64,000 bases of DNA, from sequence record NC_135728.1. The stretch is one strand, 5' to 3'. The notes beneath the pieces are model-generated. The model searched no databases and was not told the origin of the DNA. It worked only from the letters and a program-made list of their open reading frames with translations. This DNA comes from a phage. A program made the translations under genes and the position numbers. Shown piece after piece: positions 1 through 64,000 of the stretch; positions within the stretch are counted from its first letter, which is position 1, and the number at the start of each line of letters is the position of its first letter.

Positions 1-1983
1 TTATTTGGTGTTATTCTTTGCGTCGATCAGTTCACGGTATTCAATCATAGCAGGAGTGTCCCAATATTTCAAGCCCACATGCTTCAAAAGCGGATATTTC
101 TTTTCCAATCTTGCAATATAGGCCTTCCCGCACTTGACTCGGTTAGCGATTAAGATTTTGGCACGATGATTTAGCTCACTGTGCTTCCACGCGGTGTTAC
201 CTTCCCACTTGTGGAAATGTGGCCGATAATTTCCAAAATCTTGCATGGGGATAATTTTCCCTAATTGTCTATACAGGCTGTCATATGAAGTTTCATTTGC
301 TGCGCGAGTCAGTAAGAATTGCCAGGCGTCCTCTTTCAACAAATGTTCCACATTTTTCTCTGTAACATACTGGCAATCAGGATCAGTCCAAAGCAGACGA
401 GATTCTGATACCAGGTACAGATCTTCACCTTTAGGAATCTGGAGTGCCGCACGCACACGGTCATAATTTTGCTGGTAGATGTTACTCAGCTGTCCCAGCC
501 AACAACTTCCACGTTGGATATCACCCTCATAAGGAATGCAATGCTTAATCTTCTTGAACTCTGCCTTAGTAATACGCTCACGACGGAAGTAACCATCCTT
601 CTCAAGTTTTTTAACCCAATAGCCTGGCTCATAACGAGTTTTTGTTTCACCTTTCTTGACAGGTCGGCGAGGGAGCTCTGATAACAATTTGACCGTATCT
701 GCAAAGAACGGGTGGTGTGCCGCTTCTTTAAACTCTTCCACCAGATCCGTGTTCCGGCAATAGAAAACGTTGCGTCCGGTGATCTCGCTTAAGTAGTTAC
801 ACTTATTCCGGTTATATTTGCCGTCTCCGTCGTTAAATACAAGGTATACACCTCGTAAGAACTCCGACTTTCCGTAACGAGCATAGCCTATGCGGCCCTT
901 ATTTAAGCCGCCAGCGAAAATTTCACAATCGCCTAAGTCACCAAGCCCTGTTTCTTCCCAACGGTTCCACATAAAGTTTTTGCCGAAGATGTGTCCGAAC
1001 ACACCACTATTCTTCATCATTTCACGTGCTTCTGCGGAGGTTTTTGCCGTCTCCAGTTCTGCAACAACTTCTGCCCCGCGAAGACGTATACCTTCTTTGA
1101 CAAAGGCCTCCAGGCGATCCTGGAATCCACCGTCGTCATGGCCCTCTATGGTCCATTCACGCCCAGGGTTAATATTGCAATCCCCAATAGGAATTTCCAC
1201 GCAGATTGCAGGGTAATCGGTCAATGTCTCCAGGAACTTAGAGCGGTAAGGTTGGTGACCCATCACAACACGGCTCTCATCAGAACTGGTATAACCTTTC
1301 AGGATGGTCATTTTCCAGCCATCCTTCTCGTAACGATACTGTGCCTCAACCTTGTCACCTTCTAACATCTTACTGGTCATGGGATCGGTGACGGTGAACG
1401 GAAACTTCGCATAGCGTAAGCACGATGCAATAGCAGTGCGATATTTCAGGACATGCTCTTTCTTAACATGGAACTGAACTTTTACCCCGTTGTGCTCTTC
1501 AGTCTTCCGCTCGCGGATCTTGGTAACGTTTGGGATACCCTGATCCAAGAACAATAGATATGTGCTTTCAACACCATTATGCACACTGATCACATCGAAA
1601 GTGTCCACCATGCTGAACGGAGCCTTTGAACCAACACCTTTATTACCTACCAGAGCGTTGCTGTTGCGCTTGGTTGACTCCCCGAGGTTCATGAAAGTGT
1701 TGCGGACCATCTCTTCTGACATGCCCAATCCAACGTCCTGTACAAAGAAGTATGGTTCAAGGTCTGTAGGAGAGTGAATGATGATCGGTACATCACCACG
1801 TCCAGACTCAACATGAGAGTCCACAGCATTGAAGATTGGTTCACGGCAGCTTGCCAGCACCTTATCTTCGTAAATCCCTTTAATGATTAGCCCAAAAGTC
1901 TCTTTGTTCAGAGAAATTGATCCCCTGGTGACCTCCATATTTCCGGTTAGCACTGCTTTAGTTTCATTACTGTTTACAATCAT
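1..1983 (-). CDS. GHKL-type ATPase domain protein, rIIA-like (660 aa)
   Basis: Complete ORF with stop at 1-3. N-terminal Bergerat-fold motifs: N-box REPIFNAVDS, G1 QDVGLGM, G2 GNKGVGSKA. Size and phage context fit rIIA-type proteins; homology not verified. Confidence 0.5.
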   Translation of the reverse strand: MIVNSNETKAVLTGNMEVTRGSISLNKETFGLIIKGIYEDKVLASCREPIFNAVDSHVESGRGDVPIIIHSPTDLEPYFFVQDVGLGMSEEMVRNTFMNLGESTKRNSNALVGNKGVGSKAPFSMVDTFDVISVHNGVESTYLLFLDQGIPNVTKIRERKTEEHNGVKVQFHVKKEHVLKYRTAIASCLRYAKFPFTVTDPMTSKMLEGDKVEAQYRYEKDGWKMTILKGYTSSDESRVVMGHQPYRSKFLETLTDYPAICVEIPIGDCNINPGREWTIEGHDDGGFQDRLEAFVKEGIRLRGAEVVAELETAKTSAEAREMMKNSGVFGHIFGKNFMWNRWEETGLGDLGDCEIFAGGLNKGRIGYARYGKSEFLRGVYLVFNDGDGKYNRNKCNYLSEITGRNVFYCRNTDLVEEFKEAAHHPFFADTVKLLSELPRRPVKKGETKTRYEPGYWVKKLEKDGYFRRERITKAEFKKIKHCIPYEGDIQRGSCWLGQLSNIYQQNYDRVRAALQIPKGEDLYLVSESRLLWTDPDCQYVTEKNVEHLLKEDAWQFLLTRAANETSYDSLYRQLGKIIPMQDFGNYRPHFHKWEGNTAWKHSELNHRAKILIANRVKCGKAYIARLEKKYPLLKHVGLKYWDTPAMIEYRELIDAKNNTK

Positions 1984-2480
1984 TTATTGCGCTCCTTGTA
2001 GTAGATATGGCTCCCGAATTGGGCTGTCCTCTGCATCTTTTTTGCCCATTTCGGTCGTACTTTGGTTGTATGGTAGTGTGTTGCTCCACCTGTTATGTCC
2101 ATAGCCATGTATGCAACATGGTTGTTATTATAGACCTTTAGAAGCATCTTTGCAAGACTTTTAGCGTGATCCCATGAATCTTTTTCTGTCACCTTAAAAG
2201 TTTTGCCGTGGTTTGTCCACGAAAACTGGTTAGGTTGGTAGACAATCTTTCTTATGGTGTCTGGGTATTTGGGGTGAGATTTCCTGTTTAGGGTGGCAAA
2301 CCCAGATGCCAGCATACCCATCGTGCCATCCCCTCTAGCTTCCCTGTAGATATTGCATGCTAGAATGTTTTCCTTAGTATCTGATGGCTTGCAAGTATGG
2401 TATACTTTTTGTTTTGGTGCTGCAACAACAGGCAGCGATAAAAATGCGCTCAAAATAATAGCAAAGATCTTAATTTTCAC
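1980..2480 (-). CDS. secreted cell-wall hydrolase, SleB-like (166 aa)
   Basis: N-terminal signal peptide MKIKIFAIILSAFLSLPVVAAP; NIYREARGDG motif typical of the SleB/cell wall hydrolase family; 4-nt overlap with the downstream gene. Confidence 0.6.
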   Translation of the reverse strand: MKIKIFAIILSAFLSLPVVAAPKQKVYHTCKPSDTKENILACNIYREARGDGTMGMLASGFATLNRKSHPKYPDTIRKIVYQPNQFSWTNHGKTFKVTEKDSWDHAKSLAKMLLKVYNNNHVAYMAMDITGGATHYHTTKVRPKWAKKMQRTAQFGSHIYYKERNK

Positions 2481-2486
2481 AATAAC

Positions 2487-2517
2487 TCCAAATAGAAAAT
2501 CCCCGCCGAAGCGGGGG
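2487..2517 (-). terminator. intrinsic terminator, CCCCCGC-UUCG-GCGGGG hairpin plus U-run
   Basis: Minus-sense stem-loop with UUCG tetraloop followed by AUUUUCUAUUU, directly after the stop of the 2530-2910 gene. Confidence 0.6.
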
Positions 2518-2529
2518 AGGTCTTAGAAA

Positions 2530-2910
2530 TTAATCGTAGTGTGCCAAAATCTCTCCATCGTTGCAAGTTCCCTCTACAAAGTTATGAAGATTCATGCACT
2601 CATCTTGATAGAAGAATTTACCGCTTTTCAGCCGTAAGCCAAACAACTCCGCATCTCCACGATGGCAAGCCTCTACAAGTTCATAGATTTCATACGGCAA
2701 CTCTCCGTCGTCATGGAAGAACCCAGCCTTATCGTTGACATAGATGAAGAAATAATCACTGCTGTCGCAAGCGTCCAATATTTTAAACCAGATTTCATCT
2801 ACATCTTTTTCTCGGATATCGATCACGCAAGTGGAGCTGCATTCGTACTCCTTCTCCGGCTCCTCGGTCAATACCACCAGGTAGTTTCCCCGCTTACCTA
2901 CTTTAGCCAT
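2530..2910 (-). CDS. hypothetical protein (126 aa, acidic)
   Basis: ORF in a tightly packed same-strand array. Confidence 0.5.
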   Translation of the reverse strand: MAKVGKRGNYLVVLTEEPEKEYECSSTCVIDIREKDVDEIWFKILDACDSSDYFFIYVNDKAGFFHDDGELPYEIYELVEACHRGDAELFGLRLKSGKFFYQDECMNLHNFVEGTCNDGEILAHYD

Positions 2911-2919
2911 ACAACCCCC

Positions 2920-4104
2920 TTAAGCTTTAGCCAAAATGGCGCTAAACTCTTCACCAAACTCTTTTACAATCTTCATCAGGTTTGGGTATGCTTTGATCAG
3001 CTGAGCAACAATCTTGTCACGCCCTTTGCCGATAAGCAAGGCATTTCCTAAGGCATTAGGTTTCATCATCGCCATAAAGACTGAGAATACAAAATCTCGG
3101 TTCTCGTCCTTGAAGTTTTCCCAAAGGAAATCGAGGAAGTTTGCCACGCAGCTGACAAGATCTTCGTCTGAGATACTTGCATTTTCCATCATATTACGAA
3201 TAGCGATACAACCTTCAGATCCAAGAATCCACAAAATGTCTGGCTGCTTAGGACCTACGTATTCTTTGCAACCACCTGCCATAATCCGACCGATTTCAGG
3301 TAAATTGCGTTTCTTGGTGTGGTATGTCCAGATCTCTACCGCTGCAGTGTGACCAATAGCACCTTGCAGAAGAACACGGGCCATAGCGTCAGAAATAATA
3401 CCGCTGTCAAAATCGTGCAAGATGTCAGATGCAGCAACCCAAGATCGTGGTGTGGCAAAAGATGGACAATTAATCTCAGCCATAGCCTCATAATTATCAA
3501 TAGCTGATGGAACTCTTTTCAGATACCCAATTACAGAGGAGTGAACCCCGTTGAGGAATGCGTAGTCCTCAATAAACACCTCTGCATTGCTTGTAACCTC
3601 TACAATGATAAAACGGTTAGCCAGAGGGGCTTCGAGCGCCGAAAGAACCGCACCATCTGTAGAACGGTTACCCGCAGCCACAAAAACAGAACCCTTAGGG
3701 AATGCATAGGTGCCGCACTTGTGGTCAAGCATAATTTGCATTGCAACCTTTTGCAGGTAGTTATCTGCATGAGTGAGCTCATCCAGAAAGATAATTCCGC
3801 TCCAGTCAGGATCCGCAGGCCAAAATTCTGGAATTGCAAACACTGTACGTGTAGTTCCATCCGCTTCTACAGGGATAGGTAGCCCAGATAAGTCGGCAGG
3901 ATCTTTATCTGACAGTCGCACGTCAACAAGGTTGTCATCTCGCTCACCGAACATATTATCAGCGATCTGCTTCATCACCTGGCTTTTACCCACACCCATT
4001 GGTCCCAAAATTAGGACAGATCGGCTATGACGTTGGGCAAACTGAATAATAGCTGGCAACTCACGGACAGTGATTTGACCACTTTCGAATACGTTTCTTG
4101 ACAT
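2920..4104 (-). CDS. AAA+ ATPase, MoxR-like (394 aa)
   Basis: Walker A GPMGVGKS and Walker B IIFLDEL; length and layout typical of MoxR/AAA_5 ATPases. Confidence 0.7.
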   Translation of the reverse strand: MSRNVFESGQITVRELPAIIQFAQRHSRSVLILGPMGVGKSQVMKQIADNMFGERDDNLVDVRLSDKDPADLSGLPIPVEADGTTRTVFAIPEFWPADPDWSGIIFLDELTHADNYLQKVAMQIMLDHKCGTYAFPKGSVFVAAGNRSTDGAVLSALEAPLANRFIIVEVTSNAEVFIEDYAFLNGVHSSVIGYLKRVPSAIDNYEAMAEINCPSFATPRSWVAASDILHDFDSGIISDAMARVLLQGAIGHTAAVEIWTYHTKKRNLPEIGRIMAGGCKEYVGPKQPDILWILGSEGCIAIRNMMENASISDEDLVSCVANFLDFLWENFKDENRDFVFSVFMAMMKPNALGNALLIGKGRDKIVAQLIKAYPNLMKIVKEFGEEFSAILAKA

Positions 4105-4373
4105 TAGTAAAAGTCCTCTACTTGTGTGTAAGTGTTTTCAAAGTTTTCCAAAACAGATATCACATCGAATCTGTCAATATCATACGTGACTCTCCAGTTG
4201 TACGCAACCCTTTCTGCTGTTGCCTCTTCTGGCGCTAGTCGTCTGCTGGCATAAAAGAGTGTTGGAGTACACTTTCTTGCTTGCCCTCTAACTTTCCCAT
4301 AATAATATCTGTGAATATCTTTGTCAAAATTTAACTCTTTTTCTGCACGAAGTTCATATTGCTGGTATAACAT
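4104..4373 (-). CDS. hypothetical protein (89 aa)
   Basis: ORF whose stop overlaps the start of the downstream gene. Confidence 0.45.
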   Translation of the reverse strand: MLYQQYELRAEKELNFDKDIHRYYYGKVRGQARKCTPTLFYASRRLAPEEATAERVAYNWRVTYDIDRFDVISVLENFENTYTQVEDFY

Positions 4374-4417
4374 CTCTACTACTCCTTAAGCGGCATCCTT
4401 GCCGCCATTCCTGCCCA

Positions 4418-4798
4418 CTAAAATGCAGTCCGAATCCAGACAAGGTTCTTATCTGCCCAATCATAGAGGCAAGTCATTGCACTATTGAATTGCTCACACG
4501 GAGGATAATCTTCTTCCATCTGGCGCATAGCAGAGCCTTGTGGGTAAAGCTCCCGTGCTGCAAACCACGCATCGTAGTCATCCACGGTATCGAAGTAGTA
4601 TACAACATCCTCCAACTCAGGATCGAACTTTGAACTATCAGGATCCAGTTGTTCAGGGAACTTGGAGCGTAACTTGCCAGCCACAATACTTGCCAACTCG
4701 CTAACATGCTTATTGTCCCACTCCACTAGCTTCCCGTCTTCAGTGATGCGTCCTAACCACTGATCATGAAGGTCAACTGTTGTCTTCCACTGAGCCAT
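4418..4798 (-). CDS. hypothetical protein (126 aa)
   Basis: ORF in same-strand array. Confidence 0.5.
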   Translation of the reverse strand: MAQWKTTVDLHDQWLGRITEDGKLVEWDNKHVSELASIVAGKLRSKFPEQLDPDSSKFDPELEDVVYYFDTVDDYDAWFAARELYPQGSAMRQMEEDYPPCEQFNSAMTCLYDWADKNLVWIRTAF

Positions 4799-4800
4799 TA

Positions 4801-5058
4801 TCAGTCCACCTCTTCTTCTCGTTGTAGTTCAAGATACCCGTAGGTCTGGACATCTTGAAGGGTGTGGAACTCCCCCTCTGCCGCTAAGGCACGAACAACT
4901 TGGCACAAAACCTTATGAGGAACTTCATCCAAACCTAGATTCAGTGCAGGAAACACCTTATCTAAGTCAACAAAATAAACGAACTGTAGCTCACCAGCTT
5001 CAAAAGGTGTATCTTCAATAAACATCTTCTCGGCATTAGTCAAGATCTGCACTTTCAT
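4801..5058 (-). CDS. hypothetical protein (85 aa)
   Basis: ORF in same-strand array. Confidence 0.45.
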   Translation of the reverse strand: MKVQILTNAEKMFIEDTPFEAGELQFVYFVDLDKVFPALNLGLDEVPHKVLCQVVRALAAEGEFHTLQDVQTYGYLELQREEEVD

Positions 5059-5414
5059 TATTCTACCTCCTCTTCTTTTTCTTCGGCATTAGTTTCATGG
5101 CTACTCCACTCGGGAGTTTCCACCTCGATAGTAAACTCACGCACTACACGGTAATTGCCCATGAAGCGCTCTACTTCGTCAAGGCTTATGGAGAGGCCAT
5201 TGGCAACCAGGTCTGCAGCACCCTCTTCTACCAGGTAGTCCAGATTGGCTTCCAGAGCCTCAGGTTCAAACCCTGTCAATGCAATCAGATAACCTTCCCC
5301 TTCATCAGGGAGGACAATACAGCCCAATTGATTTTCTTTAAAAAGGCAGTGACCATCATTATTGATTGGGTGTTCATTGCAGTACATAGCTGCACGATAA
5401 GTAACTTTAGACAT
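5058..5414 (-). CDS. hypothetical protein; start moved to the internal ATG (MSKVTYRA...)
   Basis: Track ORF begins at a TTG (5435); the ATG at 5414 is preceded by AAGGAGA at good spacing. The start lies inside the 29-bp inverted repeat. Confidence 0.5.
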   Translation of the reverse strand: MSKVTYRAAMYCNEHPINNDGHCLFKENQLGCIVLPDEGEGYLIALTGFEPEALEANLDYLVEEGAADLVANGLSISLDEVERFMGNYRVVREFTIEVETPEWSSHETNAEEKEEEVE

Positions 5415-5419
5415 CGGTA
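5391..5419 (-). repeat. 29-bp perfect inverted repeat, copy A (TACCGATGTCTAAAGTTACTTATCGTGCA in minus sense)
   Basis: Exact reverse-complement match to 7253-7281; spans the start codon and first 8 codons of the 5058-5414 gene. Confidence 0.85.
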
Positions 5420-5427
5420 AGGTCTCC

Positions 5428-5706
5428 TTAGGCAATTGTCATTTTACATTCTTGAAATTTTAACACAAGACGGTGATTGTGTCTAGTGTCTAAAAAGATT
5501 TTTTCAACCATCAGGCACACGGTATAACCGTCCATCTTGTTGACAACAAAATCTCCAGGATGAGGGAGGATGTCTCCCGGATTGGGGAAACATAGTCCAC
5601 TCAGAAAGGCATCGTCAGTGGTGGACTTAATAGATTTCCACACACTGTCTGCCTGAACATGTTCACCGACGTAATATACATTACCACACGCCTTCATCAT
5701 AGTCAA
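5428..5706 (-). CDS. hypothetical protein (92 aa)
   Basis: ORF with ATGA stop/start overlap to the upstream gene. Confidence 0.45.
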   Translation of the reverse strand: MTMMKACGNVYYVGEHVQADSVWKSIKSTTDDAFLSGLCFPNPGDILPHPGDFVVNKMDGYTVCLMVEKIFLDTRHNHRLVLKFQECKMTIA

Positions 5707-6602
5707 ACCCTCGCATAAATTAAACTTGTATCAGTATACTTCTTTAATGGGTAAATATCCTGTCCATAGATGCAATCATTAAACACCTCATCTACCCAAA
5801 GGCTACACTTATATCCCATCATTTCTAAAACACCCATCTCTTCTTCGGTAAACTTATCACCGCTCTTGCAAGATGTCAATACCTCATTCTGAACTCTTGC
5901 TACCTCGAAGCGGTTATTGGCAATATCGCTATTGGCGATCAAATACTCACCTAGAGGGTGTGCGGCATTAAAGATGCACAGTGGACGGCTGACGTAATAG
6001 TCTCCGGGTGTATAAAAATTGTTGAGGTCTTTCACTAGAACATTCTTATCAGTCACTTCATTTATAACATCATGCATATCGCACATCTTTATATGTTTGA
6101 GGATTCCATCCCCCATCACAAAATAAAAACTTGCTGAGACACTTTCGGCATAGATCTTACTAGATCCGTTGTAGTTGTATTTTACTCGGATGCTAACGGG
6201 GGTTTTTCCTGTCGCGTTAGCCATCATCCAAAGAAATGGCAGCTCATACTTCTCCTCTGAGGAAACAAAAGGTGAGGTAGCCAGAGATCGAAAACCTCCA
6301 GAGAAGTTGAAAGTTACAGAACCGCTCCGGCGGTATGATACCGCGTATTCTACTTTTATATCGACGTACCCATTGGAATAGGTGTGTCCTTCATTATCTA
6401 AATATGTCCACTTATCAGACCCAGATACCAATCTACGCTCAATAACCTTCATCACTACAGGAATTAGTGGGTTGGTACAAACCGCTTTTGAAGTAGCTTT
6501 ATCATCTAAAGCCTCGTAAATTGCAGAAAGGATGTCCCCAGCTGAAAGATTGGTTGTTATGTCCTGTTTCCACCGCGTACTAAAACTGTTAAGATTTGCC
6601 AT
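5703..6602 (-). CDS. hypothetical protein (299 aa)
   Basis: ORF with AGGAG RBS about 9 nt upstream of the ATG; first gene of the leftward early block. Confidence 0.55.
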   Translation of the reverse strand: MANLNSFSTRWKQDITTNLSAGDILSAIYEALDDKATSKAVCTNPLIPVVMKVIERRLVSGSDKWTYLDNEGHTYSNGYVDIKVEYAVSYRRSGSVTFNFSGGFRSLATSPFVSSEEKYELPFLWMMANATGKTPVSIRVKYNYNGSSKIYAESVSASFYFVMGDGILKHIKMCDMHDVINEVTDKNVLVKDLNNFYTPGDYYVSRPLCIFNAAHPLGEYLIANSDIANNRFEVARVQNEVLTSCKSGDKFTEEEMGVLEMMGYKCSLWVDEVFNDCIYGQDIYPLKKYTDTSLIYARV

Positions 6603-6642
6603 AAGTAAGTGCTCCTATGTTAGTTTTCTTTCGAATGGGTGC

Positions 6643-6671
6643 ACTATATTGTGGAGTTAGAGTAAAGTCAA
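6643..6671 (-). promoter_or_regulatory. sigma70-like promoter (TTGACT-17-TATAGT) for the leftward early block
   Basis: Minus-sense -35/-10 hexamers with 17-bp spacer in the divergent intergenic region. Confidence 0.45.
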
Positions 6672-6684
6672 CACGTTTTTGATG

Positions 6685-6713
6685 TTGACATCTGTTGAGA
6701 CAATTGATACGAT
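6685..6713 (+). promoter_or_regulatory. sigma70-like promoter (TTGACA-17-TACGAT) for the rightward block
   Basis: Plus-strand consensus -35 with 17-bp spacer and partial -10, back to back with the minus promoter. Confidence 0.4.
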
Positions 6714-6744
6714 TTCTTCACTTACAGAGCACGAGAGACGACTC

Positions 6745-7722
6745 ATGAATCTTGAAAAATATTATACACCAGAAGAGTTAGAGCGCTTGCTCAAAAAATA
6801 TAGACGCAAACAGAATAACGCACGGAAACGAGATATAGAGTTCGACCTGTCATGGGAAGAATACCTCCTATTTGGTAAAAAACTTTTAGGAGATGGAGTA
6901 TGCGACTATACCCTTATACCTTTTGACATGCACACAGATGAAAACGGGCTGGGAAATCCTTTCTACCCATCTCTGGAGCGGATAGATGATGAAGGTCCTT
7001 ATGCGGTTGATAACTGTTGTGTGGTGGGATTGAGATGCAACTCTCTAAAGGACTGTCTGGTAGATAAAAAGACTGCAGTCTTGATTAAAGACGAAACTGA
7101 TCGAAAAATTGTCCAGCAGATGATGCTCCACCTGAGCGAAGAGCGTATGGAGAAATTGAAAGGTGATTATACTTTTGAAGATTTCATCTTGCAATATGGA
7201 ACGGAAGAGGATAAACTAGCACTCTTTGACGAAGAAGAGGAGGAAGATATGCTACCGATGTCTAAAGTTACTTATCGTGCACCCAAGAAGCACATTTCCG
7301 ACATTGTAAACGAGCCTATCACAGAAGAGATTGAAGAAATGACGCAACAGGTGCATGAAGAGGAAAAAGAGACTCAGGAGGTCGAAGAGGAGCTTACAGA
7401 AGAGGTTCCTGCACTACCTGATGATGTTGAGATTGCCAAAGCTTACACTTTCTATTGTCAAACGTTCTACGATGTAGGTATGAAAGTTGATCTGTCGTTC
7501 AGCCAATTTAAGAGTTCGTATATTCGCAAATGCTGTGCTTTAACTGGTGAACGTCTTGGAGCTGGACTTAAACCTCTGTTGGTGACCGACTGGAATAAAG
7601 GTTTCACTAAAGGAAACTTTATGGTAGTATCTCCAATTATGGAGAAAGCTATGACAGATCTTATGAAGACCACCCGCATGACAATGACCGAGTTGGCAGG
7701 TATTTTCAAACACGTTAAATAA
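6745..7722 (+). CDS. hypothetical protein with HNH (His-Me finger)-like motifs
   Basis: Track ORF starts at TTG 6679, upstream of the predicted promoter; first ATG after it is 6745 (MNLEKYY). Motif SLERIDDEGPYAVDNCCVVGLRCNSLK plus an acidic linker; a second in-frame start (MSKVTYRA, 7258) sits in repeat copy B, so this may be two genes. Confidence 0.45.
   Translation: MNLEKYYTPEELERLLKKYRRKQNNARKRDIEFDLSWEEYLLFGKKLLGDGVCDYTLIPFDMHTDENGLGNPFYPSLERIDDEGPYAVDNCCVVGLRCNSLKDCLVDKKTAVLIKDETDRKIVQQMMLHLSEERMEKLKGDYTFEDFILQYGTEEDKLALFDEEEEEDMLPMSKVTYRAPKKHISDIVNEPITEEIEEMTQQVHEEEKETQEVEEELTEEVPALPDDVEIAKAYTFYCQTFYDVGMKVDLSFSQFKSSYIRKCCALTGERLGAGLKPLLVTDWNKGFTKGNFMVVSPIMEKAMTDLMKTTRMTMTELAGIFKHVK
7253..7281 (+). 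repeat. 29-bp perfect inverted repeat, copy B
   Basis: TACCGATGTCTAAAGTTACTTATCGTGCA on the plus strand; identical to the reverse complement of 5391-5419. Confidence 0.85.
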
Positions 7723-7734
7723 TAACAGGGGCCA

Positions 7735-9216
7735 ATGGCCCCTTCTGGAGTTTTAATGGATAGCAGAAGTTCAGAAATCATTGCCTCGCAGAAAGATGAT
7801 GCCCTGAGAATGTTGCAGGCTGCACGTATGTATCTCCTTGAAAAGCTGCCGTTCTATGGCACACTACTGTCAGGGTTGCAGTTCGTAGAAAACCACACAT
7901 GGTGCTCCACCATGGCAACCGACCATAAACGCATCTATTACAGTCCTGAGTTCATTATGGGATTGGCTGATGAACGCAAGGCTATTCTTAAGGCTTCTCT
8001 AACTGACGAGCAGTTTGAGATGGCTGAAGTTTTCTATTCCCCAAAATCTGTGAAAGAGGTGGCCTTCCTTCTGTCACATGAGGTGGGGCATATTATCTGT
8101 GATCACCTAGTCCGTGGTAAAAGCTTTGAGCCGGAACTGTTCAATATTGCTTGTGATCACGTTATCAACACAGGCCTTGTGGTTGACTTTAGCAAACCTC
8201 CTTGTGTTTTCTTCCCGAAGGGGAAAAGCACTACGTTCGTGAAAGGTAAGCCTTTTGGCTTCTTAGCCAGCTGCTACTGCGACATGAAGTTTCATGGATG
8301 GATTGCTGAGAACGTTTATGCAGTTCTTGATAAGCAAAGAGATCAGAATAACGGTAAAAGTAAGAACGGTAAAGGTGAGAACTCTCAAAGTGATAAGCGA
8401 CAAACCGATGATCACATGAGTGGGAACGGTGGCACCAGTGATAATCTTGGAAAGGCTATGGGGTATGATCAGCCACAACCTGTAATCAGCCAATCTGATA
8501 AAGATCAGGCCATGCAGGACTCTGGTGATATGCTGGAGGCAGCAATGCAAGCGTCCGGAGGCCGTTGCCCTGAGGCGGTGCGTGAGTTTGTCAAGAACAG
8601 AGGTAAACCTGTAATCAACTATATAGACATCATTAAGCAACGCATGTTGTCTAAAAGAAAGGCCGAACTGACCTACAGAAAACCTGGTCGCCGATCTGGG
8701 TCTTTGACCAGCACAATGCGAAAAGTTGGGGCTATAAACAAGAACCAGCACGTTATTGTTCCTGGTCGTAATCCGGAAAACACTATAGATATTGTGGTGG
8801 CTTTAGACGTTTCTGGCTCGATCTCTCAAAGAACTTTAAAGAAAATGTTCAATGAAATCACCGGATTGTGCAATCTGTATAAAGAGTTTAAGGTTACAAT
8901 GTTCTGTTGGTCAACTGAGGTTGGAGAGGTTAAAGTATACACTCGCGGCAACATAGACGAGATGATCAACTATGAGGTCCACTCAACATGGGGCACAACA
9001 GCTGCTTGCGTGTTCGAGTATCTGGATGCCAACATACCTAATGCAAAAGATGTCATCGTCCTGACCGACCTATACTTTGAGCATAACTTTGAACAAAAGG
9101 TTGTTGACAACAAGTGGAAAAAGTACGATACTCTATGGGTCCTCACTGAGGGGTATAATAAAAATTATATCCCGAGCTTTGGGAAAACTGTGGAATTAAT
9201 CGAGTACGCTAAGTAA
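7735..9216 (+). CDS. vWA-domain protein with N-terminal HExxH metallopeptidase-like motif (493 aa)
   Basis: HEVGHIICDH zinc-binding motif; C-terminal MIDAS-like VVALDVSGSIS; true start may be the ATG at 7756, since a hairpin overlaps 7726-7744. Confidence 0.65.
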   Translation: MAPSGVLMDSRSSEIIASQKDDALRMLQAARMYLLEKLPFYGTLLSGLQFVENHTWCSTMATDHKRIYYSPEFIMGLADERKAILKASLTDEQFEMAEVFYSPKSVKEVAFLLSHEVGHIICDHLVRGKSFEPELFNIACDHVINTGLVVDFSKPPCVFFPKGKSTTFVKGKPFGFLASCYCDMKFHGWIAENVYAVLDKQRDQNNGKSKNGKGENSQSDKRQTDDHMSGNGGTSDNLGKAMGYDQPQPVISQSDKDQAMQDSGDMLEAAMQASGGRCPEAVREFVKNRGKPVINYIDIIKQRMLSKRKAELTYRKPGRRSGSLTSTMRKVGAINKNQHVIVPGRNPENTIDIVVALDVSGSISQRTLKKMFNEITGLCNLYKEFKVTMFCWSTEVGEVKVYTRGNIDEMINYEVHSTWGTTAACVFEYLDANIPNAKDVIVLTDLYFEHNFEQKVVDNKWKKYDTLWVLTEGYNKNYIPSFGKTVELIEYAK

Positions 9217-9231
9217 GAGAGGAGGTTATTT

Positions 9232-9495
9232 ATGGCAACAGAGTTAAAATTTGCATCAAACCGTAAAACTAAGAAGTATCTGTCCTCAGTAGCTCCAGGC
9301 ACTGTGGTGATGTTTGTTGATGAACTTGGGGATGTGAATACAGCACTTGTTGTAAAATCACATCCTGCAAACATATATGTTGGGGTATTTGACCTGTTCA
9401 GAAAGGTGTTTGTAGAACTACCTCACAGTTTGGTTGTTACAGAAATGGATGCCTGCATAGAAATTCTTGGCGAAGTTATGGTGGAGGAACAATAA
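9232..9495 (+). CDS. small paralogous protein 1 of 4 (87 aa)
   Basis: Strong RBS GAGAGGAGG; shares G-T-V-V and V-x-E-x-D-x-x-I-x-I-L-G-E pattern with the next ORFs. Confidence 0.55.
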   Translation: MATELKFASNRKTKKYLSSVAPGTVVMFVDELGDVNTALVVKSHPANIYVGVFDLFRKVFVELPHSLVVTEMDACIEILGEVMVEEQ

Positions 9496-9758
9496 TGGCT
9501 ACCAGCATTGTATTCAATTCTAAGGTGAAGAACAAAAAGCGTGCAGACAGCTTTCCGTGTGGGACCGTGGTAAGTTGCGACGGAGACGGCATTCAAAACA
9601 TAGTTATGATTGTCAAAACAGGAGAACATTGTGTGTGGGGGTTCGATTTAGAAAATAATGAGTTGTACGATCTGCCACCAAACATGAAAGTTACAGAGCT
9701 TGACACCAAAATTACCATCCTTGGAGAGACAAGCTATTCAAAAGAAGGAGGAGAATAA
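9495..9758 (+). CDS. small paralogous protein 2 of 4 (87 aa)
   Basis: Same length and motif pattern as 9232-9495; ATGA-type coupling. Confidence 0.55.
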   Translation: MATSIVFNSKVKNKKRADSFPCGTVVSCDGDGIQNIVMIVKTGEHCVWGFDLENNELYDLPPNMKVTELDTKITILGETSYSKEGGE

Positions 9759-10021
9759 TGACCACAAAAATCACTATCGCAGAACCGAAAGCTAACACTC
9801 AACCTATCGAAAAGTTTAAGTGCGGTGAGGTGGTAACATTCACACCAGATAATGAAGATGCTAAGATTTTCGCAATGGTCACAGCTGAGTGGATGTGTGA
9901 CAACACCACACAGGTTCTGCGTTTTGACACCTATCTTACCGATGAAATCAGGAACGACAAGATTGTGACTGGTGTGGATACTGAGATTGTTTTCTACAAG
10001 AGCTTTTTAGAGGGTTTCTGA
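9758..10021 (+). CDS. small paralogous protein 3 of 4 (87 aa)
   Basis: Same length and related pattern (CGEVVTF...). Confidence 0.5.
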   Translation: MTTKITIAEPKANTQPIEKFKCGEVVTFTPDNEDAKIFAMVTAEWMCDNTTQVLRFDTYLTDEIRNDKIVTGVDTEIVFYKSFLEGF

Positions 10022-10022
10022 T

Positions 10023-10256
10023 ATGGCAAAAATTCGTAAATTATCTAGCAATCAGGTTGTGAAAGACTTTGAATCTGGAGAGATTCTTTATGTTCGTGAT
10101 GCAGATGACGAAGGTGAAGATCTCGTTATGTTGGTGGGGCACGCTGAGGACGGATGCATCCAAGCTGTTTTTCTTGAAACAGCTATGGTGCACTGGATAG
10201 AGCTGGACCTGAAAGCACGAAAACCTAAAGCAGAAATCCTGATTTACGAAGATTAA
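10023..10256 (+). CDS. small paralogous protein 4 of 4 (77 aa, more diverged)
   Basis: Related pattern (GEILYV ... LVMLVG). Confidence 0.45.
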   Translation: MAKIRKLSSNQVVKDFESGEILYVRDADDEGEDLVMLVGHAEDGCIQAVFLETAMVHWIELDLKARKPKAEILIYED

Positions 10257-10271
10257 TAAAAGGAGAGAGCC

Positions 10272-10721
10272 GTGTTGAGCAAACGTGAATGCGACAGCAT
10301 TAGCCTGAATTCTTATAAGAAACAATGGTTTGGGGTGGAAGTTTGCCGACTGCGGCTAGGCTCCTACCTGAACTTCGTTTATTATGAGAGCGATAGTCGT
10401 ATCGTTTCTTATGAAGTGTTCTACACTAAGAACACCTTCGAACTGCGCCGTAAAGTGGAGGGTGGGAGAACTACCCCCCAGAATAATTGGGAAACTATCC
10501 TACCTACAGATGTTATAGGAAGTCCTCTGAATGTATCTGAAGATGAAAATCTTATGGTTCATGCTATGATGGGGCTTGACAGCTTAGAGCTGGCGATCTA
10601 TGATATGTCCATCGAAGCAGTTAAGCTGGACTACATCGAAAACACTTTAGAGGAAGGTATCAAGAAGTTTCTCAGTGAGAAATTAAAAGACCACTTTCAT
10701 AAGGAGCTATATCTGTTATGA
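10272..10721 (+). CDS. hypothetical protein (149 aa)
   Basis: GTG start preceded by AGGAGAGAG. Confidence 0.5.
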   Translation: MLSKRECDSISLNSYKKQWFGVEVCRLRLGSYLNFVYYESDSRIVSYEVFYTKNTFELRRKVEGGRTTPQNNWETILPTDVIGSPLNVSEDENLMVHAMMGLDSLELAIYDMSIEAVKLDYIENTLEEGIKKFLSEKLKDHFHKELYLL

Positions 10722-10963
10722 AGACCCGTAAAGAACGTAACAAAATTTTACCTGGAGCTCTCGAACACCTGATGAAGTGCAGATCTATTTGGCACTCTGC
10801 CAAGGAAGGGCAGAAGGTGGTTGTGGTTAGTGACAATACCAACCCGTTTGGAGATTATACCACCATGATGGCCCCATATGTCCGTGATGGCGTTGTAGAA
10901 GTGGTCCCTTACAACGGTCTGCATGAACGGCACTTTGAAAGCACTTTGTTAGTGGAGCTATAG
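10718..10963 (+). CDS. hypothetical protein (81 aa)
   Basis: ORF overlapping the upstream stop. Confidence 0.45.
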   Translation: MKTRKERNKILPGALEHLMKCRSIWHSAKEGQKVVVVSDNTNPFGDYTTMMAPYVRDGVVEVVPYNGLHERHFESTLLVEL

Positions 10964-10965
10964 TC

Positions 10966-11532
10966 ATGGCGGTCAATGTGGCTTACAACACAGGAAAGCT
11001 TGACAGAGACATTGGGTGTCTTGTCCTTTCAGATACAGAAGAGTATTGGGGTTATGGGTTGCTGTCAGACCCACACCCGAGCAACCTTGTATCAACAGTG
11101 CTATACCGCTACGACCCTGTGCCAACGGTACACGACAAAGACATTCACGACCTTCGGATCAAGTGTCTGGAAGATCTGCTGAACAATGGTTGCAACGATC
11201 TGCGGGTAGCCAAAGAGAAGCTTACAAACATTCACAAAGAGGAAGTGATGAGCACTCTCAGTAAGAGATCAGTGCACAAAAAGATGATGCTGAACTTTGC
11301 AATGGGTATCTACATGGATGGGTATAAGGGAGGTGATCCGATTCTCAAGCTTCGCTGCCCAACACTGTGGGAAAGGGTGGTTGACAGTAAGGACGGCACT
11401 GCCCTGCTTGAGCTTCACACTGCAGGTTGGATATGGCGGTATGTTGATGGATACCCTCTATGGGCATGTGGGCCTGGGGAATTTGTTGACAGGCCTAGTG
11501 CGGTGGTGGACTTGCTATTGCAGTTTGAATAA
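10966..11532 (+). CDS. hypothetical protein (188 aa)
   Basis: ORF in same-strand array. Confidence 0.5.
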   Translation: MAVNVAYNTGKLDRDIGCLVLSDTEEYWGYGLLSDPHPSNLVSTVLYRYDPVPTVHDKDIHDLRIKCLEDLLNNGCNDLRVAKEKLTNIHKEEVMSTLSKRSVHKKMMLNFAMGIYMDGYKGGDPILKLRCPTLWERVVDSKDGTALLELHTAGWIWRYVDGYPLWACGPGEFVDRPSAVVDLLLQFE

Positions 11533-11587
11533 AAGTGAGATATAAGGTGTTCATGCACCTACTAACAATACAACAAGAGAGACTGAG

Positions 11588-11863
11588 ATGACGAAAGAAG
11601 AAGCTGACGTATTAGACTTTGCACTGGAGGCTACGCAAGAGGCTCTGGTGTTAGCTTGGAAAATGAACCAGCGTGCTGCAGAATGCAACCGCCGAATCAA
11701 TGAGATCCTGGGCATGTCTATGTATGATTTCACCATGCATGCCGGAGAGATTCCTGAATTAACTGCTGAGATGAATGATCTTGACGATAAAATTAATATC
11801 ATTCTGAAGACAGCAGAAACAACTCACCAAACCGCCCGTAAATTTATCAACGAGAAGGTGTGA
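11588..11863 (+). CDS. hypothetical protein (91 aa)
   Basis: ORF in same-strand array. Confidence 0.45.
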   Translation: MTKEEADVLDFALEATQEALVLAWKMNQRAAECNRRINEILGMSMYDFTMHAGEIPELTAEMNDLDDKINIILKTAETTHQTARKFINEKV

Positions 11864-12339
11864 ATATGGACTACAGCTACTGCGGGGAAGAGGTTCCTTT
11901 TAACTACAGCAATCTTACCACAAGCAATCCATATGAGACACGCCACGGAACACACATCATTGCCATTGACTTTGATGGAACATTTAATGCGAGTCCTTTC
12001 ATCTTCTCCCGCCTGATTAGGGACTTGAAAAAGGAAGGGTGGACAGTCTACCTTGTGACTTTCCGATTCATCACTCAAGACAACGTAGACATTGAGTATT
12101 GGCGCAAGGAGCTCGATGTTGGTGTGTTTTATACTGGCGGTGTTCAGAAGGCAGCCTACCTGGCGCAGTTTGATATCTACCCAGATATCTGGATTGATGA
12201 TTCTCCGGCATGTATTCCGGCTAAAAATCAGTTAGAGTTTGCAATGAAGGAGATTGAGTACAAGTCTGAGGCTAAGCGGAACGGATGGCCTTTTATTATT
12301 GAAGATTACCCAGATCCTGAACCGGAGAAAGAGCCATGA
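11860..12339 (+). CDS. HAD-superfamily phosphatase-like protein (159 aa)
   Basis: HAD motif I IAIDFDGT and C-terminal IWIDDS motif. Confidence 0.5.
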   Translation: MNMDYSYCGEEVPFNYSNLTTSNPYETRHGTHIIAIDFDGTFNASPFIFSRLIRDLKKEGWTVYLVTFRFITQDNVDIEYWRKELDVGVFYTGGVQKAAYLAQFDIYPDIWIDDSPACIPAKNQLEFAMKEIEYKSEAKRNGWPFIIEDYPDPEPEKEP

Positions 12340-12506
12340 GGCGAAGATATCATTACCTGATGTGGAAGTTATATCATGGTGCTGCTAAAGCTTACCGCAC
12401 CGTGTTTGGTAATGACAATCACTGCATTATGTTACACCTTACCGCCATTGAACATCACAATGAGTGGATTCGTGCAATCGTAATAGGTGACAAAGATTTT
12501 AAGTAA
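12336..12506 (+). CDS. small hypothetical protein (56 aa), absent from the ORF track
   Basis: ATG overlaps the upstream TGA (ATGA); fills an otherwise empty gap. Confidence 0.35.
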   Translation: MRRRYHYLMWKLYHGAAKAYRTVFGNDNHCIMLHLTAIEHHNEWIRAIVIGDKDFK

Positions 12507-12536
12507 AGTATTGCTTTCTAGATGGAGACTGATTAA

Positions 12537-12917
12537 ATGTGCAAGTGTAAATCCTATAATTGGAAAGTGAAAGGTGCCAAGCATCAAAATGTTATCGTTG
12601 ATGTGCCTAAAAAGCTCCGTGACGGCAAAAAACGTGTGTGCCTTGATAAGTGTATGGCTAAGCCTATCATGAGTCTATGGGCGGCAGGATTGAAAACTCT
12701 AAACTGCTGCTGTGGTCATAACAAAGATGTTCCAAGTATCATTATCCCAGAGGATGCAGACCCTAAAGCTTATGCCAAAATACTGACTCGCTACCCCAGC
12801 ACCTTTCTGATCGGAAAATGGTGTCACGATGAACTTCAATGGTGGGTAGCATACGGTAGTATAGGTACTGCTTTTGGCTTCCCAGCTTTGTCAGAGCGCT
12901 ACGTCAAAGTGTCATAA
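12537..12917 (+). CDS. Cys-rich hypothetical protein (126 aa)
   Basis: ORF with several Cys clusters (CKCKS, CLDKC, NCCCGH). Confidence 0.5.
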   Translation: MCKCKSYNWKVKGAKHQNVIVDVPKKLRDGKKRVCLDKCMAKPIMSLWAAGLKTLNCCCGHNKDVPSIIIPEDADPKAYAKILTRYPSTFLIGKWCHDELQWWVAYGSIGTAFGFPALSERYVKVS

Positions 12918-13021
12918 CCTATTTTAAGGCCTCAAACGAGGCCTGTGCCTTCATAAATTGCCCTACCCTGTGAGATTACCCTCCTGAATAAAATACCCTC
13001 TCAAATTGCTTAAAATTAAGC

Positions 13022-13050
13022 TTGACATCAACACCAGATTTATATATGAT
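13022..13050 (+). promoter_or_regulatory. sigma70-like promoter (TTGACA-17-TATGAT)
   Basis: Consensus -35, 17-bp spacer and near-consensus -10, 30 nt upstream of the ATG at 13081. Confidence 0.5.
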
Positions 13051-13080
13051 TATCTCATCAACCAAGCAGAGGAGATTGTC

Positions 13081-13488
13081 ATGGATAATCTTGCAAGTGT
13101 GAACGTCGAAATTGTTAAACTAAAGTTCTTGGGCTTTCGAGACCCGAATTCTTTAACAGCTATACTGATGGATACCCACTTCACACCTGGGAAAGAGTAC
13201 ACCGCCTTCCGTTATATTTGTGGAGACCACGAATCAGCCTATAGTGTGAATACAAATCTTGGCGAGGGATATTTCATCAAAGATATTACAGACCACCTGT
13301 GGGGTATATGGGAGCTGGTGGAAGAAGAGAATAAATCCCTTCCTAAAGAGATTTGGGTGCACACCTTCCACACAGGCAAGTTTGGAGGTACGGAACATAA
13401 GTCTATCCACTATGATGAAGAGAGTGCCATCAAGCAACAAGCTGTGCTTGGTGGATCTGTAGAAAAATTTGTTAAATGCGAGGACTGA
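13081..13488 (+). CDS. hypothetical protein (135 aa)
   Basis: First ATG (MDNLASVN) after the promoter, with GAGGAG RBS; the track start at 13006 lies upstream of the promoter. Confidence 0.5.
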   Translation: MDNLASVNVEIVKLKFLGFRDPNSLTAILMDTHFTPGKEYTAFRYICGDHESAYSVNTNLGEGYFIKDITDHLWGIWELVEEENKSLPKEIWVHTFHTGKFGGTEHKSIHYDEESAIKQQAVLGGSVEKFVKCED

Positions 13489-13491
13489 GAA

Positions 13492-13692
13492 ATGGCTGAT
13501 TTTTGTAAAGATTGCTCTGAAGAGTTGTTTGGCTTTGACTGCAAAGATTTGGAAGGTCTGATCACTGAGGATCAGTGGAAGGAAGGCTATGCAGCACCTG
13601 TTATTTGTGAAGGTTGTGGCTATACCTATGTTGACCATAAAGGTAAGCGCGTCAAGCCGTCTGAAGATGGGGCATGTTGGGAGTATTACTAA
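13492..13692 (+). CDS. small Cys-rich zinc-ribbon-like protein (66 aa)
   Basis: CxxC ... CxxC pairs (CKDC, CEGC). Confidence 0.45.
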   Translation: MADFCKDCSEELFGFDCKDLEGLITEDQWKEGYAAPVICEGCGYTYVDHKGKRVKPSEDGACWEYY

Positions 13693-13704
13693 TTATAAAA
13701 AGAA

Positions 13705-13730
13705 AGGGGCCGTTTGGCCCCTTTTTATTT
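13705..13730. terminator. bidirectional intrinsic terminator between convergent blocks
   Basis: AGGGGCC-GTTT-GGCCCCT hairpin flanked by T-runs on both strands. Confidence 0.65.
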
Positions 13731-13739
13731 ACCCCCTTG

Positions 13740-16700
13740 CTAACGAGAAAAGGTTGCGTAGGCTTCTAGACGATACTGCTGGTCACCAGGGAACATAACA
13801 CCTATAGAGGCTGTCCCTAGAATCCTGCCTTCCTTTCCAGACTCCATTCTGAACCCTACCCATCCTGAACTTCTTGCAGCATCGATGTTGTCGCTATACC
13901 CGAAAGTGGCAAGATCGTCAACACCAGCCCCAAACAGCAACTGAAGCTGACTTCTCGGAAGCCCTATAATTTCAGGAATATACGCACCAAAGTACACCAT
14001 CTGTCCTACCTTAGGACCGCTGCCGTACTCCATCGGTTTGCTTGTAGAGAAAGTCTTCATACCAGAAGTACCTGCCGGATTAGGGTATGCCCCGTTTGTT
14101 GCTGTACCTATCCACATTCTCCACTGTGGTGCCATCTGTCTGACAGTAAACGATGTTGAAGACGTTTTGCGGCCTGCATCATCTGTAACTACAAACTTTA
14201 TGGTGACATTCCCAGTAGCTTTAAATGTTACCAGCCCTGTGGTGGCATCCACTGTCGCAATGTTGGTATTACTACTTTCCCAAGTCTTTCTAATCCCGGA
14301 TACGTTGGAAGGGGTAATAGAAGGTTCCTGCATCTGCAACTTACCACCCACAATCCCTATGCCGTTACCTGGATTATACAACACACCAACCTCGTCTATA
14401 ATGTTTCCTGCTTTGAGACTATACTTCCTTGAGAAGTTGTAAGTTCCGTTATAAGTGTGTGTCCCTGAGAAGGTGACATCTGCTTTTCCGTAAGAGATGC
14501 AAACCAAAGCATACTTCCTGTCAGGCAACGTTGCTCCCGTCTCTGGGTGGGTTTTACCAACCTGGAACACGCTGGGGTCAGTAGAATCGTGGCTATCGCT
14601 GACAGAGCTTGGACCACCCATCAACTGAGGTAAGCAATTCCTTACCCACGTCCAGTTATTATCGCTAGAAAAGTCAACAGCCAGATCAAATACAACCCAC
14701 TCATTTGGCTTCCATACTGGTGTTGCAATAGATTTACCTACGCCACCTCCTTGGAGTGTTGCCGACTGTTCAGTGATCAGGGCCGCATAGGCTAGAGTTC
14801 CTAAACTCAGAGTCTGGCTTGCTGTCCTCACTACCTTAGAATCAGCATCTGTGAAGTTGTTGATGATCTGGAATGTGCCATAAGTGTTTTTACAGGTAAT
14901 TCTGGCGTTCAGCGTGTCAATCTTCCTCACATCTGCCATAGCAGTGTTAGACACAGAGAAGTCAGAAGCTTTAGCTGAGTTTGCCGCAACAGCAGGATCA
15001 ACGTTAAGAGTTGCGTTGAACTGGCAGGCAGGGGTAACCAGCAGCTTGTTATCACCTATTTGCTTCCATGAAACACTTTGAACAGGGAGATTCCATTTAA
15101 TACCTGAGAAAACCTTAGCAACCCTTGGCCCCAAAGCTCCAGTCCTGTTGTCTTTACAGCACATAGACATGGTGATCGTTGACGGAGTGGCCTGACCAAA
15201 TAATTGCTGTGCTTTTGCAGAGGACATAGTGTAGAAATTGTCCTTAACAAACTCATCAGCAGCTAAAGACCCATCAGCTCTCCACCACTGAACCTGATAC
15301 CCTGTTTTGTCCCAACCACCGACCTGCTTCAAGTCCTCCCAGGAGATTTCCAGATCCCCAGTGGTAGGGTTGATTGCAGCAGTTCCCGGTGTTCCAGAGG
15401 ACCATAATGGGATATCGAACCACGCTGGTTTAACAGATTGTACTGCGTTCGGCCCTATTGCAGCAGCAAGTTGCTGACCCATCAACACACGAGCATCTTT
15501 TACCAAGCCCCATTCAATCATGGACCCGGAGTAGCCTTCTTTCTTATAGGCCGAAGATCCGTTCAAATGGATAAGCCTGCTGCAGTCGAAACCATACGCC
15601 CCGCCACCGTTAGGATCTGCAAAGTTAGTTATGATTCTATCCCTTATATTTTTCCATGCCCTGCCTCCAATCTCATAGTCATGGTCATAACATCTCTGCA
15701 GCGTTGTCCAGCAAATGATTGCCATTCTTCTGCCACCAGTAAACCCGAAAGCGCCGTCATTCAACTCTTTCCACAGATAGCAGTTAGTTGCCCACATAGC
15801 TCTGTGGATATTGAACCAGTTTATAGACTTAGCAGAATTGTCCCACTGAGTTCCCGGTAATTCAGGCCACACCGCATTCACCAGCATATCCTCTGTGCCA
15901 GCATCGACCAAGAAGCCTCTTACCTTCCTACCCATCCCTTCTCTGTCTTTAGCAATCCAATTGCCAAACAGCCTCAGTTTTGGACCATAAACAACATCTT
16001 CAGGGTGCTCAAAAGAGACATACTTCAAGTATACCGTAGGATCACCGTAGGTGCCATCACAAACACTTTTATGCATGTTCTCACCCAGGTCTAGACGAAG
16101 TCCTGTCACCACTTTAGATGTGTCGGTGAATTTGTCTGTTAAATCAAATTCATACCACCACCATTCGCCACCAAGCATAAATTTCTTGCACCGCGCAGTG
16201 TCTGTATCTGATATTCTCTTATCTCCTGCAAAAGGTGAATCAGCAAACTGATAGTGCAGAGCAGTCTCAAATAGATGTGTTGAGGTTCCGTTTTCTGCAA
16301 GAACTTGCTTACCTATTAAGTCACACTTAATGATCATCACAACACGCTTGTAGCCGTTTGTTATCGGAACCTGCATAGATATGGATGTTCCGTCCATGTT
16401 CGATCTTAGTGCGGTCATGATGATGTAAGGATCAACAGCATTACCCAAAGTTTCAGGTCCTGGAATTATCTTGTATTTCTTGACCTGGCCCATAAATCTG
16501 TCACTGGCGTAAGTTGCAGCCTCAAAACAAGAGCCACCACCAGGTAATTCTCCAGGTCCCCAGAAAAATGCCCCATAGCAGTTATAGAACCACTTATTAG
16601 GGTCGTATTTGTTCTTGAAGGTCTGGACCTCGTTGGCCTGTTTTGTCAAGAAAACCTGCGTGTCTGTGAAGATTGCAGGGTTTACTCTCGCCTGTCTTGG

Positions 16701-19376
16701 AGGGTAACCTGTAGTTTGGTTAAACCACAAATTACAAGAGTAATCCCTCATATAGTCATAATCAGAGTATTTGTTTACATCTTCGTTCCAACACATGTTT
16801 AGGTTGGTACCGCCCATGCATACAATATATTCTGCGACATACTTATCACTTCTGGTAGGAATACCTATGAACCATCTGTTAACAGGCTCATCCCAAGCTG
16901 TGCGCTCATCTTTAACGCAGATAGCAATCCAGTCATGTGTTCCTGTTTTCTTGCACACATCTCGCTTCATACCATAGTAGAACTCTTTAGTATTCGGCTC
17001 AGGTGCATTTATCAGGTAACTCCATGCCTGATTTGCATAAGTTCCATTGGTGCGTGGATCATGATCAAAGGCATACATGATGATCCTTTCCCCACCAAGA
17101 TGTTCGCCAAGAGTAACTTTGACATTCACATCGCCGTAACCATTGCGAACAACATCCATATTATCAATAGAGATACCTCTGGGCGTGTAGGCAATTTTCA
17201 GCGAGTTATCTTCACTAGTGCCGCCAAGTGTAATCCCTATGTTGTTTGTTGTCCCGTCGACATATCTTACTGTAGCTTCCCAGCGTATTCCGAAATACCC
17301 TGCATCATGGCTGACAATTTTCAGTGTACGAGCTCCTGGGTGAGGTTTTCCAGGATCAGGCCAAGGGTCTGGGTGTTCGTGAACAGTCAACGACGTTCCG
17401 TTCTGCTCATTAACCTGCAACATTTTACCACCCTTGCCATTAGGATTGAACTCCCACAAGGCTTGTGTTTTCACAATATTGTCATACGTGGCGCGTCTTT
17501 GATCGTAGATCTCTTGGGTCACATCATAAGTGACTGATCCAGCATCCATTCTGTGGAGTCTGACCATATACGATGTATCCCCTTCTACTGCAGGCTGGGT
17601 CCCATTCAGCCCAAAGTATACAGTATCATTAACATGGAACTGTTTGTTTCTACCGACAGTATGCCATTTACCATCAGACGGGTACGCAGGAACTATGGTG
17701 TTCCAGTTCAAAGTCCTTGTCGTATGGGTTCTGCCTGTGCCATGCTTGTCATGATAGGTTATTTTTACAGAGTACAGGCCACGTCTGTTAACATTTCTGT
17801 TATACTGGGTAACAACAACTTCGTTGGCCCCGCCGTGGTTCCAGTTGGTGGAGAATTGGTAATTTGCATCTGTAACAACCGTACCTGCAGCATTCACCAG
17901 TTCAATCTTGTCAATGATGAACGTAGCTCCCTCTGGCTGAGGCTTCAATTTCATCTTGACCGTGTCACCAATGTAGATATTGCTAACACTGCTAACACCA
18001 TTAACGTCGAAAATATCATCAACGCCCCAACTGTCTACTGGGACATTTTTATACCAATTCTCAGGAACCTCTGTGAACCCCTGACTATTAAGTCTGCCGC
18101 CAAACAGGTTATTAGAGCCTGTAAAACTTCCCCTCGGGATACCTGACCACCAAAGTTTACCATTAACAACAGTAAAGGTCCCTAAGAAACCTTCTCTGTG
18201 GATGCCTTGGAAATAAACACTCTCTGTCCAGCTGACTGGCAGGCGTTGCTCAACATATTTAGCTGTAGCAAGAGCTTGATAGTGGATAAAATCGGCCCTA
18301 GGACTATTGTTTGCAGATTGTGCACCAATATCATTACATAAGTTGCGAGAGAACCCACGATACTGCTTAGTGCCATTATTGAAGAAAATGCCACTTGTGC
18401 CGTACCCACGAGCCATCATTACCTCATGGGTGTAGGTGATATTCAGTTCCCGCCATGTATCATCTCCCCAAATGTTTTGACCATAAAATACGTTAACAAG
18501 CTGCTGGTCATCGGGTCTATGCATCCTCTGTGTAGCAATTACTGCCCCGTTAGGACCACACATAAACCCTTTCCACTCCTCATCTGCAGGAATGCCCCTC
18601 AAATCGTTACGAGTAATCTGCACAGGAGGCCAAACAAGGTCGTTTCTACTGTTATTTCTCAGAAAGTCGTAACCTGCAATCCAGAATCCGTTAGGACCAC
18701 CAAAAATAACCGAGTTGTCATGAACTTCACAATTAATTCTTGGATTTTTCCAAGGACCTGTCTCTGGACTTTCAGATGTTTCACCGATCTTAACTGGAGT
18801 AGCGTGTTGACTTTTGTCAACATGAAGAGAGCCGTAAGTATTATTGCCAGAGCCGTACAGGTGAAGCATACCATCAGCCTCTGGTGCAGCAATTACCCAC
18901 ACGGTATTGTTTACGCCACCCATCACTTCAACAAGTCTCTCAGGATGGGTGTCCAAATGCAACCCTGTTACGATCTGTTCCGGCAAAGGTGTCCACTCTC
19001 TGACACAAACATCGTTTCCACCTGCTGCCTCCGATCCGATAAGACCAGCTGTGCAACCAATATAGAAAAATTTATTATCGAATGTGCGGATTACAAATGC
19101 ACGGTCAGCTCTCCAAACATGGTCTACGTTCCAAGCTGCCTCATTAGGATAGTTTATTGTATCAAGATCTCCAGTCCGACACTCTCCGAACCTATTATAG
19201 CCAGTAATATTAAGCTGACCATCATCAAAAAGTATAGCTAAGCTATTTACATAGGATACTGTGTTGCTTGTACCATCACTGTTGTCTATTGGGTATGACA
19301 GAACAGCAAGTTCCTTAATTCCACCCCTCTTATCGAGGAAATGACGACCAAGTTTTAGCAAAGGGATTGGAAGCAT
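13740..19376 (-). CDS. giant virion-associated protein (1878 aa) with C-terminal Big_2-like Ig domain
   Basis: Uninterrupted ORF; C-terminal segment TGLVTFKATGNVTIKFVVTDDAGRKTSS resembles bacterial Ig-like group 2 domains; last gene of the structural block. Confidence 0.6.
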   Translation of the reverse strand: MLPIPLLKLGRHFLDKRGGIKELAVLSYPIDNSDGTSNTVSYVNSLAILFDDGQLNITGYNRFGECRTGDLDTINYPNEAAWNVDHVWRADRAFVIRTFDNKFFYIGCTAGLIGSEAAGGNDVCVREWTPLPEQIVTGLHLDTHPERLVEVMGGVNNTVWVIAAPEADGMLHLYGSGNNTYGSLHVDKSQHATPVKIGETSESPETGPWKNPRINCEVHDNSVIFGGPNGFWIAGYDFLRNNSRNDLVWPPVQITRNDLRGIPADEEWKGFMCGPNGAVIATQRMHRPDDQQLVNVFYGQNIWGDDTWRELNITYTHEVMMARGYGTSGIFFNNGTKQYRGFSRNLCNDIGAQSANNSPRADFIHYQALATAKYVEQRLPVSWTESVYFQGIHREGFLGTFTVVNGKLWWSGIPRGSFTGSNNLFGGRLNSQGFTEVPENWYKNVPVDSWGVDDIFDVNGVSSVSNIYIGDTVKMKLKPQPEGATFIIDKIELVNAAGTVVTDANYQFSTNWNHGGANEVVVTQYNRNVNRRGLYSVKITYHDKHGTGRTHTTRTLNWNTIVPAYPSDGKWHTVGRNKQFHVNDTVYFGLNGTQPAVEGDTSYMVRLHRMDAGSVTYDVTQEIYDQRRATYDNIVKTQALWEFNPNGKGGKMLQVNEQNGTSLTVHEHPDPWPDPGKPHPGARTLKIVSHDAGYFGIRWEATVRYVDGTTNNIGITLGGTSEDNSLKIAYTPRGISIDNMDVVRNGYGDVNVKVTLGEHLGGERIIMYAFDHDPRTNGTYANQAWSYLINAPEPNTKEFYYGMKRDVCKKTGTHDWIAICVKDERTAWDEPVNRWFIGIPTRSDKYVAEYIVCMGGTNLNMCWNEDVNKYSDYDYMRDYSCNLWFNQTTGYPPRQARVNPAIFTDTQVFLTKQANEVQTFKNKYDPNKWFYNCYGAFFWGPGELPGGGSCFEAATYASDRFMGQVKKYKIIPGPETLGNAVDPYIIMTALRSNMDGTSISMQVPITNGYKRVVMIIKCDLIGKQVLAENGTSTHLFETALHYQFADSPFAGDKRISDTDTARCKKFMLGGEWWWYEFDLTDKFTDTSKVVTGLRLDLGENMHKSVCDGTYGDPTVYLKYVSFEHPEDVVYGPKLRLFGNWIAKDREGMGRKVRGFLVDAGTEDMLVNAVWPELPGTQWDNSAKSINWFNIHRAMWATNCYLWKELNDGAFGFTGGRRMAIICWTTLQRCYDHDYEIGGRAWKNIRDRIITNFADPNGGGAYGFDCSRLIHLNGSSAYKKEGYSGSMIEWGLVKDARVLMGQQLAAAIGPNAVQSVKPAWFDIPLWSSGTPGTAAINPTTGDLEISWEDLKQVGGWDKTGYQVQWWRADGSLAADEFVKDNFYTMSSAKAQQLFGQATPSTITMSMCCKDNRTGALGPRVAKVFSGIKWNLPVQSVSWKQIGDNKLLVTPACQFNATLNVDPAVAANSAKASDFSVSNTAMADVRKIDTLNARITCKNTYGTFQIINNFTDADSKVVRTASQTLSLGTLAYAALITEQSATLQGGGVGKSIATPVWKPNEWVVFDLAVDFSSDNNWTWVRNCLPQLMGGPSSVSDSHDSTDPSVFQVGKTHPETGATLPDRKYALVCISYGKADVTFSGTHTYNGTYNFSRKYSLKAGNIIDEVGVLYNPGNGIGIVGGKLQMQEPSITPSNVSGIRKTWESSNTNIATVDATTGLVTFKATGNVTIKFVVTDDAGRKTSSTSFTVRQMAPQWRMWIGTATNGAYPNPAGTSGMKTFSTSKPMEYGSGPKVGQMVYFGAYIPEIIGLPRSQLQLLFGAGVDDLATFGYSDNIDAARSSGWVGFRMESGKEGRILGTASIGVMFPGDQQYRLEAYATFSR

Positions 19377-19424
19377 TGTGTTCTCCAGATAAGAAAACCG
19401 CCCCGTCAGGAGCGGTTAGATATA

Positions 19425-21170
19425 TTAACGTTGTGCAATTACTACGTCTACGATATCACCAACACCACAATACGTTAATTGCAGCAAGGTAACACTGTTA
19501 GCCTTGTTGTTAATAACAGGTGTTGCCGACAGGATAGCATACTTATCGTGCAAAGTCACGTTGTGACCTACAGCATCCTGAATTACATAGATAACCGCAG
19601 TGAATGGATAAGGTTTATCTTCCGCTGATGTCCCAGGCCACTGCCCTATTGTAAAATCCCCTTTAGCGTGGACAACATACATACTGGCCTGCCCGTTAGG
19701 TGTCCATGTCCCACTGGCCGCGTCAACCTCCTCTAAATCGAAATCTACCTTCCCTGCGTGGAAAGTGGGGGCAGTGATGGTTTTACCAGCCTCAATTTCT
19801 TGAGAGGTGGTTATCTTACCACTGGAGTTAATGCCATTACAGACAAAGTTGACATTAGAGAAGTCTGGCAGCCATCCGGTCACCGTGCCGGATATTTCAA
19901 GGTTGTGAACAGAGGTGGTGCCAGTCCCTGCTGCGTTTAAACTGACATCTCCATTTACCTGCAAGTTGCGGGTAACGTTGCAGTTTTCAGAGTTTGCAGT
20001 TGTTGCAGTTAAAGTGGTTGTTGTCAGCTCGGTAATTACACCTTTGTTGGCTGTAAGCCCTTCTCCTTCAAAAGTTGCACGCTCATTGACTCTTAAGGTA
20101 TTCAGAGCTATGTTTTGGATAGAGGCCGTACCTCGAATAACTACAGACCCGCCAACCTCCAAATCGCCATTTATCAATGCATCACCCGTGCTTTCAATAT
20201 AGCTAGGGTAGATCATGGTGCCATCGACAGAGTATGTTATCCCTGTAACGGTACCTGTCACCTCAAGGTTCTTAACCCTGGTGGTCCCATCGACCTGCAA
20301 TGTCGGTTCGGTTGCTGCCTTCATGGCATTACCACGAATGTACACGTAGTCAAAAAAGTTATTACCCAGACCATCAAAATGCACATCGTTATTATTAGCC
20401 ACTGGTTTCCCAGAAGTTATAGTGTCAGCTATAACCCTGTGGGTGGACACTTCATGAGGTTGCAGCTCTGTACTTCTCCAGTCTGCATGCTTAGGATCGC
20501 TCCACGCAAAAGTAAGTGTAGAAGTATTTGCCGTGAGGATTAGATTCCTAAAGCGTGCAGTAGAATCTGCCCCATTAACAGGTCCATGCAAGGTAAGGGT
20601 GCCACCAACTATAGTGTTAGCGAGCTCTGTAAGACCTTTTACCACCAAAGATCCTACAGTAACTTTCATCCCCTCCATGGCTTTAAATATGCTATCAACA
20701 TAGTCAACAACAAACTCTGTGTTTGCTATGGACTCTGACTTATCGTCCATTGGAGGTGTAGGTACTCGCGGGTCACCTTCGAACCTTGGGCTGTTAAGTT
20801 TTGCGTAGTATTTTGCCATTACTGCAGAATCGGTATATAATCTCCAGTTTGGAGATTGTGAAGGATCTGCTGGCATTCTAACCGGGTTAGATTTTGATGC
20901 TGCGGGAGCGTACCACCACTGAGGGCCTGTGTCCCCTTTAAACTCGTACAGCTGGTTAAAAACTGTTGTGGATGCACCATACGCCCAAGGGATCGGTGGC
21001 GTTTTAAAATAAAGGGTGTCAAGCATGGCTTTTCGTACCGTAGGGATGGTGGTCCCATCCTCTACGACAACTTCATCCACAGCGTTACCGTTGACAATCA
21101 GGTGCAAACGTTCAGAATCAACAATTACTTGATCTACCGCCTGCTCAAAGCTTGTCATGTCTTGCGCCAT
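19425..21170 (-). CDS. tail fibre/tailspike-like protein (581 aa)
   Basis: Thr/Gly/Asn-rich repetitive beta-strand sequence; position in the fibre module. Confidence 0.5.
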   Translation of the reverse strand: MAQDMTSFEQAVDQVIVDSERLHLIVNGNAVDEVVVEDGTTIPTVRKAMLDTLYFKTPPIPWAYGASTTVFNQLYEFKGDTGPQWWYAPAASKSNPVRMPADPSQSPNWRLYTDSAVMAKYYAKLNSPRFEGDPRVPTPPMDDKSESIANTEFVVDYVDSIFKAMEGMKVTVGSLVVKGLTELANTIVGGTLTLHGPVNGADSTARFRNLILTANTSTLTFAWSDPKHADWRSTELQPHEVSTHRVIADTITSGKPVANNNDVHFDGLGNNFFDYVYIRGNAMKAATEPTLQVDGTTRVKNLEVTGTVTGITYSVDGTMIYPSYIESTGDALINGDLEVGGSVVIRGTASIQNIALNTLRVNERATFEGEGLTANKGVITELTTTTLTATTANSENCNVTRNLQVNGDVSLNAAGTGTTSVHNLEISGTVTGWLPDFSNVNFVCNGINSSGKITTSQEIEAGKTITAPTFHAGKVDFDLEEVDAASGTWTPNGQASMYVVHAKGDFTIGQWPGTSAEDKPYPFTAVIYVIQDAVGHNVTLHDKYAILSATPVINNKANSVTLLQLTYCGVGDIVDVVIAQR

Positions 21171-21179
21171 GATTTCTCC

Positions 21180-21446
21180 TTAAGCTTTTTGCTCTTCGTT
21201 TTTAACGTGGTCAGGGTGCTGGCAACCCCACCGGAGCGAGATGAATTTGCTAATAAGCTGGGGGCAAGCTACTGAAGGCGCGTATATCCACGCATACCAT
21301 TCAGGAAGCGTATCATTATACCCCATATGAATAAACACCCCAGTCATCACCGCCATGCCTATGTTCGACCATAGCTTAGATTGGGACACTTTCGTAGGGT
21401 CATCAGATGCCGCAACCAGTCCCCATAAAAACTGAGTTAGTTTCAT
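21180..21446 (-). CDS. small membrane protein (88 aa), possible holin
   Basis: Hydrophobic segments WSNIGMAVMTGVFIHMGY and WYAWIYAPSVACPQLI; function is inferred only. Confidence 0.35.
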   Translation of the reverse strand: MKLTQFLWGLVAASDDPTKVSQSKLWSNIGMAVMTGVFIHMGYNDTLPEWYAWIYAPSVACPQLISKFISLRWGCQHPDHVKNEEQKA

Positions 21447-21457
21447 TTACCCTCTTT

Positions 21458-22504
21458 TTAAGCATAAGATATAGTGATCCATTGACCATTTACAAGTTTT
21501 TGGATAGCACCTGTCCAGTAATCACCTTGATAAGGGTGTTTATAAGCGTAGTTACCAGAGCACATCACATGTCCAGGGTAGACTCTTGACTCTCTGTAGG
21601 TGGTTTTAAAACGGTTTGCTATCCTTACATCATCAACCCCTCTGCTAGGCATAGGGATAGTAAGGTTACCGCTACTGTCTGCGCCGTTACCATTTACCCT
21701 GCGGACCACGTTTCTTCCACCAACTGTTGCATATTGGCCCCTGACGGTTTCATCGTTACAATCAACTCTTCCACCTATTTGAGCGCTTCCGCAGGATTGT
21801 TGTCCATTAACAGTGGCTCTTGGTATCGTGACCGCATTGGCATTTGCAGAGGAACTTTTTGCATCGTTGCATTCAAGATTTCCTTGGATAGCCAGTCTTG
21901 CACGGTTGGCAGTTATAGCATTGAGCTTCATAGCTGAAAACACAGGCTGCCCACCAGAAGGTTGAAATCTCCAACGGAACCCATCTATTTGGTGAGAAGG
22001 ATCATCAAGGTCTGTGCCGTCAGCACCACCGATGTTGTCCATAATCCAGAAATCCATCGTCGTCTTGTCTGGAGTTATGGTGGTATATATTGCCGCACTG
22101 TCTGTTGACGCAGATGCAAACTCGATTCTTTGAAGACCTAAAGTTTGAGTCTGAGTCATTATGTCTCCAGACTTGTCAACATATAGATCGTCCATTTCTT
22201 CAGGTGAGTATACATTGAGAACTTGACGTGCAGCAGCTTTGTCTGGAACGTCTGCTAGATTATTAGTGACCCTTAAGAATCTATTATCCCATCCTGGGAC
22301 AACATCTTCTGTTAAATGCTTCAACCACGCAGAAAGCATGTGAAGTTCAAAGTTAACAACTTCACATGCCATTCTTTGTGTCATATCCCAACCTTTCAAT
22401 CTCTCTTCTTTTTTTGGTTGAGATTTATTCAACTCTCCCGTATTTTCAAGCACAACATCCTGATTGGCCCAAATATCAAGAGGGATAACTGGTTTAGTCA
22501 TCAC
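21458..22504 (-). CDS. tail fibre protein, paralogue B (348 aa)
   Basis: Shares N-terminal (PLDIWA), central (GPDKTT-DF, LNAITANRA) and C-terminal (QKLVNGQWIT) blocks with 23516-24556. Confidence 0.6.
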   Translation of the reverse strand: MMTKPVIPLDIWANQDVVLENTGELNKSQPKKEERLKGWDMTQRMACEVVNFELHMLSAWLKHLTEDVVPGWDNRFLRVTNNLADVPDKAAARQVLNVYSPEEMDDLYVDKSGDIMTQTQTLGLQRIEFASASTDSAAIYTTITPDKTTMDFWIMDNIGGADGTDLDDPSHQIDGFRWRFQPSGGQPVFSAMKLNAITANRARLAIQGNLECNDAKSSSANANAVTIPRATVNGQQSCGSAQIGGRVDCNDETVRGQYATVGGRNVVRRVNGNGADSSGNLTIPMPSRGVDDVRIANRFKTTYRESRVYPGHVMCSGNYAYKHPYQGDYWTGAIQKLVNGQWITISYA

Positions 22505-22548
22505 GTTCTCCTGAGAAAATTCCTTAGGACTATTTTAACACTTTAGAG

Positions 22549-22580
22549 AACAAAATGCAAGAACGGAGTCCTTTCCGTTC
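22549..22580 (-). terminator. intrinsic terminator
   Basis: GAACGGA-loop-TCCGTTC hairpin followed by a U-rich run in minus sense. Confidence 0.5.
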
Positions 22581-22590
22581 TGACCTTTGT

Positions 22591-22905
22591 TTACCTTTTA
22601 CTATGCTCTACGAGCATGTGCAAAATCTTTTGTACATCAGCTCGGATGCCGGAGACATCTGTCCTGACATCCTGCTTAAGGTCGTTAATATCGGCCTCTA
22701 GCTTGCTTAACCGAGTCTCGATAACGGAATCAAGTCTATCTTTTGTAACCATACTGTTTTTCACTAAGATGAGGTCTTTCTCCAGCTCATCCAACCTCTT
22801 GGAAATGCCTTTCCATTTGGTGTGCCACTGGTTGAAAGCCCATACACAGATCGGGACAACGGTACCCATGCAGATACCGTACAATGCCGCCAAATCCAAC
22901 TCCAC
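22591..22905 (-). CDS. membrane-anchored coiled-coil protein (104 aa)
   Basis: N-terminal hydrophobic segment followed by heptad-rich region. Confidence 0.4.
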   Translation of the reverse strand: MELDLAALYGICMGTVVPICVWAFNQWHTKWKGISKRLDELEKDLILVKNSMVTKDRLDSVIETRLSKLEADINDLKQDVRTDVSGIRADVQKILHMLVEHSKR

Positions 22906-22916
22906 AACACCTCCTC

Positions 22917-23501
22917 TTAGAGGGTAGGTCGCTCCGGGAAGAAAATGTCAGGGGCTTTAGATGTATCTATTTCAAGAAGTTTTACCCTGTACATTTTCAA
23001 ATCTCTGATGTTACGTTTCTGGTCATCAGTAAGATCATATTCAAGGTCAATCATGTCTTGATAGGCACCAATTCTAGCAGTAGCCCAAGCAAGTTCTGTC
23101 TCTATGACACCCTCTGCCTGTTGAACAAAGAATTCATTGTCTGTGACAAATCCATCACCAACTAAACGCAAAGCGTCGTGGTGAAGCGTAATGTTTTCTG
23201 GTACCTCTTCTTTTTTGGCGATAACCACACGGAGACCTGGAGCAGGCCATAAGGCATCAGGTTCTTCTGTAGATGTCTTAAGAATTCCCTTCTCGTCAAC
23301 AAGCAGGAAGATACAACCTGGATTTTCTTGTCGTAATGTTCGTGACTGCACATACCAATCGCCATCATCATTACGTAAAAAATACCCGGTGTATGCGGTG
23401 TAATCCTCAACCTCTTGAGGGGTCAGCTCTTTGGTTTCCTTGTTGGCGTGGTATTCGCCAGATCCCGGTTGGTAAAGTTTAAACTCTTGAAGTATTTTCA
23501 T
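22917..23501 (-). CDS. tail fibre assembly chaperone (Tfa-like, 194 aa)
   Basis: C-terminal motif YRVKLLEIDTSKAPDIFFPERP typical of tail fibre assembly proteins; immediately downstream of a fibre gene. Confidence 0.55.
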   Translation of the reverse strand: MKILQEFKLYQPGSGEYHANKETKELTPQEVEDYTAYTGYFLRNDDGDWYVQSRTLRQENPGCIFLLVDEKGILKTSTEEPDALWPAPGLRVVIAKKEEVPENITLHHDALRLVGDGFVTDNEFFVQQAEGVIETELAWATARIGAYQDMIDLEYDLTDDQKRNIRDLKMYRVKLLEIDTSKAPDIFFPERPTL

Positions 23502-23515
23502 GCTAGTCCTCCGAT

Positions 23516-24556
23516 CTATGCATAATTAACAGTGATCCATTGACCATTTACAAGTTTTTGTAAAGGTCCTGCCCAGTAGGTTGAACCACGCATCTCTTTT
23601 TTGTCACCGAAATGCCAGCCTGTGACAACGTAGCCGTTGCGGATTGGAGATTCAGAAACGCCGTCCACAAGTCTTGCACCGATTCTGATGTCTTGCACAC
23701 CTGTCTGCGGGATAGTGATCGTTACATCACCGTTACCGTTAGCCGTCACTCCGTTCACAGAGCGAACCACATTTCTGTTACCTACAACACAGTGCTGGCT
23801 TCTTACAACCATACTGTCACAACTTGCACCACCATTAACATATACTGACCCAGCCGTCAACTGACTGGCCACATTACAGTTGGTGAATGTTGCGGTATTG
23901 CTGATAGTAAGGTTATTGCACCTCATGTTATCGACAACTTCAACATTGCCTACCACTTTCAACAGCGCACGGTTAGCCGTGATCGCGTTAAGGTACATCA
24001 AAGTGAACTCCGGATTAATATCCGGCTGAGTTGGCTGGAATCTCCAACGAAACGCATCTATTGTAGATGTGCCACCATCATCAAACGCCCCAGTATTATC
24101 ACTTAACCCAAAGTCGAGAGTTGTCTTATCTGGGCCAATAGTTGTCTCTATCCAAGCCTTATCTGTCTCGGCAGCTTTAAAGTTGATACGTTGCAAACCC
24201 AATGGGCCTGTCATTGTATCACCTGTAACTTTTACATACCTGGCGTCTGCCTCTTCCTTAGTAATAATCCCAAGGTTTCTACGGGCAACAGGAATGTTCA
24301 AAAGATCACTCAAGTTATTATCACGTACCAGATAACGGCCTTCTTGAGCGGGGATCTGCTCGTCAGCAATGTATTTTGCCCAAGTTCCGAGCATATTGAA
24401 AATATAGTTAAGTTCTTCACATGAGGGCTTTTGACCAAGATCCCAACCTTTTCTCCACAAATCATCAATCGGGCGTAGCCTGTTCTGTCTGTGGGTGTTA
24501 GGCAGAACCTGATCCTCCTCTGCCCAAATCTCTAATGGAAAACTAGGTTTTGACAT
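23516..24556 (-). CDS. tail fibre protein, paralogue A (346 aa)
   Basis: Paralogue of 21458-22504. Confidence 0.6.
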   Translation of the reverse strand: MSKPSFPLEIWAEEDQVLPNTHRQNRLRPIDDLWRKGWDLGQKPSCEELNYIFNMLGTWAKYIADEQIPAQEGRYLVRDNNLSDLLNIPVARRNLGIITKEEADARYVKVTGDTMTGPLGLQRINFKAAETDKAWIETTIGPDKTTLDFGLSDNTGAFDDGGTSTIDAFRWRFQPTQPDINPEFTLMYLNAITANRALLKVVGNVEVVDNMRCNNLTISNTATFTNCNVASQLTAGSVYVNGGASCDSMVVRSQHCVVGNRNVVRSVNGVTANGNGDVTITIPQTGVQDIRIGARLVDGVSESPIRNGYVVTGWHFGDKKEMRGSTYWAGPLQKLVNGQWITVNYA

Positions 24557-24568
24557 TTTATCTCCTGA

Positions 24569-26641
24569 TTATGAGAAGTCTGGCGGGACAACATCTTCTA
24601 CATACCCTTTCAGAGCAACCTGCCCCATATGAAGCACGGTAGAATCTCTAGCGGTAACAGTGATGCTGTCAGACATTACTTGCGGATATGCCCATACATA
24701 CTGTTTTACCTCAGGGTATCTATACTCTATAGTTGCCATGTTTCCGCAAATACATCTCCATAAAAATTCTTGGTAATTCCTAGTTGGGTCGTAGCCATAT
24801 ACCGGAGCAAGCTCTTTACTAGGAACGAACCCTGCAAGGTATTGTATTTCAGACGGTTGCCAACCTAACTTAACGATAGGTATGTTTACAGACTCTTTTG
24901 CCTTTTCAATACCTCCCTGCATCACCCAATCGTAGCACTCAGTGCAGAAGAAATCAAGAGCACCTGCTTCCTTTTTATATTGGTCAGCAAGGTTCAGCTT
25001 TTGCGTAAGCTCGGTTTCCATAATGGTTGGGAAAAACAGCAAAGCTGTCATCTGAGCTGATGCAGCGTGTGCCTTTATTGCCTTTGAAATGGCCGCAATA
25101 CGAGCGCCAAGCTTACCACGACAAAATGCTACATACTTGTCGTAAACACCGCCAGTTTTAGGATCGTCAATAGTCCCAATATCTAATGCATACTCACCTG
25201 TCTCATCATAAAACGCCTGCTTTGTAGGGTAATCATAAATACAAGGTCTACGAGTATCGGTATTGTACCACCACCACGGTTCACCAACCTGCATAATCAC
25301 TGGCAGGTTGTTTCTCATAGCGGCTGATGCAAAATTCTTAAATACTGCAGTAAGGAAATTCATACCCTCTTCAATGGTTGGAGACAGGAGGTAGCTACAG
25401 GGTGTATACCCTGTTTTAGCGTAGTTATCGTTCCAGTCTCTTTGGGTCCATTCCAACGGGCAGGCATCGCTGAAAAGCTCAAAACTTACAGATTGCATAA
25501 CGTCGAAGTTATGTCGTTTGGCATTGTACATAAAATCATCATGCCATTTATAAGCTGCAGCGTTTAGCGCCCCTGTTCTGTTTATAGACCATTGGGTTCC
25601 TGACCATGTGTAGTCATAATAATGACTCATACCAACATAATGGTTTATGGTTCCGGTATAGCCCAGACGCTTGATATTGTTCAACACCCTTAAAGGAGAT
25701 ACGTTCCACATATCGTCATATGCGGTGCAGATCCCAACGTCGTGCTCTTTAACCTGAATATTGTTAAGTTGCATCATTTTCCAGCCTGTGTCTGGCTGGA
25801 GCAGATCTAGGCGCAACTCACACTCTACATTTTCCGTTCTCGGGTCTGTGCTATTACTTACCCAGTCTTTAGGCATAAGCGGTATTAAAATCCTTCTCAC
25901 CTGTCGAGGATCAACACCCATCATGTTGTTGTTCTGATCCATCCCGACGCAGTCCTCGAAATCAATATGAATCTCTGCAACATTCTTATCCTCTGAGATG
26001 CTGACAGCATATTGAGCTAAAGGAACATAGATGATTGTGCCATCAACAAGGTCTACAGTCATAATCATCTTTTCAGGGGTGGAGAAGTTGCTGGCATTGG
26101 TTATTGACATTCTGAACCAAAGCTTGGTGTTTCTCATCTCATAGTGATCATCAAACCCAATACCGAAATGGTCATACTTGTCAACTGTTTCCCAAATGCA
26201 CCCAGCCATACCTCCATATGTTCTTGACACTAAACGGTTAATACAACAGTTGTCATCTGCAACAATACAGGTACTTTCAGTCTGCTGAGTGGTTGTAACC
26301 CAATATCTTGGGTGAAACATTCTCTCCTCAACAGTATCCCAGGATATCCTGTCAAGATTCTCATCTGAAACTATTGTACATTTCGCCCTTTGTGTTCCAA
26401 TCATCACCCCTTGAGATTTTGATGAAAACTCCATAAAGAAGCTTCTTGGCAACCTGTTGGGTAATTTGTCAACAATTTCCACAGGGATCTCAATACTGGT
26501 TGCCCCAATTGGGATAGTTACATCGCCCTCAACATGATTATAATCCCTACCAGGAACGGCAGTATCCTGAACTGTTCGGTAATGAAACTGTGCAGCCATT
26601 GTAGAGTAATCACGGTAAGGTTTAAAAACAGCTGTTGCCAT
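24569..26641 (-). CDS. tail/baseplate-associated protein (690 aa)
   Basis: Large ORF in baseplate module; no diagnostic motif. Confidence 0.45.
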   Translation of the reverse strand: MATAVFKPYRDYSTMAAQFHYRTVQDTAVPGRDYNHVEGDVTIPIGATSIEIPVEIVDKLPNRLPRSFFMEFSSKSQGVMIGTQRAKCTIVSDENLDRISWDTVEERMFHPRYWVTTTQQTESTCIVADDNCCINRLVSRTYGGMAGCIWETVDKYDHFGIGFDDHYEMRNTKLWFRMSITNASNFSTPEKMIMTVDLVDGTIIYVPLAQYAVSISEDKNVAEIHIDFEDCVGMDQNNNMMGVDPRQVRRILIPLMPKDWVSNSTDPRTENVECELRLDLLQPDTGWKMMQLNNIQVKEHDVGICTAYDDMWNVSPLRVLNNIKRLGYTGTINHYVGMSHYYDYTWSGTQWSINRTGALNAAAYKWHDDFMYNAKRHNFDVMQSVSFELFSDACPLEWTQRDWNDNYAKTGYTPCSYLLSPTIEEGMNFLTAVFKNFASAAMRNNLPVIMQVGEPWWWYNTDTRRPCIYDYPTKQAFYDETGEYALDIGTIDDPKTGGVYDKYVAFCRGKLGARIAAISKAIKAHAASAQMTALLFFPTIMETELTQKLNLADQYKKEAGALDFFCTECYDWVMQGGIEKAKESVNIPIVKLGWQPSEIQYLAGFVPSKELAPVYGYDPTRNYQEFLWRCICGNMATIEYRYPEVKQYVWAYPQVMSDSITVTARDSTVLHMGQVALKGYVEDVVPPDFS

Positions 26642-27327
26642 TAACCCTCCTGTCTAGTTGCGTTTACTGTAATACTTTCACAATAAATGGTTGTGGTGTC
26701 CCAATCAGGTCTTACGTCAGGAACATATAGCAAAGTAGCCAGCCCACCAACTCCGAATTGGCTTTCTTCCCACACTGATCCGAAGCCAAGAGCTGTAGAG
26801 TCCCCTTCAAAACCAAAAGCTTGCCCTTGCGATTCTGTAAGACGTAAATGACAAGGTAATGGTAGCATATCTAAGATCTGATCGATAGACTGCAATATGT
26901 CAAAGCAAGTTTTTCTAATATTTATGTCAAACCTGAAGTTGTCTCCTTTCCACGTATCGAAATTGTCTCTTCCGAACAATTGTCGCAAGGTGGAGATGAC
27001 ATCTTCGCGAGTCCCGCCCCTTGATGCTGCGGCCTGCTGAATAATTAGTGTGGCACGAAAATCAGCATCTGAAAGTCCATTCCTAAGAATACCAAGTTGA
27101 TTACCAACTTCGTCAAGGTATCTTCCGCTGGCATTGTTAAGCAATCTTCCTTCAGCCAAACCTACCAGCATCTTATCAACATCCTCCAACCTTTTAAGGT
27201 ATACGGTTAAGAATGTGACTAAATTAACCTTCTCAGCCAGAAAATCTCCAGGTAGGTAGTCAAGACCTCCCTGAACAAAATCTGGCAGAGTGTGGATGTG
27301 GTTAACATCCGACTTAATCTCTGCCAT
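26641..27327 (-). CDS. baseplate-associated protein (228 aa)
   Basis: ATGA-coupled to the upstream gene. Confidence 0.45.
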   Translation of the reverse strand: MAEIKSDVNHIHTLPDFVQGGLDYLPGDFLAEKVNLVTFLTVYLKRLEDVDKMLVGLAEGRLLNNASGRYLDEVGNQLGILRNGLSDADFRATLIIQQAAASRGGTREDVISTLRQLFGRDNFDTWKGDNFRFDINIRKTCFDILQSIDQILDMLPLPCHLRLTESQGQAFGFEGDSTALGFGSVWEESQFGVGGLATLLYVPDVRPDWDTTTIYCESITVNATRQEG

Positions 27328-27338
27328 ATCTCGCCGCC

Positions 27339-28829
27339 TTAAATAGTTTGTTGGAAAGTTATATTACTTTCGTCGAGGTCAAACACCTCGGTCATGTTCG
27401 CAACAATATCGTTTGTAGTGTAAGCTTCATCAGAAGCTCCTACGGATTTAACTTGAATTACCAGTCTATTAAATCTGCCTATTGACACAGCAGCAGATGC
27501 AGCACCTACCAATTGGATATTATACAACGTATCTGCAACATCCAGTCCGTTAACAACCTGCAAAAGAGCCTCTATAATGGCATCTTTTTCGGTTGTAGAA
27601 AGCGCAGCACCGGAGTAGGTAATTCTCATATCCAGGCGGTAGGTGTTTGCCTTGGAGTAATAAATTCTTTCAGTTTGACCGTCAGATGTAGTGACATCGT
27701 AGAAAATATTACCATAAGTCCTGTTCGTACAGGCTATAGTTTGGTAAAGTGCTTGGCAAATGTCTTCCGTTGCACCACCAAACACAACCACTTGGAACTT
27801 GTAAGGAGGTATACCTTTAGCATCAGTTTTATCGGTGTTGTTGGAGAACACTCTCACTTTCTCAACACCTTTCACCTCGCTTACAGCGCTAAGGATTGCA
27901 GGACGGGTAGCCTTAGATGTTAACTGTTTTGTGCTGGAAGCTCTTAAGCGATACTCTGAGTCTTTCTCAACATCCCTGCCCTCATTGAATCTTTCTCGGT
28001 TGGTAAGCTTGATAAATCCACTAGGAGTAGGTGACATTGTTGTCACGGTTTCTGCTTCTCTTGACAGCTCACCAGCCTCGTTAGCGATAACATCCAGTGT
28101 GATAGTTCTTTCCCCTACAATCGGGGATACTCTGAAATCTACCCTACTATTAAGTCCAACTTGATCAAGATTCGAATTGTACCCTATCCACAACGTTCCT
28201 GTCAACATATCGATCTGAATCAAATCGTCGTTCAACAGGGTTGTATTATCGACAATGAATTGCTTAATCTCTCCGTAAAAGCTTGGCAGATCAGAAGAGT
28301 CCAGAGCCTTATCTGTTAAAACCAAACTTTTTGTTTTGATACTTCCATCTGTCTGGTTGGTAATTTGAAAGTTGTATTTACCAATCCTCAGGTCTGGAGC
28401 ATTTATTCTGTGGGCAATAAGATTCCCTGCCACTTGCACATCATTGCTAAGAACAAAGTTGCCACTATCCAGCGTATAAGTTTTGGAATCATAAATCATA
28501 TTGTACGGCACAGTTGTGTTGATCGTCAACTGGCAGGTACCTGATGATTTAGAACGGCCTCTTCGGTAAATACCCCGTCTTCCAAGAAGCTCATCCAGGT
28601 AAATACCTTCTGCCCCATACAGCGTCTGTGATGCGTATACAGATGCTGCCATAAGAATAAGTTGATACTCTCGCTCGTTGAAGATAGTGGTCAACTTATC
28701 TGCAACGGAGTTACTCTGTACGTTGAAGTTTTCGCCAAAAGCACGGATCAGGCTTTGCTTAGTTTCAACGATTAGGTCATTTAGGGTTGGTATAACGAAA
28801 CCAGCCTCTGTCAATCCATACTTAGCCAC
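27339..28829 (-). CDS. baseplate protein, possibly J-like (496 aa)
   Basis: GTG start with GGAGGA RBS; call by position and size, homology not verified. Confidence 0.45.
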   Translation of the reverse strand: MAKYGLTEAGFVIPTLNDLIVETKQSLIRAFGENFNVQSNSVADKLTTIFNEREYQLILMAASVYASQTLYGAEGIYLDELLGRRGIYRRGRSKSSGTCQLTINTTVPYNMIYDSKTYTLDSGNFVLSNDVQVAGNLIAHRINAPDLRIGKYNFQITNQTDGSIKTKSLVLTDKALDSSDLPSFYGEIKQFIVDNTTLLNDDLIQIDMLTGTLWIGYNSNLDQVGLNSRVDFRVSPIVGERTITLDVIANEAGELSREAETVTTMSPTPSGFIKLTNRERFNEGRDVEKDSEYRLRASSTKQLTSKATRPAILSAVSEVKGVEKVRVFSNNTDKTDAKGIPPYKFQVVVFGGATEDICQALYQTIACTNRTYGNIFYDVTTSDGQTERIYYSKANTYRLDMRITYSGAALSTTEKDAIIEALLQVVNGLDVADTLYNIQLVGAASAAVSIGRFNRLVIQVKSVGASDEAYTTNDIVANMTEVFDLDESNITFQQTI

Positions 28830-28862
28830 GTCACTCCTCCGGTATGAAAATCTCTACAAGGT

Positions 28863-28891
28863 ATTTTACCAAATTTTGTAACAATAGTCAA
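28863..28891 (-). promoter_or_regulatory. sigma70-like promoter with extended -10 (TTGACT-N14-TGGTAAAATA)
   Basis: Hexamers with 17-bp spacer between the upstream terminator and the GTG start at 28829. Confidence 0.5.
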
Positions 28892-28898
28892 TCTGAGC

Positions 28899-28926
28899 AT
28901 AAAAATAAACCCCGCCGAAGCGGGGC
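28899..28926 (-). terminator. intrinsic terminator, CCCCGC-UUCG-GCGGGG hairpin plus UUUAUUUUU
   Basis: Same hairpin core as the 2487-2517 terminator; follows the J-like gene. Confidence 0.65.
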
Positions 28927-28934
28927 TTTAAAGG

Positions 28935-31900
28935 TTAGTCGTGAGACTCGTTCCAAGGTCCTTGGAAACTAGAGTTAGAACGGCTTACCACAACAGTAGG
29001 ACAGGATATTGCGACCCCTGTTACAGAAGACGTTGACCATGGTGTGTAGATTTCAACAACAATATCTATGGTTTGTTCACCAAGACCTGTTATCCCTACC
29101 GCACACATGCCGTTGTTGTCGTTTCCGTACTTCTTACCTGCAAGGATTTGATGTCCGGCTATCCAAACGTTGAGCTGGGAGCTGGCAAGAGTACCATTCA
29201 GTTTAAAGAAGAATGTTACGTTCTTACCCTGACCTGAAACGTTATCTACATATCTCCACCTCCAACGGCAAACCCTTTGCTGGGAGTTATATACTGGAGC
29301 ACAATCCCCGTAAGTCCTGTGTGCAACTATTGCACCTTCGAACTGGTTAGCACGGATAACAGAAGCTTCTACACGACCACGGAATGTACCTCCGGTTGCA
29401 TCTATGGTGCCTCTAAAGCTACCATTATTGGCATAAACATCCCCACGGAAGGTACCACTAGTGGCGTTAACTGCCCCTGTGAAGTTACCAGAACTGGCGT
29501 TGATGTTGCCTTTCACCCACACATCCATAAATTGGGCGTGCCCGTTCTTGTTAATATACCAACCGTATTGATGGTACCCGTTACCATCGTAGTTGTTTGA
29601 CGAAATTTCTTGTGCGATCTTGGCAGAGGAGATCGTGCCATTCTCTATAAAAGCGTCTTTCAAGAACGCTTGGTTGTTCTTGATTGCGAAAGCAAGGGTT
29701 GCTGTTCCATTTCCAGGGTTGTATACCGCAAAATTGTTTGCACTAACCATGAAGTAGGATTGAACTTGTCCTCCAGACCCCTCCATGCCCAGCTGGATAC
29801 CTGCAACATATTTATTACCATGGCTGTCAACCTGAATCTTAGCTCCCCACTGAGCATCTATTTTACCCTCAAGTGTTGTTACAGCTTTAGAGGTATTAGA
29901 TACTGTAGCCCTGAGCTCATCAATATTACCCATTTCGTCAACAATTTCTTGTTTTGCAGAGGTAAGTTCTTGACGGATCGCTGTGGCTGTATTATTAACA
30001 AGATCAACTGTTGTACTATTAGTTTCTTGAATAGATGCTTGCAGATTGGCAACCTCTTTCTGCACATCATCTTCCAGCTTGGTGATCTTCCCTGTAGCTG
30101 CCACCAGATCCTGCTTAATAGCTTCCGTTGTCTTATTTAGCAGATCGGTTGTTGCCTTGTTGGTTTCTTGAATAGAGGAGTTAAGTTTGCTCTCAGTGTT
30201 CTTCAACTCTTCCCGCAGAGTACCTTGAGTTGCAGTTATTTGCTCACTCAATGCTTGAGTTTTACGATTAACAAGATCAACGGTTGATCTATTTGTTGTC
30301 TCGATTAGTGACCCAAGCCTACCAGACTCTGCTGCAAGTTTATCGTCAAAGGATTGCTGAGCTGCTACCAGCTTACTGTTAAGGGCAGAAATTTCTCCAT
30401 TAACCCCTGTAAATTTTTCTGTCGTCTCTCTGACAACACCCTCTATTGTATCCCCAAGCTCTTCAAAAATGCTAGTAACACGGTCATTGACTGCACCAAC
30501 ATTTTTATCCATTTCCTTGACTGCATTATCAAGATTGGCGGTAAGCTCTTTATAAGTCTCTGTCTTTTTGAACTCAGCATCAATCTGTGGCATAAGATCT
30601 TCTATGGATGTGTAACAGTGGGCTGCACACTCCATAAAAGCAGATGAACCAAAAGCATTTGTTGTCCTGATATACCAGTAATAAATCTTATCGTTCTGCA
30701 GACCTTCAGATGTCCAAGTTGAACCAACACCCATACGAGTGGCTTTTGAAGTAACTGTTACATCACTGGTATCTGGCAATCTTGTCATCCCAGATGTCCA
30801 AAAGTCGTACTGGGTGCTTACACTAGCCAAGTCTCTGCTGTGCGGGATCAGGGTAATAGCAAAGTATCCCTGCTTAACCTCTACAGAAACAGGAGCTTCA
30901 GGTGCCTGAATGTTGAACTCGCAGTACGCTTCTGGAGATACACCACCTTTATAAGATGTTGCAACCACGGTTGCTGTGTATGATCCTTTGGTCAAGCCTT
31001 CTACTCGGACAAACTGCTCAACTGTCTGTGCTGTCCAAACAATCTCTCCGTTCTTTCTTACCTGCACAATATTTTGAGCGTAAGTTCCAACGTTGTCCCA
31101 AGCCAAAACACCGTGAGTTACTTCCCCGGCTTGGAGAACGGAATATCTGAAGTTTTGCGGTTGAGCTACACCAGATGGAGATATCGGAATATCTACATCA
31201 CCAGAATCCGGAAGTTGCCCTGTGGCATCATTCCACTCTTTAGCATCTTGACGAAGTTTTACCTTGACACCGCCCTTTTTGGTGAACTCCCATTCAAGAA
31301 CCCTCATTTCTTGGCCTACTATACCAATACTTGGAAGGTCCATTGTAACGTAACGGCCAGGTTTAAATTTAAAACCTCGCATATTGCAGGTGACTTCAAT
31401 AATCCTGCCAGCTCTAGCACGTCTTAAGAAGATTGCAGAAACACGCTGAGCTTGATAAGGACTGGTAACAAAGCGATAGTCTATATCAATTATCTTTCTT
31501 TCTCCATCCTTCTCTATCCACTCTGGGACAAACACTGATGGAAAATCTGTTTCAGAATACCCTTTGGTCGGACTAGTGAATCTGCCAGTTATTGTGTTGG
31601 ATCTCTTGTCAAAGGAGGCTTCCGGATAGATCTTGACCTCACCACAGACACAATCCTCACTCAGTGTCATTGTTGCTGGGCCATAGTATGCACCAACCAG
31701 CAAACCATACTTACCAGCAACATAACTAAGGTCTGCACCGCAAGCTTTCAGCATTTCTGCCATAATACTTGCTGGGGCCTCATCCATGTCAAACTCACCG
31801 TTAATGGTGTAACGTCGCTCACTGGTTCCGTCAGCGTTTTTTACCGCCTCGTCGCATATATTGGCAGCCTCCCTAAAGGACTCCCAGTTGATGGTTTCGT

Positions 31901-32534
31901 CAGGACATTTAAGGTACGTTCTTAAATAGTCCAGGATCACCAAGGCTGCGTTATTGGTGTACACCTCTTTACTGATGCGAGGATCATAGCATTTTTTACC
32001 AACCTTGACGAGTGTAACGTTTGGCAACCCAAAAGGAAACTTGTTAGGGTCAAACTTGAAACTGGCACGTAGCCAACTGATCCCTCTACCTATCATGTCG
32101 GGTGACCATGATGGGCAGTGTGTACCCATGAAAGGATCAGATGTTTTTCTGTCGTTATGTAGCTCCCACGATACCAGATCTCCATACGAGGAAATAGGAT
32201 TACCGTCGATGAGTATGTCTTCTATACCTTCCAGAGGATGATTAGCAAGAACAATGGCACAATGGAGGGTTCTGTCTCTGTCCTGCTCCAAAAACGCAAG
32301 CAGCCCAGACGTGCGTGTCTTCCCATACACTACAGAGCAGGGTGCAGCAGAAGATCTGAGAAGCTTTTGTCTATCTTGCTGACTTCTGTAAGATTTGTTG
32401 CCCTCAAAAATCTTATCCAGAGTTCTGGTGGTAACAGTGTTCAGGCTGTCAGCCAGAGCTGCCTTGGATGCGTTCCAGTCATAACTTGAAGATCTTGCAG
32501 AAGCAACGATGTTATCAATCATTGCAATTGGCAT
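28935..32534 (-). CDS. central tail fibre/host-specificity protein, lambda J-like (1199 aa)
   Basis: Architecture and local sequence reminiscent of lambda gpJ (e.g. KIYYWYIRTTNAFGSSAFME versus lambda DYYFYIRSVNTVGKSAFVE, recalled from memory); coiled-coil repeats; C-terminal receptor region. Confidence 0.65.
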   Translation of the reverse strand: MPIAMIDNIVASARSSSYDWNASKAALADSLNTVTTRTLDKIFEGNKSYRSQQDRQKLLRSSAAPCSVVYGKTRTSGLLAFLEQDRDRTLHCAIVLANHPLEGIEDILIDGNPISSYGDLVSWELHNDRKTSDPFMGTHCPSWSPDMIGRGISWLRASFKFDPNKFPFGLPNVTLVKVGKKCYDPRISKEVYTNNAALVILDYLRTYLKCPDETINWESFREAANICDEAVKNADGTSERRYTINGEFDMDEAPASIMAEMLKACGADLSYVAGKYGLLVGAYYGPATMTLSEDCVCGEVKIYPEASFDKRSNTITGRFTSPTKGYSETDFPSVFVPEWIEKDGERKIIDIDYRFVTSPYQAQRVSAIFLRRARAGRIIEVTCNMRGFKFKPGRYVTMDLPSIGIVGQEMRVLEWEFTKKGGVKVKLRQDAKEWNDATGQLPDSGDVDIPISPSGVAQPQNFRYSVLQAGEVTHGVLAWDNVGTYAQNIVQVRKNGEIVWTAQTVEQFVRVEGLTKGSYTATVVATSYKGGVSPEAYCEFNIQAPEAPVSVEVKQGYFAITLIPHSRDLASVSTQYDFWTSGMTRLPDTSDVTVTSKATRMGVGSTWTSEGLQNDKIYYWYIRTTNAFGSSAFMECAAHCYTSIEDLMPQIDAEFKKTETYKELTANLDNAVKEMDKNVGAVNDRVTSIFEELGDTIEGVVRETTEKFTGVNGEISALNSKLVAAQQSFDDKLAAESGRLGSLIETTNRSTVDLVNRKTQALSEQITATQGTLREELKNTESKLNSSIQETNKATTDLLNKTTEAIKQDLVAATGKITKLEDDVQKEVANLQASIQETNSTTVDLVNNTATAIRQELTSAKQEIVDEMGNIDELRATVSNTSKAVTTLEGKIDAQWGAKIQVDSHGNKYVAGIQLGMEGSGGQVQSYFMVSANNFAVYNPGNGTATLAFAIKNNQAFLKDAFIENGTISSAKIAQEISSNNYDGNGYHQYGWYINKNGHAQFMDVWVKGNINASSGNFTGAVNATSGTFRGDVYANNGSFRGTIDATGGTFRGRVEASVIRANQFEGAIVAHRTYGDCAPVYNSQQRVCRWRWRYVDNVSGQGKNVTFFFKLNGTLASSQLNVWIAGHQILAGKKYGNDNNGMCAVGITGLGEQTIDIVVEIYTPWSTSSVTGVAISCPTVVVSRSNSSFQGPWNESHD

Positions 32535-32971
32535 TAATACCTCCAGACATCAACAACGATAGAATCTTTCATGTCGAACATAAAGACCCCTTTATCACCT
32601 TTCGCCCAAATCTGGTTGTTCCAGAACACACCAGCGGTGAGCCCGTTCAGACCTTCGAAAATGACAATATCTCCACGCTGAACCTGTTTAGGAGTATCCA
32701 GCCGAGTCATAAAGAGATCAAAAATAGTAGGCAGGTGTGTGGTTTTGAAACGGAGCATGCACCATCTTTTGCTTTCCAACTCTGTTTTATACGTTCCTTC
32801 GAAGTTAGAAAGAAAATCTGTTCCGTACTGGGCATCAACACACTTAGCTGCAAAGGTGCAACAATCGTGGAATCCCCATTCAAAAGGTATGGTGGCCTCT
32901 TCGTCAAACACTTTCCACAATCTTTCTTGCCAATCCACTAAACGAGGGTGTGTGCTCATTAAACCTCCCAA
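32534..32971 (-). CDS. tail-associated protein, possible NlpC/P60-like peptidase (145 aa)
   Basis: HDCCTF Cys-containing motif; position immediately upstream of the J-like gene as for lambda gpK. Confidence 0.4.
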   Translation of the reverse strand: MGGLMSTHPRLVDWQERLWKVFDEEATIPFEWGFHDCCTFAAKCVDAQYGTDFLSNFEGTYKTELESKRWCMLRFKTTHLPTIFDLFMTRLDTPKQVQRGDIVIFEGLNGLTAGVFWNNQIWAKGDKGVFMFDMKDSIVVDVWRY

Positions 32972-33525
32972 ATGATCGGGCGGCTCGCCACCTGATCCAC
33001 ATATTTAAAAAATCTGTCATTATCGTTTCTTGAGCTGTGGCTTTCCTCCGTGTACCTATAAGGAAAACCTCTTAACCAACTGTTGAAGATGGAAGAGATG
33101 GATATGGACAAAGCACTATTCTCACCTGTCTGAATAGCCATATCTGTTATAAGGCCGTCAAACAAGCCATTAGTTGTAACAGGCAGACCATTCTCCATAG
33201 CGGTAATGTACAACGTGGCACGACAACCAGAATACTCCGTCTTCAGCAGATCACCAACATACTTAGGATCAAACCCGTTCAATGTTGCTACCACAGATCC
33301 GAAGTTGGTGGCATCTTTCTCAGACACAGCAGTTAATGTTGCTGATCCACCTATCCCTATAAAATGTTGCCCCTCAATTACTACAACACCAGTGCCTGAG
33401 CACACCCTGACAGTTCCTGTCGGTAGCTCCAGCTTTGCAGCAATTAAGATCTCAACACCATCAAGCTCCAGCTTTTCAAGAAATAAATTATCTAATGGCG
33501 CTCTGATCATCTTAGAAATCCTCAA
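32959..33525 (-). CDS. minor tail protein (188 aa)
   Basis: Overlapping start/stop with neighbours; positional call. Confidence 0.4.
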   Translation of the reverse strand: MRISKMIRAPLDNLFLEKLELDGVEILIAAKLELPTGTVRVCSGTGVVVIEGQHFIGIGGSATLTAVSEKDATNFGSVVATLNGFDPKYVGDLLKTEYSGCRATLYITAMENGLPVTTNGLFDGLITDMAIQTGENSALSISISSIFNSWLRGFPYRYTEESHSSRNDNDRFFKYVDQVASRPIIWEV

Positions 33526-34102
33526 AGAAGTTGATAACTATATTATCACCTTTTTGCATAGCATCGACTTTTTGCTTAATTTTATAAATATCTCTGATAT
33601 GAAACCTACCCTTTGGGGATTGAGTTATTATCTTCATAGTATCCCCTGCGGCAATAGGTTTCCTAAGTCTTGGAGATATGCTTATAACAGCAGCCCCAAC
33701 ACCATCGCTGCGTACTGGAGCTGTTACTACTTTCAACTCATCGTTCACAGATATTTTATCACCAGCTCTGGCTATGTCTCTGTTTGGCTCCCACCCGACC
33801 GTCTTCAAAAAATCGTCGTTACCAGTAGGCCCAAGAGCGATTGGCTCATTAGCTGTTACCGAGTGACCGTAAGTTTTAATGAGAAATATGTTCCCATCTT
33901 TATATACCTGATCAACAAAGCTCTTAAGCTCTAACAACTGTGACTCGCTGATATTGGAAACCGTCAAAGTGCCTTTCCAGTTAGGTGTGGCATAGGTTAC
34001 TTTTTGCGTTTTACCTGTAAACGGACTTTTAAACGTAACAATATCTGCTAGCAGCTCCAATCTAATATCTGGAAGGTATCTAGGCCTTTCCCATAAAAAC
34101 AT
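33512..34102 (-). CDS. minor tail protein (196 aa)
   Basis: Positional call. Confidence 0.4.
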   Translation of the reverse strand: MFLWERPRYLPDIRLELLADIVTFKSPFTGKTQKVTYATPNWKGTLTVSNISESQLLELKSFVDQVYKDGNIFLIKTYGHSVTANEPIALGPTGNDDFLKTVGWEPNRDIARAGDKISVNDELKVVTAPVRSDGVGAAVISISPRLRKPIAAGDTMKIITQSPKGRFHIRDIYKIKQKVDAMQKGDNIVINFFEDF

Positions 34103-34133
34103 TGTGCCTCCAGGTTAAACAATCATGATAGTT

Positions 34134-34162
34134 ATTTTACCAGATTTTAAGTTAATACGCAA
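34134..34162 (-). promoter_or_regulatory. sigma70-like promoter with extended -10 (TTGCGT-N14-TGGTAAAATA)
   Basis: Shares the TGGTAAAATA motif; sits between a terminator and the gene start at 34102. Confidence 0.45.
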
Positions 34163-34165
34163 TAT

Positions 34166-34194
34166 AAACAAAAAGCCCCCGCCGAAGCGAGGGC
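34166..34194 (-). terminator. intrinsic terminator, GCCCUCGC-UUCG-GCGGGGGC hairpin plus U-run
   Basis: Third copy of the UUCG-tetraloop terminator motif. Confidence 0.55.
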
Positions 34195-34199
34195 AATAC

Positions 34200-34532
34200 T
34201 TAAAATACTTCCAAGGTAGACGCTGGAGGGTCGAACATGTTCAATTTCATCGACTCTACAACTTTTCCGCTTTTTGAGATAATGTTTTCTGCACCTTCGT
34301 CCAGAGTTAAAACATTAACATAAAACAATTCGCTTTTCTCACAAACAGGATAGACAACCATGTTGCCAAACTCATCTTCTGCCTCATAGGTATCTCCCGT
34401 CTCTGTGTAAACAAAGCCAGCAACCTCTACAAGAAGTGTGTTTTGCAACACCTCATTTTCGTAAAAGCCGATTTCATCCATGAAACCGTTGAAGTCCTCC
34501 CTGTCAGTGAACCCGAGGGTAAAGGTATTCAT
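34200..34532 (-). CDS. hypothetical protein (110 aa)
   Basis: ATGA-coupled to the 1479-aa gene. Confidence 0.45.
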   Translation of the reverse strand: MNTFTLGFTDREDFNGFMDEIGFYENEVLQNTLLVEVAGFVYTETGDTYEAEDEFGNMVVYPVCEKSELFYVNVLTLDEGAENIISKSGKVVESMKLNMFDPPASTLEVF

Positions 34533-37500
34533 TATTCAACACTCTCCATCATAAGTTGGGTATCTGTCAGCGCAGAGTTCCAAACTCTTATGTCCTTAAT
34601 ATGACCAAACAAATGTCTTTCTCCTGTTGCCGTTTGACCACCGATACGGATGAAAGCTCCTCCTGCCAGGAACTCCCAAGAAGACTGTGTTTCAGTGCTC
34701 ACCAGTCCGTTAGCAAAAGAGCAAGTTTTACCGTCTTCTTTTATCCTGAACCCCATCTTCAGTTTACGCGCTTTAGCCATCTCGTAGACACGTCTGTTTG
34801 ACCCTCCAATATCGCAGTATGGATACCCATCCTCTGCAATATTTGTTGCAGAACCAAACCCGAGAATAAAAGCTGCGCTCGTCTGGTGTCCTTCTGTGTC
34901 TATAACCCTAGGGGCTGCGTTAGGAGCTTTGCCCCAACCTCTCCAGTTAGCATCCACAGTAGCGGCGATAGTGAACGGTCTAGGTGCTAAGTTATCCGTC
35001 ATCGGGAATTTGCAAAGGTCTGCCGCTCTAGTTACAGGTGAAGATCCTGTGGGAATAAACGAGGACTCGCAAGAACCTAACTCAAATTGAGGTATTGCAA
35101 CATCAACCCAATCCCCTACAACATGCTGAGCACCTTCAGGTGGAGAAATCTGGAACTGGCACCCGATATTCTTGTCAGAGGCCACTGCCTCAAACGTAGC
35201 GGCAATCCTTACCCAAGCAGGTCCGGCTGTTTGCCATCTCTCAGCTTTTACTTTAATTCTCCCAGCTGCACCACCTGTTGTTTTAACTTCAAGTGTTGAC
35301 AGGTTAACATAAGCGTCACCTTGGAATACTGTGGTGGATCCGTCATACATGTCGAATCTTACACGTAATCTCTGGTTCGCTTTACCTCCCCTTGCAATAA
35401 TAGACCCAGTACAGAATTTCTCAGCACCTGTCACATCGGCACCTCTGGTGGCTGGAACTGTAGCAAGGTTTAACGCTGTTGTTTCCACACCGGATGCAGT
35501 GTTTACTGTAAATCTTGCACCTTTTGTGCCGTTGGTGTTTGTTACAGTACCACCAACAGTAATCTGTTGACTGGCTCCCCATTTACTAGGGTCTTCACTG
35601 TTAAGCATTAGGTTTGTCCTTTGCCCTTCAATAAGCAGACCATCTCTTTCAAACCGAGGATGATCGTTCTGAGCAGTAACCATCACACCGCGTTTAGAAA
35701 AGTATGTTGCTGTAGAAGGTCTGGAGAATACCATCTCTCCCTCACCAAGTGCAGGTTTTAAGTTGGAGGTCAAAGGTAACCAAAGATCAGGCATAACTGG
35801 GGCGGTTGTGCTTTCCGGGAAGCTTGTTCTCTTCCAAGGACTCCAAGCCATTCCACTACCAGTGTTATTATAATACCTTTCCCATGTTCCACCAAGGTAC
35901 ATCTTGTAGATCTGAATACAGCCCGTGCCCTCGTTAGCAGAGTTTCTAAGCACAATCAGCGTACCAGCCATCTGCTGTCCAGGCGGGTAATGTCTTTCAG
36001 CTGTAGCGTTAGCATTCGCCTCTTGATGGTAGATACCTTCACGATCTGCTTTATAATCGTTAAGGTCGCTATTCCCCAGTCCTTGACCACGGTGCTGAAT
36101 AACCTTGTTCCACGCTCTGTGATTTCCCTGCTCTATGGAACGGGTATATAGCTGATCTAATCGACCTGCTATCTGGAAAGCATAGTTCCCAGAGAATGCC
36201 ACAGACAACCCGCCAACAACCATCGAACCTTCAGGCCCGTTAACATTACCAGCCATTATTTTAGAAGGGTTGTTATTCCCGAACTGGTTGTTCCAGTCTG
36301 CACCTGTGTGGCATACAAAACCACCAGGAGCTGAGAAAGTGCCATCTTTGTTGAAGTTGTAGAATCTATGGGATGAACCAACAACATCTCTAACAATGAC
36401 CTGACCAGCCTCTGGGGTAGACCTGAACTCTGCCTGACCTTTGAGACCAGCACCATTACCGCATTTAGAGGTAAATGTACCGTTAGTTAAGTCCTCTGTC
36501 CCATCTGATGCACACTGGAATCCTGCATTAGAGAATAAAGCCTTTCTAGGGCTGCCGTAGCACAAATAGTCAAGACCGTCTGCCCATAGCTCGACTTTTG
36601 GCATATTCATTTTGCTCATCACAGCATAGCGTTCAGCAGTGCCTATATAGTGCCACTGTGTACCGCCGCCAGTGTAGAATCCAGAGGTACCTTTGAAGTC
36701 AACAATAGGTCTGGTGTTGGTATTGTTATCTCCAAGAACAGCAAGATTCAAATCTGCCGACTGGAGAGGTGCAACAAACTTAACCCCGTCCTGATTGTTT
36801 GTTACAGAACCAACCTGGTAGTCTTGTTCTTTGGTAAACACCTCTAAAACATTTCTACTTGCGTATATGCTGACAGGGAAAGCACGCGCCTCTGCATAGA
36901 AAGCAACATATTCTTGTTTACCCCTTGTTGGAGCAACCATCCCAAGAATTGCTTTTTCATTCTGGTAGAAATTTACTACTCCGTAGAAAGAGTCCCCTCT
37001 ATCTGTCCACCCACCAGTTCTATAATGACACTGTAAGGTAGCACAGTTCATGGGGTCACCACCAGATGACGACCTAGTAACTATGGTAATATCGGTGCCA
37101 GTAGCTGGAGCATAATACGGATCTGTTCTAACTATAATTGGGTAGTATTTCCCATCTTCCATCCCTGCGGTTCTTGGCAGCGTTAAGAAATCTTTTACGC
37201 CTGCAGCTATAGGAACTCTAAACAGATTCTGAGCCTCTGCCAAAGTTGTAGCCCCAGTACCACCTGCGGCTTGCGGTAAAGGTTCCCACTTGGCCTTCCG
37301 GTTGTTATAAACACCCCATTCCAGAGTGCCGTTACCGGATTCATCCATCCCGCCATCCCAGATGACCATCTTGGCGGCTTTCTTGGATCCCCAGAAGCCT
37401 CTTTCTGCTCCTGAACTACGGATCCACTCTCCGAGTCCCCAGTTTGTCAGCTGACCAGTAAGATCCCCAACCTGCATGTATTTAGGGCAGTCTAGCACGC

Positions 37501-38971
37501 CGTCTTCTCGGAAACCTAAATATCTATGGGTTTCAGATCCTTTTGCACCTTTGTGCAGGTGGATTGTCAACCAAGCCTTATTGTCGTTTCTTACCTCAGA
37601 ATAGATCCTATAACCATGCTCAAGAACACCATCAGTATTATATTTATCTCCATGGAGAATACCTGAGGCAGATTTAACATCTCCAGAGTATTGAGCTAAG
37701 TAAAGGTGCCCGAAGGCTGGTGAGTTGTTTTTACCAAGGCCGATATGAGATCTGAAGGTATCATCGTTACGAGGTCTGACCATCGGCTGCCATGCAGTCC
37801 ACTGATTTGTGTTGGCCTGATAGGTTCTCAAATACCAAACATCTACGTTAGAGAATGGATAGTATTCCTGACGACAACCTGCACCGCCGTTAGCATTGTT
37901 CTGCCAAACAATCAGGTGACCAGCACCAGAACCTGCTGGGTAACCATTTGCCTCGGTGGCATTGGCAGTCATGGGCTGGTAGTATACACCATCCTGATTG
38001 CCAGTCAAATTGTTAATATTGAAATTTGCCTCAAGGGCTGCACGTTGTTTATAAAAAGTTCCTAAATTAATACGTGCACCTGCGGCATCTCTGGCACCTG
38101 TACCACCTTGCTCTATAGCAAGAGGTTGCCATGAAGATGTCTGTTGGTTCCACATGCCCCAACGACCTGTTGCATCAAGCTGCAAGTACCCGGCTGTGTT
38201 TACATCATCACCAGCACGAATAACGGTTCTTGTTGGGTTGTTTGCCTCTAGGCGTTTAAATTCATCACGAAGTGCTATTCTTTTTGTTGTTGCTACACCG
38301 TTGGTTACTGCAATGGTGTACATAGCTCCGGAGGTAGCGCCACGGAAAATACCATCAACAGTTGTAGTATCACGACGAGATACCACACCGTTCAGGAATT
38401 TTTCACCAGCTGCTACGGAAGGGTAGTTAGTAGTTCTTCCCTCTTCAATAACTGCAGGGCCAACAAAATTGACAAGGTGAATAACATCGCCTACAGTGTG
38501 CACGGTACCAAAATCTACCCGCTGTGCAAGTGCTTTAGCATCGTTGGCGGTCTTAACTGTAACATCCATTACATCCTGGACAGACTGACCTTCAGCTGTC
38601 ATAATCATGGATGCGCCAATAGTTGATTCCAGCTCCTCTCTTAATGATGGATCTGTATATACCATCCATGCAGCATCAGTAATCCCACCATCGGAGTACG
38701 GTGAAGATAGTGCAGGAACGGTGTGCGGAAATTCGCCTTTCCAACGCAGGTAGAGGTCTTCCTCTTCGAAGTAGGCAAAATCCATTGGGCCGTTTAACTT
38801 ACCACCTTCCTTAAAGGAGATTACATGAGAAACAGTCCCATCCACATGGACAACATCGCCAATTTTTACACGACGAGTCAGGTCTGGTTGTTGAACAACC
38901 AGGTAATCATCCTCTGTCACTGCGGTAGTGGCAGGAAGAGATTCAATTCTGACAACTTTAATATCAGCCAT
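34532..38971 (-). CDS. large tail fibre/tailspike protein (1479 aa) with conserved N-terminal anchor
   Basis: N-terminal ~80 aa shared with 41606-42274 (DDYLVVQQPDLTRRVKIGDVV ... EGGKL ... DFAY); long Gly/Asn/Thr-rich body. Confidence 0.6.
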   Translation of the reverse strand: MADIKVVRIESLPATTAVTEDDYLVVQQPDLTRRVKIGDVVHVDGTVSHVISFKEGGKLNGPMDFAYFEEEDLYLRWKGEFPHTVPALSSPYSDGGITDAAWMVYTDPSLREELESTIGASMIMTAEGQSVQDVMDVTVKTANDAKALAQRVDFGTVHTVGDVIHLVNFVGPAVIEEGRTTNYPSVAAGEKFLNGVVSRRDTTTVDGIFRGATSGAMYTIAVTNGVATTKRIALRDEFKRLEANNPTRTVIRAGDDVNTAGYLQLDATGRWGMWNQQTSSWQPLAIEQGGTGARDAAGARINLGTFYKQRAALEANFNINNLTGNQDGVYYQPMTANATEANGYPAGSGAGHLIVWQNNANGGAGCRQEYYPFSNVDVWYLRTYQANTNQWTAWQPMVRPRNDDTFRSHIGLGKNNSPAFGHLYLAQYSGDVKSASGILHGDKYNTDGVLEHGYRIYSEVRNDNKAWLTIHLHKGAKGSETHRYLGFREDGVLDCPKYMQVGDLTGQLTNWGLGEWIRSSGAERGFWGSKKAAKMVIWDGGMDESGNGTLEWGVYNNRKAKWEPLPQAAGGTGATTLAEAQNLFRVPIAAGVKDFLTLPRTAGMEDGKYYPIIVRTDPYYAPATGTDITIVTRSSSGGDPMNCATLQCHYRTGGWTDRGDSFYGVVNFYQNEKAILGMVAPTRGKQEYVAFYAEARAFPVSIYASRNVLEVFTKEQDYQVGSVTNNQDGVKFVAPLQSADLNLAVLGDNNTNTRPIVDFKGTSGFYTGGGTQWHYIGTAERYAVMSKMNMPKVELWADGLDYLCYGSPRKALFSNAGFQCASDGTEDLTNGTFTSKCGNGAGLKGQAEFRSTPEAGQVIVRDVVGSSHRFYNFNKDGTFSAPGGFVCHTGADWNNQFGNNNPSKIMAGNVNGPEGSMVVGGLSVAFSGNYAFQIAGRLDQLYTRSIEQGNHRAWNKVIQHRGQGLGNSDLNDYKADREGIYHQEANANATAERHYPPGQQMAGTLIVLRNSANEGTGCIQIYKMYLGGTWERYYNNTGSGMAWSPWKRTSFPESTTAPVMPDLWLPLTSNLKPALGEGEMVFSRPSTATYFSKRGVMVTAQNDHPRFERDGLLIEGQRTNLMLNSEDPSKWGASQQITVGGTVTNTNGTKGARFTVNTASGVETTALNLATVPATRGADVTGAEKFCTGSIIARGGKANQRLRVRFDMYDGSTTVFQGDAYVNLSTLEVKTTGGAAGRIKVKAERWQTAGPAWVRIAATFEAVASDKNIGCQFQISPPEGAQHVVGDWVDVAIPQFELGSCESSFIPTGSSPVTRAADLCKFPMTDNLAPRPFTIAATVDANWRGWGKAPNAAPRVIDTEGHQTSAAFILGFGSATNIAEDGYPYCDIGGSNRRVYEMAKARKLKMGFRIKEDGKTCSFANGLVSTETQSSWEFLAGGAFIRIGGQTATGERHLFGHIKDIRVWNSALTDTQLMMESVE

Positions 38972-39006
38972 TCTTTCTCCTGAAAGGGGGCAAACAGCCC
39001 CCTATG

Positions 39007-41604
39007 TTAAAGGTACAATCCACGGTATTGAGCATAAAGGCCCAGACCGCGAAGGATTTCGCCAGAGTGATAGCCAACCGGATCAGAAACTGCCCAGCAG
39101 CCGTTTAAAACATTATCCCCATTAATGAAGTGGTGCTTTTGCAGTAGCTTCACACAGGCCTCTACAACAATATCTATTTGGGGTATTGTCTCTGAATACC
39201 CGCACAGACCTAGCCAGCAGCAACCTGCAAGCCATTCACCTACCACCCACATCCTGTCGCCTCTATCTTGATAAGAATATCCCCCAGAGGTGTTAAAGTC
39301 TGTAGGTAGGTTTCCTGAATGAGATGACTGGAATCTGTTGAGAAACCATGCCCATTTCTGGCAGAACAGGAATAATCTTTCATCAACAGGTTCTTTATGT
39401 TTCTTGAGCTCATAGATTGTGCGGCACGCAGCAACAAAAGATCTTGACTGGAGTTTAGAGTTATCTACCATCTCCCACCAACCAGTCAACCCTTCATTAC
39501 CTCTTTGCCATACATAACGTGAGGCAACTGGACCCTCTGTCTTAAATGTATTATTATACCAGACTTGAGCGTCATACAGAAAGCCTATTGTATTTGACAA
39601 TCTATGGCGATCTATGTTTTCTGCACCCATGCAGTATACTGCTGGGTATTGCATGCCAGGGTAGGGCCAATTTGGCTTTTCCTCTAAGAGATAGTTTTCC
39701 TTATCTATCACCTTTCCGGCAGGGAACACACCTGGTGTGTGCCTGTATGCACCTTGCTTGTAGTTTCTGACATAGCAATCACCAACCTTAGCGGTTGATT
39801 CTGTCTTGCTTGCCATCCATACGCTAAACCATATTAGATAAGCATCCCTATCTGCAATATAGAACTGCGGCAGCGTGTTTACGCAGTACAGATCAAACAA
39901 GCCATTGCCTATCTGCCTGTCGCTTAGGCTGAAATCTACAGAGGTGAGTCCCTTAGGATTAGCAAAGAAAGGTTTAATCTCTTCTTCGGTGTGATGAGGT
40001 TGTGTCGGATCTAGTTTGAAATCTCCTAGAGTAAGAGTTTCTGTTATCCATTGTCCATTAGTGGCATATAGATCAGCATACCATAACCACCTATCTTTGT
40101 CAAGAAATTTGACCCTTACCATCTCATCATCTGATCGATAAGTTACTGAGTTTAAAGAAATCTCTCTCCCAAAATTGAAAGTTACTTTACCTCTTGCTAT
40201 ATTACAACGGGTGAAGTTGTCAGAGTGGTTGTAAATGTCGGTATCATACTGCATACTAACACTAGCGCCACCGCTTACGACAATGTTTTCCTCTTTAGGT
40301 AAGAGATACGGATTACCGTCTTTACCAACTACCTCTACGAAATCAGTAACCTTGGCAACTATTTCTGTTACCTCTGCCCCTCCAAAAGGAACCCCTATCC
40401 TGTACTGTTTTTTGTTATTGTTGCCATCATTAAGGATGAAATGTGGCTGGAACAGAACCCCTTCTCCTCCGAAATTCATAACAATTTCAGCATCTCTGCC
40501 TATTTTGTATGTAGTCCCTTTTTGAATTATTTCGCAAGGCTGGCGTGCGTTCATTCTAAAATTGATATACCCGTCACTGTCCCTGCTCATGGCAGGAACT
40601 GTTCCTGCAACAAGGCAAGTACCATCTGTAAACGGTGCCTTAATCAACGTGGTCTTCCTAAACAGTTTGTCGTAGGCGTTTATATCACTGAAATTAAGCA
40701 ATTTGTTGTAAGACTGTTTAAACGCGGTGTAATACTTTTCCTCACCTGTCAAGGTGTAGAGTTGATAACAAGCGTCACACCACATTTCTTCCCCGTCCAA
40801 CTCTGGGGCCTGATTATCTGCAACCACGTTTATAGGATTTACAATTACAGGGGATCCTGCAGGTATCACCGATCCGCCCTGCTCTTGAGGTAATCTTACA
40901 CAATAGGTCACCTTGTGGCTGCCTGTAACACCCTTATCTTGTAATTGGATTGTGCCGAACTCTACAGACGTATGACCACTGTCGGCTATGCTACCGTTAG
41001 CCCAATAGCGGTTACCATCCCATGCTATGTACCACTCAACCCCCCAACTTAATCCGGATGTTGTCCAATCTGGGTTAGCATCTGTGCCACCGTAAACATC
41101 GGAGTCTACAGTATCTCTTCCTAACACACCGTTATACGCTTGGAATGCCTTGTCAAGGTATTCCCCCCATGTCGGAGATCCAGCTGGGATTTTTCCTCTA
41201 CCGTTGGTAAAAGACACCACCACATCTTTAAACCCACCATGTGATGGAACCCCATCTGTGGATAGAGGGTAGTGGGACAATCTTTGCATTTTACTTTCTA
41301 CTGCATATGCACCCAGAAGATGACTATTGTAAGCTTCCCAAGCATCTTTTGCCCTATCCAGATAGAAATCGCTTTTCGATGCCCTGTATGCTTCAATGTA
41401 TCCCAGAATCAACACAGCTTGGGACTCATGCATTGCCCAATCATTATTTATCTTATTACCTGCCCACCCTGCAGCTATAAGACCATCAGGGTTTACTAAC
41501 TTATTTTGAGTATGGGTGTTGGTAATACCTGTGTTGTTATCGAGGCACTTCCTGTGCCCCTCAATCATCTGAAATACGTTATCAATGTTGTGTTGAATAC
41601 GCAT
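39007..41604 (-). CDS. large tail-associated protein (865 aa), possible depolymerase or receptor-binding protein
   Basis: Large ORF between two fibre genes; aromatic/Gly-rich; no catalytic motif identified. Confidence 0.45.
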   Translation of the reverse strand: MRIQHNIDNVFQMIEGHRKCLDNNTGITNTHTQNKLVNPDGLIAAGWAGNKINNDWAMHESQAVLILGYIEAYRASKSDFYLDRAKDAWEAYNSHLLGAYAVESKMQRLSHYPLSTDGVPSHGGFKDVVVSFTNGRGKIPAGSPTWGEYLDKAFQAYNGVLGRDTVDSDVYGGTDANPDWTTSGLSWGVEWYIAWDGNRYWANGSIADSGHTSVEFGTIQLQDKGVTGSHKVTYCVRLPQEQGGSVIPAGSPVIVNPINVVADNQAPELDGEEMWCDACYQLYTLTGEEKYYTAFKQSYNKLLNFSDINAYDKLFRKTTLIKAPFTDGTCLVAGTVPAMSRDSDGYINFRMNARQPCEIIQKGTTYKIGRDAEIVMNFGGEGVLFQPHFILNDGNNNKKQYRIGVPFGGAEVTEIVAKVTDFVEVVGKDGNPYLLPKEENIVVSGGASVSMQYDTDIYNHSDNFTRCNIARGKVTFNFGREISLNSVTYRSDDEMVRVKFLDKDRWLWYADLYATNGQWITETLTLGDFKLDPTQPHHTEEEIKPFFANPKGLTSVDFSLSDRQIGNGLFDLYCVNTLPQFYIADRDAYLIWFSVWMASKTESTAKVGDCYVRNYKQGAYRHTPGVFPAGKVIDKENYLLEEKPNWPYPGMQYPAVYCMGAENIDRHRLSNTIGFLYDAQVWYNNTFKTEGPVASRYVWQRGNEGLTGWWEMVDNSKLQSRSFVAACRTIYELKKHKEPVDERLFLFCQKWAWFLNRFQSSHSGNLPTDFNTSGGYSYQDRGDRMWVVGEWLAGCCWLGLCGYSETIPQIDIVVEACVKLLQKHHFINGDNVLNGCWAVSDPVGYHSGEILRGLGLYAQYRGLYL

Positions 41605-41605
41605 C

Positions 41606-42274
41606 TTAGATAGCTCCTGCGATAATCAGTGCTCCGTACCAAGTTAACCCGTTGTCGTAGGTTTCCAACTTGAAAATGTCTGTTGCACCAGCTGTAAATG
41701 TTAGGATAGGATCTCTTCCGTAGGCCCATTTAACATTATCAGGCCAATAGACTTTGTTGCCGCCAGCGGTCTGAGTAATGCATACGGTTATAGTTCTCGC
41801 CACCCCTTCAAGACCTTCTGTTTGATTTTCAAAAGAGATTGTGGTATTTGAAGTTAGTCGAACTTTAAAGGTGTCTGCAACTTCAAGATCCATATCAAGC
41901 TGACCACCGATAGATCCGTAATCAACTATCCTGCCAGAAGAAGTTGCAGCAAGCTCACCAAAAACAGACCATGCTTTTGCAGACACACCCCCAGCACCCT
42001 CTACAGTGGAGTCTGGGAGGATTATTTTAGGATAATCCCCGTTCCACGTGTAGTAGCGCTTGGTCTCTGGATCATAGGCAAAGTCCTTCTTGCTCTTAAG
42101 ATAACCACCCTCTGTGAAATAGATTATTTTAGTAATGCTGAGATCGTTGACAACATCATCAATCTTAGCCTTTCTTGTCCCATCAGTCTGGTTGACAACC
42201 AAGAAGTCATCACTCAGGACTGTTTCTGCATCTTCAAGATCTGGAATTGGTATTGTAGGATAAGCTACAGCCAT
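41606..42274 (-). CDS. tail fibre protein with conserved N-terminal anchor (222 aa)
   Basis: N-terminus DDFLVVNQTDGTRKAKIDDVV ... EGGYL ... DFAY matches the 34532-38971 N-terminus. Confidence 0.55.
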   Translation of the reverse strand: MAVAYPTIPIPDLEDAETVLSDDFLVVNQTDGTRKAKIDDVVNDLSITKIIYFTEGGYLKSKKDFAYDPETKRYYTWNGDYPKIILPDSTVEGAGGVSAKAWSVFGELAATSSGRIVDYGSIGGQLDMDLEVADTFKVRLTSNTTISFENQTEGLEGVARTITVCITQTAGGNKVYWPDNVKWAYGRDPILTFTAGATDIFKLETYDNGLTWYGALIIAGAI

Positions 42275-42283
42275 GATTTCTCC

Positions 42284-43000
42284 TTAGTTAACATCAATAG
42301 CACGACCAGACTGGTTGGCAATAGCCTCATCATTGGAGGTAGCAATAACACCAGAGTATTCGCGCTCATCTGGAGCAAGCGTCCAGGTATTGCGGTTAAT
42401 GGTTTGTTCTGCCTCAGTCATCAGCAGATCTTTATCCTGAGTCAACAGAGAGCCTACAGGGATCGGGTTTTCCATCTCAGGACCAGCATACTGGTTCCAC
42501 CATGTGGCATCTCCGGTTCTAGGCAATCTGAAGTTAATCAGGTAGTACAGTTTATTAGCCCACTTAATCCAACCTTCATCATCACAGAGAGAGGTTGTCC
42601 CAGAATCAGGCTGTGGGTAGGTAAACTGATCAAGACCTACGAAAGCCAGCCTTACAATCTCGTTCTCTTTGGTAACAACCTCAAAGAACGCTTGGTATGT
42701 TCTCGATCTTCGATCCATAGTAGACTGGAAGTTTATGATGTTTAGCACATCCGGCTCTTGTCTTGCCACTTCCATGATCTTGTTATCAAGAACAGTCTTC
42801 ATGACCTTCTTACTGAGAAAGTCCATATAAGGGAAGCCAAACAACTCGTCAAAGTACCAGCTCCCCTTCCACGTATTAAACCTCATCCACAAGCGCTGGC
42901 GCAGACTTACCTGGTTTGAATCTATCAACTCAAGACCTTTGTCTATCGCCAAATCGCCTGTCTGTGGGTCCATCAATATATCACTATAAAGCGTAGCCAT
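42284..43000 (-). CDS. baseplate protein (238 aa)
   Basis: Positional call. Confidence 0.4.
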   Translation of the reverse strand: MATLYSDILMDPQTGDLAIDKGLELIDSNQVSLRQRLWMRFNTWKGSWYFDELFGFPYMDFLSKKVMKTVLDNKIMEVARQEPDVLNIINFQSTMDRRSRTYQAFFEVVTKENEIVRLAFVGLDQFTYPQPDSGTTSLCDDEGWIKWANKLYYLINFRLPRTGDATWWNQYAGPEMENPIPVGSLLTQDKDLLMTEAEQTINRNTWTLAPDEREYSGVIATSNDEAIANQSGRAIDVN

Positions 43001-43012
43001 GAAAGCCCTCTA

Positions 43013-43690
43013 TTAGTGCGGTCCACTTGTCTCGCCATCAGGGCAAGAGTGGGTATGACCTTTATATTCTGCATAGAATGAATCCAAATCCACACCAGCA
43101 GCAGTTATAATTCTACCAGATGGGTCTATTGTGGCACCATTCATTCTGATATTTCCATCCACAGCAGCTCGCAAATTGGCAGCACCGTTAGTGAAAGAGA
43201 ACTCCCCGCTGCTGTCGCACCGTAATGTCCCACCAGGTGTTTGAAGCTCAAAATCGCCAGAAGGTGTCAGTTTAAAATAAACCCTATCATTCCATAACTC
43301 TACGTTATCAGGATCGATCTGTAAAGCGTTCGAGTCTGAATGAACAGAGGTGATTGCCCACCCAGGAAACAGGCCGTGAGTTTGTTGATCATCGTTATTG
43401 TTTTCATTTCTCTCTGAAAACTGCAATCCTACAACATCTCCAGCCTTAATAGGAAGTGTTAACCTTGCCTTTCCGCTGTTTGCAGACATCACCTGAATTG
43501 GAACGTCATAGATAAGAGGGTATCTCTCTACATCCCCGTCATCAAACGTAGTTTCAGCTATTGGCTGCACGGCTGCAGAAGGTATACTGTAGTCTACACT
43601 GACAACCCTGGCCCTGATACTGGTGTGGTAGTCCCTCATTATTTTTTCTATAAAAGATCTTACAGCAGCATCTTTCCTATTTATTGCCAT
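43013..43690 (-). CDS. baseplate central spike protein (gpV/gp5-like) with metal-binding apex (225 aa)
   Basis: C-terminal His/Cys cluster YKGHTHSCPDGETSGPH resembles the spike-tip metal site of contractile-tail spikes. Confidence 0.5.
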   Translation of the reverse strand: MAINRKDAAVRSFIEKIMRDYHTSIRARVVSVDYSIPSAAVQPIAETTFDDGDVERYPLIYDVPIQVMSANSGKARLTLPIKAGDVVGLQFSERNENNNDDQQTHGLFPGWAITSVHSDSNALQIDPDNVELWNDRVYFKLTPSGDFELQTPGGTLRCDSSGEFSFTNGAANLRAAVDGNIRMNGATIDPSGRIITAAGVDLDSFYAEYKGHTHSCPDGETSGPH

Positions 43691-44694
43691 TATACCTCCT
43701 CAGTTTTGTCAACAACTCCACCCACTGTTTCCCCAAGGCCAAGCTCTGTAGTGTAATCACCACCTTCTATGGTGCCCTTATGATGCACCGTGATCACCTT
43801 ATAGAAGCCTGTATATTGCTTGCTTTTAAGATAAATAGTGGACTCTGGGAGGATAGCTCCGTTAAGGCATGTGGTTACAGTAAGGCCAACATCCTCTCTC
43901 GGGTTTTTCTTTTTCTTTTTAGATGTCGAACCACCTTTGGCAGCAGCTTTAGCTCTTCGTTTTTTAGCAGGTTCTGGGTTTTTAGGAGTAGGAGATCCGT
44001 GCATCCCAGACTCTGCACTTATTTCAAACACAGAGTCCTTGAACCTTTTTCCAACCTTGGTCCAATACAAAGCCCCATCCTGAACGCTAAATGTTGAGTT
44101 GGTCAGCCTTGCAAACCTGCGGAGGTTCTCTGCAGTGTTTCCAGAGAAAGCCATAGAGTATTGCAAAGTCTGGTTTCCAAAACCAACAACCCTACCCTTT
44201 GGCAAGTTCATATCCTTCAGTAGGTCATTAAGCACAGAGTTCAGAGGTGTGCCTTTCTGATAAGATCTTGTGCTTTGGCACTTAATGATGTTCTCAGTGC
44301 CATCCCCAAAGATGAACTTAGTTTTTCTGGTCGGACCTTCCCATCTGTCTTCAACAAACTCCACAGTTCCGGAGAATATCAACTGGTTCTCATTATCATA
44401 GCCAGCTTCAAACATAACTGCAAGGGCATCAGCCTGATGCATATCCAAATAGTTAACTGTATCGTCAGACAGGTTGTAAACTGTCACATAACCTTTGTTT
44501 GGCTCTTTGGTATTGTCCTTTTGTATGTCAAACTCTATATTGGCAGCACCAGTGTCCGAGCTAACTTCATAAACTCCGGAATCACTCTCCCCTTTCTTTT
44601 CAACAGATTTTGGGATATTGGTTTTTGATTTGCCGCCATGTTCTACAGGACGACCAAACAATAATCGCCATGTTCTACGTCTGTACTCTGCCAT
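43690..44694 (-). CDS. baseplate/tail protein with Lys-rich segment (334 aa)
   Basis: ATGA coupling; internal KKRRAKAAAKGGSTSKKKKK tract. Confidence 0.45.
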   Translation of the reverse strand: MAEYRRRTWRLLFGRPVEHGGKSKTNIPKSVEKKGESDSGVYEVSSDTGAANIEFDIQKDNTKEPNKGYVTVYNLSDDTVNYLDMHQADALAVMFEAGYDNENQLIFSGTVEFVEDRWEGPTRKTKFIFGDGTENIIKCQSTRSYQKGTPLNSVLNDLLKDMNLPKGRVVGFGNQTLQYSMAFSGNTAENLRRFARLTNSTFSVQDGALYWTKVGKRFKDSVFEISAESGMHGSPTPKNPEPAKKRRAKAAAKGGSTSKKKKKNPREDVGLTVTTCLNGAILPESTIYLKSKQYTGFYKVITVHHKGTIEGGDYTTELGLGETVGGVVDKTEEV

Positions 44695-45074
44695 TATTCT
44701 AACCCTTGCTGTTCCTTGTAAAGATCAACCGGGGTGCCGTATACAAGCTGTAGCTCAGATCTCGCCCCAAGGTTATATCTTCCAACCCTGCCCCAATATT
44801 GATCGTCTTTAAACGACAGCGCCATCAGTCTACCTTTCGGTAAATCATCTCTGTAATGCAGTCCGTCTAAAATATCTTGACAAGCTGTTACTTTTCTGGT
44901 TACTAAAGGGCTGTCACCTACTGGACCAAGAGATAACCACCAGGACTCATCCCTCTCATTCCATTGCATACGCATTTCATACGTTTCATTGTCTAAAACA
45001 ACACGCATGGTTTGATCAGGAAAGCCATCAATGTCCCACACAAAAGTGATTACACACCAATCTTTAAGCTCCAT
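44694..45074 (-). CDS. tail protein (126 aa)
   Basis: ATGA-coupled. Confidence 0.4.
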   Translation of the reverse strand: MELKDWCVITFVWDIDGFPDQTMRVVLDNETYEMRMQWNERDESWWLSLGPVGDSPLVTRKVTACQDILDGLHYRDDLPKGRLMALSFKDDQYWGRVGRYNLGARSELQLVYGTPVDLYKEQQGLE

Positions 45075-45085
45075 TGCTGTTCCCC

Positions 45086-45997
45086 TTATTTTCCGTTAAC
45101 TTTGTCGTAGTTTCCCTGCTCTGACGGAACTATAGTGGAAGGTCTTCCATATTCCTGATAGTACCAATCGGCAGCGGACTGGGTAACACCGTTTTCATCT
45201 GTCCACATCATAGACTTGTATGGCTGCCACTCTTCTGCAGCATTTGTGGATGCAGTGTCTGCAAATGCCCCTGTATCTCTCTTGTTACCTACATTACTAC
45301 CATTCTTACAATCGTTGACAGCACCTTTTTGCTGGGTCTTCCCAACTTTTTTAGGATTGCTGTACACTGTTGCATTAACAACTTTGTTCAAGTAAAATGT
45401 GCGGAATTCTGTAAGTTCTACATCAAACACCATTGCAGCTCCTTCACCAACAGACTTGTTGGCAGAAAGGCTGGTTATGATATAGTTCTCAAGGAGTCTC
45501 TCCTCGGTAACCAAGGAAACCAACTGTCGCTTATTGATAATCTCAGTCAAAGCCTCCAATGCAGCTCCTGGTCTCATAGATGCTGCAGGGTTTTTAGAGT
45601 CAGTATTCCTATCAATGTAGTTTTGCTCATAAATTATATGTGGGGATGTATTTACCCTGCCAGTAAAAGAAAATACACCATCTTTAATTACAGCGTGGTC
45701 TGACATGGTAGATTTATCTTCCACTGCAAAACCAGTTTTATCAACAGAATGTTTGAAAGAATAGTTCTCAACCTGGTCGAAGATAATGGCAAGATCGTTA
45801 GTAAAGTTTTTACCCTTCATCTCCGTATTGCGACCACCATAGTTAAGACCGCTGACAAACATAGTGTACTTTACATCACCTTCAGTTTGCTGCTCAGCCT
45901 TTTCAGCCTTTGGAGACTTAACCTCTTGAGGCTTGTACAGATCTTTTTCATCAACTATATTATTTGGCATAACCTCTCCAGGACACTCCGATACCAT
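45086..45997 (-). CDS. tail protein (303 aa)
   Basis: Immediately downstream of the tape measure gene; an alternative start with GGAGAGG RBS lies near 45970. Confidence 0.45.
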   Translation of the reverse strand: MVSECPGEVMPNNIVDEKDLYKPQEVKSPKAEKAEQQTEGDVKYTMFVSGLNYGGRNTEMKGKNFTNDLAIIFDQVENYSFKHSVDKTGFAVEDKSTMSDHAVIKDGVFSFTGRVNTSPHIIYEQNYIDRNTDSKNPAASMRPGAALEALTEIINKRQLVSLVTEERLLENYIITSLSANKSVGEGAAMVFDVELTEFRTFYLNKVVNATVYSNPKKVGKTQQKGAVNDCKNGSNVGNKRDTGAFADTASTNAAEEWQPYKSMMWTDENGVTQSAADWYYQEYGRPSTIVPSEQGNYDKVNGK

Positions 45998-46037
45998 TTA
46001 GATATTGTATCATAAAATAGCTGTTTTTACAACACCG

Positions 46038-46066
46038 ATAAAAATAAAGGGGGCCGGAGCCCCCCC
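46038..46066 (-). terminator. intrinsic terminator after the tape measure gene
   Basis: GGGGGC-loop-GCCCCC hairpin followed by UUUAUUUUUAU. Confidence 0.5.
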
Positions 46067-46074
46067 GCAGTTTA

Positions 46075-48414
46075 TTACCAAAGATCTGTTGACATAAAGT
46101 TAATATCTTTGCTATTCTCCCACTCAAGTTTTGCATCAAGTATTTTGCTAAACTCACCTTCATCTATAGAAATGGTGATTTTACCATCGCTGATCTCCAA
46201 AGGTAACATTTCCATGGTTCTCAGTTGAGAGGCAAAACCAGGGCCACCAGGTAGCGGAAGGGTTCCACCAGGTAAAGTGTCTAGAGGATTAACAAACCCG
46301 TTGCCACCCGATACTATATCTTTGCGGATCATGTCACTAATAGTATCCAGCTGTTGATTTCTCTCACTGAAAGGGTTGAAACGATCATTAACCATAGCCC
46401 CAGCACTCAATAATGTCCCAAGTATCCCCAACTTACCTAACATACCGGTACCTTTGATGCCTGGTGCTTTTATTCCACCACCTTTTCCTGCTGCGCCACC
46501 TACAGAACCCCCTGTGGTGATGGCACCAGCGCCAGCAGCTCCAGCTGCACCTTTCAGGGTGCTAAGGAACTTAAAAGTTTTTACAAGCATGGATGCCATG
46601 ACAAACCCTTTTGTAAGAGCGTGCACTACCAGCATAATGGCAGCAGCATACCCTGCCCATTTGGCAGTGCTGAAGGTGTCATGCAGCTCTTCGGAATACT
46701 CCTTCGTCTTAGCTGTTATGAACCCCCATTTGATGCCCCACTCAAGGAAAAACAGGCGGATCTTAACTATAGTGTTGTTTAGCTCACCAACAACCCAGTT
46801 AAGGCCTCTAATAAATCCGCTAACAAAATCACCTGAGGCATCCCACACAAATTGCAGAGTCTCACCTGTGCGGATCAAGGTGTAGTAGAACTCTGTCAAT
46901 TCATCTGCCCAACGGGTGAACAGTTTCTGACGAGACAGTTCTATGAAGGTTTTCAGTCTGTTTTCTGCCAGTACGTTAGACTTCTGCATTCTTTCATAAC
47001 CAGCTGCAGATGCCTCGTTCATGTACTTAGCCACATACTTCATGATCTTAGCTGTTTTAACCTCACCTTTCTTCATCATATCCATGAACTGATCCATGGA
47101 GAGTTCAGAAAGACCAAAAGCCTCTTTGGTGGCCTTGATAAAAGGTTCGTATGCACCAGGTAATGCTTCAGCAAGTTGTTGCTTCAGTTCTTCGGACATT
47201 ACTTGTCCCTTGCCTAGCATCTGTTGGATTGCCATGATACCACGCTGGTATTTTACCTCATCGGCACCATAAGCAGCAGCATACTGGGAGTATGCAGAGA
47301 ACAGCTCATGAACCTCCTGATTTGTCATCTGGTTTTTGGCGTTTACCGCCATCTGGGCGTAACCTTGAAGACCAGATTTGAGATCAAAACCAAGACGCAT
47401 AGCCTCTTGCTGGACAAACGCAACCTCACTGTTGGCTTTGTTTGGATCTCCAGTAACAGCAGTAAGAGCAGCACTTGCACCCTCCATCATGTGACCGGAT
47501 CTGTTAACAGCAGTAAATCCAGAAAAAGCCGTATACGCAGCTGTTGCATTAATAACAGATCTACGTAAGTCTCTCATGGCATCGCCTAGTGTAAGCGTTT
47601 GGTTGGTGGCGCTTTTAAACCCAGACTGCAGCGCTGACAGGTGGGCGTTAAAGGTTGACTTCTTCATCTCCCCGCGAGCAAACCTGGACTCTAACTCTGA
47701 GTATCCTGGCAAGCTTCCACGGAATCCGGCCCCATACTTGGCAGAAAGTCTTATCGCGGAGTTGTAGAGGTGGGTTCTCCTTGCCTCACGATCCGACATA
47801 AGCTTATTATCCATACCAGCTTTACTGTCTCTTCTTAGCTGTCTATGATAACGATTCATAGCGGCTGTCTGAGCTTTCACAAGGTTAGGGTCGGAAGCCA
47901 CACCACCCATATTAGGGTTACCGGGGATATATTTGAAAGATTTGGCATTAGCCAAAACTCTTGCCTTAGGTGCCTTATAACCACCGTAAGACACTGGTGC
48001 AGATTTGGCAGCCTTTTTGGCCTCTTTAGCTTGCTGCTGGTAGAACTTACGCATCCTAGCCATTTCTGGATTTTTAGCGGTAAGATTACCTACAGCTTGT
48101 TTACGTCTCGCATTCTCCCTACGTTCTATTGCAGCCCTTACTGCAGCCTCTTTCTTGGCCTGTGCTACGCTCTCTCTGTGCAGTTTAGCATTTGCCTGAG
48201 ATTGCTGTCTGGCAACCCTCTGCATTGTCTGCTGGGTTTTAACAGCTACCGCCTGCCATCTACTCATGGGGTTGGCTGAGTTAAAATCCTCGCCCAGTTT
48301 CCTGAACTCCCTCCCAATACTGCGAATTTTCTCTACAGCTTTTTTGTAGGAGGAGTTCTCTATCTCAAAGCCAATCTTGTTGACTGTTGTGGCAACTATT
48401 TTGTTTGTAGCCAT
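46075..48414 (-). CDS. tail tape measure protein (779 aa)
   Basis: Long helical, Ala/Gln/Lys-rich protein with C-terminal Gly-rich hydrophobic segment (GAAGAAGAGAITTGGSVGGAAGKGGG); sits after the tail chaperones. Confidence 0.7.
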   Translation of the reverse strand: MATNKIVATTVNKIGFEIENSSYKKAVEKIRSIGREFRKLGEDFNSANPMSRWQAVAVKTQQTMQRVARQQSQANAKLHRESVAQAKKEAAVRAAIERRENARRKQAVGNLTAKNPEMARMRKFYQQQAKEAKKAAKSAPVSYGGYKAPKARVLANAKSFKYIPGNPNMGGVASDPNLVKAQTAAMNRYHRQLRRDSKAGMDNKLMSDREARRTHLYNSAIRLSAKYGAGFRGSLPGYSELESRFARGEMKKSTFNAHLSALQSGFKSATNQTLTLGDAMRDLRRSVINATAAYTAFSGFTAVNRSGHMMEGASAALTAVTGDPNKANSEVAFVQQEAMRLGFDLKSGLQGYAQMAVNAKNQMTNQEVHELFSAYSQYAAAYGADEVKYQRGIMAIQQMLGKGQVMSEELKQQLAEALPGAYEPFIKATKEAFGLSELSMDQFMDMMKKGEVKTAKIMKYVAKYMNEASAAGYERMQKSNVLAENRLKTFIELSRQKLFTRWADELTEFYYTLIRTGETLQFVWDASGDFVSGFIRGLNWVVGELNNTIVKIRLFFLEWGIKWGFITAKTKEYSEELHDTFSTAKWAGYAAAIMLVVHALTKGFVMASMLVKTFKFLSTLKGAAGAAGAGAITTGGSVGGAAGKGGGIKAPGIKGTGMLGKLGILGTLLSAGAMVNDRFNPFSERNQQLDTISDMIRKDIVSGGNGFVNPLDTLPGGTLPLPGGPGFASQLRTMEMLPLEISDGKITISIDEGEFSKILDAKLEWENSKDINFMSTDLW

Positions 48415-48468
48415 GGTTTCCTCATAATAAAAAGGGCCAGATCCCAGAAAAGGAATCCGGCCCTTAGA

Positions 48469-48717
48469 TTATCCTCTCCTGCGCTTAGCTTTCGCAGCAG
48501 CTGCGGCAGCCTTCTGCTCCCGCTCCATTTCCCTGTTTTGGACGGTATCTAGGAATTCTTCGATATCAAGATACTCACAGAGCTTCAGGAAATACGCCAT
48601 ATCTGCAAGATTTAGCGATTCAAAATTTTCCCCTTTGAAATTCTTGAGCACTCTGCACCAAAGAAAGTCGAACCAGTTGAGTGAACTGTTCTTGGCTGCC
48701 CACTCACTGGCCCTCAC
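48469..48717 (-). CDS. tail assembly chaperone, -1 frame extension ORF (T part of G-T)
   Basis: Lies in the -1 frame relative to 48729-49202 and is open back to the slippery site; GTG is only the first in-frame start in the track. Confidence 0.45.
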   Translation of the reverse strand: MRASEWAAKNSSLNWFDFLWCRVLKNFKGENFESLNLADMAYFLKLCEYLDIEEFLDTVQNREMEREQKAAAAAAKAKRRRG

Positions 48718-48728
48718 AACAACCTTGC

Positions 48729-49202
48729 TTATTCCTGCTCTTCCGGAGTCTGATCCAGGTTGTTCACCTGCTGAATCATACCCATCTGCTGTAACATCTC
48801 CAGAAGGCTTCCTAAACCGTCTTGTGTGAAAAAACAGCCGTAGTTAACCTCCAGAACCTTACCTGCCAGCTTAATCATCTCCAGCAGATGCCCTGCAAAC
48901 ACAACATCTGGGTTAAGCTTATCCACACCATCTACGGTAATATCTTCGAACAAGATTTTAAATAACTCTTCAATAGAGCTATCATCAAGTTCTTGGAACA
49001 GGTAAGCCAGGGCAGTAGGAAGGACCTCTGCCATATTCTGACCGCCTGAGATAATAGATCCACCGATAGCACCTAGCGGAACAGCCACAATCTTACCGAT
49101 TTTAGGCATGTTTTTCATTGCTTTCATCGGTCCCCAGTGGGTGATCACAAAGTTGTGCCCTGCTAAATCAATCTCTGTTGTAGGTCTAAAGTTTATAGCC
49201 AT
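48729..49202 (-). CDS. tail assembly chaperone (G-like, 157 aa)
   Basis: Position between tube-like and tape measure genes; contains the heptamer T_TTT_TTC about 35 codons before its stop. Confidence 0.55.
   Translation of the reverse strand: MAINFRPTTEIDLAGHNFVITHWGPMKAMKNMPKIGKIVAVPLGAIGGSIISGGQNMAEVLPTALAYLFQELDDSSIEELFKILFEDITVDGVDKLNPDVVFAGHLLEMIKLAGKVLEVNYGCFFTQDGLGSLLEMLQQMGMIQQVNNLDQTPEEQE
48828..48834 (-). other. candidate -1 programmed ribosomal frameshift site (U_UUU_UUC)
   Basis: In-frame slippery heptamer in the chaperone ORF; the -1 frame is open from here through 48469. Confidence 0.45.
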
Positions 49203-49245
49203 TTTATAGCATCCTTATTAGTCATGTTGTGCACCATATTTGTGT

Positions 49246-49274
49246 ATTTTACCATGATTATGGTGCATTGTCAA
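49246..49274 (-). promoter_or_regulatory. sigma70-like promoter with extended -10 (TTGACA-N14-TGGTAAAATA)
   Basis: Consensus -35, 17-bp spacer and TGGTAAAATA, upstream of the chaperone and tape measure genes. Confidence 0.55.
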
Positions 49275-49310
49275 TTTAACCTTTCAAGCAATTCAAGAAC
49301 GTGTGTCAAA

Positions 49311-49347
49311 ACCATAAAAAGCAAAAAGCCCCACCCTAAGGTGAGGC
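49311..49347 (-). terminator. intrinsic terminator after the tube-like gene
   Basis: 8-bp GC-rich stem (GCCUCACC/GGUGGGGC) with 4-nt loop, then CUUUUUGCUUUUUAUGG. Confidence 0.6.
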
Positions 49348-49365
49348 TTATGCTAAAGTGTGCCC

Positions 49366-49839
49366 TTAGATAATACCTGCAAGACCTGCGAGGCCAGTGA
49401 GAGCACCAGTAATGTTATCACGGTTGAGCCATGCATCCAGAATACCGATATCCCAGTCCAGTTGACCTACTTCGGTTCCGTAAGTCAGGTCTGGTTGTTT
49501 CTGGATCCAACCGATTGTGGAAATACCAGGGCCCTGGCTACCTTCCAGCAGAACCGGGAAGAATACCAGGCCAGTAATCGATGCCTGTTTCTGCCAGTCA
49601 GAGAGGTAAGCGTTCCATACTGAAGTGTTCTGCAAAGACACAGTCATGACACCAGATTGGTTACGGGACAGAGCCGCAGACATTTCACCATCCACACCGA
49701 CGTGAGGATAAATGTTGTCTTCGTTTCTTGAAACAACAATCTTGGTGTCAGCAGCGAAGCCAGTGACACGCTGCTGCATCAGATACAGTTTGACCTTTTT
49801 AGGGTCATACGCATAAGGAGTTAAAATTTGAGTTTCCAT
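49366..49839 (-). CDS. tail tube protein (putative, 157 aa)
   Basis: Size and position between sheath-like and chaperone genes; no sequence motif verified. Confidence 0.4.
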   Translation of the reverse strand: METQILTPYAYDPKKVKLYLMQQRVTGFAADTKIVVSRNEDNIYPHVGVDGEMSAALSRNQSGVMTVSLQNTSVWNAYLSDWQKQASITGLVFFPVLLEGSQGPGISTIGWIQKQPDLTYGTEVGQLDWDIGILDAWLNRDNITGALTGLAGLAGII

Positions 49840-49849
49840 CTAGGCTTCC

Positions 49850-51226
49850 TTATTCAGTCATTGCAACAGCATTGGTGGATTTAGAACCAACTTTGTCCAG
49901 AAGGACGTTGATCCGGATACGAACGAAGTGCAGGGCGTTATTATACACCAGTTCTACTTTCACACCTTCCAGAACACGAGCAGCCAACTGATTGGTTGGG
50001 ATTTCTGCACGTTTAGGAACTGTGATGATCGGGTCGTAGAATACATTATTGTCTTCGTCGAAACCTGTCAGGATCGCACCATTCTTAATGCCAGTGTTGA
50101 TTGGGTTGTTCATCAGGACAGACTTGATAACCGGAAGATCATCATCAGACATCTTCATGCTCAGACCCATATTAGATCGGCGATGCATGTATCCAAACAT
50201 AGACTCTTCGGATCTGAATTTAATCCAGTGGGCGAAGCGGATAGCATCTGCATACTGACCAGAAGCACATTTACCTTCCCAGAAAGCACCAACACCGTTG
50301 ATTGTTCTGTAGAAGTTAATGTTGTTCTCCCAAATCGCCATGCGCTGGGTCAAGGTCAGGGATGGTGCAAGAACACCAGGCATCTGTTTTAAGTGTAAGC
50401 TGTCGCCGTAGGACGGATCGTTGGATGCCATAGCACCGATAATACCGCCCTCTGGGAAGTCTTTGTCGGCGCGAGGGTCGTACATACCAATACTGTCATA
50501 TTTTGCAGCTTTCAGTTTAGTGGCAATGTTGCTGTCTTTGCCAGTCACATCTTCTGCAGTAGAGTAGACATGCAGTTTGTAGTTAGCCTGAGCCCACTTA
50601 GCACATGCTTCAATATCTGTGTGGTCTTCATGGCACAAGAAGTACCAATTATCCTGCTCAGCGTTGATCTTGTCGATCACGGTAGAAGGTTTTTCACTAT
50701 TGGCAATGTTTTTGATCGTATAATTACCAGTATGATAACCAACAGTACAATCACCAGTGATGGTGATAACACCTTCGTCTGCCTGCACGGTGATACCGTC
50801 TAAGCTATCATCAGCCTCAATTTTTTCCTTCATTGCCTCTGCGATCTGAGTTGCCCCTGTTCCACCAGAGATAGGGACTATCAAGGCAGTATTGTAGTCA
50901 CCTTTTGCAATAGTCATTACGACATCGGTATCAGCTGCGGCAGCAATACCTTTAAAATCTACAGTGGTCTTTTCTTTGGCCTGTCTGCCGATCATAACGT
51001 ATTGTGGAGGGAATACACCACCAAAAGCTTTTGCTGCAAACTCATACGCTGCAGAGCCTTGTGCGAAACCATCTTCCACCATCTGATCCAGCTCCGCATA
51101 TACGCGAGCTCGCTCAGTAAAGTTATTGTGGATAGCGATGAACAGGGGAGTTTCGAAACCTACAGTGTCAATAGGCTGGGTTCCGAGGTTAACTGTAACA
51201 TCTACCACTTTATCTAAATATGGCAT
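49850..51226 (-). CDS. tail sheath protein (putative; alternatively major tail protein, 458 aa)
   Basis: Size, position after neck proteins, codon usage of a highly expressed gene; call is positional. Confidence 0.45.
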   Translation of the reverse strand: MPYLDKVVDVTVNLGTQPIDTVGFETPLFIAIHNNFTERARVYAELDQMVEDGFAQGSAAYEFAAKAFGGVFPPQYVMIGRQAKEKTTVDFKGIAAAADTDVVMTIAKGDYNTALIVPISGGTGATQIAEAMKEKIEADDSLDGITVQADEGVITITGDCTVGYHTGNYTIKNIANSEKPSTVIDKINAEQDNWYFLCHEDHTDIEACAKWAQANYKLHVYSTAEDVTGKDSNIATKLKAAKYDSIGMYDPRADKDFPEGGIIGAMASNDPSYGDSLHLKQMPGVLAPSLTLTQRMAIWENNINFYRTINGVGAFWEGKCASGQYADAIRFAHWIKFRSEESMFGYMHRRSNMGLSMKMSDDDLPVIKSVLMNNPINTGIKNGAILTGFDEDNNVFYDPIITVPKRAEIPTNQLAARVLEGVKVELVYNNALHFVRIRINVLLDKVGSKSTNAVAMTE

Positions 51227-51298
51227 TTGTTTCCTCTTAATATCTGTGCACGGATATCAAACACGCAGTGTAATCATTACACTACACAATTATAACGA

Positions 51299-51850
51299 TT
51301 ACTGACCACTGTCTGTAACCGCTTTACCAGAATTGGGTGAAGGGAAGTGTGTGGTTATTTCAGCCTTAATTCCCTGAAGATCCTCAAAAGCCCCAATGTC
51401 TGTTTCAACAAACCTTACGTTAAATGTCAGCATCACAGTGGCTCTATTTTCATACGTCTGCTTATTCAACGGCACTCTTTGAGGTGAGATTGTTGAATTG
51501 TTAGAGTAGGCAAAGCACGATCCCAGAGGGAAATACTTGTCATAAAACATTGGAAGGTTTATTGCTTGCAATACTCTGCTAAGTGCAGCATATGCCCTGC
51601 CACGATAAGCTGTTAATAGATAAGTAACAGTGTAGCTGTGGGTGACGTAAGCATTACCCTCCGCATCTTGAAATTCATTATCTTCCCAAGTGGTGGGATT
51701 GATCGCTAAGGTTTGTAAAAGTACAAACTCACCTTCCGGCTTCGGTATGGTAGAGCTTTCTGCCAGAACTACAGTTCTTCCTGTGGCAACCTTGACGAGC
51801 TTAGCAATGGTTGTTTCAAGATCAGAAAAAACTTTTTCGAAAGCTTCCAT
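51299..51850 (-). CDS. head-tail joining/tail completion protein (183 aa)
   Basis: Positional call. Confidence 0.4.
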   Translation of the reverse strand: MEAFEKVFSDLETTIAKLVKVATGRTVVLAESSTIPKPEGEFVLLQTLAINPTTWEDNEFQDAEGNAYVTHSYTVTYLLTAYRGRAYAALSRVLQAINLPMFYDKYFPLGSCFAYSNNSTISPQRVPLNKQTYENRATVMLTFNVRFVETDIGAFEDLQGIKAEITTHFPSPNSGKAVTDSGQ

Positions 51851-52275
51851 CAGTTCTCTCCTTCAGGCTCTTCTACCACAAAAAATCTATATCTCCCGCC
51901 GCCGGAGGTAACATATGCATCGCATTTTAAAACGGTAAACCATTTCAAGTCACCACGGATGTCAGGCAGCTGAATTTGGTCAGCCATTGCATATGTTCCT
52001 TCGTCCGGACTATACAACTTGGTTGAGGAGTAAACTGTAAAAGCCTCGTACTGTCTGTCACCTTCAGGGTTTATTTGAGAGGAGTAATCTTTAGCTGCCC
52101 TTCCTGTCAACGGCTGCACAACACACTCTAAGACATCAAACTCTTCATACTCAAGCTCTAACCCCTCGTTGACAAAAGGACCGCCAACTGTTTTGTTATA
52201 CACTCTGTGGCGACCTTTGAATGTTTTACGAGGTATTAGTCTGTTATTTCCTATCAGCTTATAACCTGCTGCCAC
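51850..52275 (-). CDS. head-tail connector protein (141 aa)
   Basis: ATGA-coupled; positional call. Confidence 0.4.
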   Translation of the reverse strand: MAAGYKLIGNNRLIPRKTFKGRHRVYNKTVGGPFVNEGLELEYEEFDVLECVVQPLTGRAAKDYSSQINPEGDRQYEAFTVYSSTKLYSPDEGTYAMADQIQLPDIRGDLKWFTVLKCDAYVTSGGGRYRFFVVEEPEGEN

Positions 52276-52290
52276 TCAACCCCCTTATTT

Positions 52291-52761
52291 TTACTGTCCG
52301 ATTTTAAAGGTTGCAGATTCAAGCAGCACATCGTAATGCCGCATAGCCTCGTTGAAGCCCTTTTCTTGTGCCCACTGCTCACTAACAGTAGGATTACTAA
52401 ACTGACCAGCCTCAATAACAAACTGGATAGCTTTGGCCCCTGTGTCCCCCATCTGCTTAAGAATAGCCTCTGCACTTGATCCTCTAGCCATAGCTCTCAA
52501 CAATTTTTCTGTCAAGGTCTGTAGTTGAGTGCTGTGAAATGCAAAGGCTGTCTCCATGAAATTGCGAACAGGCAGCCCGTTCCAACCGAAGTTGTGAATG
52601 GCTGCCAATGTTGCCATATTTAAGCCTGACGGGTGAGGTTCGTCATAAAAGCCGTAGGTTATTGTTTTACTTTCAAGTCTCACAAGTTCTTTGTAGAAGC
52701 TATCTAAACGCTTTAGGTTGAACCTTGTTTGACATTTAACCTTTAGCATTATATCCCTCAC
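52291..52761 (-). CDS. head-tail connector/neck protein (156 aa)
   Basis: GAGGGA RBS; positional call. Confidence 0.4.
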   Translation of the reverse strand: MRDIMLKVKCQTRFNLKRLDSFYKELVRLESKTITYGFYDEPHPSGLNMATLAAIHNFGWNGLPVRNFMETAFAFHSTQLQTLTEKLLRAMARGSSAEAILKQMGDTGAKAIQFVIEAGQFSNPTVSEQWAQEKGFNEAMRHYDVLLESATFKIGQ

Positions 52762-52767
52762 TAATGT

Positions 52768-52796
52768 ATTTTACCACAAAGATACATCAAAAGCAA
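52768..52796 (-). promoter_or_regulatory. sigma70-like promoter with extended -10 (TTGCTT-N14-TGGTAAAATA)
   Basis: Fourth copy of the TGGTAAAATA motif, upstream of the 52291-52761 gene. Confidence 0.45.
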
Positions 52797-52802
52797 CAAT
52801 TT

Positions 52803-53480
52803 TTAAAAACTGCGTTTGCGTCTTGGGTGGCGAGGAGGTTGGTTATTTAGACCACTGATAGGTGTAATACCCTGGACATCGAACGGCCCGTTGCTGTTTT
52901 CATTAAATTTAACCCGAATTCCTTCATCTACACGAACACCACCAATGATAATCATTCTGCTGTAAGCATCTAGCTCAGAATCTACATAGTCTGGGTGTGC
53001 CAGCAGCCAATCAAGGAAATCTTTCCATTGGGCGTAGGAAGATCCACCACGAATCTCTATGGTCTCATCACCTATTTTTTCCAGACGGGAAGTTATACTT
53101 GCATTACCGCTGGAAACTTCCTGCATCATCAGCCATCGCACAAGCTGCACAAGCACATTGTACTTAAGCAGTGGTAGCTTATCAGGGTCTGCCGGATAAT
53201 TTAGTTTCAGCTTCTCCATATCAAGGAATGTTTTAATTACCTCATCAGGGAGTGTTTCCTCATCAACATTGCCAAGCAATAACCTCATAATATCAATAAG
53301 AGGTTGGTCTGGATCAGGTTCCGGAGGTACAGGATCTTCTTTTGGTGGCTCTTCTGGGGTATCGACTACACCATCATGGTTAGGCGGGGACGGGATAATA
53401 TCTTCATCTTCATACCATGCCATTTGAAAATACCTCGTAAAAATAAAGCCCCATTCCTGATTTGGAAGGGGCCTTAACAA
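52803..53480 (-). CDS. head completion/adaptor protein (Pro/Glu-rich N-terminus)
   Basis: Positional call; start may be the internal ATG (MAWYEDED). Confidence 0.4.
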   Translation of the reverse strand: MLRPLPNQEWGFIFTRYFQMAWYEDEDIIPSPPNHDGVVDTPEEPPKEDPVPPEPDPDQPLIDIMRLLLGNVDEETLPDEVIKTFLDMEKLKLNYPADPDKLPLLKYNVLVQLVRWLMMQEVSSGNASITSRLEKIGDETIEIRGGSSYAQWKDFLDWLLAHPDYVDSELDAYSRMIIIGGVRVDEGIRVKFNENSNGPFDVQGITPISGLNNQPPRHPRRKRSF

Positions 53481-53482
53481 AA

Positions 53483-54307
53483 TTATGCCAGTGCAGCCTC
53501 AAAATCTTTCATCATATTTTGGAAAGTTTTTGCCTTACTTAAGGTAACACCGTGCTCTTTAGCGAAGGTTTGGAGTGCATCTTTTGAACCACTTTTGTCA
53601 TCTTCGTTGTTAAGAGCTGCGGCCTGTTTAAGGATTTCATCCTTATTCTCAACAGCTGTAGATGCGAAAGAGGCTACAGCCACATCTTGTGGATCTGCTA
53701 CAGGACCTTCACCGTCACCCTCTCCAGGCGGCTCAGGCTCTGGTTCAGGCTCAGGTTCTGGTTCAGGTGCTACTGTAGAAGTCAAACCCAGATTTATAAC
53801 CTGAGAACGTTTCTTAGGCCACTCAATGGTGAAAGTTTGGGTATCTTCTTCATAAACAATGTTGCATTGCTCATCGTTTATGGTCACTTTTTTAGGCATT
53901 CCTGCAGGGTCCCATAGATGGCCCTCTGCCACGGAAACCTTGAAAGCAGCATCTACCTCTTTAAACACTGAAGGGGTAAGTGTAATGTTGACATCACCAC
54001 TTTGAAGTGTTAAAGTGCTTTCATCAAGGTTTTCTGTGAAGAACAGAAGAATAACACCCATACGGATAGTTGAAATACCAGTATCAATTGGCAGACCTGT
54101 ATGTTTTGCAATCTTCTCGAAGAAGTCTACAATCGTTCTACATGGATAGTGAACACTGCCAATAACGAATTCTGTTGGTGGCAGAAGGGCTGATAAACCA
54201 ACATTGATTTCTGGATTATATTGTGCTAAAAATTGATAAAAACTTAACTGATTGTTGAAAACTCTTAATAGAGGATCATACTCAACTGGATATACGGCTC
54301 TCTTCAC
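53483..54307 (-). CDS. structural protein with (PE)n linker (274 aa)
   Basis: PEPEPEPEPEPEPPGEGDGEG low-complexity linker; lies after the capsid gene and its terminator. Confidence 0.45.
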   Translation of the reverse strand: MKRAVYPVEYDPLLRVFNNQLSFYQFLAQYNPEINVGLSALLPPTEFVIGSVHYPCRTIVDFFEKIAKHTGLPIDTGISTIRMGVILLFFTENLDESTLTLQSGDVNITLTPSVFKEVDAAFKVSVAEGHLWDPAGMPKKVTINDEQCNIVYEEDTQTFTIEWPKKRSQVINLGLTSTVAPEPEPEPEPEPEPPGEGDGEGPVADPQDVAVASFASTAVENKDEILKQAAALNNEDDKSGSKDALQTFAKEHGVTLSKAKTFQNMMKDFEAALA

Positions 54308-54330
54308 GGGGCACTCCTGTTAAACCCTAA

Positions 54331-54364
54331 TAAATAAAAAGGGGAGGGGGAGAACCCCCTCCCC
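54331..54364 (-). terminator. strong intrinsic terminator after the major capsid gene
   Basis: GGGGAGGGGG-UUCU-CCCCCUCCCC hairpin followed by UUUUUAUUUAUU. Confidence 0.65.
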
Positions 54365-54391
54365 ATATGGGATGAATCACCTCAGTGATTA

Positions 54392-55399
54392 TTAATCACC
54401 TTTCAGAGTTGCTTTAACAACCAGCTCTGGACGGGTGTTAACTGCCAGCATAGAAGTTTCAGATTCAATCTTCTCTTCACGCAGGTATGCAGAGTGTTTA
54501 TACCACATATACAGTTCCTGTGCTGGGGTATTTGCTTCGTTAACATCATCTGCCGGAGCAAAGTGCAGCTGGAACATCTGATCAATACCCATCGGCAGAA
54601 TGCGAGCTTCTTTCTTAGGAATATTGCCAGAGATATCTTCGATAAAGGTGATACCTTTATGTTCGAACACACGATAAACGCTGTCCTGACCGCCAGCACC
54701 CAGACGACGACGCAGAGGTTCCTGAGCAGAGCCGTAGTAGGTGTATGCCAGCTCTACCAGCGGGTGGTGAGTGACTGCACTGAAGAACTCAGGAGAGCAC
54801 AGAGCCACGATACGGTAGCCAGCAGCGTTGTCACCAGCTTGCAGGGCGATATGCAGACGAGCGTCTTCCAGAACTTCCATCGGGTCCTGATCTGCTTTTG
54901 CAGGATCGATCTCAACAGATTTCTGAGACACACCCCACAGAGTGTAGTAATCATACTGGCAGGTAGCGTCACCAGGTGCATAGGATTTACCCAGAATAGC
55001 CTGGAACAGCGCTTTCTCACGCAGTGCTTCATGGGAAACACGGATACGGCGAACAACTCGGGTTACTACGTCCTGAACAGTTTTCGGAGCATCAGGGGTG
55101 AAGTAACGACGGAAGTTCTGAACATCTGCGGCGGTGATGCCTTTGTCCAGAGGGAAGAACGGGATGTTCAGGTTTTTAACCTGAGCACGTTCATTACCAA
55201 CGTAGTTACGCTCACCACCACGACGGCGTGCCGGAATGTCGGTTACAACTTCATCAACACGCTCGATCTGAGCAATCGTTGAGGTGCCGAGACGGGTTTC
55301 GAACAGATCCATACCAGTAATCAGTCGGAATTGGCGCGGAACAAGGTCCAGAGTAGCACCTAAATCAACAATGCCAAATTCATCTTTACGAGTAATCAT
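54392..55399 (-). CDS. major capsid protein (335 aa)
   Basis: Position after scaffold and decoration genes; high-expression codon usage; strong terminator downstream; homology not verified. Confidence 0.6.
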   Translation of the reverse strand: MITRKDEFGIVDLGATLDLVPRQFRLITGMDLFETRLGTSTIAQIERVDEVVTDIPARRRGGERNYVGNERAQVKNLNIPFFPLDKGITAADVQNFRRYFTPDAPKTVQDVVTRVVRRIRVSHEALREKALFQAILGKSYAPGDATCQYDYYTLWGVSQKSVEIDPAKADQDPMEVLEDARLHIALQAGDNAAGYRIVALCSPEFFSAVTHHPLVELAYTYYGSAQEPLRRRLGAGGQDSVYRVFEHKGITFIEDISGNIPKKEARILPMGIDQMFQLHFAPADDVNEANTPAQELYMWYKHSAYLREEKIESETSMLAVNTRPELVVKATLKGD

Positions 55400-55447
55400 T
55401 TATTTCTCCAAAGTAAAACTTAAATATTTTCCCGAACAATTTAGGGC

Positions 55448-55837
55448 TTACTCATCACCAAGAGTCTGGACGTGAACTTTGTTACCTAAAGCTTCCAACT
55501 TATCCAGAATTCTTTGGTCTGCTTTAGTTCCACCTGCACCTAACAGCATGTCTTTTGCAAAGGTAACACCATGGACGGCAACAACCAGGTTATAGGCTTG
55601 ACCTACTTCTAAAGGTTTTGCAAGATGAACCGTACCAGCATCTTTGACAAGAGCACGGTCAACAAGAACGCCGTACACATCAGAACCGTCTGCGTTAGCG
55701 ATGGTACCTGTTTTTGTTACAACAGTGCCAGCGTGGTGATGCTCTGTCAGTGTTACCTTAATCTCTTTAAAATTGTAGCCAGCATCGCTAGAATCAACTT
55801 TGCCGAGCACGATATCAGAATATTGAGCGGTAATCAT
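55448..55837 (-). CDS. head decoration/small capsid protein (129 aa)
   Basis: Small Gly/Ala/Val-rich protein between scaffold and capsid genes. Confidence 0.45.
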   Translation of the reverse strand: MITAQYSDIVLGKVDSSDAGYNFKEIKVTLTEHHHAGTVVTKTGTIANADGSDVYGVLVDRALVKDAGTVHLAKPLEVGQAYNLVVAVHGVTFAKDMLLGAGGTKADQRILDKLEALGNKVHVQTLGDE

Positions 55838-55857
55838 TTATTTCCCCCGTTAATGTC

Positions 55858-56835
55858 TTATTTGGCAGATTCTGCACGTGCACGAGCAAGTGCTTTTGCA
55901 ACGTTTTCAGCAAGAATTTCTTCTGCGGATTTTGCAATATCATCCACAACAGGTTCGCCATCATTACCATGTTCAGTGGTGGCAAACTCTTCTTTGGTTT
56001 TATGCACCTCTGCTTCCAGCTCTTTAATTTTGGCTTGAGCTTTCTCCAGCATAGCTACGATAGGTTCGTTAGCTTTTTCCAGCATGAAGTCAACCAGGGT
56101 TGCATGATCTTCTTCACCAACAAAGCTTAAAGCTTGAGCCTTGGTCAGCATTTTAGCTTTTTCAACTTCAACCTGGGCCTTAATAATTTCTTCAGCTTTA
56201 CTCTGGGTCGCTTTCAGCTCTTCTACTTGCTTCAGCAGGTCCAGGTACTCTTTGGTTTTGGTTACGTCCACCGGATTCTCCTCGGTATTTGCGGATTTTT
56301 CAATATCATCCACCTTGGTAGTTTTATCCACCTCAGCAGGTTCCTGTACCGCCTTAATCAGGTTCCCTTCTTTATCGAAGAGATCAGCGGTTACTTGTTC
56401 AAAAATCTGTTGTGTTTTTAACAGACTGTATTGATCTACCACACTAAGCTGCTTGCCTTCTTTTGCAGCTTTATGAATGGTCACGTTATCACAACGCTCT
56501 TCCAGCCATGCAATACAAGACTCTGCGTCAGCTTGCGCCCATTCCCAATCAGGATGCTCTTTAGCCCAAGCCTCTTCTTCAATCTCAAAGCCAAGCATGT
56601 GTGCAAGTGCTTTAGCATCATCATACCACATATCGAAGAAACGACGCAGGTATTCTTCAAAACTAAGCTCCACAGTAACTTGACGAAGTGCCTTAACAAT
56701 ATCGTCTGTTAACTGCTCAGGCTTAAGATCACTCTTCATCAAAAGAGATACAGGTCTGTTGTTAGCGCTATAGCCTTGCGCCTTGTGGCACAGGGCAATC
56801 CCCTTCTCTTTAATAGTAATCGTTTTTTCAGACAT
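55858..56835 (-). CDS. capsid scaffolding protein (325 aa)
   Basis: Highly charged, Ala/Glu/Lys-rich helical C-terminal half; position between protease-like and capsid genes. Confidence 0.55.
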   Translation of the reverse strand: MSEKTITIKEKGIALCHKAQGYSANNRPVSLLMKSDLKPEQLTDDIVKALRQVTVELSFEEYLRRFFDMWYDDAKALAHMLGFEIEEEAWAKEHPDWEWAQADAESCIAWLEERCDNVTIHKAAKEGKQLSVVDQYSLLKTQQIFEQVTADLFDKEGNLIKAVQEPAEVDKTTKVDDIEKSANTEENPVDVTKTKEYLDLLKQVEELKATQSKAEEIIKAQVEVEKAKMLTKAQALSFVGEEDHATLVDFMLEKANEPIVAMLEKAQAKIKELEAEVHKTKEEFATTEHGNDGEPVVDDIAKSAEEILAENVAKALARARAESAK

Positions 56836-57254
56836 TATTCATTGCCCTCTTCTACAACACTGATCCCGAAGTTTACGTTGGTAATTTCACCAGTTTCTTC
56901 ATCAACATTACCTGTTGCCTGAATGCTTAGGCCACCAACAATGCCAGCCTTCTTAGCTTCCCATAATTCAGGATTATTGTATTTAACTTTAGCAACCCAA
57001 GAGCCAGCCTTGATGACCTGCTCAGTGCCAATCACTACAACATCAAACTCTTCTTGAATCCACGTCTTTTCAATGGTGAAAGCATCTGTAGAGGTCAAGT
57101 GAAAAAGGTTTTCAGAAACTAGTCCTGCGGCGTATGCTGCGTCCCAGTTATCTTTAGCCTTTTTGATGGTGTCTTTACTCATCCACTCACCGTGAGCATC
57201 TTTAGTGTCAGGCTCGTAGATGATTTCGTAGGAAATCATTTCTTCCTGTGGCAT
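56835..57254 (-). CDS. prohead protease-like protein; start ambiguous
   Basis: The track ORF (start 57410) overlaps the portal 3' end by 89 nt; internal ATGs at 57266, 57254 and 57239 are more plausible, the last with an AGGAAG RBS. Confidence 0.4.
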   Translation of the reverse strand: MPQEEMISYEIIYEPDTKDAHGEWMSKDTIKKAKDNWDAAYAAGLVSENLFHLTSTDAFTIEKTWIQEEFDVVVIGTEQVIKAGSWVAKVKYNNPELWEAKKAGIVGGLSIQATGNVDEETGEITNVNFGISVVEEGNE

Positions 57255-57321
57255 CTTATTCCCCATGTGGATTATTTTATCACGCCAAAGGAGGTTTTGC
57301 AACCCCCTGTGTTGATAATTT

Positions 57322-58878
57322 TTAATTTTCCATGTTGGATATGGAATTATCTCTGGTTGATGACATCTTAGAAGTGCCGTTACCCGTGGATCCTGCAGCC
57401 ATTCCATCACCAGCTCTACTGATGTCCTGGCCCAAGAGCTTCATCAGCTCTTCCTGATCCATGTCCTCGTCAAATCTTTCATCAAACCCACCTACTTCAA
57501 GAATCTTATTAATTACTGCAGGAGTTTTTGGCAAGTAACCTACAGCACCGATCCTCTGGACAAACTTGGAGAAGCTCTCCATGTCCACCTCTTCAATCAG
57601 ACCAGGTTTCAGTTTAGGCATATCATCATCTTCAAGGATGATACCATTCAATGCCAAAAGCTGTGGAATAAGATCTTTATTGAAGGCTTCAGTGATAATA
57701 TCTATATCACGCTGAACAAAATGACCATGGATAGACTGTTTTGACTCAGACAGAGAGAAGGATCCAACGTTATCGTTACCGAGGTTAATAAAGCCAGCAC
57801 CGAAACGGTCAAGAATCGCCTTCTTACGGGCATCAATCAAATCTTTAGTGGAATACTGCTTACCCATACCGTCAACCCCCTTCAGGGTCATGGAGTAAAG
57901 CTCTTTACCAGACTTATCTCTATCAGACGGAAGTATAAAGAAACTTTGCTCACCACTATGGGCGTTTGCTGCGTCAAGCATAAGATCTGCAACCATTCTC
58001 CCTTCCATTGAATTCGGGTCAATGCTGGCCTTGTTCAAAATATTGGAAGGAATTTTCAGCTCAAGTACACCACCAAGGTCTTTGGAACAGCCAACAACCT
58101 CAAGGTTTTCAATCAGAACTTTCTCACGGAAAGATCTGTAGCAACCTATCATAGGTGACACACCTGCAGGGTTAGATTCTGTTCCTGACAGGGTCATGAG
58201 CATAAGTTTTTTAGCAGGGATGAAAATTTCAGGCTCATTAAAGCCTTTTGAAGGCATTGCAGCAAGAGGTCCAGCCCAGCGTGCATTCTGAGTGTTTAGA
58301 AATGCATTAGGTGACTGATAAATACCTGTCAGTGTTCTACTGTTCTTGTCAAAGACAAACGGCTCTGATCTAGACAGACTGGCCTGAGGTCGGAATGCAA
58401 TTTTATCAATAAGAAGCATCCCGGCATATTTACCTTCTTTCTCTCTGCGGTATACTTTCTCAAACAGTGAAAAACCATACTCGTTAAAGGTAGCTGCGCT
58501 TCTTGCAATATCCCGAAGGGTTTGTTGGTTTGCCAAATTACGCAAAGAATACTCTATAAGCTCTGCAGCTTTCTTAGAGTCTTCACTTTTAACATTATAA
58601 AGGATCTTAAAATCATTAAATGCTTTCGTGATGAAAACGTATTTTGTATCTAAGGCAGTAGCAACTGTGGAATCACATTTCATAGTCTCCACTGTGGCAA
58701 TCAGCTGAGGCCAACGCAATTCCTCAACCATCATAGATTGCGATTCTGCCATAATTTGGGAAAGTGCGCCAGAACCGATCTCACTCATACGAACATTATG
58801 AGTTGGTGCGCCTGCGTTCCCAGATTTATTCACAGTTTTGGCTGTGGCGTTGTGTTTCCTGCGGTTCTTTTTGGACAC
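57322..58878 (-). CDS. portal protein (518 aa)
   Basis: Size, acidic C-terminus and position directly downstream of the terminase large subunit. Confidence 0.65.
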   Translation of the reverse strand: MSKKNRRKHNATAKTVNKSGNAGAPTHNVRMSEIGSGALSQIMAESQSMMVEELRWPQLIATVETMKCDSTVATALDTKYVFITKAFNDFKILYNVKSEDSKKAAELIEYSLRNLANQQTLRDIARSAATFNEYGFSLFEKVYRREKEGKYAGMLLIDKIAFRPQASLSRSEPFVFDKNSRTLTGIYQSPNAFLNTQNARWAGPLAAMPSKGFNEPEIFIPAKKLMLMTLSGTESNPAGVSPMIGCYRSFREKVLIENLEVVGCSKDLGGVLELKIPSNILNKASIDPNSMEGRMVADLMLDAANAHSGEQSFFILPSDRDKSGKELYSMTLKGVDGMGKQYSTKDLIDARKKAILDRFGAGFINLGNDNVGSFSLSESKQSIHGHFVQRDIDIITEAFNKDLIPQLLALNGIILEDDDMPKLKPGLIEEVDMESFSKFVQRIGAVGYLPKTPAVINKILEVGGFDERFDEDMDQEELMKLLGQDISRAGDGMAAGSTGNGTSKMSSTRDNSISNMEN

Positions 58879-58948
58879 AAGCTTTACCCCTCAAAACAGT
58901 ATAACAAAATAGCCCTCGTGTTAGAGGGCTAGTATCTCCGATTAATCT

Positions 58949-58977
58949 ATTCTACCACATCTAATTAAGATTGGCAA
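58949..58977 (-). promoter_or_regulatory. sigma70-like promoter (TTGCCA-17-TAGAAT) upstream of portal
   Basis: Hexamers with 17-bp spacer; a hairpin plus U-run (58901-58925) lies in the predicted leader. Confidence 0.4.
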
Positions 58978-58980
58978 CAC

Positions 58981-60069
58981 TTAGATAAAACGCTTGAACA
59001 TAGAAGGTGATGAGATTGATGGAATCACACAAGGAAGTGCTACCTCCTCTTTCTCCAGGAAATTAATTGCAGAAGCTACACAGTCAGCCCAGTCGTCTTT
59101 TCTGTTAAATGTTGATCTTTCCCCGTTGAATTTTTCAAGTTCGGTCAGAAATGCTTCCAGAGTATCAGGATGGAAACTGGATTTTACAATCCTCACCATC
59201 CCTTGTTGGGCAAGATTGGCAAAAGGTGAGAACCTTGTCAGTTTAGACTTGTTGGAAGGCATTGGGTCTTCTTCAACCCTGAACCCTTCTGCGAGCAAGG
59301 ATCTGGATGAGGTTAAGAACTCACTCTTACCTGCCTGACCAGGGTCCACAGAGAATACGATTATGCAATCATCACCATCAAACTGCGCCTGTTTCCTGAT
59401 GATCACATCTCGTTCACCAGCCTTTTTACAGAACTTGCCTTCCAGACCTGTGGAATACCTCCCGTCATCCACGTTTTCAGGACAATAATCCCCTGACAGG
59501 TAATAAAAGCCGTCGCTATCTTTACTTACCTTAATACTGGCAGTAAAGTCAGGAAATTTATTGCCAGAAGTTCTCTCGGTTCCTGCCTTATCCCATGCCC
59601 TGCAAGATACTGATCCAAGGGGTACTCTATCGGCATCACGAAGGAAAGATCTTTGAAAATAGTTTGCACCCTCAGGCTTTGCAAACCAGTTACCATGGAG
59701 AAGCTGAGCTTTTTCCAGCTCTGGTAGACCTTCGAGGAAAGCAAGGTATTCTGGGTTGTCTCTCAAACAGACAGGATTATCAAATATTGTTGCGCCTATG
59801 AACGAGAATGACAACGGTCTTGGCTTGATCTCTACACCCAGTCCGTTAACCGTGGTGTATTTCTCTATCAACTCTTCCTTAGAGTCTCCCCAAATAAATT
59901 CACCGTCGCGTCGGATAAAATATCTTTTCTTACCACATTTCTCCGGATCTGGATACCCTTCATCGTCCAACCACCATCTAACCAGTTTGGCAAGCATGTG
60001 TTCTGAATCAGGGTTACAGCTGATAACCATCCTTGATGGATACTTTGACTGAGATCGCAGACGAGACAT
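58981..60069 (-). CDS. terminase large subunit, exon 2 (nuclease domain); 5' boundary approximate
   Basis: Continues the ATPase exon after the intron; Asp/Glu-rich RNase-H-like C-terminal region; the real 3' splice site lies within about 50 nt upstream of the ATG at 60069. Confidence 0.7.
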   Translation of the reverse strand: MSRLRSQSKYPSRMVISCNPDSEHMLAKLVRWWLDDEGYPDPEKCGKKRYFIRRDGEFIWGDSKEELIEKYTTVNGLGVEIKPRPLSFSFIGATIFDNPVCLRDNPEYLAFLEGLPELEKAQLLHGNWFAKPEGANYFQRSFLRDADRVPLGSVSCRAWDKAGTERTSGNKFPDFTASIKVSKDSDGFYYLSGDYCPENVDDGRYSTGLEGKFCKKAGERDVIIRKQAQFDGDDCIIVFSVDPGQAGKSEFLTSSRSLLAEGFRVEEDPMPSNKSKLTRFSPFANLAQQGMVRIVKSSFHPDTLEAFLTELEKFNGERSTFNRKDDWADCVASAINFLEKEEVALPCVIPSISSPSMFKRFI

Positions 60070-60418
60070 CAGATAGTCTATCTGCTCCCATTCAAATTGT
60101 GTCGTTTATGTTCGGGCAAGGTCGCTAGTCTTGCCCCGCCATTTTCAGGCAGCTGCATGTCTCCATGCAGACCAGACTATATCTTATAAGCGACAACAAC
60201 CGCTTACCCTCCCGTTTCGAATCGCTTGATTCTACGTCTCTCGACTAGTCGTTGAACGTTCATCCTCTCGGATGCTTCGCTGCGGATTATCTAAATTAAC
60301 ACACTGTTACCCTACCTTCGATCTCTCTTCGAAGCCTCTATCATGTTACCATGACAGGTTGGTGGTGTCAATAATAAAGATTTCCCCGCAATTAGGGAGG
60401 TTTTACGAGAGCTGCAAA
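60070..60418 (-). ncRNA. group I self-splicing intron (ORF-less) in the terminase large subunit gene
   Basis: In mRNA sense, conserved core elements in canonical order: P AAUUGCGGGGAAA (60393-60381), Q AAUCCGCAGC (60288-60279), R GUUCAACGACUAGUC (60257-60243), S AAGAUAUAGUCU (60185-60174); in-frame TAA right after the exon-1 GGU. Confidence 0.8.
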
Positions 60419-60847
60419 TTAACCCTCATCGAAGCAAACCATGGTGTACTCAAGCCCCTGATGGTTAAGCTTATCTTGTACATACTCCATGTGGCAGTAT
60501 TTTACAACAGCTCCCTTTTTGCTTCTATCCCACTTACCAGTGTTCGGATCAAACCGTGGAAAAATGAACTTATGATCCTTCTCTCTGAACTTTGGCTTAA
60601 TGTTTTCAGGCAGATCACTATAAATAGCTACTGCTTTAGGCCATAGTCCACCCTCACCTTCCAACTGTGGGGTTGTTCTTCGGAACATAACCACAGAGCT
60701 GTGGGGGTCATCAATAATTTTAAGTGGCATCAACTGCAAGAGGAACGACTTGCCAGACCCTGCGGCACCTCCGATTACCAAAATATCTGCATCGTTTTCT
60801 AGGATCATCTTCTGCTTTTCAGAACACGGTCCGTAAATCTTAGACAT
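60419..60847 (-). CDS. terminase large subunit, exon 1 (ATPase domain)
   Basis: Walker A GGAAGSGKS and Walker B MVCFDEG; ORF ends ...GAU GAG GGU UAA at 60422/60419, with the stop probably intronic. Confidence 0.75.
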   Translation of the reverse strand: MSKIYGPCSEKQKMILENDADILVIGGAAGSGKSFLLQLMPLKIIDDPHSSVVMFRRTTPQLEGEGGLWPKAVAIYSDLPENIKPKFREKDHKFIFPRFDPNTGKWDRSKKGAVVKYCHMEYVQDKLNHQGLEYTMVCFDEG

Positions 60848-61134
60848 TAACCTCTCTCCTTTGGAAACAGTGTTCTAATATAGTCTTGCAAAATGATCAA
60901 TTTAGCTCTATCATTACTACAAGACAGATTATTATCCCTCATAATGCCAGAATTCACCGCATCTGGCGCACCTTTCTTCAAAGGCATAGCTCTAGCAGGT
61001 GGTTTCATGGCACCTTCTGGGGGTTTAACAATCAACCTTCCTACATCTGGAGTGTCAATCCTATATTCTCTCTCAACGCTGGTTGCACACCCACATAATA
61101 ACAAGCACACAATAAACAGTGTAGCAACTCTCAT
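60847..61134 (-). CDS. o-spanin-like outer-membrane lipoprotein (95 aa)
   Basis: Lipoprotein signal with lipobox LLLCGC; Pro-rich; immediately follows the i-spanin-like gene. Confidence 0.5.
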   Translation of the reverse strand: MRVATLFIVCLLLCGCATSVEREYRIDTPDVGRLIVKPPEGAMKPPARAMPLKKGAPDAVNSGIMRDNNLSCSNDRAKLIILQDYIRTLFPKERG

Positions 61135-61529
61135 CGATCCTCCTGATTGATACTCTCATTATAAATATCTATAAGCTGATCAGGGAGTGTTGACTTCTTA
61201 CCTTCAGGTGATTGGAGGTAGATAGTCTGCTTTTCTCTACCTGCCCTCTCAGCTATATTTAATTTATCCTGCAGATCAGAAAGAGATTTTTCAAGGTTTT
61301 TAACCTCCTCTGCGTGGCCCATTTTAATTTTGTCGGCCTGCTTTTGTTGCTGATCAAGGATCCGTTCCCACTTTAACTCTGTTGCTGACACACCCTCTTG
61401 GTAGGCATCATTAAGCTTAGAGTTAAACCAATACACGGCCCCAAGATAAGCTGTACCTATAGCCGCTGCAAAAACTAAACCTTTTATGATCCCTCTATAC
61501 CTACTAAGCCATGTTAAACCTGAAATCAT
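61131..61529 (-). CDS. i-spanin-like protein (132 aa)
   Basis: N-terminal transmembrane segment (GLVFAAAIGTAYLGAVYWF) followed by a coiled-coil-rich periplasmic region; overlaps the o-spanin gene start. Confidence 0.5.
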   Translation of the reverse strand: MISGLTWLSRYRGIIKGLVFAAAIGTAYLGAVYWFNSKLNDAYQEGVSATELKWERILDQQQKQADKIKMGHAEEVKNLEKSLSDLQDKLNIAERAGREKQTIYLQSPEGKKSTLPDQLIDIYNESINQEDR

Positions 61530-61634
61530 TTTAAGGCTCCAGAAACGAAAAAACCCCGCAGCTATACAGCTAACGGGGCGGGTTAAAATTGAGTAACCTA
61601 AATAGATCGAAACTAACTAAAAGGAGACTAATAC

Positions 61635-61904
61635 TTATCGAGGCACTCGGTGGATGATTCTAACAGTAACTGCATTTTCATTCATCAAGTATGCATCTAC
61701 ATCTCTGTAAATATAAAACTTCTGCTCACTATCAACAACACAAGCTACCGCCCCTTCAGAGTTGTCTTCAAAAAAGACCACCACTGCATCGCAGCTGAGT
61801 TCATGATATGACTCTCGAAGATTTACAGCCAGAGGATTGAAATCGTCACGAAAATCTACAGTATTGGTTGGATTTACACGCTCTACAATTTTAAGTGTAT
61901 ACAT
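61635..61904 (-). CDS. hypothetical protein (89 aa)
   Basis: ORF between the tRNA cluster and the spanins. Confidence 0.4.
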   Translation of the reverse strand: MYTLKIVERVNPTNTVDFRDDFNPLAVNLRESYHELSCDAVVVFFEDNSEGAVACVVDSEQKFYIYRDVDAYLMNENAVTVRIIHRVPR

Positions 61905-61950
61905 TTTAAAGGTTCCTTTCGTTTGTATATGTTTAAAGTATAACTAAAGG

Positions 61951-62027
61951 TGGTCTCCACGGAGTGATTCGAACACTCGACCTCCTGATCCCAAATCAGG
62001 CGCTCTACCAAGCTGAGCTACGCGGAG
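61951..62027 (-). tRNA. tRNA-Pro (anticodon UGG), CCA encoded
   Basis: Manual cloverleaf: acceptor CUCCGCG/CGUGGAG (C1-G72), D-arm GCUC/GAGC, anticodon loop UUUGGGA, T-loop UUCGAAU. Confidence 0.8.
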
Positions 62028-62038
62028 TATTTATAATT

Positions 62039-62113
62039 TGGTGGCCCTGGGTGGAATTGAACCACCATCTGGCGATTATGAGTCGCTTGCTTGAACCTTC
62101 CAGCTACAGGGCC
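62039..62113 (-). tRNA. tRNA-Met (anticodon CAU; elongator or Ile-lysidine type not resolved), CCA encoded
   Basis: Acceptor GGCCCUG/CAGGGCC, anticodon loop CUCAUAA, T-arm GGUGG-UUCAAUU-CCACC. Confidence 0.7.
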
Positions 62114-62114
62114 A

Positions 62115-62190
62115 TGGTGCTGATGGCAGGACTTGAACCTGCAACCTATTGATTACAAATCAATTGCACTGCCAATTGTGCTACATCAGC
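62115..62190 (-). tRNA. tRNA-Thr (anticodon UGU), CCA encoded
   Basis: Acceptor GCUGAUG/CAUCAGC, D-stem GCAC/GUGC, anticodon stem AUUGA/UCAAU, loop UUUGUAA, T-loop UUCAAGU. Confidence 0.8.
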
Positions 62191-62195
62191 AAAAA

Positions 62196-62294
62196 GGTGC
62201 TAGGCGGTGGAATCGAACCACCTATGTATTCAACGACTACCTCGTCTATTTTCAGGATTAAAAATCCTCGCCCTTGCCAAAGGGCTTACCTAGC
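62196..62294 (-). ncRNA. atypical tRNA-like element (~99 nt), possible disrupted tRNA-Lys(UUU) or stable tRNA-like RNA
   Basis: Canonical T-arm GGUGG-UUCGAUU-CCACC and acceptor GCUAGGU/GCCUAGC, but ~30 nt of extra sequence between the anticodon-like hairpin (AGGA-UUUUUAA-UCCU) and the T-arm; no encoded CCA. Confidence 0.4.
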
Positions 62295-62392
62295 TCAGTA
62301 TGTTGACCATGTTGCTAGTCGGCGATGACGACTGTAACATTTGATAATCCGGTTCTGCTTCCGGCTTTCGCTTAATTACAAGGTCAACAATG

Positions 62393-62483
62393 TGGCGGAG
62401 AGTAATGGAATCGAACCATCATCGAGTCATCCTCAATGGGACGGTTTTCAAGACCGCTTGAGCACCATTGCTCCCTACCCTCC
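62393..62483 (-). tRNA. tRNA-Ser (anticodon UGA), type II with long variable arm, CCA encoded
   Basis: Acceptor GGAGGGU/ACUCUCC, anticodon stem GCGGU/ACCGU, loop CUUGAAA, ~20-nt variable arm, T-loop UUCGAUU, discriminator G. Confidence 0.75.
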
Positions 62484-62598
62484 TTTATAAATTATACTGA
62501 TAATGACACTGATTTTCGAGCAGTTAGTGACTAGTATAAACGACGATAAATATCAATGCCATTATCTGTATTATTTACGCATCTAAAAAATATAAATT

Positions 62599-62685
62599 TG
62601 GTGGGGAGTGGTGGAGTCGAACCACCCGAGTCGCAATGACAATAGATTTACAGTCTACACCGCTACCTCTACGGGATAACTCCCC
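62599..62685 (-). tRNA. tRNA-Tyr (anticodon GUA), type II, CCA encoded
   Basis: Acceptor GGGGAGU/ACUCCCC, anticodon stem GUAGA/UCUAU, loop CUGUAAA, ~15-nt variable arm, T-loop UUCGACU. Confidence 0.75.
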
Positions 62686-62689
62686 AATT

Positions 62690-62764
62690 TGGCACCCCGT
62701 ACTGGACTCGAACCAGTGTCAACGGCTTAGAAGGCCGCTGCTTTATCCACTAAGCTAACAGGGC
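62690..62764 (-). tRNA. tRNA-Arg (anticodon UCU), CCA encoded
   Basis: Acceptor GCCCUGU/ACGGGGU (two G-U pairs), D-arm GCUU/AAGC, anticodon stem GCGGC/GCCGU, loop CUUCUAA, T-loop UUCGAGU. Confidence 0.75.
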
Positions 62765-62860
62765 ACTGGGTGGCTTTCTTTTACACCTTAGCCGCCAGAA
62801 AAGGTGGGAGACCATGTTTACAATATTACACTGTTAAGCAAAGTTTGTCAAGAAAATATT

Positions 62861-63199
62861 TTAGCTATTGCTAACAGGCTGTATTTCTGTAGTAAATGGC
62901 ATAAAAGGTGCTGGTTTTTCAGCCTCTTCTACTACCACCTCTTCCTCTTCACCAAACATCTCATCATATTCTTCCTGCATTCGGTCTGCCTTATCAAGAA
63001 CATACTCTGCAATGCTTTGACGAATATTTTGTTTGGTTTTCGGGTCCAACATCAGCTCTCTTAAAACTTTGTGAGCTTCTGGAACCATCGCTATGAAAGA
63101 TTCCTTCATATCAAGGATGTTCTTCTCTAGCTGAATGGCGTTGGACTCCTCTTTCAGAGGTCTGCCTCTACGGCGACGCTTTTTAGTTGTATCCGCCAT
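62861..63199 (-). CDS. small basic protein (112 aa), possible DNA-binding protein or terminase small subunit
   Basis: Start moved to the ATG at 63199 (MADTTKKRRRRGRP) with GGAGGAAAC RBS; Arg/Lys-rich N-terminus and acidic C-terminus; function speculative. Confidence 0.4.
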   Translation of the reverse strand: MADTTKKRRRRGRPLKEESNAIQLEKNILDMKESFIAMVPEAHKVLRELMLDPKTKQNIRQSIAEYVLDKADRMQEEYDEMFGEEEEVVVEEAEKPAPFMPFTTEIQPVSNS

Positions 63200-63545
63200 G
63201 TTTCCTCCATTATCACGTGATAGGTGGATTTTATCATAGCAAATACTGATTGTCAAGTTCGCCGCAGGGTGGTATTCCCTGCGACTTGTCCAGCGTCCTG
63301 GACCAGCAAGACCCAACAAGTGGGTTACCAGAGGCCTATTACCCGCGCTTCGGCCCGACCTTGTTACAGGTTGGCTGGGGTCACATCGTCATGTGCTGGC
63401 TGCCCCTACCATTTTAAGTGTGGTGCACTATCAAGCCCTCTGAGGGGAACTCAGCTTTCTCCGAACCCTGTTTCAAAGCATCCGGAGATAAAGCCATCAA
63501 ATTCATCTTTAAATTGGATATTCATCATGATACACGAAAACAACC

Positions 63546-63788
63546 TCATTGTAAAGCACAAATAAATAAAACATACTTAATTTGTTTGTTATCAGGCTCA
63601 GGGTAGAAGTAGAAGATCTTGCTATCACCGATCTGAACACCACCATCCCAACAGCATAGCCCATAACCTGTATTCATACAAGCTAAGTCGTTGGCAAAAT
63701 CTATTGCATCATCCAGTGCACGAAATTCACCTTCATCTTCTAAATAATCCTCATTCATGGAACGAAAAACGAGCTTAACCTTAAACAT
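63546..63788 (-). CDS. hypothetical protein (80 aa)
   Basis: ORF from track. Confidence 0.4.
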   Translation of the reverse strand: MFKVKLVFRSMNEDYLEDEGEFRALDDAIDFANDLACMNTGYGLCCWDGGVQIGDSKIFYFYPEPDNKQIKYVLFICALQ

Positions 63789-63864
63789 AGCATTACCTGT
63801 AGACCTCGTAAGTTAAAATTGCATCACATCATATTGCAGATCTTATCAGGTAACACTATTTTTG

Positions 63865-64000
63865 TCAACAGATTCCGGCCTTATCCTTCCTGTCTGCGTA
63901 TTCTTTAATCGCAACCTCATCTGCATTAGTGACCAGGTCTTCAAAGTAACTCTCAAGCTCCTCATCAATGTCAGGAGACCAGCTCTTTTTCCTGTCAGTG
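63865..64000 (-). CDS. hypothetical protein, C-terminal fragment (gene continues beyond the window)
   Basis: Open minus frame from the window edge to a TGA at 63865-63867 (...EYADRKDKAGIC*). Confidence 0.3.
   Translation of the reverse strand, partial: TDRKKSWSPDIDEELESYFEDLVTNADEVAIKEYADRKDKAGIC

Follow-up and report, generated by a model that had tools for sequence, protein, structure and literature searches.

A putative back-to-back promoter pair, already predicted in phage rV5, in the 142-bp divergent gap of an rV5-like coliphage

The closest described system is phage rV5, in which two promoters, P010 and P011, have already been predicted at the same locus (Kropinski et al. 2013, Virol J 10:76). 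Table S4 of that work places P010 at 6636..6681 on the minus strand and P011 at 6685..6713 on the plus strand, the latter with its extended −10 marked and found by eye, not by MEME (Virol J 10:76). Throughout the rV5 genome the promoters show extensive homology to the E. coli consensus; four transcription units were proposed, including genes 10-1-238-164 and genes 11-26, and the authors speculated on an early-to-late switch involving gp11 (Virol J 10:76). Early promoters of Certrevirus have the consensus AAAA(N3-4)TGTTGAC(N17-19)TATAAT, and no RNA polymerase gene was found in Certrevirus CB7 (PMC7344957). For Vequintavirinae phages, our literature search found neither mapped transcription starts nor RNA-seq or in vitro transcription; the RNA-seq of a PNAS 2026 paper concerns a Tequintavirus.

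We compared these predictions with the window, that is, the whole 64-kb stretch of phage DNA analysed here. The coordinates (6685..6713) and the sequence (TTGACATCTGTTGAGACAATTGATACGAT) of rV5 P011 are identical to those of the window, and P010 has the same hexamers and differs in its spacer alone. Both sites are also annotated at equivalent positions in phage Gotham (GenBank MT682716) as PhagePromoter predictions. The rV5 and Gotham entries are thus predictions as well, and they otherwise show no substantive difference from the window pair. Since the pair was predicted for rV5 in 2013 at the same coordinates, the observation is correct, and the divergent promoter pair is an ordinary, already published feature. 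Mildly new are the following: the pair is conserved throughout the subfamily, the spacing of its −35 hexamers takes a 3-bp and a 13-bp form, and the second divergent junction has a rightward partner that is likely unreported. What we add to the earlier predictions is a chance test, a phylogenetic footprint, cross-genus conservation and evidence on a start codon.

The region 5600-7800 matched 117 phage records at an identity of at least 85%, all of them rV5-like coliphages of the genus Vequintavirus. The top matches were Gotham (99.9%) and FFH2 (99.8%), and the FFH2 coordinates are identical to ours, with the gap 6603-6744 lying between ORF10 (5703-6602, minus) and ORF11 (6745-7722, plus). The initial annotation had described this 142-bp gap as separating two oppositely oriented gene blocks, which agrees with the gene map, where the gap is the sole divergent junction in the first 50 kb. 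Its flanking genes are as follows.

5703..6602, minus strand: ORF10, first gene of the leftward unit (phrog_12338, function unknown).
6745..7722, plus strand: ORF11 (rV5 gp11), first gene of the rightward unit, Srd-like.

Some records name ORF10 a fucosyltransferase (alpha 1-3), without Pfam support. The naming of ORF11 is inconsistent among records (anti-sigma factor, anti-termination protein or HNH endonuclease), and its PHROG matches comprise HNH families and Srd or "decoy of sigma-70" families. No Pfam domain was found in ORF10 or ORF11 by the domain scan, and a sequence search of the PDB with ORF11 gave no match. ORF12 (7735-9216, plus) carries the PHROG label "HNH endonuclease", and its Pfam matches are a DUF2201 metallopeptidase and a VWA-like protein. 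On the opposite arm of the divergent pair, ORF4 (2920-4104, minus) encodes a MoxR-type AAA ATPase. MoxR-type ATPases and VWA proteins commonly work as partners, and their genes are usually co-operonic in bacteria. Sixteen unannotated GenBank records titled "Campylobacter phage" (host Campylobacter jejuni) also match the region 5600-7800, those listed at 91-100% identity. Because the matching region is that of an rV5-like E. coli phage, the Campylobacter host label seems doubtful.

Our analysis on the gap found the hexamers of a leftward promoter, TTGACT-17-TATAGT (6671..6643, minus), and of a rightward promoter, TTGACA-17-TACGAT (6685..6713, plus), exactly where the initial annotation had placed them. 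The elements, together with the starts and ribosome binding sites predicted around them, are listed below.

6666..6671, minus strand: leftward −35, TTGACT (rV5 P010, in rV5 Table S4), with TG in front, giving an extended −35 TGTTGAC.
6643..6648, minus strand: leftward −10, TATAGT, after a spacer at 6649-6665.
6636, minus strand: predicted leftward start, an A 7 nt past the −10, giving a 34-nt leader (from sequence geometry).
6612..6616, minus strand: Shine-Dalgarno sequence AGGAG of ORF10, 9 nt ahead of the ATG at 6602..6600.
6685..6690, plus strand: rightward −35, TTGACA (rV5 P011, in rV5 Table S4).
6705..6713, plus strand: rightward extended −10, TG (6705-6706), a, and TACGAT (6708-6713), with the spacer at 6691-6707.
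6720, plus strand: predicted rightward start, an A 7 nt past the −10, giving a 25-nt leader (from the same geometry).
6733..6738, plus strand: weak Shine-Dalgarno-like GAGAGA, 6 nt ahead of the ATG at 6745.

On the plus strand the gap reads ...GCACTATA(6648)-17 bp-AGTCAA(6671)-CACGTTTTTGATG-TTGACA(6690)-17 bp-TACGAT(6713)... The two promoters had been described as about 14 bp apart. They are indeed this close, with an actual gap between the −35 hexamers of 13 bp (6672-6684); 14 is the start-to-start distance of the hexamers. In the consensus scan each promoter scored 10/12 with a 17-bp spacer, and neither −10 is perfect (TATAGT leftward, TACGAT rightward); most relatives have TAAGAT as the rightward −10. 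Both promoters thus have what is expected of the sigma-70 type, namely hexamers near TTGACA/TATAAT (A at position 2, T at position 6), a spacer within 16-18 bp, and a same-strand gene downstream with space for a leader and a ribosome binding site. The Murica record annotates ribosome binding sites at the position equivalent to the ORF10 AGGAG and at the equivalent of 6735-6737. Lying on opposite strands in a gap between divergent genes, with cores that do not overlap, the promoters form a back-to-back divergent pair (Beck and Warren class). The two −10 elements (6648 to 6708) are separated by 59 bp and the predicted starts by about 84 bp.

The gap was shuffled 20,000 times with its dinucleotides preserved, and sites scoring at least 10/12 were counted. 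Such sites occurred on the plus strand in 2.65% of the shuffled gaps, on the minus strand in 1.28% and on both strands in 0.035%, and a divergent non-crossing pair in none of the 20,000. The whole 64-kb window holds one divergent pair (at most 60 bp apart), which is the pair of this gap; 6% of the shuffled 64-kb windows held any. Sites scoring at least 10/12 are enriched nearly three-fold: the window has 43 of them and the shuffles 15.8 +/- 2.8. Several of them fall within coding sequence (first 50 kb), such as the 11/12 sites at 4327 (minus), 10576 (plus) and 13022 (plus), the last of which is rV5 P025. An exact copy of TCAAGTGTTGACA at 35289, in a tail-fibre gene, has no −10 partner on either strand and was discarded as a chance match.

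The window was then aligned to seven relatives from GenBank that are 85-97% identical to it (8 sequences), and two IMG/VR contigs were added later, which gave 10 Vequintavirus sequences in total. Among the 10, neither −35 hexamer has a variable column (0/6 each), and each −10 hexamer has one (1/6 each). The spacers vary in 12/17 columns (leftward) and 10/17 (rightward), and the 13 bp between the −35 hexamers in 5/13. Altogether 2/24 hexamer columns are variable versus 22/34 spacer columns (Fisher p = 1.3e-5), the power of this footprint being limited because the sequences diverge by 3-15% only. The extended −10 TG is retained in 8/8 sequences of the first alignment, and the leftward discriminator (6636-6642) is invariant in the Vequintavirus alignment. 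Hexamers kept while spacers drift is the pattern that would be expected from working promoters.

A tblastn search with ORF11 gave homologs that are 23-40% identical to it, among them those of Seunavirus, Mydovirus and Avunavirus. The rightward block again opens with the homolog in SPLA5a, EC152, KpS8, Ro1 and Av-05, where the divergent gap beside it measures 127-133 bp; for Serratia phage ChuuTotoro the figure is 122 bp, and four small genes separate this gap from the ORF11 homolog. All six gaps contain a rightward TTGACA-16/17-nATAnT (10-11/12). Three base pairs away lies a leftward −35, TTGATT or TTGACT, with a −10-like TATnnT/TACnnT 17 bp on (8-9/12). The same back-to-back layout was found at 17 IMG/VR loci. 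A clade at 65% identity, which retains the central T5 tract, and two contigs at 28-29% identity have this layout. Taken together, the three genera, ChuuTotoro, the clade and the two contigs have a rightward TTGACA-16/17-nnnnnT (9-11/12) and a leftward TTGATT, TTGACT, TTGACG or TTGATA followed by a 16/17-bp spacer (8-10/12), and the rightward TTGACA stands at the equivalent place in every genus examined. As the leftward partner is weak (8-9/12) in other genera, the strength and use of the leftward promoter may differ among genera. Nor is it clear that the genera share one leftward gene, because only a 32-residue patch of ORF10 aligns with the leftward first gene of Seunavirus (E = 2e-5).

A second divergent junction lies just outside the window, at FFH2 66619-66718 (L035 2619-2718), between ORF74 and ORF75, which correspond to rV5 genes 81 and 82. 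It is of like design, with a 3-bp gap between the hexamers (TTTCAA-GTG-TTGACA), a leftward TTGAAA-17-TATACT (10/12) and a rightward TTGACA-17-TGgCAGGAT (9/12, extended −10). The rV5 paper reports leftward P081 only at the genes 81/82 junction and found no bidirectional promoters there (Virol J 10:76). This junction is absent in other genera, where the ORF74 homolog points the same way as the RNA-ligase gene. The IMG/VR loci retrieved through the RNA-ligase-like ORF75 (L036-L052) were uninformative, since all but L036 had only 41-46% identity to the query and most of the contigs were far shorter than a genome of the Vequintavirinae.

A perfect 29-nt inverted repeat (TACCGATGTCTAAAGTTACTTATCGTGCA) flanks the promoter region, its arms at 5391-5419 and 7253-7281 with 1833 nt between them. 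The first arm spans the start codon and first eight codons of ORF8 (MSKVTYRA), and the second lies in frame within the acidic linker of ORF11 (LPMSKVTYRA), with microhomology at its flanks (CCnATG / ATCGTG). Relatives at 91% identity keep the ORF8 copy and have another ORF11 linker (SPMQDFKNFMANRG...), so the ORF11 copy is a lineage-specific ectopic patch.

Given the motifs in the gap, their improbability by chance and their conservation, we consider two separate promoters of the sigma-70 type, back to back within the gap, very probable; the host RNA polymerase holoenzyme, unmodified, would recognise both. In the leftward direction, TGTTGACT-17-TATAGT with its start at about 6636 would drive ORF10 to ORF1 (rIIA), and by the transcription-unit map of rV5 this unit would continue past the genome end. 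The rightward promoter, TGTTGACA-17-TGnTACGAT with its start at about 6720, would drive ORF11 (Srd-like), ORF12 (VWA/metallopeptidase) and small genes, up to the bidirectional terminator near 13.7 kb. Phages of this type appear to rely on the host RNA polymerase, as no RNA polymerase gene was found in CB7 and the promoters of rV5 are similar to the E. coli consensus. The host holoenzyme would then bind both promoters on the incoming phage DNA, and both should fire upon DNA entry, because they are near-consensus sigma-70 promoters at the window's sole divergent junction, in a phage with this apparent reliance. We infer the early timing of both blocks from gene content and promoter type.

With non-overlapping cores and about 84 bp between the predicted starts, the two promoters could in principle be occupied at once. 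Only their alpha-CTD/UP zones (−40 to −55) would overlap, in the region of the A5/T5 tract that they share. The layout had been said to allow coupled regulation of both blocks, and by analogy it is permissive of it; any such coupling might run through the shared UP-like tract or through the negative supercoiling behind each departing polymerase. A possible reason for co-expression is that the ORF4 MoxR-type ATPase and the ORF12 VWA/metallopeptidase lie one on each arm, and co-expression would make sense because the two kinds of protein are usually partners.

The abutting −35 hexamers might instead act as one phase-locked module, through cooperative or exclusive loading of two host polymerases or as a single symmetric target of a phage factor that would shut down the two early units together, and would then not be independent promoters. 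We regard this as unlikely. The idea comes from the geometry: most Vequintavirinae have 3-4 bp between the hexamers (3 bp for Seunavirus, Mydovirus and Avunavirus; L034 has 4 bp), and 13-14 bp are found in Vequintavirus (13 bp) and its sister clade at 65% identity (13-14 bp), which from centre to centre makes about one or two turns of the helix. At L033 the gap is 25 bp. The second divergent junction again has the 3-bp form.

A somewhat smaller chance is given to an operator that would be superimposed on the two promoters, where a dimeric phage or host regulator covers both −35 elements and switches the two early units off (or on) together. The candidate sequence is as follows.

6667..6689: palindrome GTCAACA-N9-TGTTGAC, made by the two extended −35 motifs.

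The palindrome is perfect with 7-bp arms across both −35 elements, and its centre is the T5/A5 tract at 6676-6680, which lies at about −40 to −44 from the leftward and from the rightward predicted start. The 13 bp between the hexamers are also less variable than the 17-bp spacers, the arms of L004 are altered complementarily (GTCAAC..GTTGAC to GTCAAT..ATTGAC), and the hexamer gap of 3-4 or 13-14 bp, found in all lineages but one, places the hexamers roughly one or two helical turns apart from centre to centre. The early-to-late switch with gp11 on which the rV5 authors speculated would fit an operator too. However, TG stands directly 5′ of TTGAC in both promoters (gTG-TTGACT, aTG-TTGACA), as it does ahead of the −35 in 8/26 single rV5 promoters (p = 1.3e-4; 12/26 have an AAAA run just upstream) and in the TGTTGAC of the Certrevirus consensus. 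Because two copies of this usual extended −35 motif yield the palindrome, it requires no extra explanation. Besides, the palindrome occurs once in the 64-kb window, where matches with three mismatches are at chance level (4 found, 4.1 expected), and a scan of the six neighbouring proteins ORF4 and ORF8-ORF12 revealed no HTH or repressor domain. Other genera keep arms of 4-5 bp only, as any two abutting −35 elements produce, and the exceptional lineage (L033) has a hexamer gap of 25 bp. The complementary change in L004 is a single event that was noticed post hoc. An operator set, or a switch of the lambda OR type, was considered and rejected; there are no repeated operator sites in the window, and the PHROG families matched by ORF10 and ORF11 are not HTH repressors.

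It is very improbable that one motif only is a working promoter while the other is fortuitous or vestigial and its block is transcribed from elsewhere. Doubt about single motifs arises from the leftward partners of other genera, which reach 8-9/12 only, and from P011, which MEME missed in rV5. Yet within Vequintavirus both −35 hexamers are invariant and both −10 hexamers nearly so while the spacers drift, leaders and ribosome binding sites are correctly placed for both promoters, and the gap is the sole place from which either block could be initiated without antisense read-through.

The next alternative concerns the start of ORF11. It had been noted that the rightward promoter falls inside the mechanical ORF 6679-7722, which opens at TTG 6679, and that the gene would accordingly start at ATG 6745. 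Our investigation confirmed the first statement and supports the second. If TTG 6679 or ATG 6682 were the true start, the plus-strand motif would be coding and the real rightward promoter would lie further left; the frame is indeed open from 6679 onward, and the SophiaRose GenBank record gives this long form. But the chance that this is so is close to nil. The codon-position bias of substitutions begins at 6745: variable columns are distributed 10/9/8 over the three codon positions upstream of it (p = 0.83), against 14/5/49 downstream (p = 1e-13), a strong third-position bias. ATG 6682 is missing in 6/9 relatives (L004-L007, L018, L019), of which L004 also lacks TTG 6679, and the sole upstream in-frame start common to all relatives is the TTG of the −35 hexamer. 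No Shine-Dalgarno sequence was found ahead of 6679 or 6682. In six other Vequintavirinae loci (five from named genera, and ChuuTotoro) an in-frame stop precedes the equivalent ATG by 6-30 nt. Homologs and profile likewise begin with the short form, the ORF11 homologs aligning from its residue 1-2 and the PHROG 3118 match beginning at residue 25 of the long form.

Records that start ORF11 at the equivalent ATG are those of FFH2, Murica, Gotham, ECP32, FV3 and typing phage 4, and the JEP1 coordinates agree. Apart from SophiaRose, the exception is V18, whose record uses a later start. V18 (L008) has a 1-nt deletion in an A run (CTC-AAAAAT) at the equivalent of about 6790-6797, early in ORF11, which explains why its annotated gene is truncated and starts about 160 nt later; the deletion is a genuine frameshift or else a sequencing error in the homopolymer. 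The start of ORF11 is thus settled at 6745, contrary to the mechanical ORF call and to one GenBank record.

Finally, there is practically no likelihood that the inverted repeat serves to terminate transcription or as a structured RNA and is not promoter sequence: a terminator scan does report 6689..6667 on the minus strand, where the fold has a z-score of −2.2, but the repeat makes a weak hairpin (−8.6 to −8.8 kcal/mol, z-score −0.57 on the plus strand, 3 G-C pairs, poor T tail), no gene runs into it from left or right, and it would stay untranscribed because it lies upstream of both predicted starts; an Rfam search of 6300-7000 gave no match.

The reading as two separate host-recognised promoters therefore gains comparative support for a pair that until now was a matter of consensus matching only, and it has little import beyond annotation. 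Should the spacing rule of the −35 hexamers be functional, it would add modestly to what is known about the design of divergent promoters. To phage engineers the gap of 142 bp would offer a compact bidirectional promoter cassette for the host polymerase, conserved in a therapeutically used phage group.

Compared with the early promoters of Certrevirus, both window promoters contain the TGTTGAC. The leftward one also has the A tract, reading AAAAA-CG-TGTTGACT-17-TATAGT, whereas the rightward one has a T tract upstream instead, TTTTT-GA-TGTTGACA, which is the same tract on the other strand. The Certrevirus promoters are single and concentrated in the likely early region, whereas those of the window form a divergent pair.

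Symmetric bidirectional promoters, described by Warman and colleagues in 2021, reportedly share a −10 region, with starts about 18 bp apart. The window resembles them in that a short region would give divergent transcription, but overlapping −10 elements are absent from it; the two promoters have separate −35 and −10 elements, and about 84 bp lie between the predicted starts. In phage lambda, the starts of PR and PRM are about 82 bp apart, and polymerase-polymerase interference is known. At ilvY/ilvC, the coupling of back-to-back promoters by supercoiling has been established (PMC4469952). In contrast to these systems, neither an operator set nor an adjacent regulator gene was found in the window, and the window phage is virulent, with no recognisable repressor among the two flanking genes. 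What the window pair shares with ilvY/ilvC and lambda PR/PRM is the arrangement itself: sigma-70 promoters on opposite strands that would fire in opposite directions, outward from the gap between them, with cores that do not overlap and, in the window, starts about 84 bp apart.

Follow-up and report, generated by a model that had tools for sequence, protein, structure and literature searches.

Gene content and identity of the locus

The locus described here, which lies within the window (the whole stretch of 64,000 nt of phage DNA that was analysed, record NC_135728.1), encodes two short tail fibre paralogues, hereafter A and B, a tail fibre assembly chaperone and two further small proteins, and carries a terminator-like hairpin and a promoter-like motif ahead of B (Table 1). 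By nucleotide comparison, rV5-like Vequintavirus phages are ~98.6% identical to the window: an 8-kb query matched phages nom, FFH2 and MaxTheCat at 98.6% and rV5 (V5) at 98.3%, with 110 records reaching at least 80% query coverage. The gene order of the locus is the same in annotated rV5-like genomes, and orthologues of both fibres, at 98-100% amino-acid identity, occupy two places per record in approximately 115 Vequintavirus records. The closest described counterpart is the rV5 series gp33/gp32/gp31/gp30 (BASEL Bas57 genes 0034-0037), which corresponds to the window locus gene for gene, in unchanged order and at ~98-99% identity, with few amino-acid differences and nothing substantive otherwise.

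Table 1. Features of the short tail fibre locus, in the order in which they are read on the minus strand.
Feature	Coordinates	Strand	Basis
Short tail fibre paralogue A (rV5 gp33 orthologue), 346 aa	23516..24556	-	ORF; phrog_4465
Tail fibre assembly protein (rV5 gp32 orthologue), 194 aa, Mu gpU / lambda Tfa family	22917..23501	-	PF02413
ORF31, 104 aa, a single hydrophobic helix at the N-terminus, the rest coiled-coil-like	22591..22905	-	phrog_5345; overlooked in the preliminary description
Terminator-like hairpin just 3' of ORF31, then TTGCATTTT	22560..22581	-	Consensus scan; fold -16.2 kcal/mol, z -4.6
Promoter-like motif TGTTAAAATA, ~30 nt upstream of paralogue B	22531..22540	-	One mismatch to TGGTAAAATA
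Short tail fibre paralogue B (rV5 gp30 orthologue), 347 aa from ATG	21458..22501	-	ORF; phrog_4465
ORF29, 88-aa membrane protein directly 3' of paralogue B	21180..21446	-	phrog_1322

Two paralogous short tail fibres

As the preliminary description of this DNA had proposed, the two fibres are paralogues: they align end to end with 154 of 356 positions identical (43%, E 7e-95), and both give full-length matches to phrog_4465 (A at E 2.4e-171 over profile positions 1-342 of 342, B at E 2.1e-166). Its picture of conserved blocks separated by diverged stretches also agrees with the alignment, in which identity is patchy, at 55-65% over residues 1-20, 101-160, 181-200, 261-280 and 321-346 and at 20-35% over residues 21-100, 201-260 and 281-320. 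Among the blocks it had listed as shared, LNAITANRA (residues 189 and 193 in the two fibres) and QKLVNGQWIT (residues 333 and 334) are present in both proteins, whereas PLDIWA occurs only in the protein encoded by 21458-22504, the 346-aa protein reading PLEIWA, and GPDKTT is restricted to the 346-aa protein, its counterpart having TPDKTT. The second fibre ORF likewise stands, but the length of 348 aa given for it, counted from a GTG at 22504, is most likely one residue too long: this GTG is GCG in rV5, whereas the ATG at 22501 has an AGGAG 6 nt ahead of it and is the most likely start, and public records annotate the protein as 347 aa.

Judged by its sequence matches, A has an N-terminal baseplate-attachment domain, followed by a shaft and central domain, and ends in a tip that resembles Mu gpS and is of the ancestral type. 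Residues 1-108 match the short tail fibre of phiTE (9CUY, chain c) at E 1.3e-19, or 1.8e-34 with the family profile, and residues 286-343 match Mu gpS (5YVQ) at E 1.9e-6, or 9e-13 with the profile, the tip being 36% identical over 61 aa to Mu gpS residues ~438-503. The family profile also matches Mu S' (8JU3) at E 4.5e-6, and A is annotated as 'short tail fiber protein' in phage MaxTheCat. B shares this architecture as a faster-evolving copy with a derived tip loop: its N-terminus matches 9CUY at E 1.1e-9, its tip alone matches Mu gpS weakly (E 0.008), and the tips of A and B differ mainly in one loop, which reads TGWHFGDKKEMRGS in A and CSGNYAYKHPYQGD in B. No NCBIfam model matched any protein of the locus. 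AlphaFold2 monomer models of the fibres, built from a 32-sequence alignment, were of low confidence (mean pLDDT 63 and 59, pTM ~0.3), and when the low-confidence model of the first fibre was compared with the PDB by Foldseek, no match fell below E 0.4; given the poor quality of these models, we draw no structural conclusions from them.

Chaperone and neighbouring genes

The Tfa-like chaperone that had been placed after the first fibre is borne out by a Pfam Caudo_TAP match of 45.8 bits against a curated cut-off of 22.1 (E 8e-12, residues 122-192), by a match to phrog_136 (E 1.4e-35) and by pairwise BLASTP alignments with Mu U and U'. The protein starts 14 nt past the stop codon of fibre A and ends in ...SKAPDIFFPERPTL. 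It does lie between the two fibres, but not as the only gene there, since ORF31 and a 90-nt intergenic region separate it from B. ORF31 matches phrog_5345 (E 1.5e-48), to which no function is assigned, and is 32% identical to PVP-SE1 gp44 (E 2e-23); it stands next to the chaperone in all Vequintavirinae-like IMG/VR loci that reach past the fibre gene, and its rV5 counterpart is listed as a membrane protein with one TMD (rV5 Table S3). Direct phmmer searches of the PDB with the chaperone and ORF31 returned chance-level matches only.

ORF29, on the far side of B, matches phrog_1322 'membrane protein' (E 2.7e-32) and is 56% identical to PVP-SE1 gp42 (E 5e-34), and its position is also conserved among single-fibre relatives. 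It is not a chaperone; the Caudo_TAP gene is the sole gene of its kind in the locus, and none follows fibre B. In Mu, Tfa is retained by the mature fibre, to which its variable N-domain binds while its conserved C-domain trimerises (PMC9608196). Gene adjacency and the detection of gp32 in rV5 preparations suggest that tip folding depends on the gpU-type chaperone here and that the tip retains it. A single chaperone may serve both fibres, which for B we infer only from the shared C-terminal block.

Candidate regulatory signals upstream of the second fibre

The interval between ORF31 and B contains two candidate regulatory signals. The TTGCATTTT that follows the hairpin is invariant in three lineages. 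The hairpin itself is weaker in the divergent lineages L008 and L006; only the window-type sequence folds strongly, and covariation across lineages is unconvincing. The promoter-like motif TGTTAAAATA is built like an extended -10 element, and TGGTAAAATA, from which it differs, is the rV5 late-gene motif (PMC3606486). The window contains 22 motifs of this late-gene type where 5.95 would be expected, and 20 of them lie on the minus strand; TG(T/C)TAAAATA is invariant in the window, rV5, L008 and L006. Copy B has a conserved promoter-like motif of its own, placed after the hairpin.

Receptor and proposed mode of action

We put at about 80% the probability that the locus is an rV5-type short-tail-fibre module made up of fibres A (rV5 gp33) and B (rV5 gp30) and one Mu-gpU/Tfa-type chaperone (rV5 gp32), working in the following way. 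Each fibre would dock onto the baseplate wedge via its conserved N-terminal domain, and the Mu-gpS-like tip of each would need the chaperone for folding and trimerising, the chaperone probably remaining bound at the tip as it does in Mu. Lateral fibres would engage the primary receptors first, and both short fibres would then touch the LPS core, the terminal receptor. In this lineage one loop and the pre-tip segment set the tips of A and B apart, so that they probably recognise two core-glycan variants. The homology, intactness, selection, gene order and regulatory motifs behind this reading were computed, and the presence of the proteins in the virion and the dependence on the LPS core are taken from the literature.

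A waaG-dependent glucose of the LPS core is reported as the terminal receptor in the rV5-like group, waaC and waaG being needed by LL12 and the BASEL Vequintavirinae and waaF additionally by LL12 (PMC7229145; PMC8594841). Two LPS chemotypes were proposed for the rV5 fibre pair by Kropinski 2013 (PMC3606486). According to Maffei et al. (PMC8594841), waaG dependence is common to all tested phages, considerable allelic variation is confined to the three largest lateral fibre genes, and the short-fibre locus is without allelic variation between Vequintavirus genomes; given this uniformity, one receptor fits as well as two. We therefore regard A and B as baseplate short fibres for an LPS-core terminal receptor and not as classic host-range fibres; the broader or switched host range that the preliminary description had expected from the pair is conjectural.

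Alternative readings and the evolution of the pair

If there is a single receptor, the two fibres could be positional or structural paralogues that bind it from different baseplate positions or at different steps (two rings, or alternating sites) and that are kept for architecture and not for receptor range, a reading that we consider possible, if on the unlikely side. In an L006-type sister lineage, represented by five contigs, A and B carry tips of ~90% identity on bodies of only 23-57% identity, which suggests exchange of tips between the paralogues and implies that differing tips are neither general to the pair nor required for its retention; in the window lineage and in L008, however, the tips clearly differ, at ~45% identity and with one loop replaced. 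An architectural role would also agree with residues 31-90 being the most paralogue-specific part in all lineages (27-37% identity between A and B, against 73-87% conservation between orthologues of A and 53-90% of B), although both copies retain the N-terminal residues that are invariant across the family, which points to a common mode of docking. The common waaG-dependent glucose and the lack of allelic variation (PMC8594841) fit such a role too, but RBPseg 2025 (PMC12143355), which describes low-resolution cryo-EM density for the short-fibre class in Bas54 and Bas49, reconstructs no more than three fibres close to the baseplate of Bas49/Bas54 and fits only one short-fibre model (RBP04).

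Instead of being chiefly alternative specificities, the two fibres could also form a fixed pair that swaps tips by gene conversion, anchored in the window on a 30-nt block that is identical at the 3' ends of A and B, with B playing a distinct structural or temporal role on the baseplate; we hold this combination to be doubtful. The pair itself goes back to one old duplication common to at least two lineages. Copy B occupies the site of a four-TM membrane gene of single-copy relatives, of which no remnant was found in the window (best tblastn E 0.96), and its identity to single-copy homologues is 28-43%, with 37-49% for A.

Decay of one copy, or its lack of expression, which the preliminary description had itself raised as a point against its reading, is very improbable. 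The sole hint of it is that B evolves faster than A (orthologue identity of 78% vs 87% to L008 and 48% vs 73% to L006). Both ORFs, however, are intact in approximately 115 phage records and in divergent lineages, where they are kept down to 48-73% identity, and dN/dS relative to rV5 is 0.08 for A and 0.05 for B, values by which both copies are under strong purifying selection. B moreover has a Shine-Dalgarno sequence in addition to its conserved promoter-like motif, and gp30 and gp33, together with gp32, were detected in rV5 by total phage proteomics (main text of Kropinski 2013, PMC3606486); no mass-spectrometry entries for gp30-33 were found under those names in the rV5 supplementary files, and we relied on the detection given in the main text.

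A host-range switch like that of the Mu G segment or the P1 C segment, in which the two fibres would be expressed alternately, has in its favour the homology of fibre tip and chaperone to Mu S/S' and U/U', but we rejected it as scarcely credible, as A and B both lie on the minus strand with a complete N-terminus in each, there is a single chaperone gene, both rV5 products were found in virion preparations (PMC3606486), and no inverted repeats flank the fibre genes within 20500-25500, where the one inverted pair is a chance-sized 16 nt inside coding sequence.

Significance

Paired short tail fibres with a chaperone have already been published for rV5-like phages, in 2013 and in 2021: the paralogy of rV5 gp30 and gp33 was given as 42.3% by Kropinski 2013 (PMC3606486), and Maffei 2021 (PMC8594841) described the genes as a pair of short tail fibre paralogues together with a chaperone of the Mu GpS/GpU-like type. 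The finding of the pair and its chaperone by itself thus brings no new biology. Absent from the published accounts that we found are the purifying selection on both copies, and also the shared old duplication, the replacement of the four-TM gene, the separate promoter-like motif of B and the likeness of the tips in the L006-type lineage. The duplication, the replacement, the motif and the homogenisation of tips in the sister lineage offer concrete constructs for functional tests. In therapy and biocontrol directed at E. coli, rV5-like phages are frequent candidates, and fibres that address the terminal receptor therefore matter for the prediction of resistance and for phage engineering.

Comparison with known systems

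Phage T4 uses the chaperone gp57A and not a Tfa-type protein. Its gp12 is a functional analogue of the fibres described here, being a baseplate fibre that binds the LPS core as terminal receptor (PMC8594841), and HHpred similarity of gp30 and gp33 to T4 gp12 was reported by Kropinski et al. (PMC3606486). We did not reproduce this similarity at the sequence level, as no T4 gp12 chain was recovered in PDB searches with single sequences and with the profile (E up to 1).

The C-terminal ~60-residue tip of Mu gpS/gpS' (5YVQ, 8JU3) is homologous to the fibre tip, and gpU/gpU' align along the length of the chaperone, share its C-terminal motif and are likewise encoded directly downstream of the fibre gene. 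Mu has one constant N-terminal part and two alternative sets of tip plus chaperone on opposite strands, served by the Gin invertase. In the window, by contrast, both fibre genes are complete and run in the same direction, there is a single chaperone gene and no inversion, and the N-terminal attachment domain is not that of Mu.

In the single-fibre loci of the Vequintavirinae-like phages PVP-SE1 (gp46-gp42), KB57 and phiTE and of phi92 (gp147-149, Stephanstirmvirinae), a homologous fibre (~30-48% identity) is accompanied by a chaperone gene and by genes like ORF31 and ORF29, arranged as in the window, but there is one fibre only. The short tail fibre of phiTE, whose residues 3-92 the 9CUY model places on the baseplate wedge, is a longer fibre with a coiled coil, in a phage reported to be flagellotropic. 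Among the Vequintavirinae-like single-fibre loci, nearly all carry a 157-aa gene with four TM segments (PVP-SE1 gp43) exactly at the site that fibre B occupies in the window.

Gene content of the fibre locus

The gene pair reported in the preliminary description is real, correctly located and correctly typed. Fibre A (a short tail fibre orthologous to rV5 gp33) and its paralogue fibre B (rV5 gp30) both match phrog_4465 over their full length and align end to end at 43% protein identity (E 7e-95). The conserved blocks and diverged intervening stretches described for them are borne out by identity as high as 55-65% at residues 1-20, 101-160, 181-200, 261-280 and 321-346 and as low as 20-35% at residues 21-100, 201-260 and 281-320. 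LNAITANRA and QKLVNGQWIT are shared as stated; PLDIWA is specific to fibre B (fibre A reads PLEIWA) and GPDKTT to fibre A (TPDKTT in fibre B). Structure predictions of the fibres as monomers gave poor models.

The interposed assembly chaperone (orthologous to rV5 gp32) is Tfa-like and carries the C-terminal motif, as proposed, but a second interposed gene, ORF31 in rV5 numbering, had been overlooked. The second fibre, given as 348 aa, has its ORF, although the ATG is the likelier start since rV5 reads GCG at the GTG position and AGGAG lies 6 nt 5' of the ATG.

Features of the fibre locus
Feature	Position	Strand	Description
Fibre A	23516-24556	(-)	346-aa ORF, first in transcription order
Chaperone	22917-23501	(-)	194-aa ORF; C-terminal end SKAPDIFFPERPTL; Pfam Caudo_TAP match above threshold
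ORF31	22591-22905	(-)	104-aa ORF
Gap between ORF31 and fibre B			90 nt
Hairpin in gap before B	22581..22560	(-)	-16.2 kcal/mol, z -4.6
TGTTAAAATA	22540..22531		after hairpin and TTGCATTTT
Fibre B	21458-22504 from GTG	(-)	348 aa; 347 aa from ATG at 22501 (likely start)
ORF29	21180-21446	(-)	88-aa ORF
ORF28	19425-21170	(-)	581-aa ORF
Terminator-like site	19417..19396		after ORF28; terminator in HdK5 annotation

ORF31 has one N-terminal hydrophobic helix and is otherwise coiled-coil-like. All the Vequintavirinae-like loci examined that reach so far have it 3' of the chaperone (homologues at L012:5686-6000, in the PVP-SE1 locus, and L014:1523-1864, in another relative). The corresponding phi92 protein, gp149, bears the annotation 'lipoprotein' and has a weak match to an Rz-like spanin PHROG (E 8.8e-4). 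On the 5' side of fibre A, a 690-aa protein (24569-26641 (-)) with Calx-beta, NCTSP_N and NCTSP TIM-barrel domains resembles N4 gp65 (E 4e-80); phi92 has a homologue, gp142, and the gene is absent at the corresponding position in PVP-SE1 and KB57. A 2026 preprint names this fibre as the receptor-binding protein for the NGR polysaccharide.

Origin of the duplication

In PVP-SE1, KB57 and ~20 IMG/VR contigs we observed a single-fibre order of fibre, chaperone, ORF31-like gene, a 157-aa protein with four transmembrane segments (4-TM), ORF29-like gene and lateral fibre. All two-fibre loci are without the 4-TM gene and have fibre B in its place; no remnant of it was found in the window. The fibre B region (21458-22590) corresponds in position to PVP-SE1 gp43 (L012:5997-6470), a phrog_7451 member unannotated as to function, and genes of the gp43 type occur in nearly all single-fibre relatives, flanked by those for the ORF31-like and ORF29-like membrane proteins.

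In a neighbour-joining tree of residues 1-285, all A copies form one clade and all B copies another, and the two clades unite to the exclusion of the single-copy homologues, which indicates one duplication, before the window-type and L006-type lineages diverged. Identity to the single-copy proteins is 37-49% for fibre A and 28-43% for fibre B.

History of the fibre tips

One divergent two-fibre lineage, the L006 type (L006, L019-L021 and L026; L006 paralogues at 116-1156 and 2190-3254), has A and B tips that are ~90% identical over the last ~56 residues on bodies of 23-57% identity, and in the tip tree its B tips fall beside the A tips from the same genomes. It looks as if the paralogues had exchanged tips or undergone gene conversion, and not recently, since the tips share only ~80% DNA identity. 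In the window, the A and B tips are ~45% identical and the A-type tip loop TGWHFGDKKEMRGS, found also in PVP-SE1, becomes CSGNYAYKHPYQGD in fibre B. The extreme 3' ends of the two genes are 84% identical over 62 nt, and within these a 30-nt exact match (21473-21502 and 23531-23560) encodes QKLVNGQWIT with all ten codons the same; judging from sequence, tip recombination could be anchored there.

Intactness and putative expression signals

A degraded or unexpressed copy, which the preliminary description had named as the outcome that would count against it, can be rejected: both copies are intact, with dN/dS against rV5 of 0.08 (A) and 0.05 (B), and nearly every Vequintavirus record (~115) gave two places of match in a tblastn search. 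The whole arrangement is also kept in L008, another two-fibre lineage (identity 87% for A, 78% for B and 77% for the chaperone), and in L006 (72.5%, 47.8% and 46.9%). A Mu-like invertible switch is also rejected, a scan of 20500-25500 having found no inverted repeats around the fibre genes.

The hairpin before fibre B is much weaker in L008 and L006. The elements that follow it, TTGCATTTT and TG(T/C)TAAAATA, do not vary between the window, rV5, L008 and L006, despite diverged flanks, and TGTTAAAATA differs at one position from the rV5 late-gene motif TGGTAAAATA. With one mismatch allowed, the window contains 22 instances of this motif where 5.95 would be expected, and the minus strand carries 20 of them. 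The motif is shaped like an extended -10 element, with examples at 28862-28871, 34133-34142, 49245-49254 and 52767-52776 (-); the first, an exact copy, lies ~33 nt upstream of an ORF36-like baseplate gene. From these motifs we infer two late transcription units, one from ORF36 through ORF31 and one comprising fibre B, ORF29 and ORF28.

Source phage and published record

Over 8 kb round the locus, identity is 98.3-98.6% to >100 rV5-like Vequintavirus genomes, including nom, FFH2, MaxTheCat (Bas57) and rV5, in which the counterparts are ORF33 (A), ORF32 (chaperone), ORF31, ORF30 (B), ORF29 and ORF28. Some 16-21 GenBank records titled 'Campylobacter phage', host Campylobacter jejuni (MG065655, MG065658, MG065661 and others), are ~98% or more identical across the locus to E. 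coli rV5-like phages; probably the host labels are wrong or the isolates are contaminating coliphages.

The gene pair and the functional speculation around it are already known for rV5-like phages, since the Kropinski, Maffei 2021, LL12 and RBPseg studies cover them. Kropinski et al. found rV5 gp30, gp32 and gp33 in total phage proteomics. In the BASEL annotation, both fibres go by the name 'short tail fiber protein' and the 194-aa product by that of 'tail fiber chaperone'. Maffei et al. (2021) described two paralogous short tail fibre proteins with a chaperone in Vequintavirinae sensu stricto, a set with homology to the phi92 locus and, ultimately, Mu GpS and GpU; from genome to genome they saw no considerable allelic variation in the paralogues, and no tested Vequintavirinae member succeeds on waaC and waaG mutants (PMC8594841). 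Work on LL12 traced the requirement to the first outer-core glucose (PMC7229145), and the RBPseg study fitted a fibre-class model (TC1) to low-resolution Bas54 cryo-EM density and remarked on the Mu-like C-terminus of that class (PMC12143355). Variation among rV5-like phages has been put down in the literature mainly to the large lateral fibres. The idea that two alternative receptor-binding fibres may affect host range is a published hypothesis; the distribution of the duplication, its single old origin and the tip history were not found in the publications consulted.

Proposed role and comparison with known systems

The best-supported of the readings weighed is that fibres A and B are virion components which would dock via a conserved N-terminal joint, that the single Tfa-type protein would fold the Mu-type tips of both, and that the LPS core would be the terminal receptor of both, the differing tip loop possibly conferring two glycan specificities in the window lineage. 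Its main rival holds that the pair is retained for architecture, serving different baseplate positions or steps; the near-identical A and B tips of the L006-type sister lineage, the paralogue-specific N-terminal region (residues 31-90) and the uniform waaG dependence all favour it.

In phiTE, the residues matched by the fibre N-terminus form the joint attaching to the wedge. Among solved structures, residues 1-108 of fibre A resemble the phiTE short tail fibre in baseplate model 9CUY (E 1.3e-19; fibre B, 1.1e-9; a 32-sequence profile, 1.8e-34). At the other end, the last ~60 residues of fibre A match Mu gpS (5YVQ, E 1.9e-6; profile, 9e-13), the profile also matches the Mu S' construct 8JU3 (E 4.5e-6), and the fibre B tip alone matches Mu gpS weakly (E 0.008). 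According to a summary of the Mu work (PMC9608196), the mature fibre retains Mu Tfa, which binds it through a variable N-domain and trimerises through a conserved C-domain. That split fits the position of the chaperone's Pfam match at residues 122-192. Of the single-fibre order, phi92 has only the first part (fibre, chaperone, ORF31-like small protein), with a colanidase tailspike next. Over most of its length, the chaperone aligns with Mu U (24% identity, E 1e-4) and U' (25%, E 1e-6), and it has the C-terminal FPE(R/Q)P motif in common with both.

Follow-up and report, generated by a model that had tools for sequence, protein, structure and literature searches.

Eight intergenic sites in the structural gene cluster of an rV5-like E. 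coli myophage are probably (at roughly 70%) sigma-70 extended -10 promoters at which transcription resumes beyond a terminator, judged from their sequence. The sites lie in a 64,000-nt stretch of record NC_135728.1 (hereafter, the window), which belongs to a Vequintavirus, covers the rIIA-to-tRNA part of the genome, and is 98.7% identical to vB_EcoM-Pr121LW and 95-99% identical to the rV5 genome. The motif that defines them was reported by Kropinski et al. (2013, Virol J 10:76, PMC3606486), who described "TggTAaAAtA" as the putative late promoters of rV5 in a sequence-only list of eight MEME hits (their Table S4C). This list includes P036, P040, P051 and P056, the four sites for which the original prediction claimed an identical 10-mer, so the motif TGGTAAAATA and these sites have been known since 2013 and the present finding is a rediscovery. 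What the sequence comparisons add is a footprint of the motif across genera, the solely intergenic occurrence of its perfect form in rV5 (eight copies), and its contrast with TTGACA-type promoters; the 2013 paper covered neither other genera nor the genome-wide exclusivity of the motif.

Eight composite sites upstream of structural genes

The 10-mer TGGTAAAATA occurs exactly four times in the 64 kb, at 28862-28871, 34133-34142, 49245-49254 and 52767-52776, always on the minus strand and always between genes, whereas shuffled sequences gave a mean of 0.17 copies and none of 100 shuffles reached four. As originally predicted, each copy stands 14 nt after a TTG-initiated hexamer (TTGACT, TTGCGT, TTGACA and TTGCTT, respectively). 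The 29-nt spans of that prediction begin with the -35 hexamer and stop at the T of TAAAAT, and the last A of the 10-mer therefore lies one base below the starts it quoted. All four sites are real, but they are only a subset of eight: a motif search extended beyond them, on the window and on the whole of rV5, returned eight composite matches (TTG-N17-TGnTAnAATA) in the former, where 0.06 were expected, and eight matches to the perfect TGnTAAAATA in the latter. Every composite match in the window is intergenic, on the minus strand and within the structural module. Spacers and flanks differ from site to site without any relationship, so the 10-mers are not copies of a longer repeat, and an origin by repeat or duplication was rejected.

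Four of the minus-strand sites carry TGGTAAAATA itself and are the counterparts of the rV5 sites of the same name. P036 (TTGACT-N14-TGGTAAAATA; 28862..28891) lies upstream of the baseplate-J gene g36 (start 28829), P040 (TTGCGT-N14-TGGTAAAATA; 34133..34162) upstream of g40, encoding a distal tail protein (start 34102), P051 (TTGACA-N14-TGGTAAAATA; 49245..49274) upstream of the tail assembly chaperone gene g51 (start 49202), and P056 (TTGCTT-N14-TGGTAAAATA; 52767..52796) upstream of the neck/tail-completion gene g56 (ATG at 52749). Their Table S4C sequences are identical to those in the window except for single flank differences. The other four, also on the minus strand, are P030 (TTGCAT-N14-TGTTAAAATA; 22531..22560), upstream of the tail-fibre gene g30; P048 (TTGTAA-N14-TGATACAATA; 46003..46032), upstream of g48 (ATG at 45970); P063 (TTGCAA-N14-TGATAAAATA; 57273..57302), between the portal stop codon (57322-57324) and the ATG of g63 (57254); and P064 (TTGCCA-N14-TGGTAGAATA; 58948..58977), between the TerL stop codon and the portal gene. 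All eight are 17-70 nt upstream of structural-gene start codons with a Shine-Dalgarno sequence, and all are on the transcribed strand. The 10-mer of P051 is in addition flanked on both sides by a perfect 9-nt inverted repeat (49230-49238 / 49259-49267).

P030, P064 and P048 also appear in the rV5 list (PMC3606486), in which the MEME row of P048 was aligned on the -35 region (TGTTGTAAAAAC) and not, as here, on the -10 region. The two sets differ further in that the rV5 hit P055 (TGGTAGAAGA), located at a gene junction, fails the composite pattern used here, and in that the 2013 list is without P063, g63 being annotated there as overlapping the portal gene. The window agrees with rV5 in the consensus TggTAaAAtA and in the orthologous intergenic positions, and the orthologous sites in MT682716 carry a PhagePromoter promoter annotation.

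Within the intergenic DNA of the late module (1,285 nt), shuffles gave 0.054 matches to the 10-mer pattern and 0.001 to the composite pattern, against eight observed. TGnTAnAATA also has four matches in coding regions, none of which (0/4) has the correctly placed TTG that is present at 8/8 intergenic sites. In rV5, the perfect TGnTAAAATA is found eight times in 138 kb on both strands and never in coding sequence; each copy is just upstream of a co-oriented gene, and the late module contains six of them.

A class distinct from TTGACA-type promoters

At 8/8 sites, TG occupies -15/-14 and is separated from the -10 hexamer by a single base. The hexamer (-12 to -7) is TAAAAT at six sites, TACAAT at one and TAGAAT at one, with T-12, A-11 and T-7 kept in all eight. 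The -35 element is partial, being TTGnnn with a 17-bp spacer at 8/8 window sites and the full TTGAC[AT] in only two; an upstream TRTG is present at three sites. A consensus scan listed six sites with at least 4/6 matches at the -35 and TG in every case, among them P036, P051, P064, P063 and P048. P051 (11/12 consensus matches plus TG) and P036 are near-consensus sigma-70 promoters by sequence and would be expected to be active on naked DNA as soon as infection begins, which is awkward for a strictly "late" class. Outside the canonical elements, A is found at -6 in 8/8 sites and G at -13 in 5/8. Sigma-70 is not known to need the A that stands in place of T at -10, the G at -13 or the A at -6, and the conservation of these three bases could point to an extra specificity factor.

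On sequence grounds, the motif is a class of its own, distinct from the TTGACA-type promoters in the rest of the genome. TTGACW-N16-18-TAnnnT promoter-like sites number 58 outside the late module, and only two intergenic ones are inside it (P036 and P051). TAAAAT is found in 6/8 late sites vs 2/58 TTGACW sites (p=8e-6), A at -6 in 8/8 vs 15/58 (p=9e-5), and TG in 8/8 vs 19/58 (p=4e-4), statistics that are partly circular as the late set was picked by its motif and the early set by TTGACW. The contrast is thus between 58 -35-type TTGACW promoters outside the late module and eight TGnTAnAATA sites with a weak -35 inside it, with timing taken from gene function. No separate late promoter class was seen in the phi92-like phage ESCO9 or in Pseudaeromonas phage KLEP7; ESCO9 uses TTGACA plus TGn promoters throughout.

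The layout resembles that of E. coli extended -10 (TGn) promoters (Mitchell et al. 2003, as cited in PMC3950348), with TG, one base, and then a hexamer with T-12, A-11 and T-7, and with a -35 that is weak or dispensable. Unlike these host promoters, which are much more variable, the phage sites have a hexamer nearly fixed as TAAAAT with an A directly after it, and conservation between phage genera extends over all ten bases of the motif.

Terminators that probably subdivide the structural cluster

A hairpin is located just upstream of six of the eight sites, with a clear T-run in five of them (P036, P040, P051, P048 and P030, each directly preceded by a GC-rich hairpin with a T-run), whereas the hairpin at P063 is weak. 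The terminator at 28907..28928 (minus strand; 9-bp GC-rich stem and T-run) closes the tail-fibre transcript of g37 and lies 15 nt upstream of the -35 hexamer of P036. Upstream of P040, the terminator at 34175..34194 (minus strand), equivalent to rV5 t041, has an 8-bp stem with 7 GC pairs and a TTTTTGTTT tail. Two others follow the tail-tube gene g52 upstream of P051 (49326..49349, minus strand; rV5 t052) and the tape-measure gene g49 upstream of P048 (46047..46066, minus strand; rV5 t049), and the terminator-promoter pair at P048 is conserved across genera. The -35 hexamer of P030 abuts its hairpin (22560-22581), and that of P063 is enclosed by one (57286-57311, -13 kcal/mol).

The claim that three of the four TGGTAAAATA sites follow intrinsic terminators (28928-28907, 34194-34175 and 49349-49326) was therefore confirmed, the site at 52767 being the one without. 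The wider proposal of terminator-promoter modules fits the strand, position, 17-bp spacing, TG and upstream T-run hairpins of most sites, but does not extend to P056, which has no terminator upstream, or to P064, where the order is inverted: the terminator (58910-58931; rV5 t064ABC) is downstream of the site. P064 would thus fire straight into a terminator, which counts against the reading that we favour.

With six of the eight sites behind a hairpin, the structural cluster of ~45 kb would be cut into about eight units, namely portal; prohead and capsid; neck, sheath and tube; chaperones and tape measure; baseplate; distal tail and central fibre; baseplate J and fibres; and distal fibres. Part of the transcription may end after each abundant product, with a new start ahead of the following block.

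The -10 block is conserved across Vequintavirinae genera

We compared the regions upstream of the g56, g36, g63 and g48 orthologs in CR3, EC152, TH18, K54lambda and LTH01. K-mer enrichment on roughly delimited intergenic sets proved too noisy, with TAAAATA in first place for the window and EC152 only, and an ortholog-anchored scan was therefore used in its place; the P036 group was compared in an anchored manner because MAFFT misaligned it. At the orthologous sites, the TGnTAAAATA 10-mer has a mean pairwise identity of 0.85-1.00 vs 0.31-0.47 for the flanks, except for the flank downstream of P063 (0.60), which holds the ribosome-binding site and start codon. TTG is found at the -35 in 18/24 orthologous sites, the remainder having TTT or a T-run. 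The P036 ortholog retains TGnTAAAATA in 5/5 other Vequintavirinae genomes, and that of P048 is conserved in the five other genomes and in ESCO9. Two sites contain blocks that are invariant across all six genomes, TGTGGTAAAATA and TTG.TTTTG at P056, and TTGCAAAA and TG.TAAAATAA at P063. Given these sequence patterns, we conclude that TGnTAAAATA is under purifying selection across Vequintavirinae genera.

Probable recognition by the host polymerase and its alternatives

The sigma-70 holoenzyme is the most likely reader of the sites. The host RNA polymerase holoenzyme would bind mainly via sigma regions 2 and 3, with the TTG supplying a modest region-4 contact. T5, whose strong sigma-70 promoters are read by unmodified E. 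coli RNA polymerase, offers a counterpart. An annotated T5 promoter, TTGCTT-N17-TATAAT-A (AY587007 63118-63188), has the TTGC-type -35, the 17-bp spacing and the A after the -10 that are found here, and its -35 is the same hexamer as that of P056; it differs in having TATAAT, in the absence of a correctly spaced TG, and in not being late.

An architecture centred on the -10 would keep the promoters active late if the phage weakens -35-dependent initiation. In Thermus phage P23-45, middle and late transcription starts from promoters of the extended -10 type, which escape gp39, whereas the early and host promoters are -35-dependent. Extended -10 phage promoters survive displacement of sigma region 4, the principle of P23-45 gp39 and T4 AsiA, and gp39 also suppresses intrinsic termination, a property of relevance to the terminator-rich late region here. 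Unlike in these systems, the window sites retain TTG at the -35, and phmmer detected no T4 AsiA homologue in the six-frame ORFs of rV5 or the window.

A dedicated late class is unlikely, although more probable than the other alternatives. The reader of the sites would then be, exclusively or for the most part, host RNA polymerase modified or re-targeted by a Vequintavirinae-encoded factor, for which the candidates are the Srd-like gp11 and some unrecognised protein that resembles or appropriates sigma, and the bases beyond the sigma-70 consensus would be the specificity determinants of this factor. Kropinski et al. had suggested such a switch (PMC3606486). The motif is indeed class-specific, being found in none of the 58 TTGACW promoters elsewhere in rV5, and it is conserved across genera at positions that sigma-70 reads weakly (A-10, A-6 and often G-13), including several sites in other genera with only TTT or a T-run at the -35. 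Within the window, however, TTG at 17 bp, TG, T-12, A-11 and T-7 form a complete sigma-70 set at 8/8 sites, and the TTGC-type -35 and A at -6 recur in the T5 promoter. The phage-specific class of the original prediction accordingly survives as a distinct motif conserved across genera, but there is no sign of non-host recognition, as its bases fit sigma-70.

The search for a factor also weighs on this alternative. With phmmer --max on the six-frame ORFs of rV5 and the window, T4 gp55, gp33 and DsbA gave a best E of 0.56, and a MotA match (E=0.0012) was spurious, the MotA linker being aligned to the low-complexity C-terminus of the structural ORF58; no sigma, gp55, gp33, AsiA or MotA homologue was thus detectable by sequence similarity in either of the two, a result that leaves room for remote structural analogues. 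The RefSeq annotation of rV5 includes no sigma factor or RNA polymerase, and the rV5 paper found no homologues of gp33, gp45 or gp55 (PMC3606486). In favour of a factor, gp11, encoded at the head of the early operon, matches the PHROGs "decoy of host sigma70" (2e-12) and "Srd anti-sigma factor" (6e-10), but its best PHROG is an HNH endonuclease family. T4 Srd has itself later been tied to RNase E, not sigma. ORF158 belongs to PHROG-639 "transcriptional regulator". Pfam and PDB searches with gp11 and ORF158 gave no mechanistic lead, with no Pfam or PDB relative for gp11. A literature search for Vequintavirus transcript 5' ends, RNA-seq or in vitro transcription found none, and the ICP1 and HIDEN-SEQ papers contained nothing of relevance.

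A broader proposal, which we regard as tentative and rather improbable, is that TGnTAAAATA is the signature of a Vequintavirinae-wide late programme in which a small phage protein cripples -35-dependent initiation or re-tunes the sigma-70 holoenzyme. The Srd-like gp11 and ORF158 would be among the candidate factors. Initiation would pass to the promoters centred on the -10, located behind each terminator, and the invariant A-10 and A-6 would be read by the modified enzyme.

It is very unlikely that the sites are something other than promoters, be it a site for a phage DNA-binding protein, a signal in RNA processing or in translation, or a side effect of the AT-rich composition of intergenic DNA. 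The promoter reading is drawn from sequence alone, the perfect 9-nt inverted repeat at P051 could bind a protein, and a terminator follows P064. Composition, however, cannot explain eight sites where shuffled intergenic DNA yields 0.054, and a TTG at 17-bp spacing in all intergenic but no coding matches is specific to promoter geometry. The orientation is always that of the downstream gene, and Rfam found only the TerL group I intron and tRNAs in the window, with no family overlapping the sites.

T4-type late promoters, dependent on a gp55-like late sigma, the gp33 co-activator and the sliding clamp and coupled to replication, are effectively refuted: short AT-rich -10-centred elements upstream of structural genes are common to the T4 late system (gp55, gp33, gp45) and the sites here, and TGGTAAAATA shares AAATA (-10 to -6) with the T4 late consensus TATAAATA, a likeness noted in PMC3606486, but the motif differs from TATAAATA at -13, -12 and -11, TATAAATA is at chance in the window (four matches vs 2.4 expected, none at late intergenic sites), the TG and spaced TTG of the window sites are absent from T4 late promoters, and gp55, gp33, DsbA and AsiA gave no phmmer hits (E <0.5 for the first three) in rV5 or the window.

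Implications for Vequintavirinae

The Vequintavirinae (rV5-like phages) are widely isolated and serve in cocktails for therapy and biocontrol, and their molecular biology has received little study. A correct map of the promoters and terminators of the structural region helps engineering, by guiding the insertion of payloads for late expression, as well as the reading of polar effects in transposon or CRISPR screens and the search for the factor that times late transcription. For a motif already known, the main value of the analysis is confirmation. Beyond this, it provides a cleaner set of eight sites and evidence that the -10 block is under selection in different genera, so that the "late class" hypothesis of 2013 can now be put to a direct test. 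If the late-programme proposal is true, these phages would be a new coliphage case of the AsiA/gp39 principle, with a different factor.

Sequence motif shared by the structural genes

Nucleotide similarity and gene order assign the window to Vequintavirus, as part of an rV5-like E. coli myophage of the subfamily Vequintavirinae. Identity is ~95-96% over 28-36 kb to many phages, FFH2 and JLBYU08 among them, and 98.7% over 44-60 kb to vB_EcoM-Pr121LW; phage rV5 (NC_011041) parallels the window in gene order and coordinates. Eighteen GenBank MG0656xx records labelled 'Campylobacter phage' (host C. jejuni) also share 95-96% identity with this E. coli phage, and are probably mislabelled or contaminant assemblies. 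rIIA and the early genes extend up to ~13.7 kb, where the minus-strand structural module begins (~13.7 to 61 kb; tail fibres, baseplate, tape measure, tube/sheath, neck, capsid, portal and TerL); beyond it lies a tRNA cluster. The early region includes a local gene-family expansion, that is, four tandem small ORFs (9232-10256, plus strand; 87, 87, 87 and 77 aa) that are diverged paralogues, the first two sharing 37 of 87 residues. Within the tRNA cluster, ARAGORN placed a 99-nt 'tRNA-???' (four-base anticodon; 62196-62294, minus strand) between tRNA-Thr and tRNA-Ser; the Rfam tRNA model reported no match there, and the call may represent a tRNA that is degenerate or contains an intron.

The original prediction of one 10-mer recurring at four minus-strand sites was confirmed by motif counts against shuffles and by intergenic position. 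TGGTAAAATA occurs exactly four times in the window (28862-71, 34133-42, 49245-54 and 52767-76; the predicted intervals end one base before its last A), versus 0.17 times in shuffles, none of 100 of which reached four, and all four copies are intergenic. A TTG-initiated hexamer (TTGACT, TTGCGT, TTGACA or TTGCTT) stands 14 nt before each copy, and intrinsic terminators lie 12-52 nt upstream of three (28928-28907, 34194-34175 and 49349-49326).

A composite, TTG-N17-TGnTAnAATA, was derived from searches allowing one mismatch and from inspection of all late intergenic gaps; it has 8 matches in the window against 0.06 expected, all on the minus strand, intergenic and in the structural module. The four predicted sites, here P036, P040, P051 and P056 (putative promoters numbered by the downstream rV5 gene), are half of this set. 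The others, also on the minus strand, are P030 before the tail-fibre gene g30 (22531-22560; TGTTAAAATA), P048 before g48 (46003-46032; TGATACAATA), P063 between the portal gene and g63 (57273-57302; TGATAAAATA), and P064 between TerL and the portal gene (58948-58977; TTGCCA-N14-TGGTAGAATA). Late-module intergenic DNA totals 1,285 nt in 16 gaps, and shuffling these gaps yielded 0.054 matches of the 10-mer pattern and 0.001 of the composite, versus 8 observed. The plain TGnTAnAATA has four additional matches in the window, all in coding sequence and none with the TTG, and the one at 25261 is accounted for by a conserved EPWWWYNT peptide. A start codon with its own Shine-Dalgarno sequence follows each of the eight sites at a distance of 17-70 nt. 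A hairpin precedes six of the eight, with a clear T-run in five of these six; P056 has no hairpin, and the P064 terminator lies downstream of the promoter. On this sequence evidence, promoters and terminator-promoter modules are both very likely.

Two sites have individual features. P051, the strongest-looking promoter, is the only site whose 10-mer is flanked by a perfect 9-nt inverted repeat (49230-49238 and 49259-49267, TGCACCATA and TATGGTGCA, 20 nt apart); rV5 and Gotham have the identical sequence, and the repeat could act as an operator or, in read-through RNA, fold as a hairpin. The P064 terminator (8-bp stem, 58931-58910, with a TATTTTGTT tail) lies ~11 nt past the predicted start, so that transcripts are predicted to be mostly an ~40-nt RNA unless termination is leaky or suppressed. 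Upstream of the portal gene, the pair could serve as an attenuator or encode a small RNA. The other genera lack this arrangement; their TerL and portal genes are separated by 15-18 nt. TerL itself (58981-60847, minus strand; exon ORFs ~60847-60419 and 60069-58981) is interrupted by a group I intron (60153-60457, minus strand; Rfam RF00028, 79 bits), which lacks the HNH homing-endonuclease ORF present in rV5; in TH18, TerL is annotated as three pieces plus an HNH gene.

Relation to the published rV5 promoters

The rV5 genome paper (Kropinski et al. 2013, PMC3606486) applied MEME to the regions upstream of late genes 27-66. Its Table S4C contains P036, P040, P051 and P056, with further rows for P030, P064, P048 and P055, and its Tables S4A and S4D give P036 and P051 as sigma-70 promoters, with the same terminators. 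Because both the motif and the four predicted sites were already there, the finding is a correct rediscovery of a putative late-promoter motif (TggTAaAAtA) published in 2013. Orthologous sites are also annotated in GenBank MT682716 as PhagePromoter predictions with adjoining ARNold terminators. A literature search yielded no transcriptomic or 5'-end-mapping work on any member of Vequintavirus, and a 2025 preprint still describes the Vequintavirinae as poorly studied.

Our map differs from the published list in three rows. P048 reads better as TTGTAA-N14-TGATACAATA, the published row having aligned the -35 region; the composite excludes P055 (TGGTAGAAGA), which lies at a gene junction; and P063 is new relative to the rV5 late-promoter list. 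In the rV5 annotation g63 overlaps the portal gene, whereas a Shine-Dalgarno and ATG at 57254, together with the cross-genus alignment, place P063 in a real 67-nt gap.

Late and other promoters in rV5

The rV5 genome was assembled from four fetched pieces and searched on both strands. Each of the eight perfect copies of TGnTAAAATA directly precedes a gene, on the strand that is transcribed, and none is in coding DNA. Six are in the late module; the other two (110811 and 123670, minus strand) precede small hypothetical genes, ORF178 and ORF215, and the site at 110811 is without any -35 element. By comparison, TTGAC[AT]-N16-18-TAnnnT occurs 67 times genome-wide, 58 of them outside the late module, and its only intergenic sites inside are P036 and P051. 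TAAAAT is present at 6/8 late sites versus 2/58 outside (p=8e-6), A at -6 at 8/8 versus 15/58 (p=9e-5) and TG at 8/8 versus 19/58 (p=4e-4), comparisons that are circular in part, since each set had been defined by its own motif; the full motif is in 0/58. The pattern holds despite the circularity: outside the late module the -35 is invariant and the -10 variable, and inside it is the reverse.

Conservation across genera

tblastn was used to locate the orthologs in five further Vequintavirinae genomes, namely CR3 (Certrevirus), EC152 (Seunavirus), K54lambda1.1.1 (Mydovirus), TH18 and LTH01. A 9/9 match to TGnTAAAATA precedes the g56, g36 and g63 orthologs in all five; g48 orthologs have a 9/9 match in two genomes and 8/9 (TGATAAAATC) in three, and TerL is preceded by an 8/9 variant. 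For the remaining orthologs, upstream matches reached ≤7/9 at best or fell inside coding sequence. In the anchored comparison, mean pairwise identity was 0.85-1.00 for the 10-mer, versus 0.31-0.37 for the upstream flank, 0.42-0.67 for the spacer and 0.35-0.60 for the downstream flank, and MAFFT independently recovered the invariant blocks of P056, P063 and P048. The -35 element is kept at P056 (TTG[CA]TT) and P063 (TTGCAA); in some genera those of P036 and P048 have decayed (TTTATA, TTTTAA or TTTTTT), TTG being present at 18 of 24 sites overall. Even outside the subfamily, a phi92-like phage keeps the terminator-promoter pair that follows the tape-measure gene (TTGACA-N14-TGATAAAATG); this phage has TTGACA plus TGn promoters throughout and no separate late class.

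The deposited annotation of K54lambda1.1.1 (Klebsiella phage, OY979426.1) is at odds with its sequence: where tblastn locates the tail-sheath ORF, the record has 'endonuclease VII' and other genes on the opposite strand, and its feature table appears shifted against the sequence.

Recognition and timing

The conserved bases all occupy sigma-70 extended -10 positions (TG at -15/-14, T-12, A-11 and T-7), and TTG at 17-bp spacing would supply the most important -35 contacts for sigma-70. One annotated promoter of T5, TTGCTT-N17-TATAAT-A, has in common with the late sites a TTGC-type -35 and A at -6, and unmodified E. coli RNA polymerase transcribes such T5 promoters. Of the original interpretation, the promoters and terminator-promoter modules are supported, and phage-specific recognition would be the less likely part. 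Conservation of A-10, A-6 and G-13 goes past the needs of sigma-70 as generally known, which would fit a phage factor taking part in recognition, but six-frame ORFs of rV5 and the window gave no phmmer match (E<0.5) to T4 gp55, gp33, DsbA or AsiA, and a single match to MotA was judged spurious. The rV5 RefSeq annotation contains no sigma factor or RNA polymerase, TATAAATA occurs at chance level, and rV5 is reported to be without homologues of gp33, gp45 and gp55 (PMC3606486). We therefore regard such a factor as unlikely and favour host sigma-70, because the conserved bases fit an extended -10 and no alternative machinery is detectable.

The label 'late' is inferred from the genes served. P051 and P036 are near-consensus and should be active on entering DNA, which counts against a strict late class, as does the extra conservation at A-10, A-6 and G-13. 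A plausible route to timing would be displacement of sigma region 4, silencing -10/-35 promoters and sparing extended -10 ones; this principle is documented for P23-45 gp39, which additionally suppresses intrinsic termination, and suggested for T4 AsiA. The only candidate timing factor that can be pointed to is gp11 (6787-7722, plus strand), which opens the plus-strand early operon and whose Srd-like product was proposed as a possible participant in the early-to-late switch (PMC3606486). Among its matches are PHROG 4592, named 'decoy of host sigma70' (2e-12), and PHROG 1400, named 'Srd anti-sigma factor' (6e-10); the top-ranking PHROG is an HNH endonuclease family, and searches of Pfam and PDB gave no match.

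Beyond the 2013 description, this analysis contributes a corrected eight-site map and a cross-genus footprint. As host-sigma-70 extended -10 promoters, the eight sites would re-initiate transcription behind partial terminators, and the structural cluster would be split into ~8 units, with the output of each block set separately.
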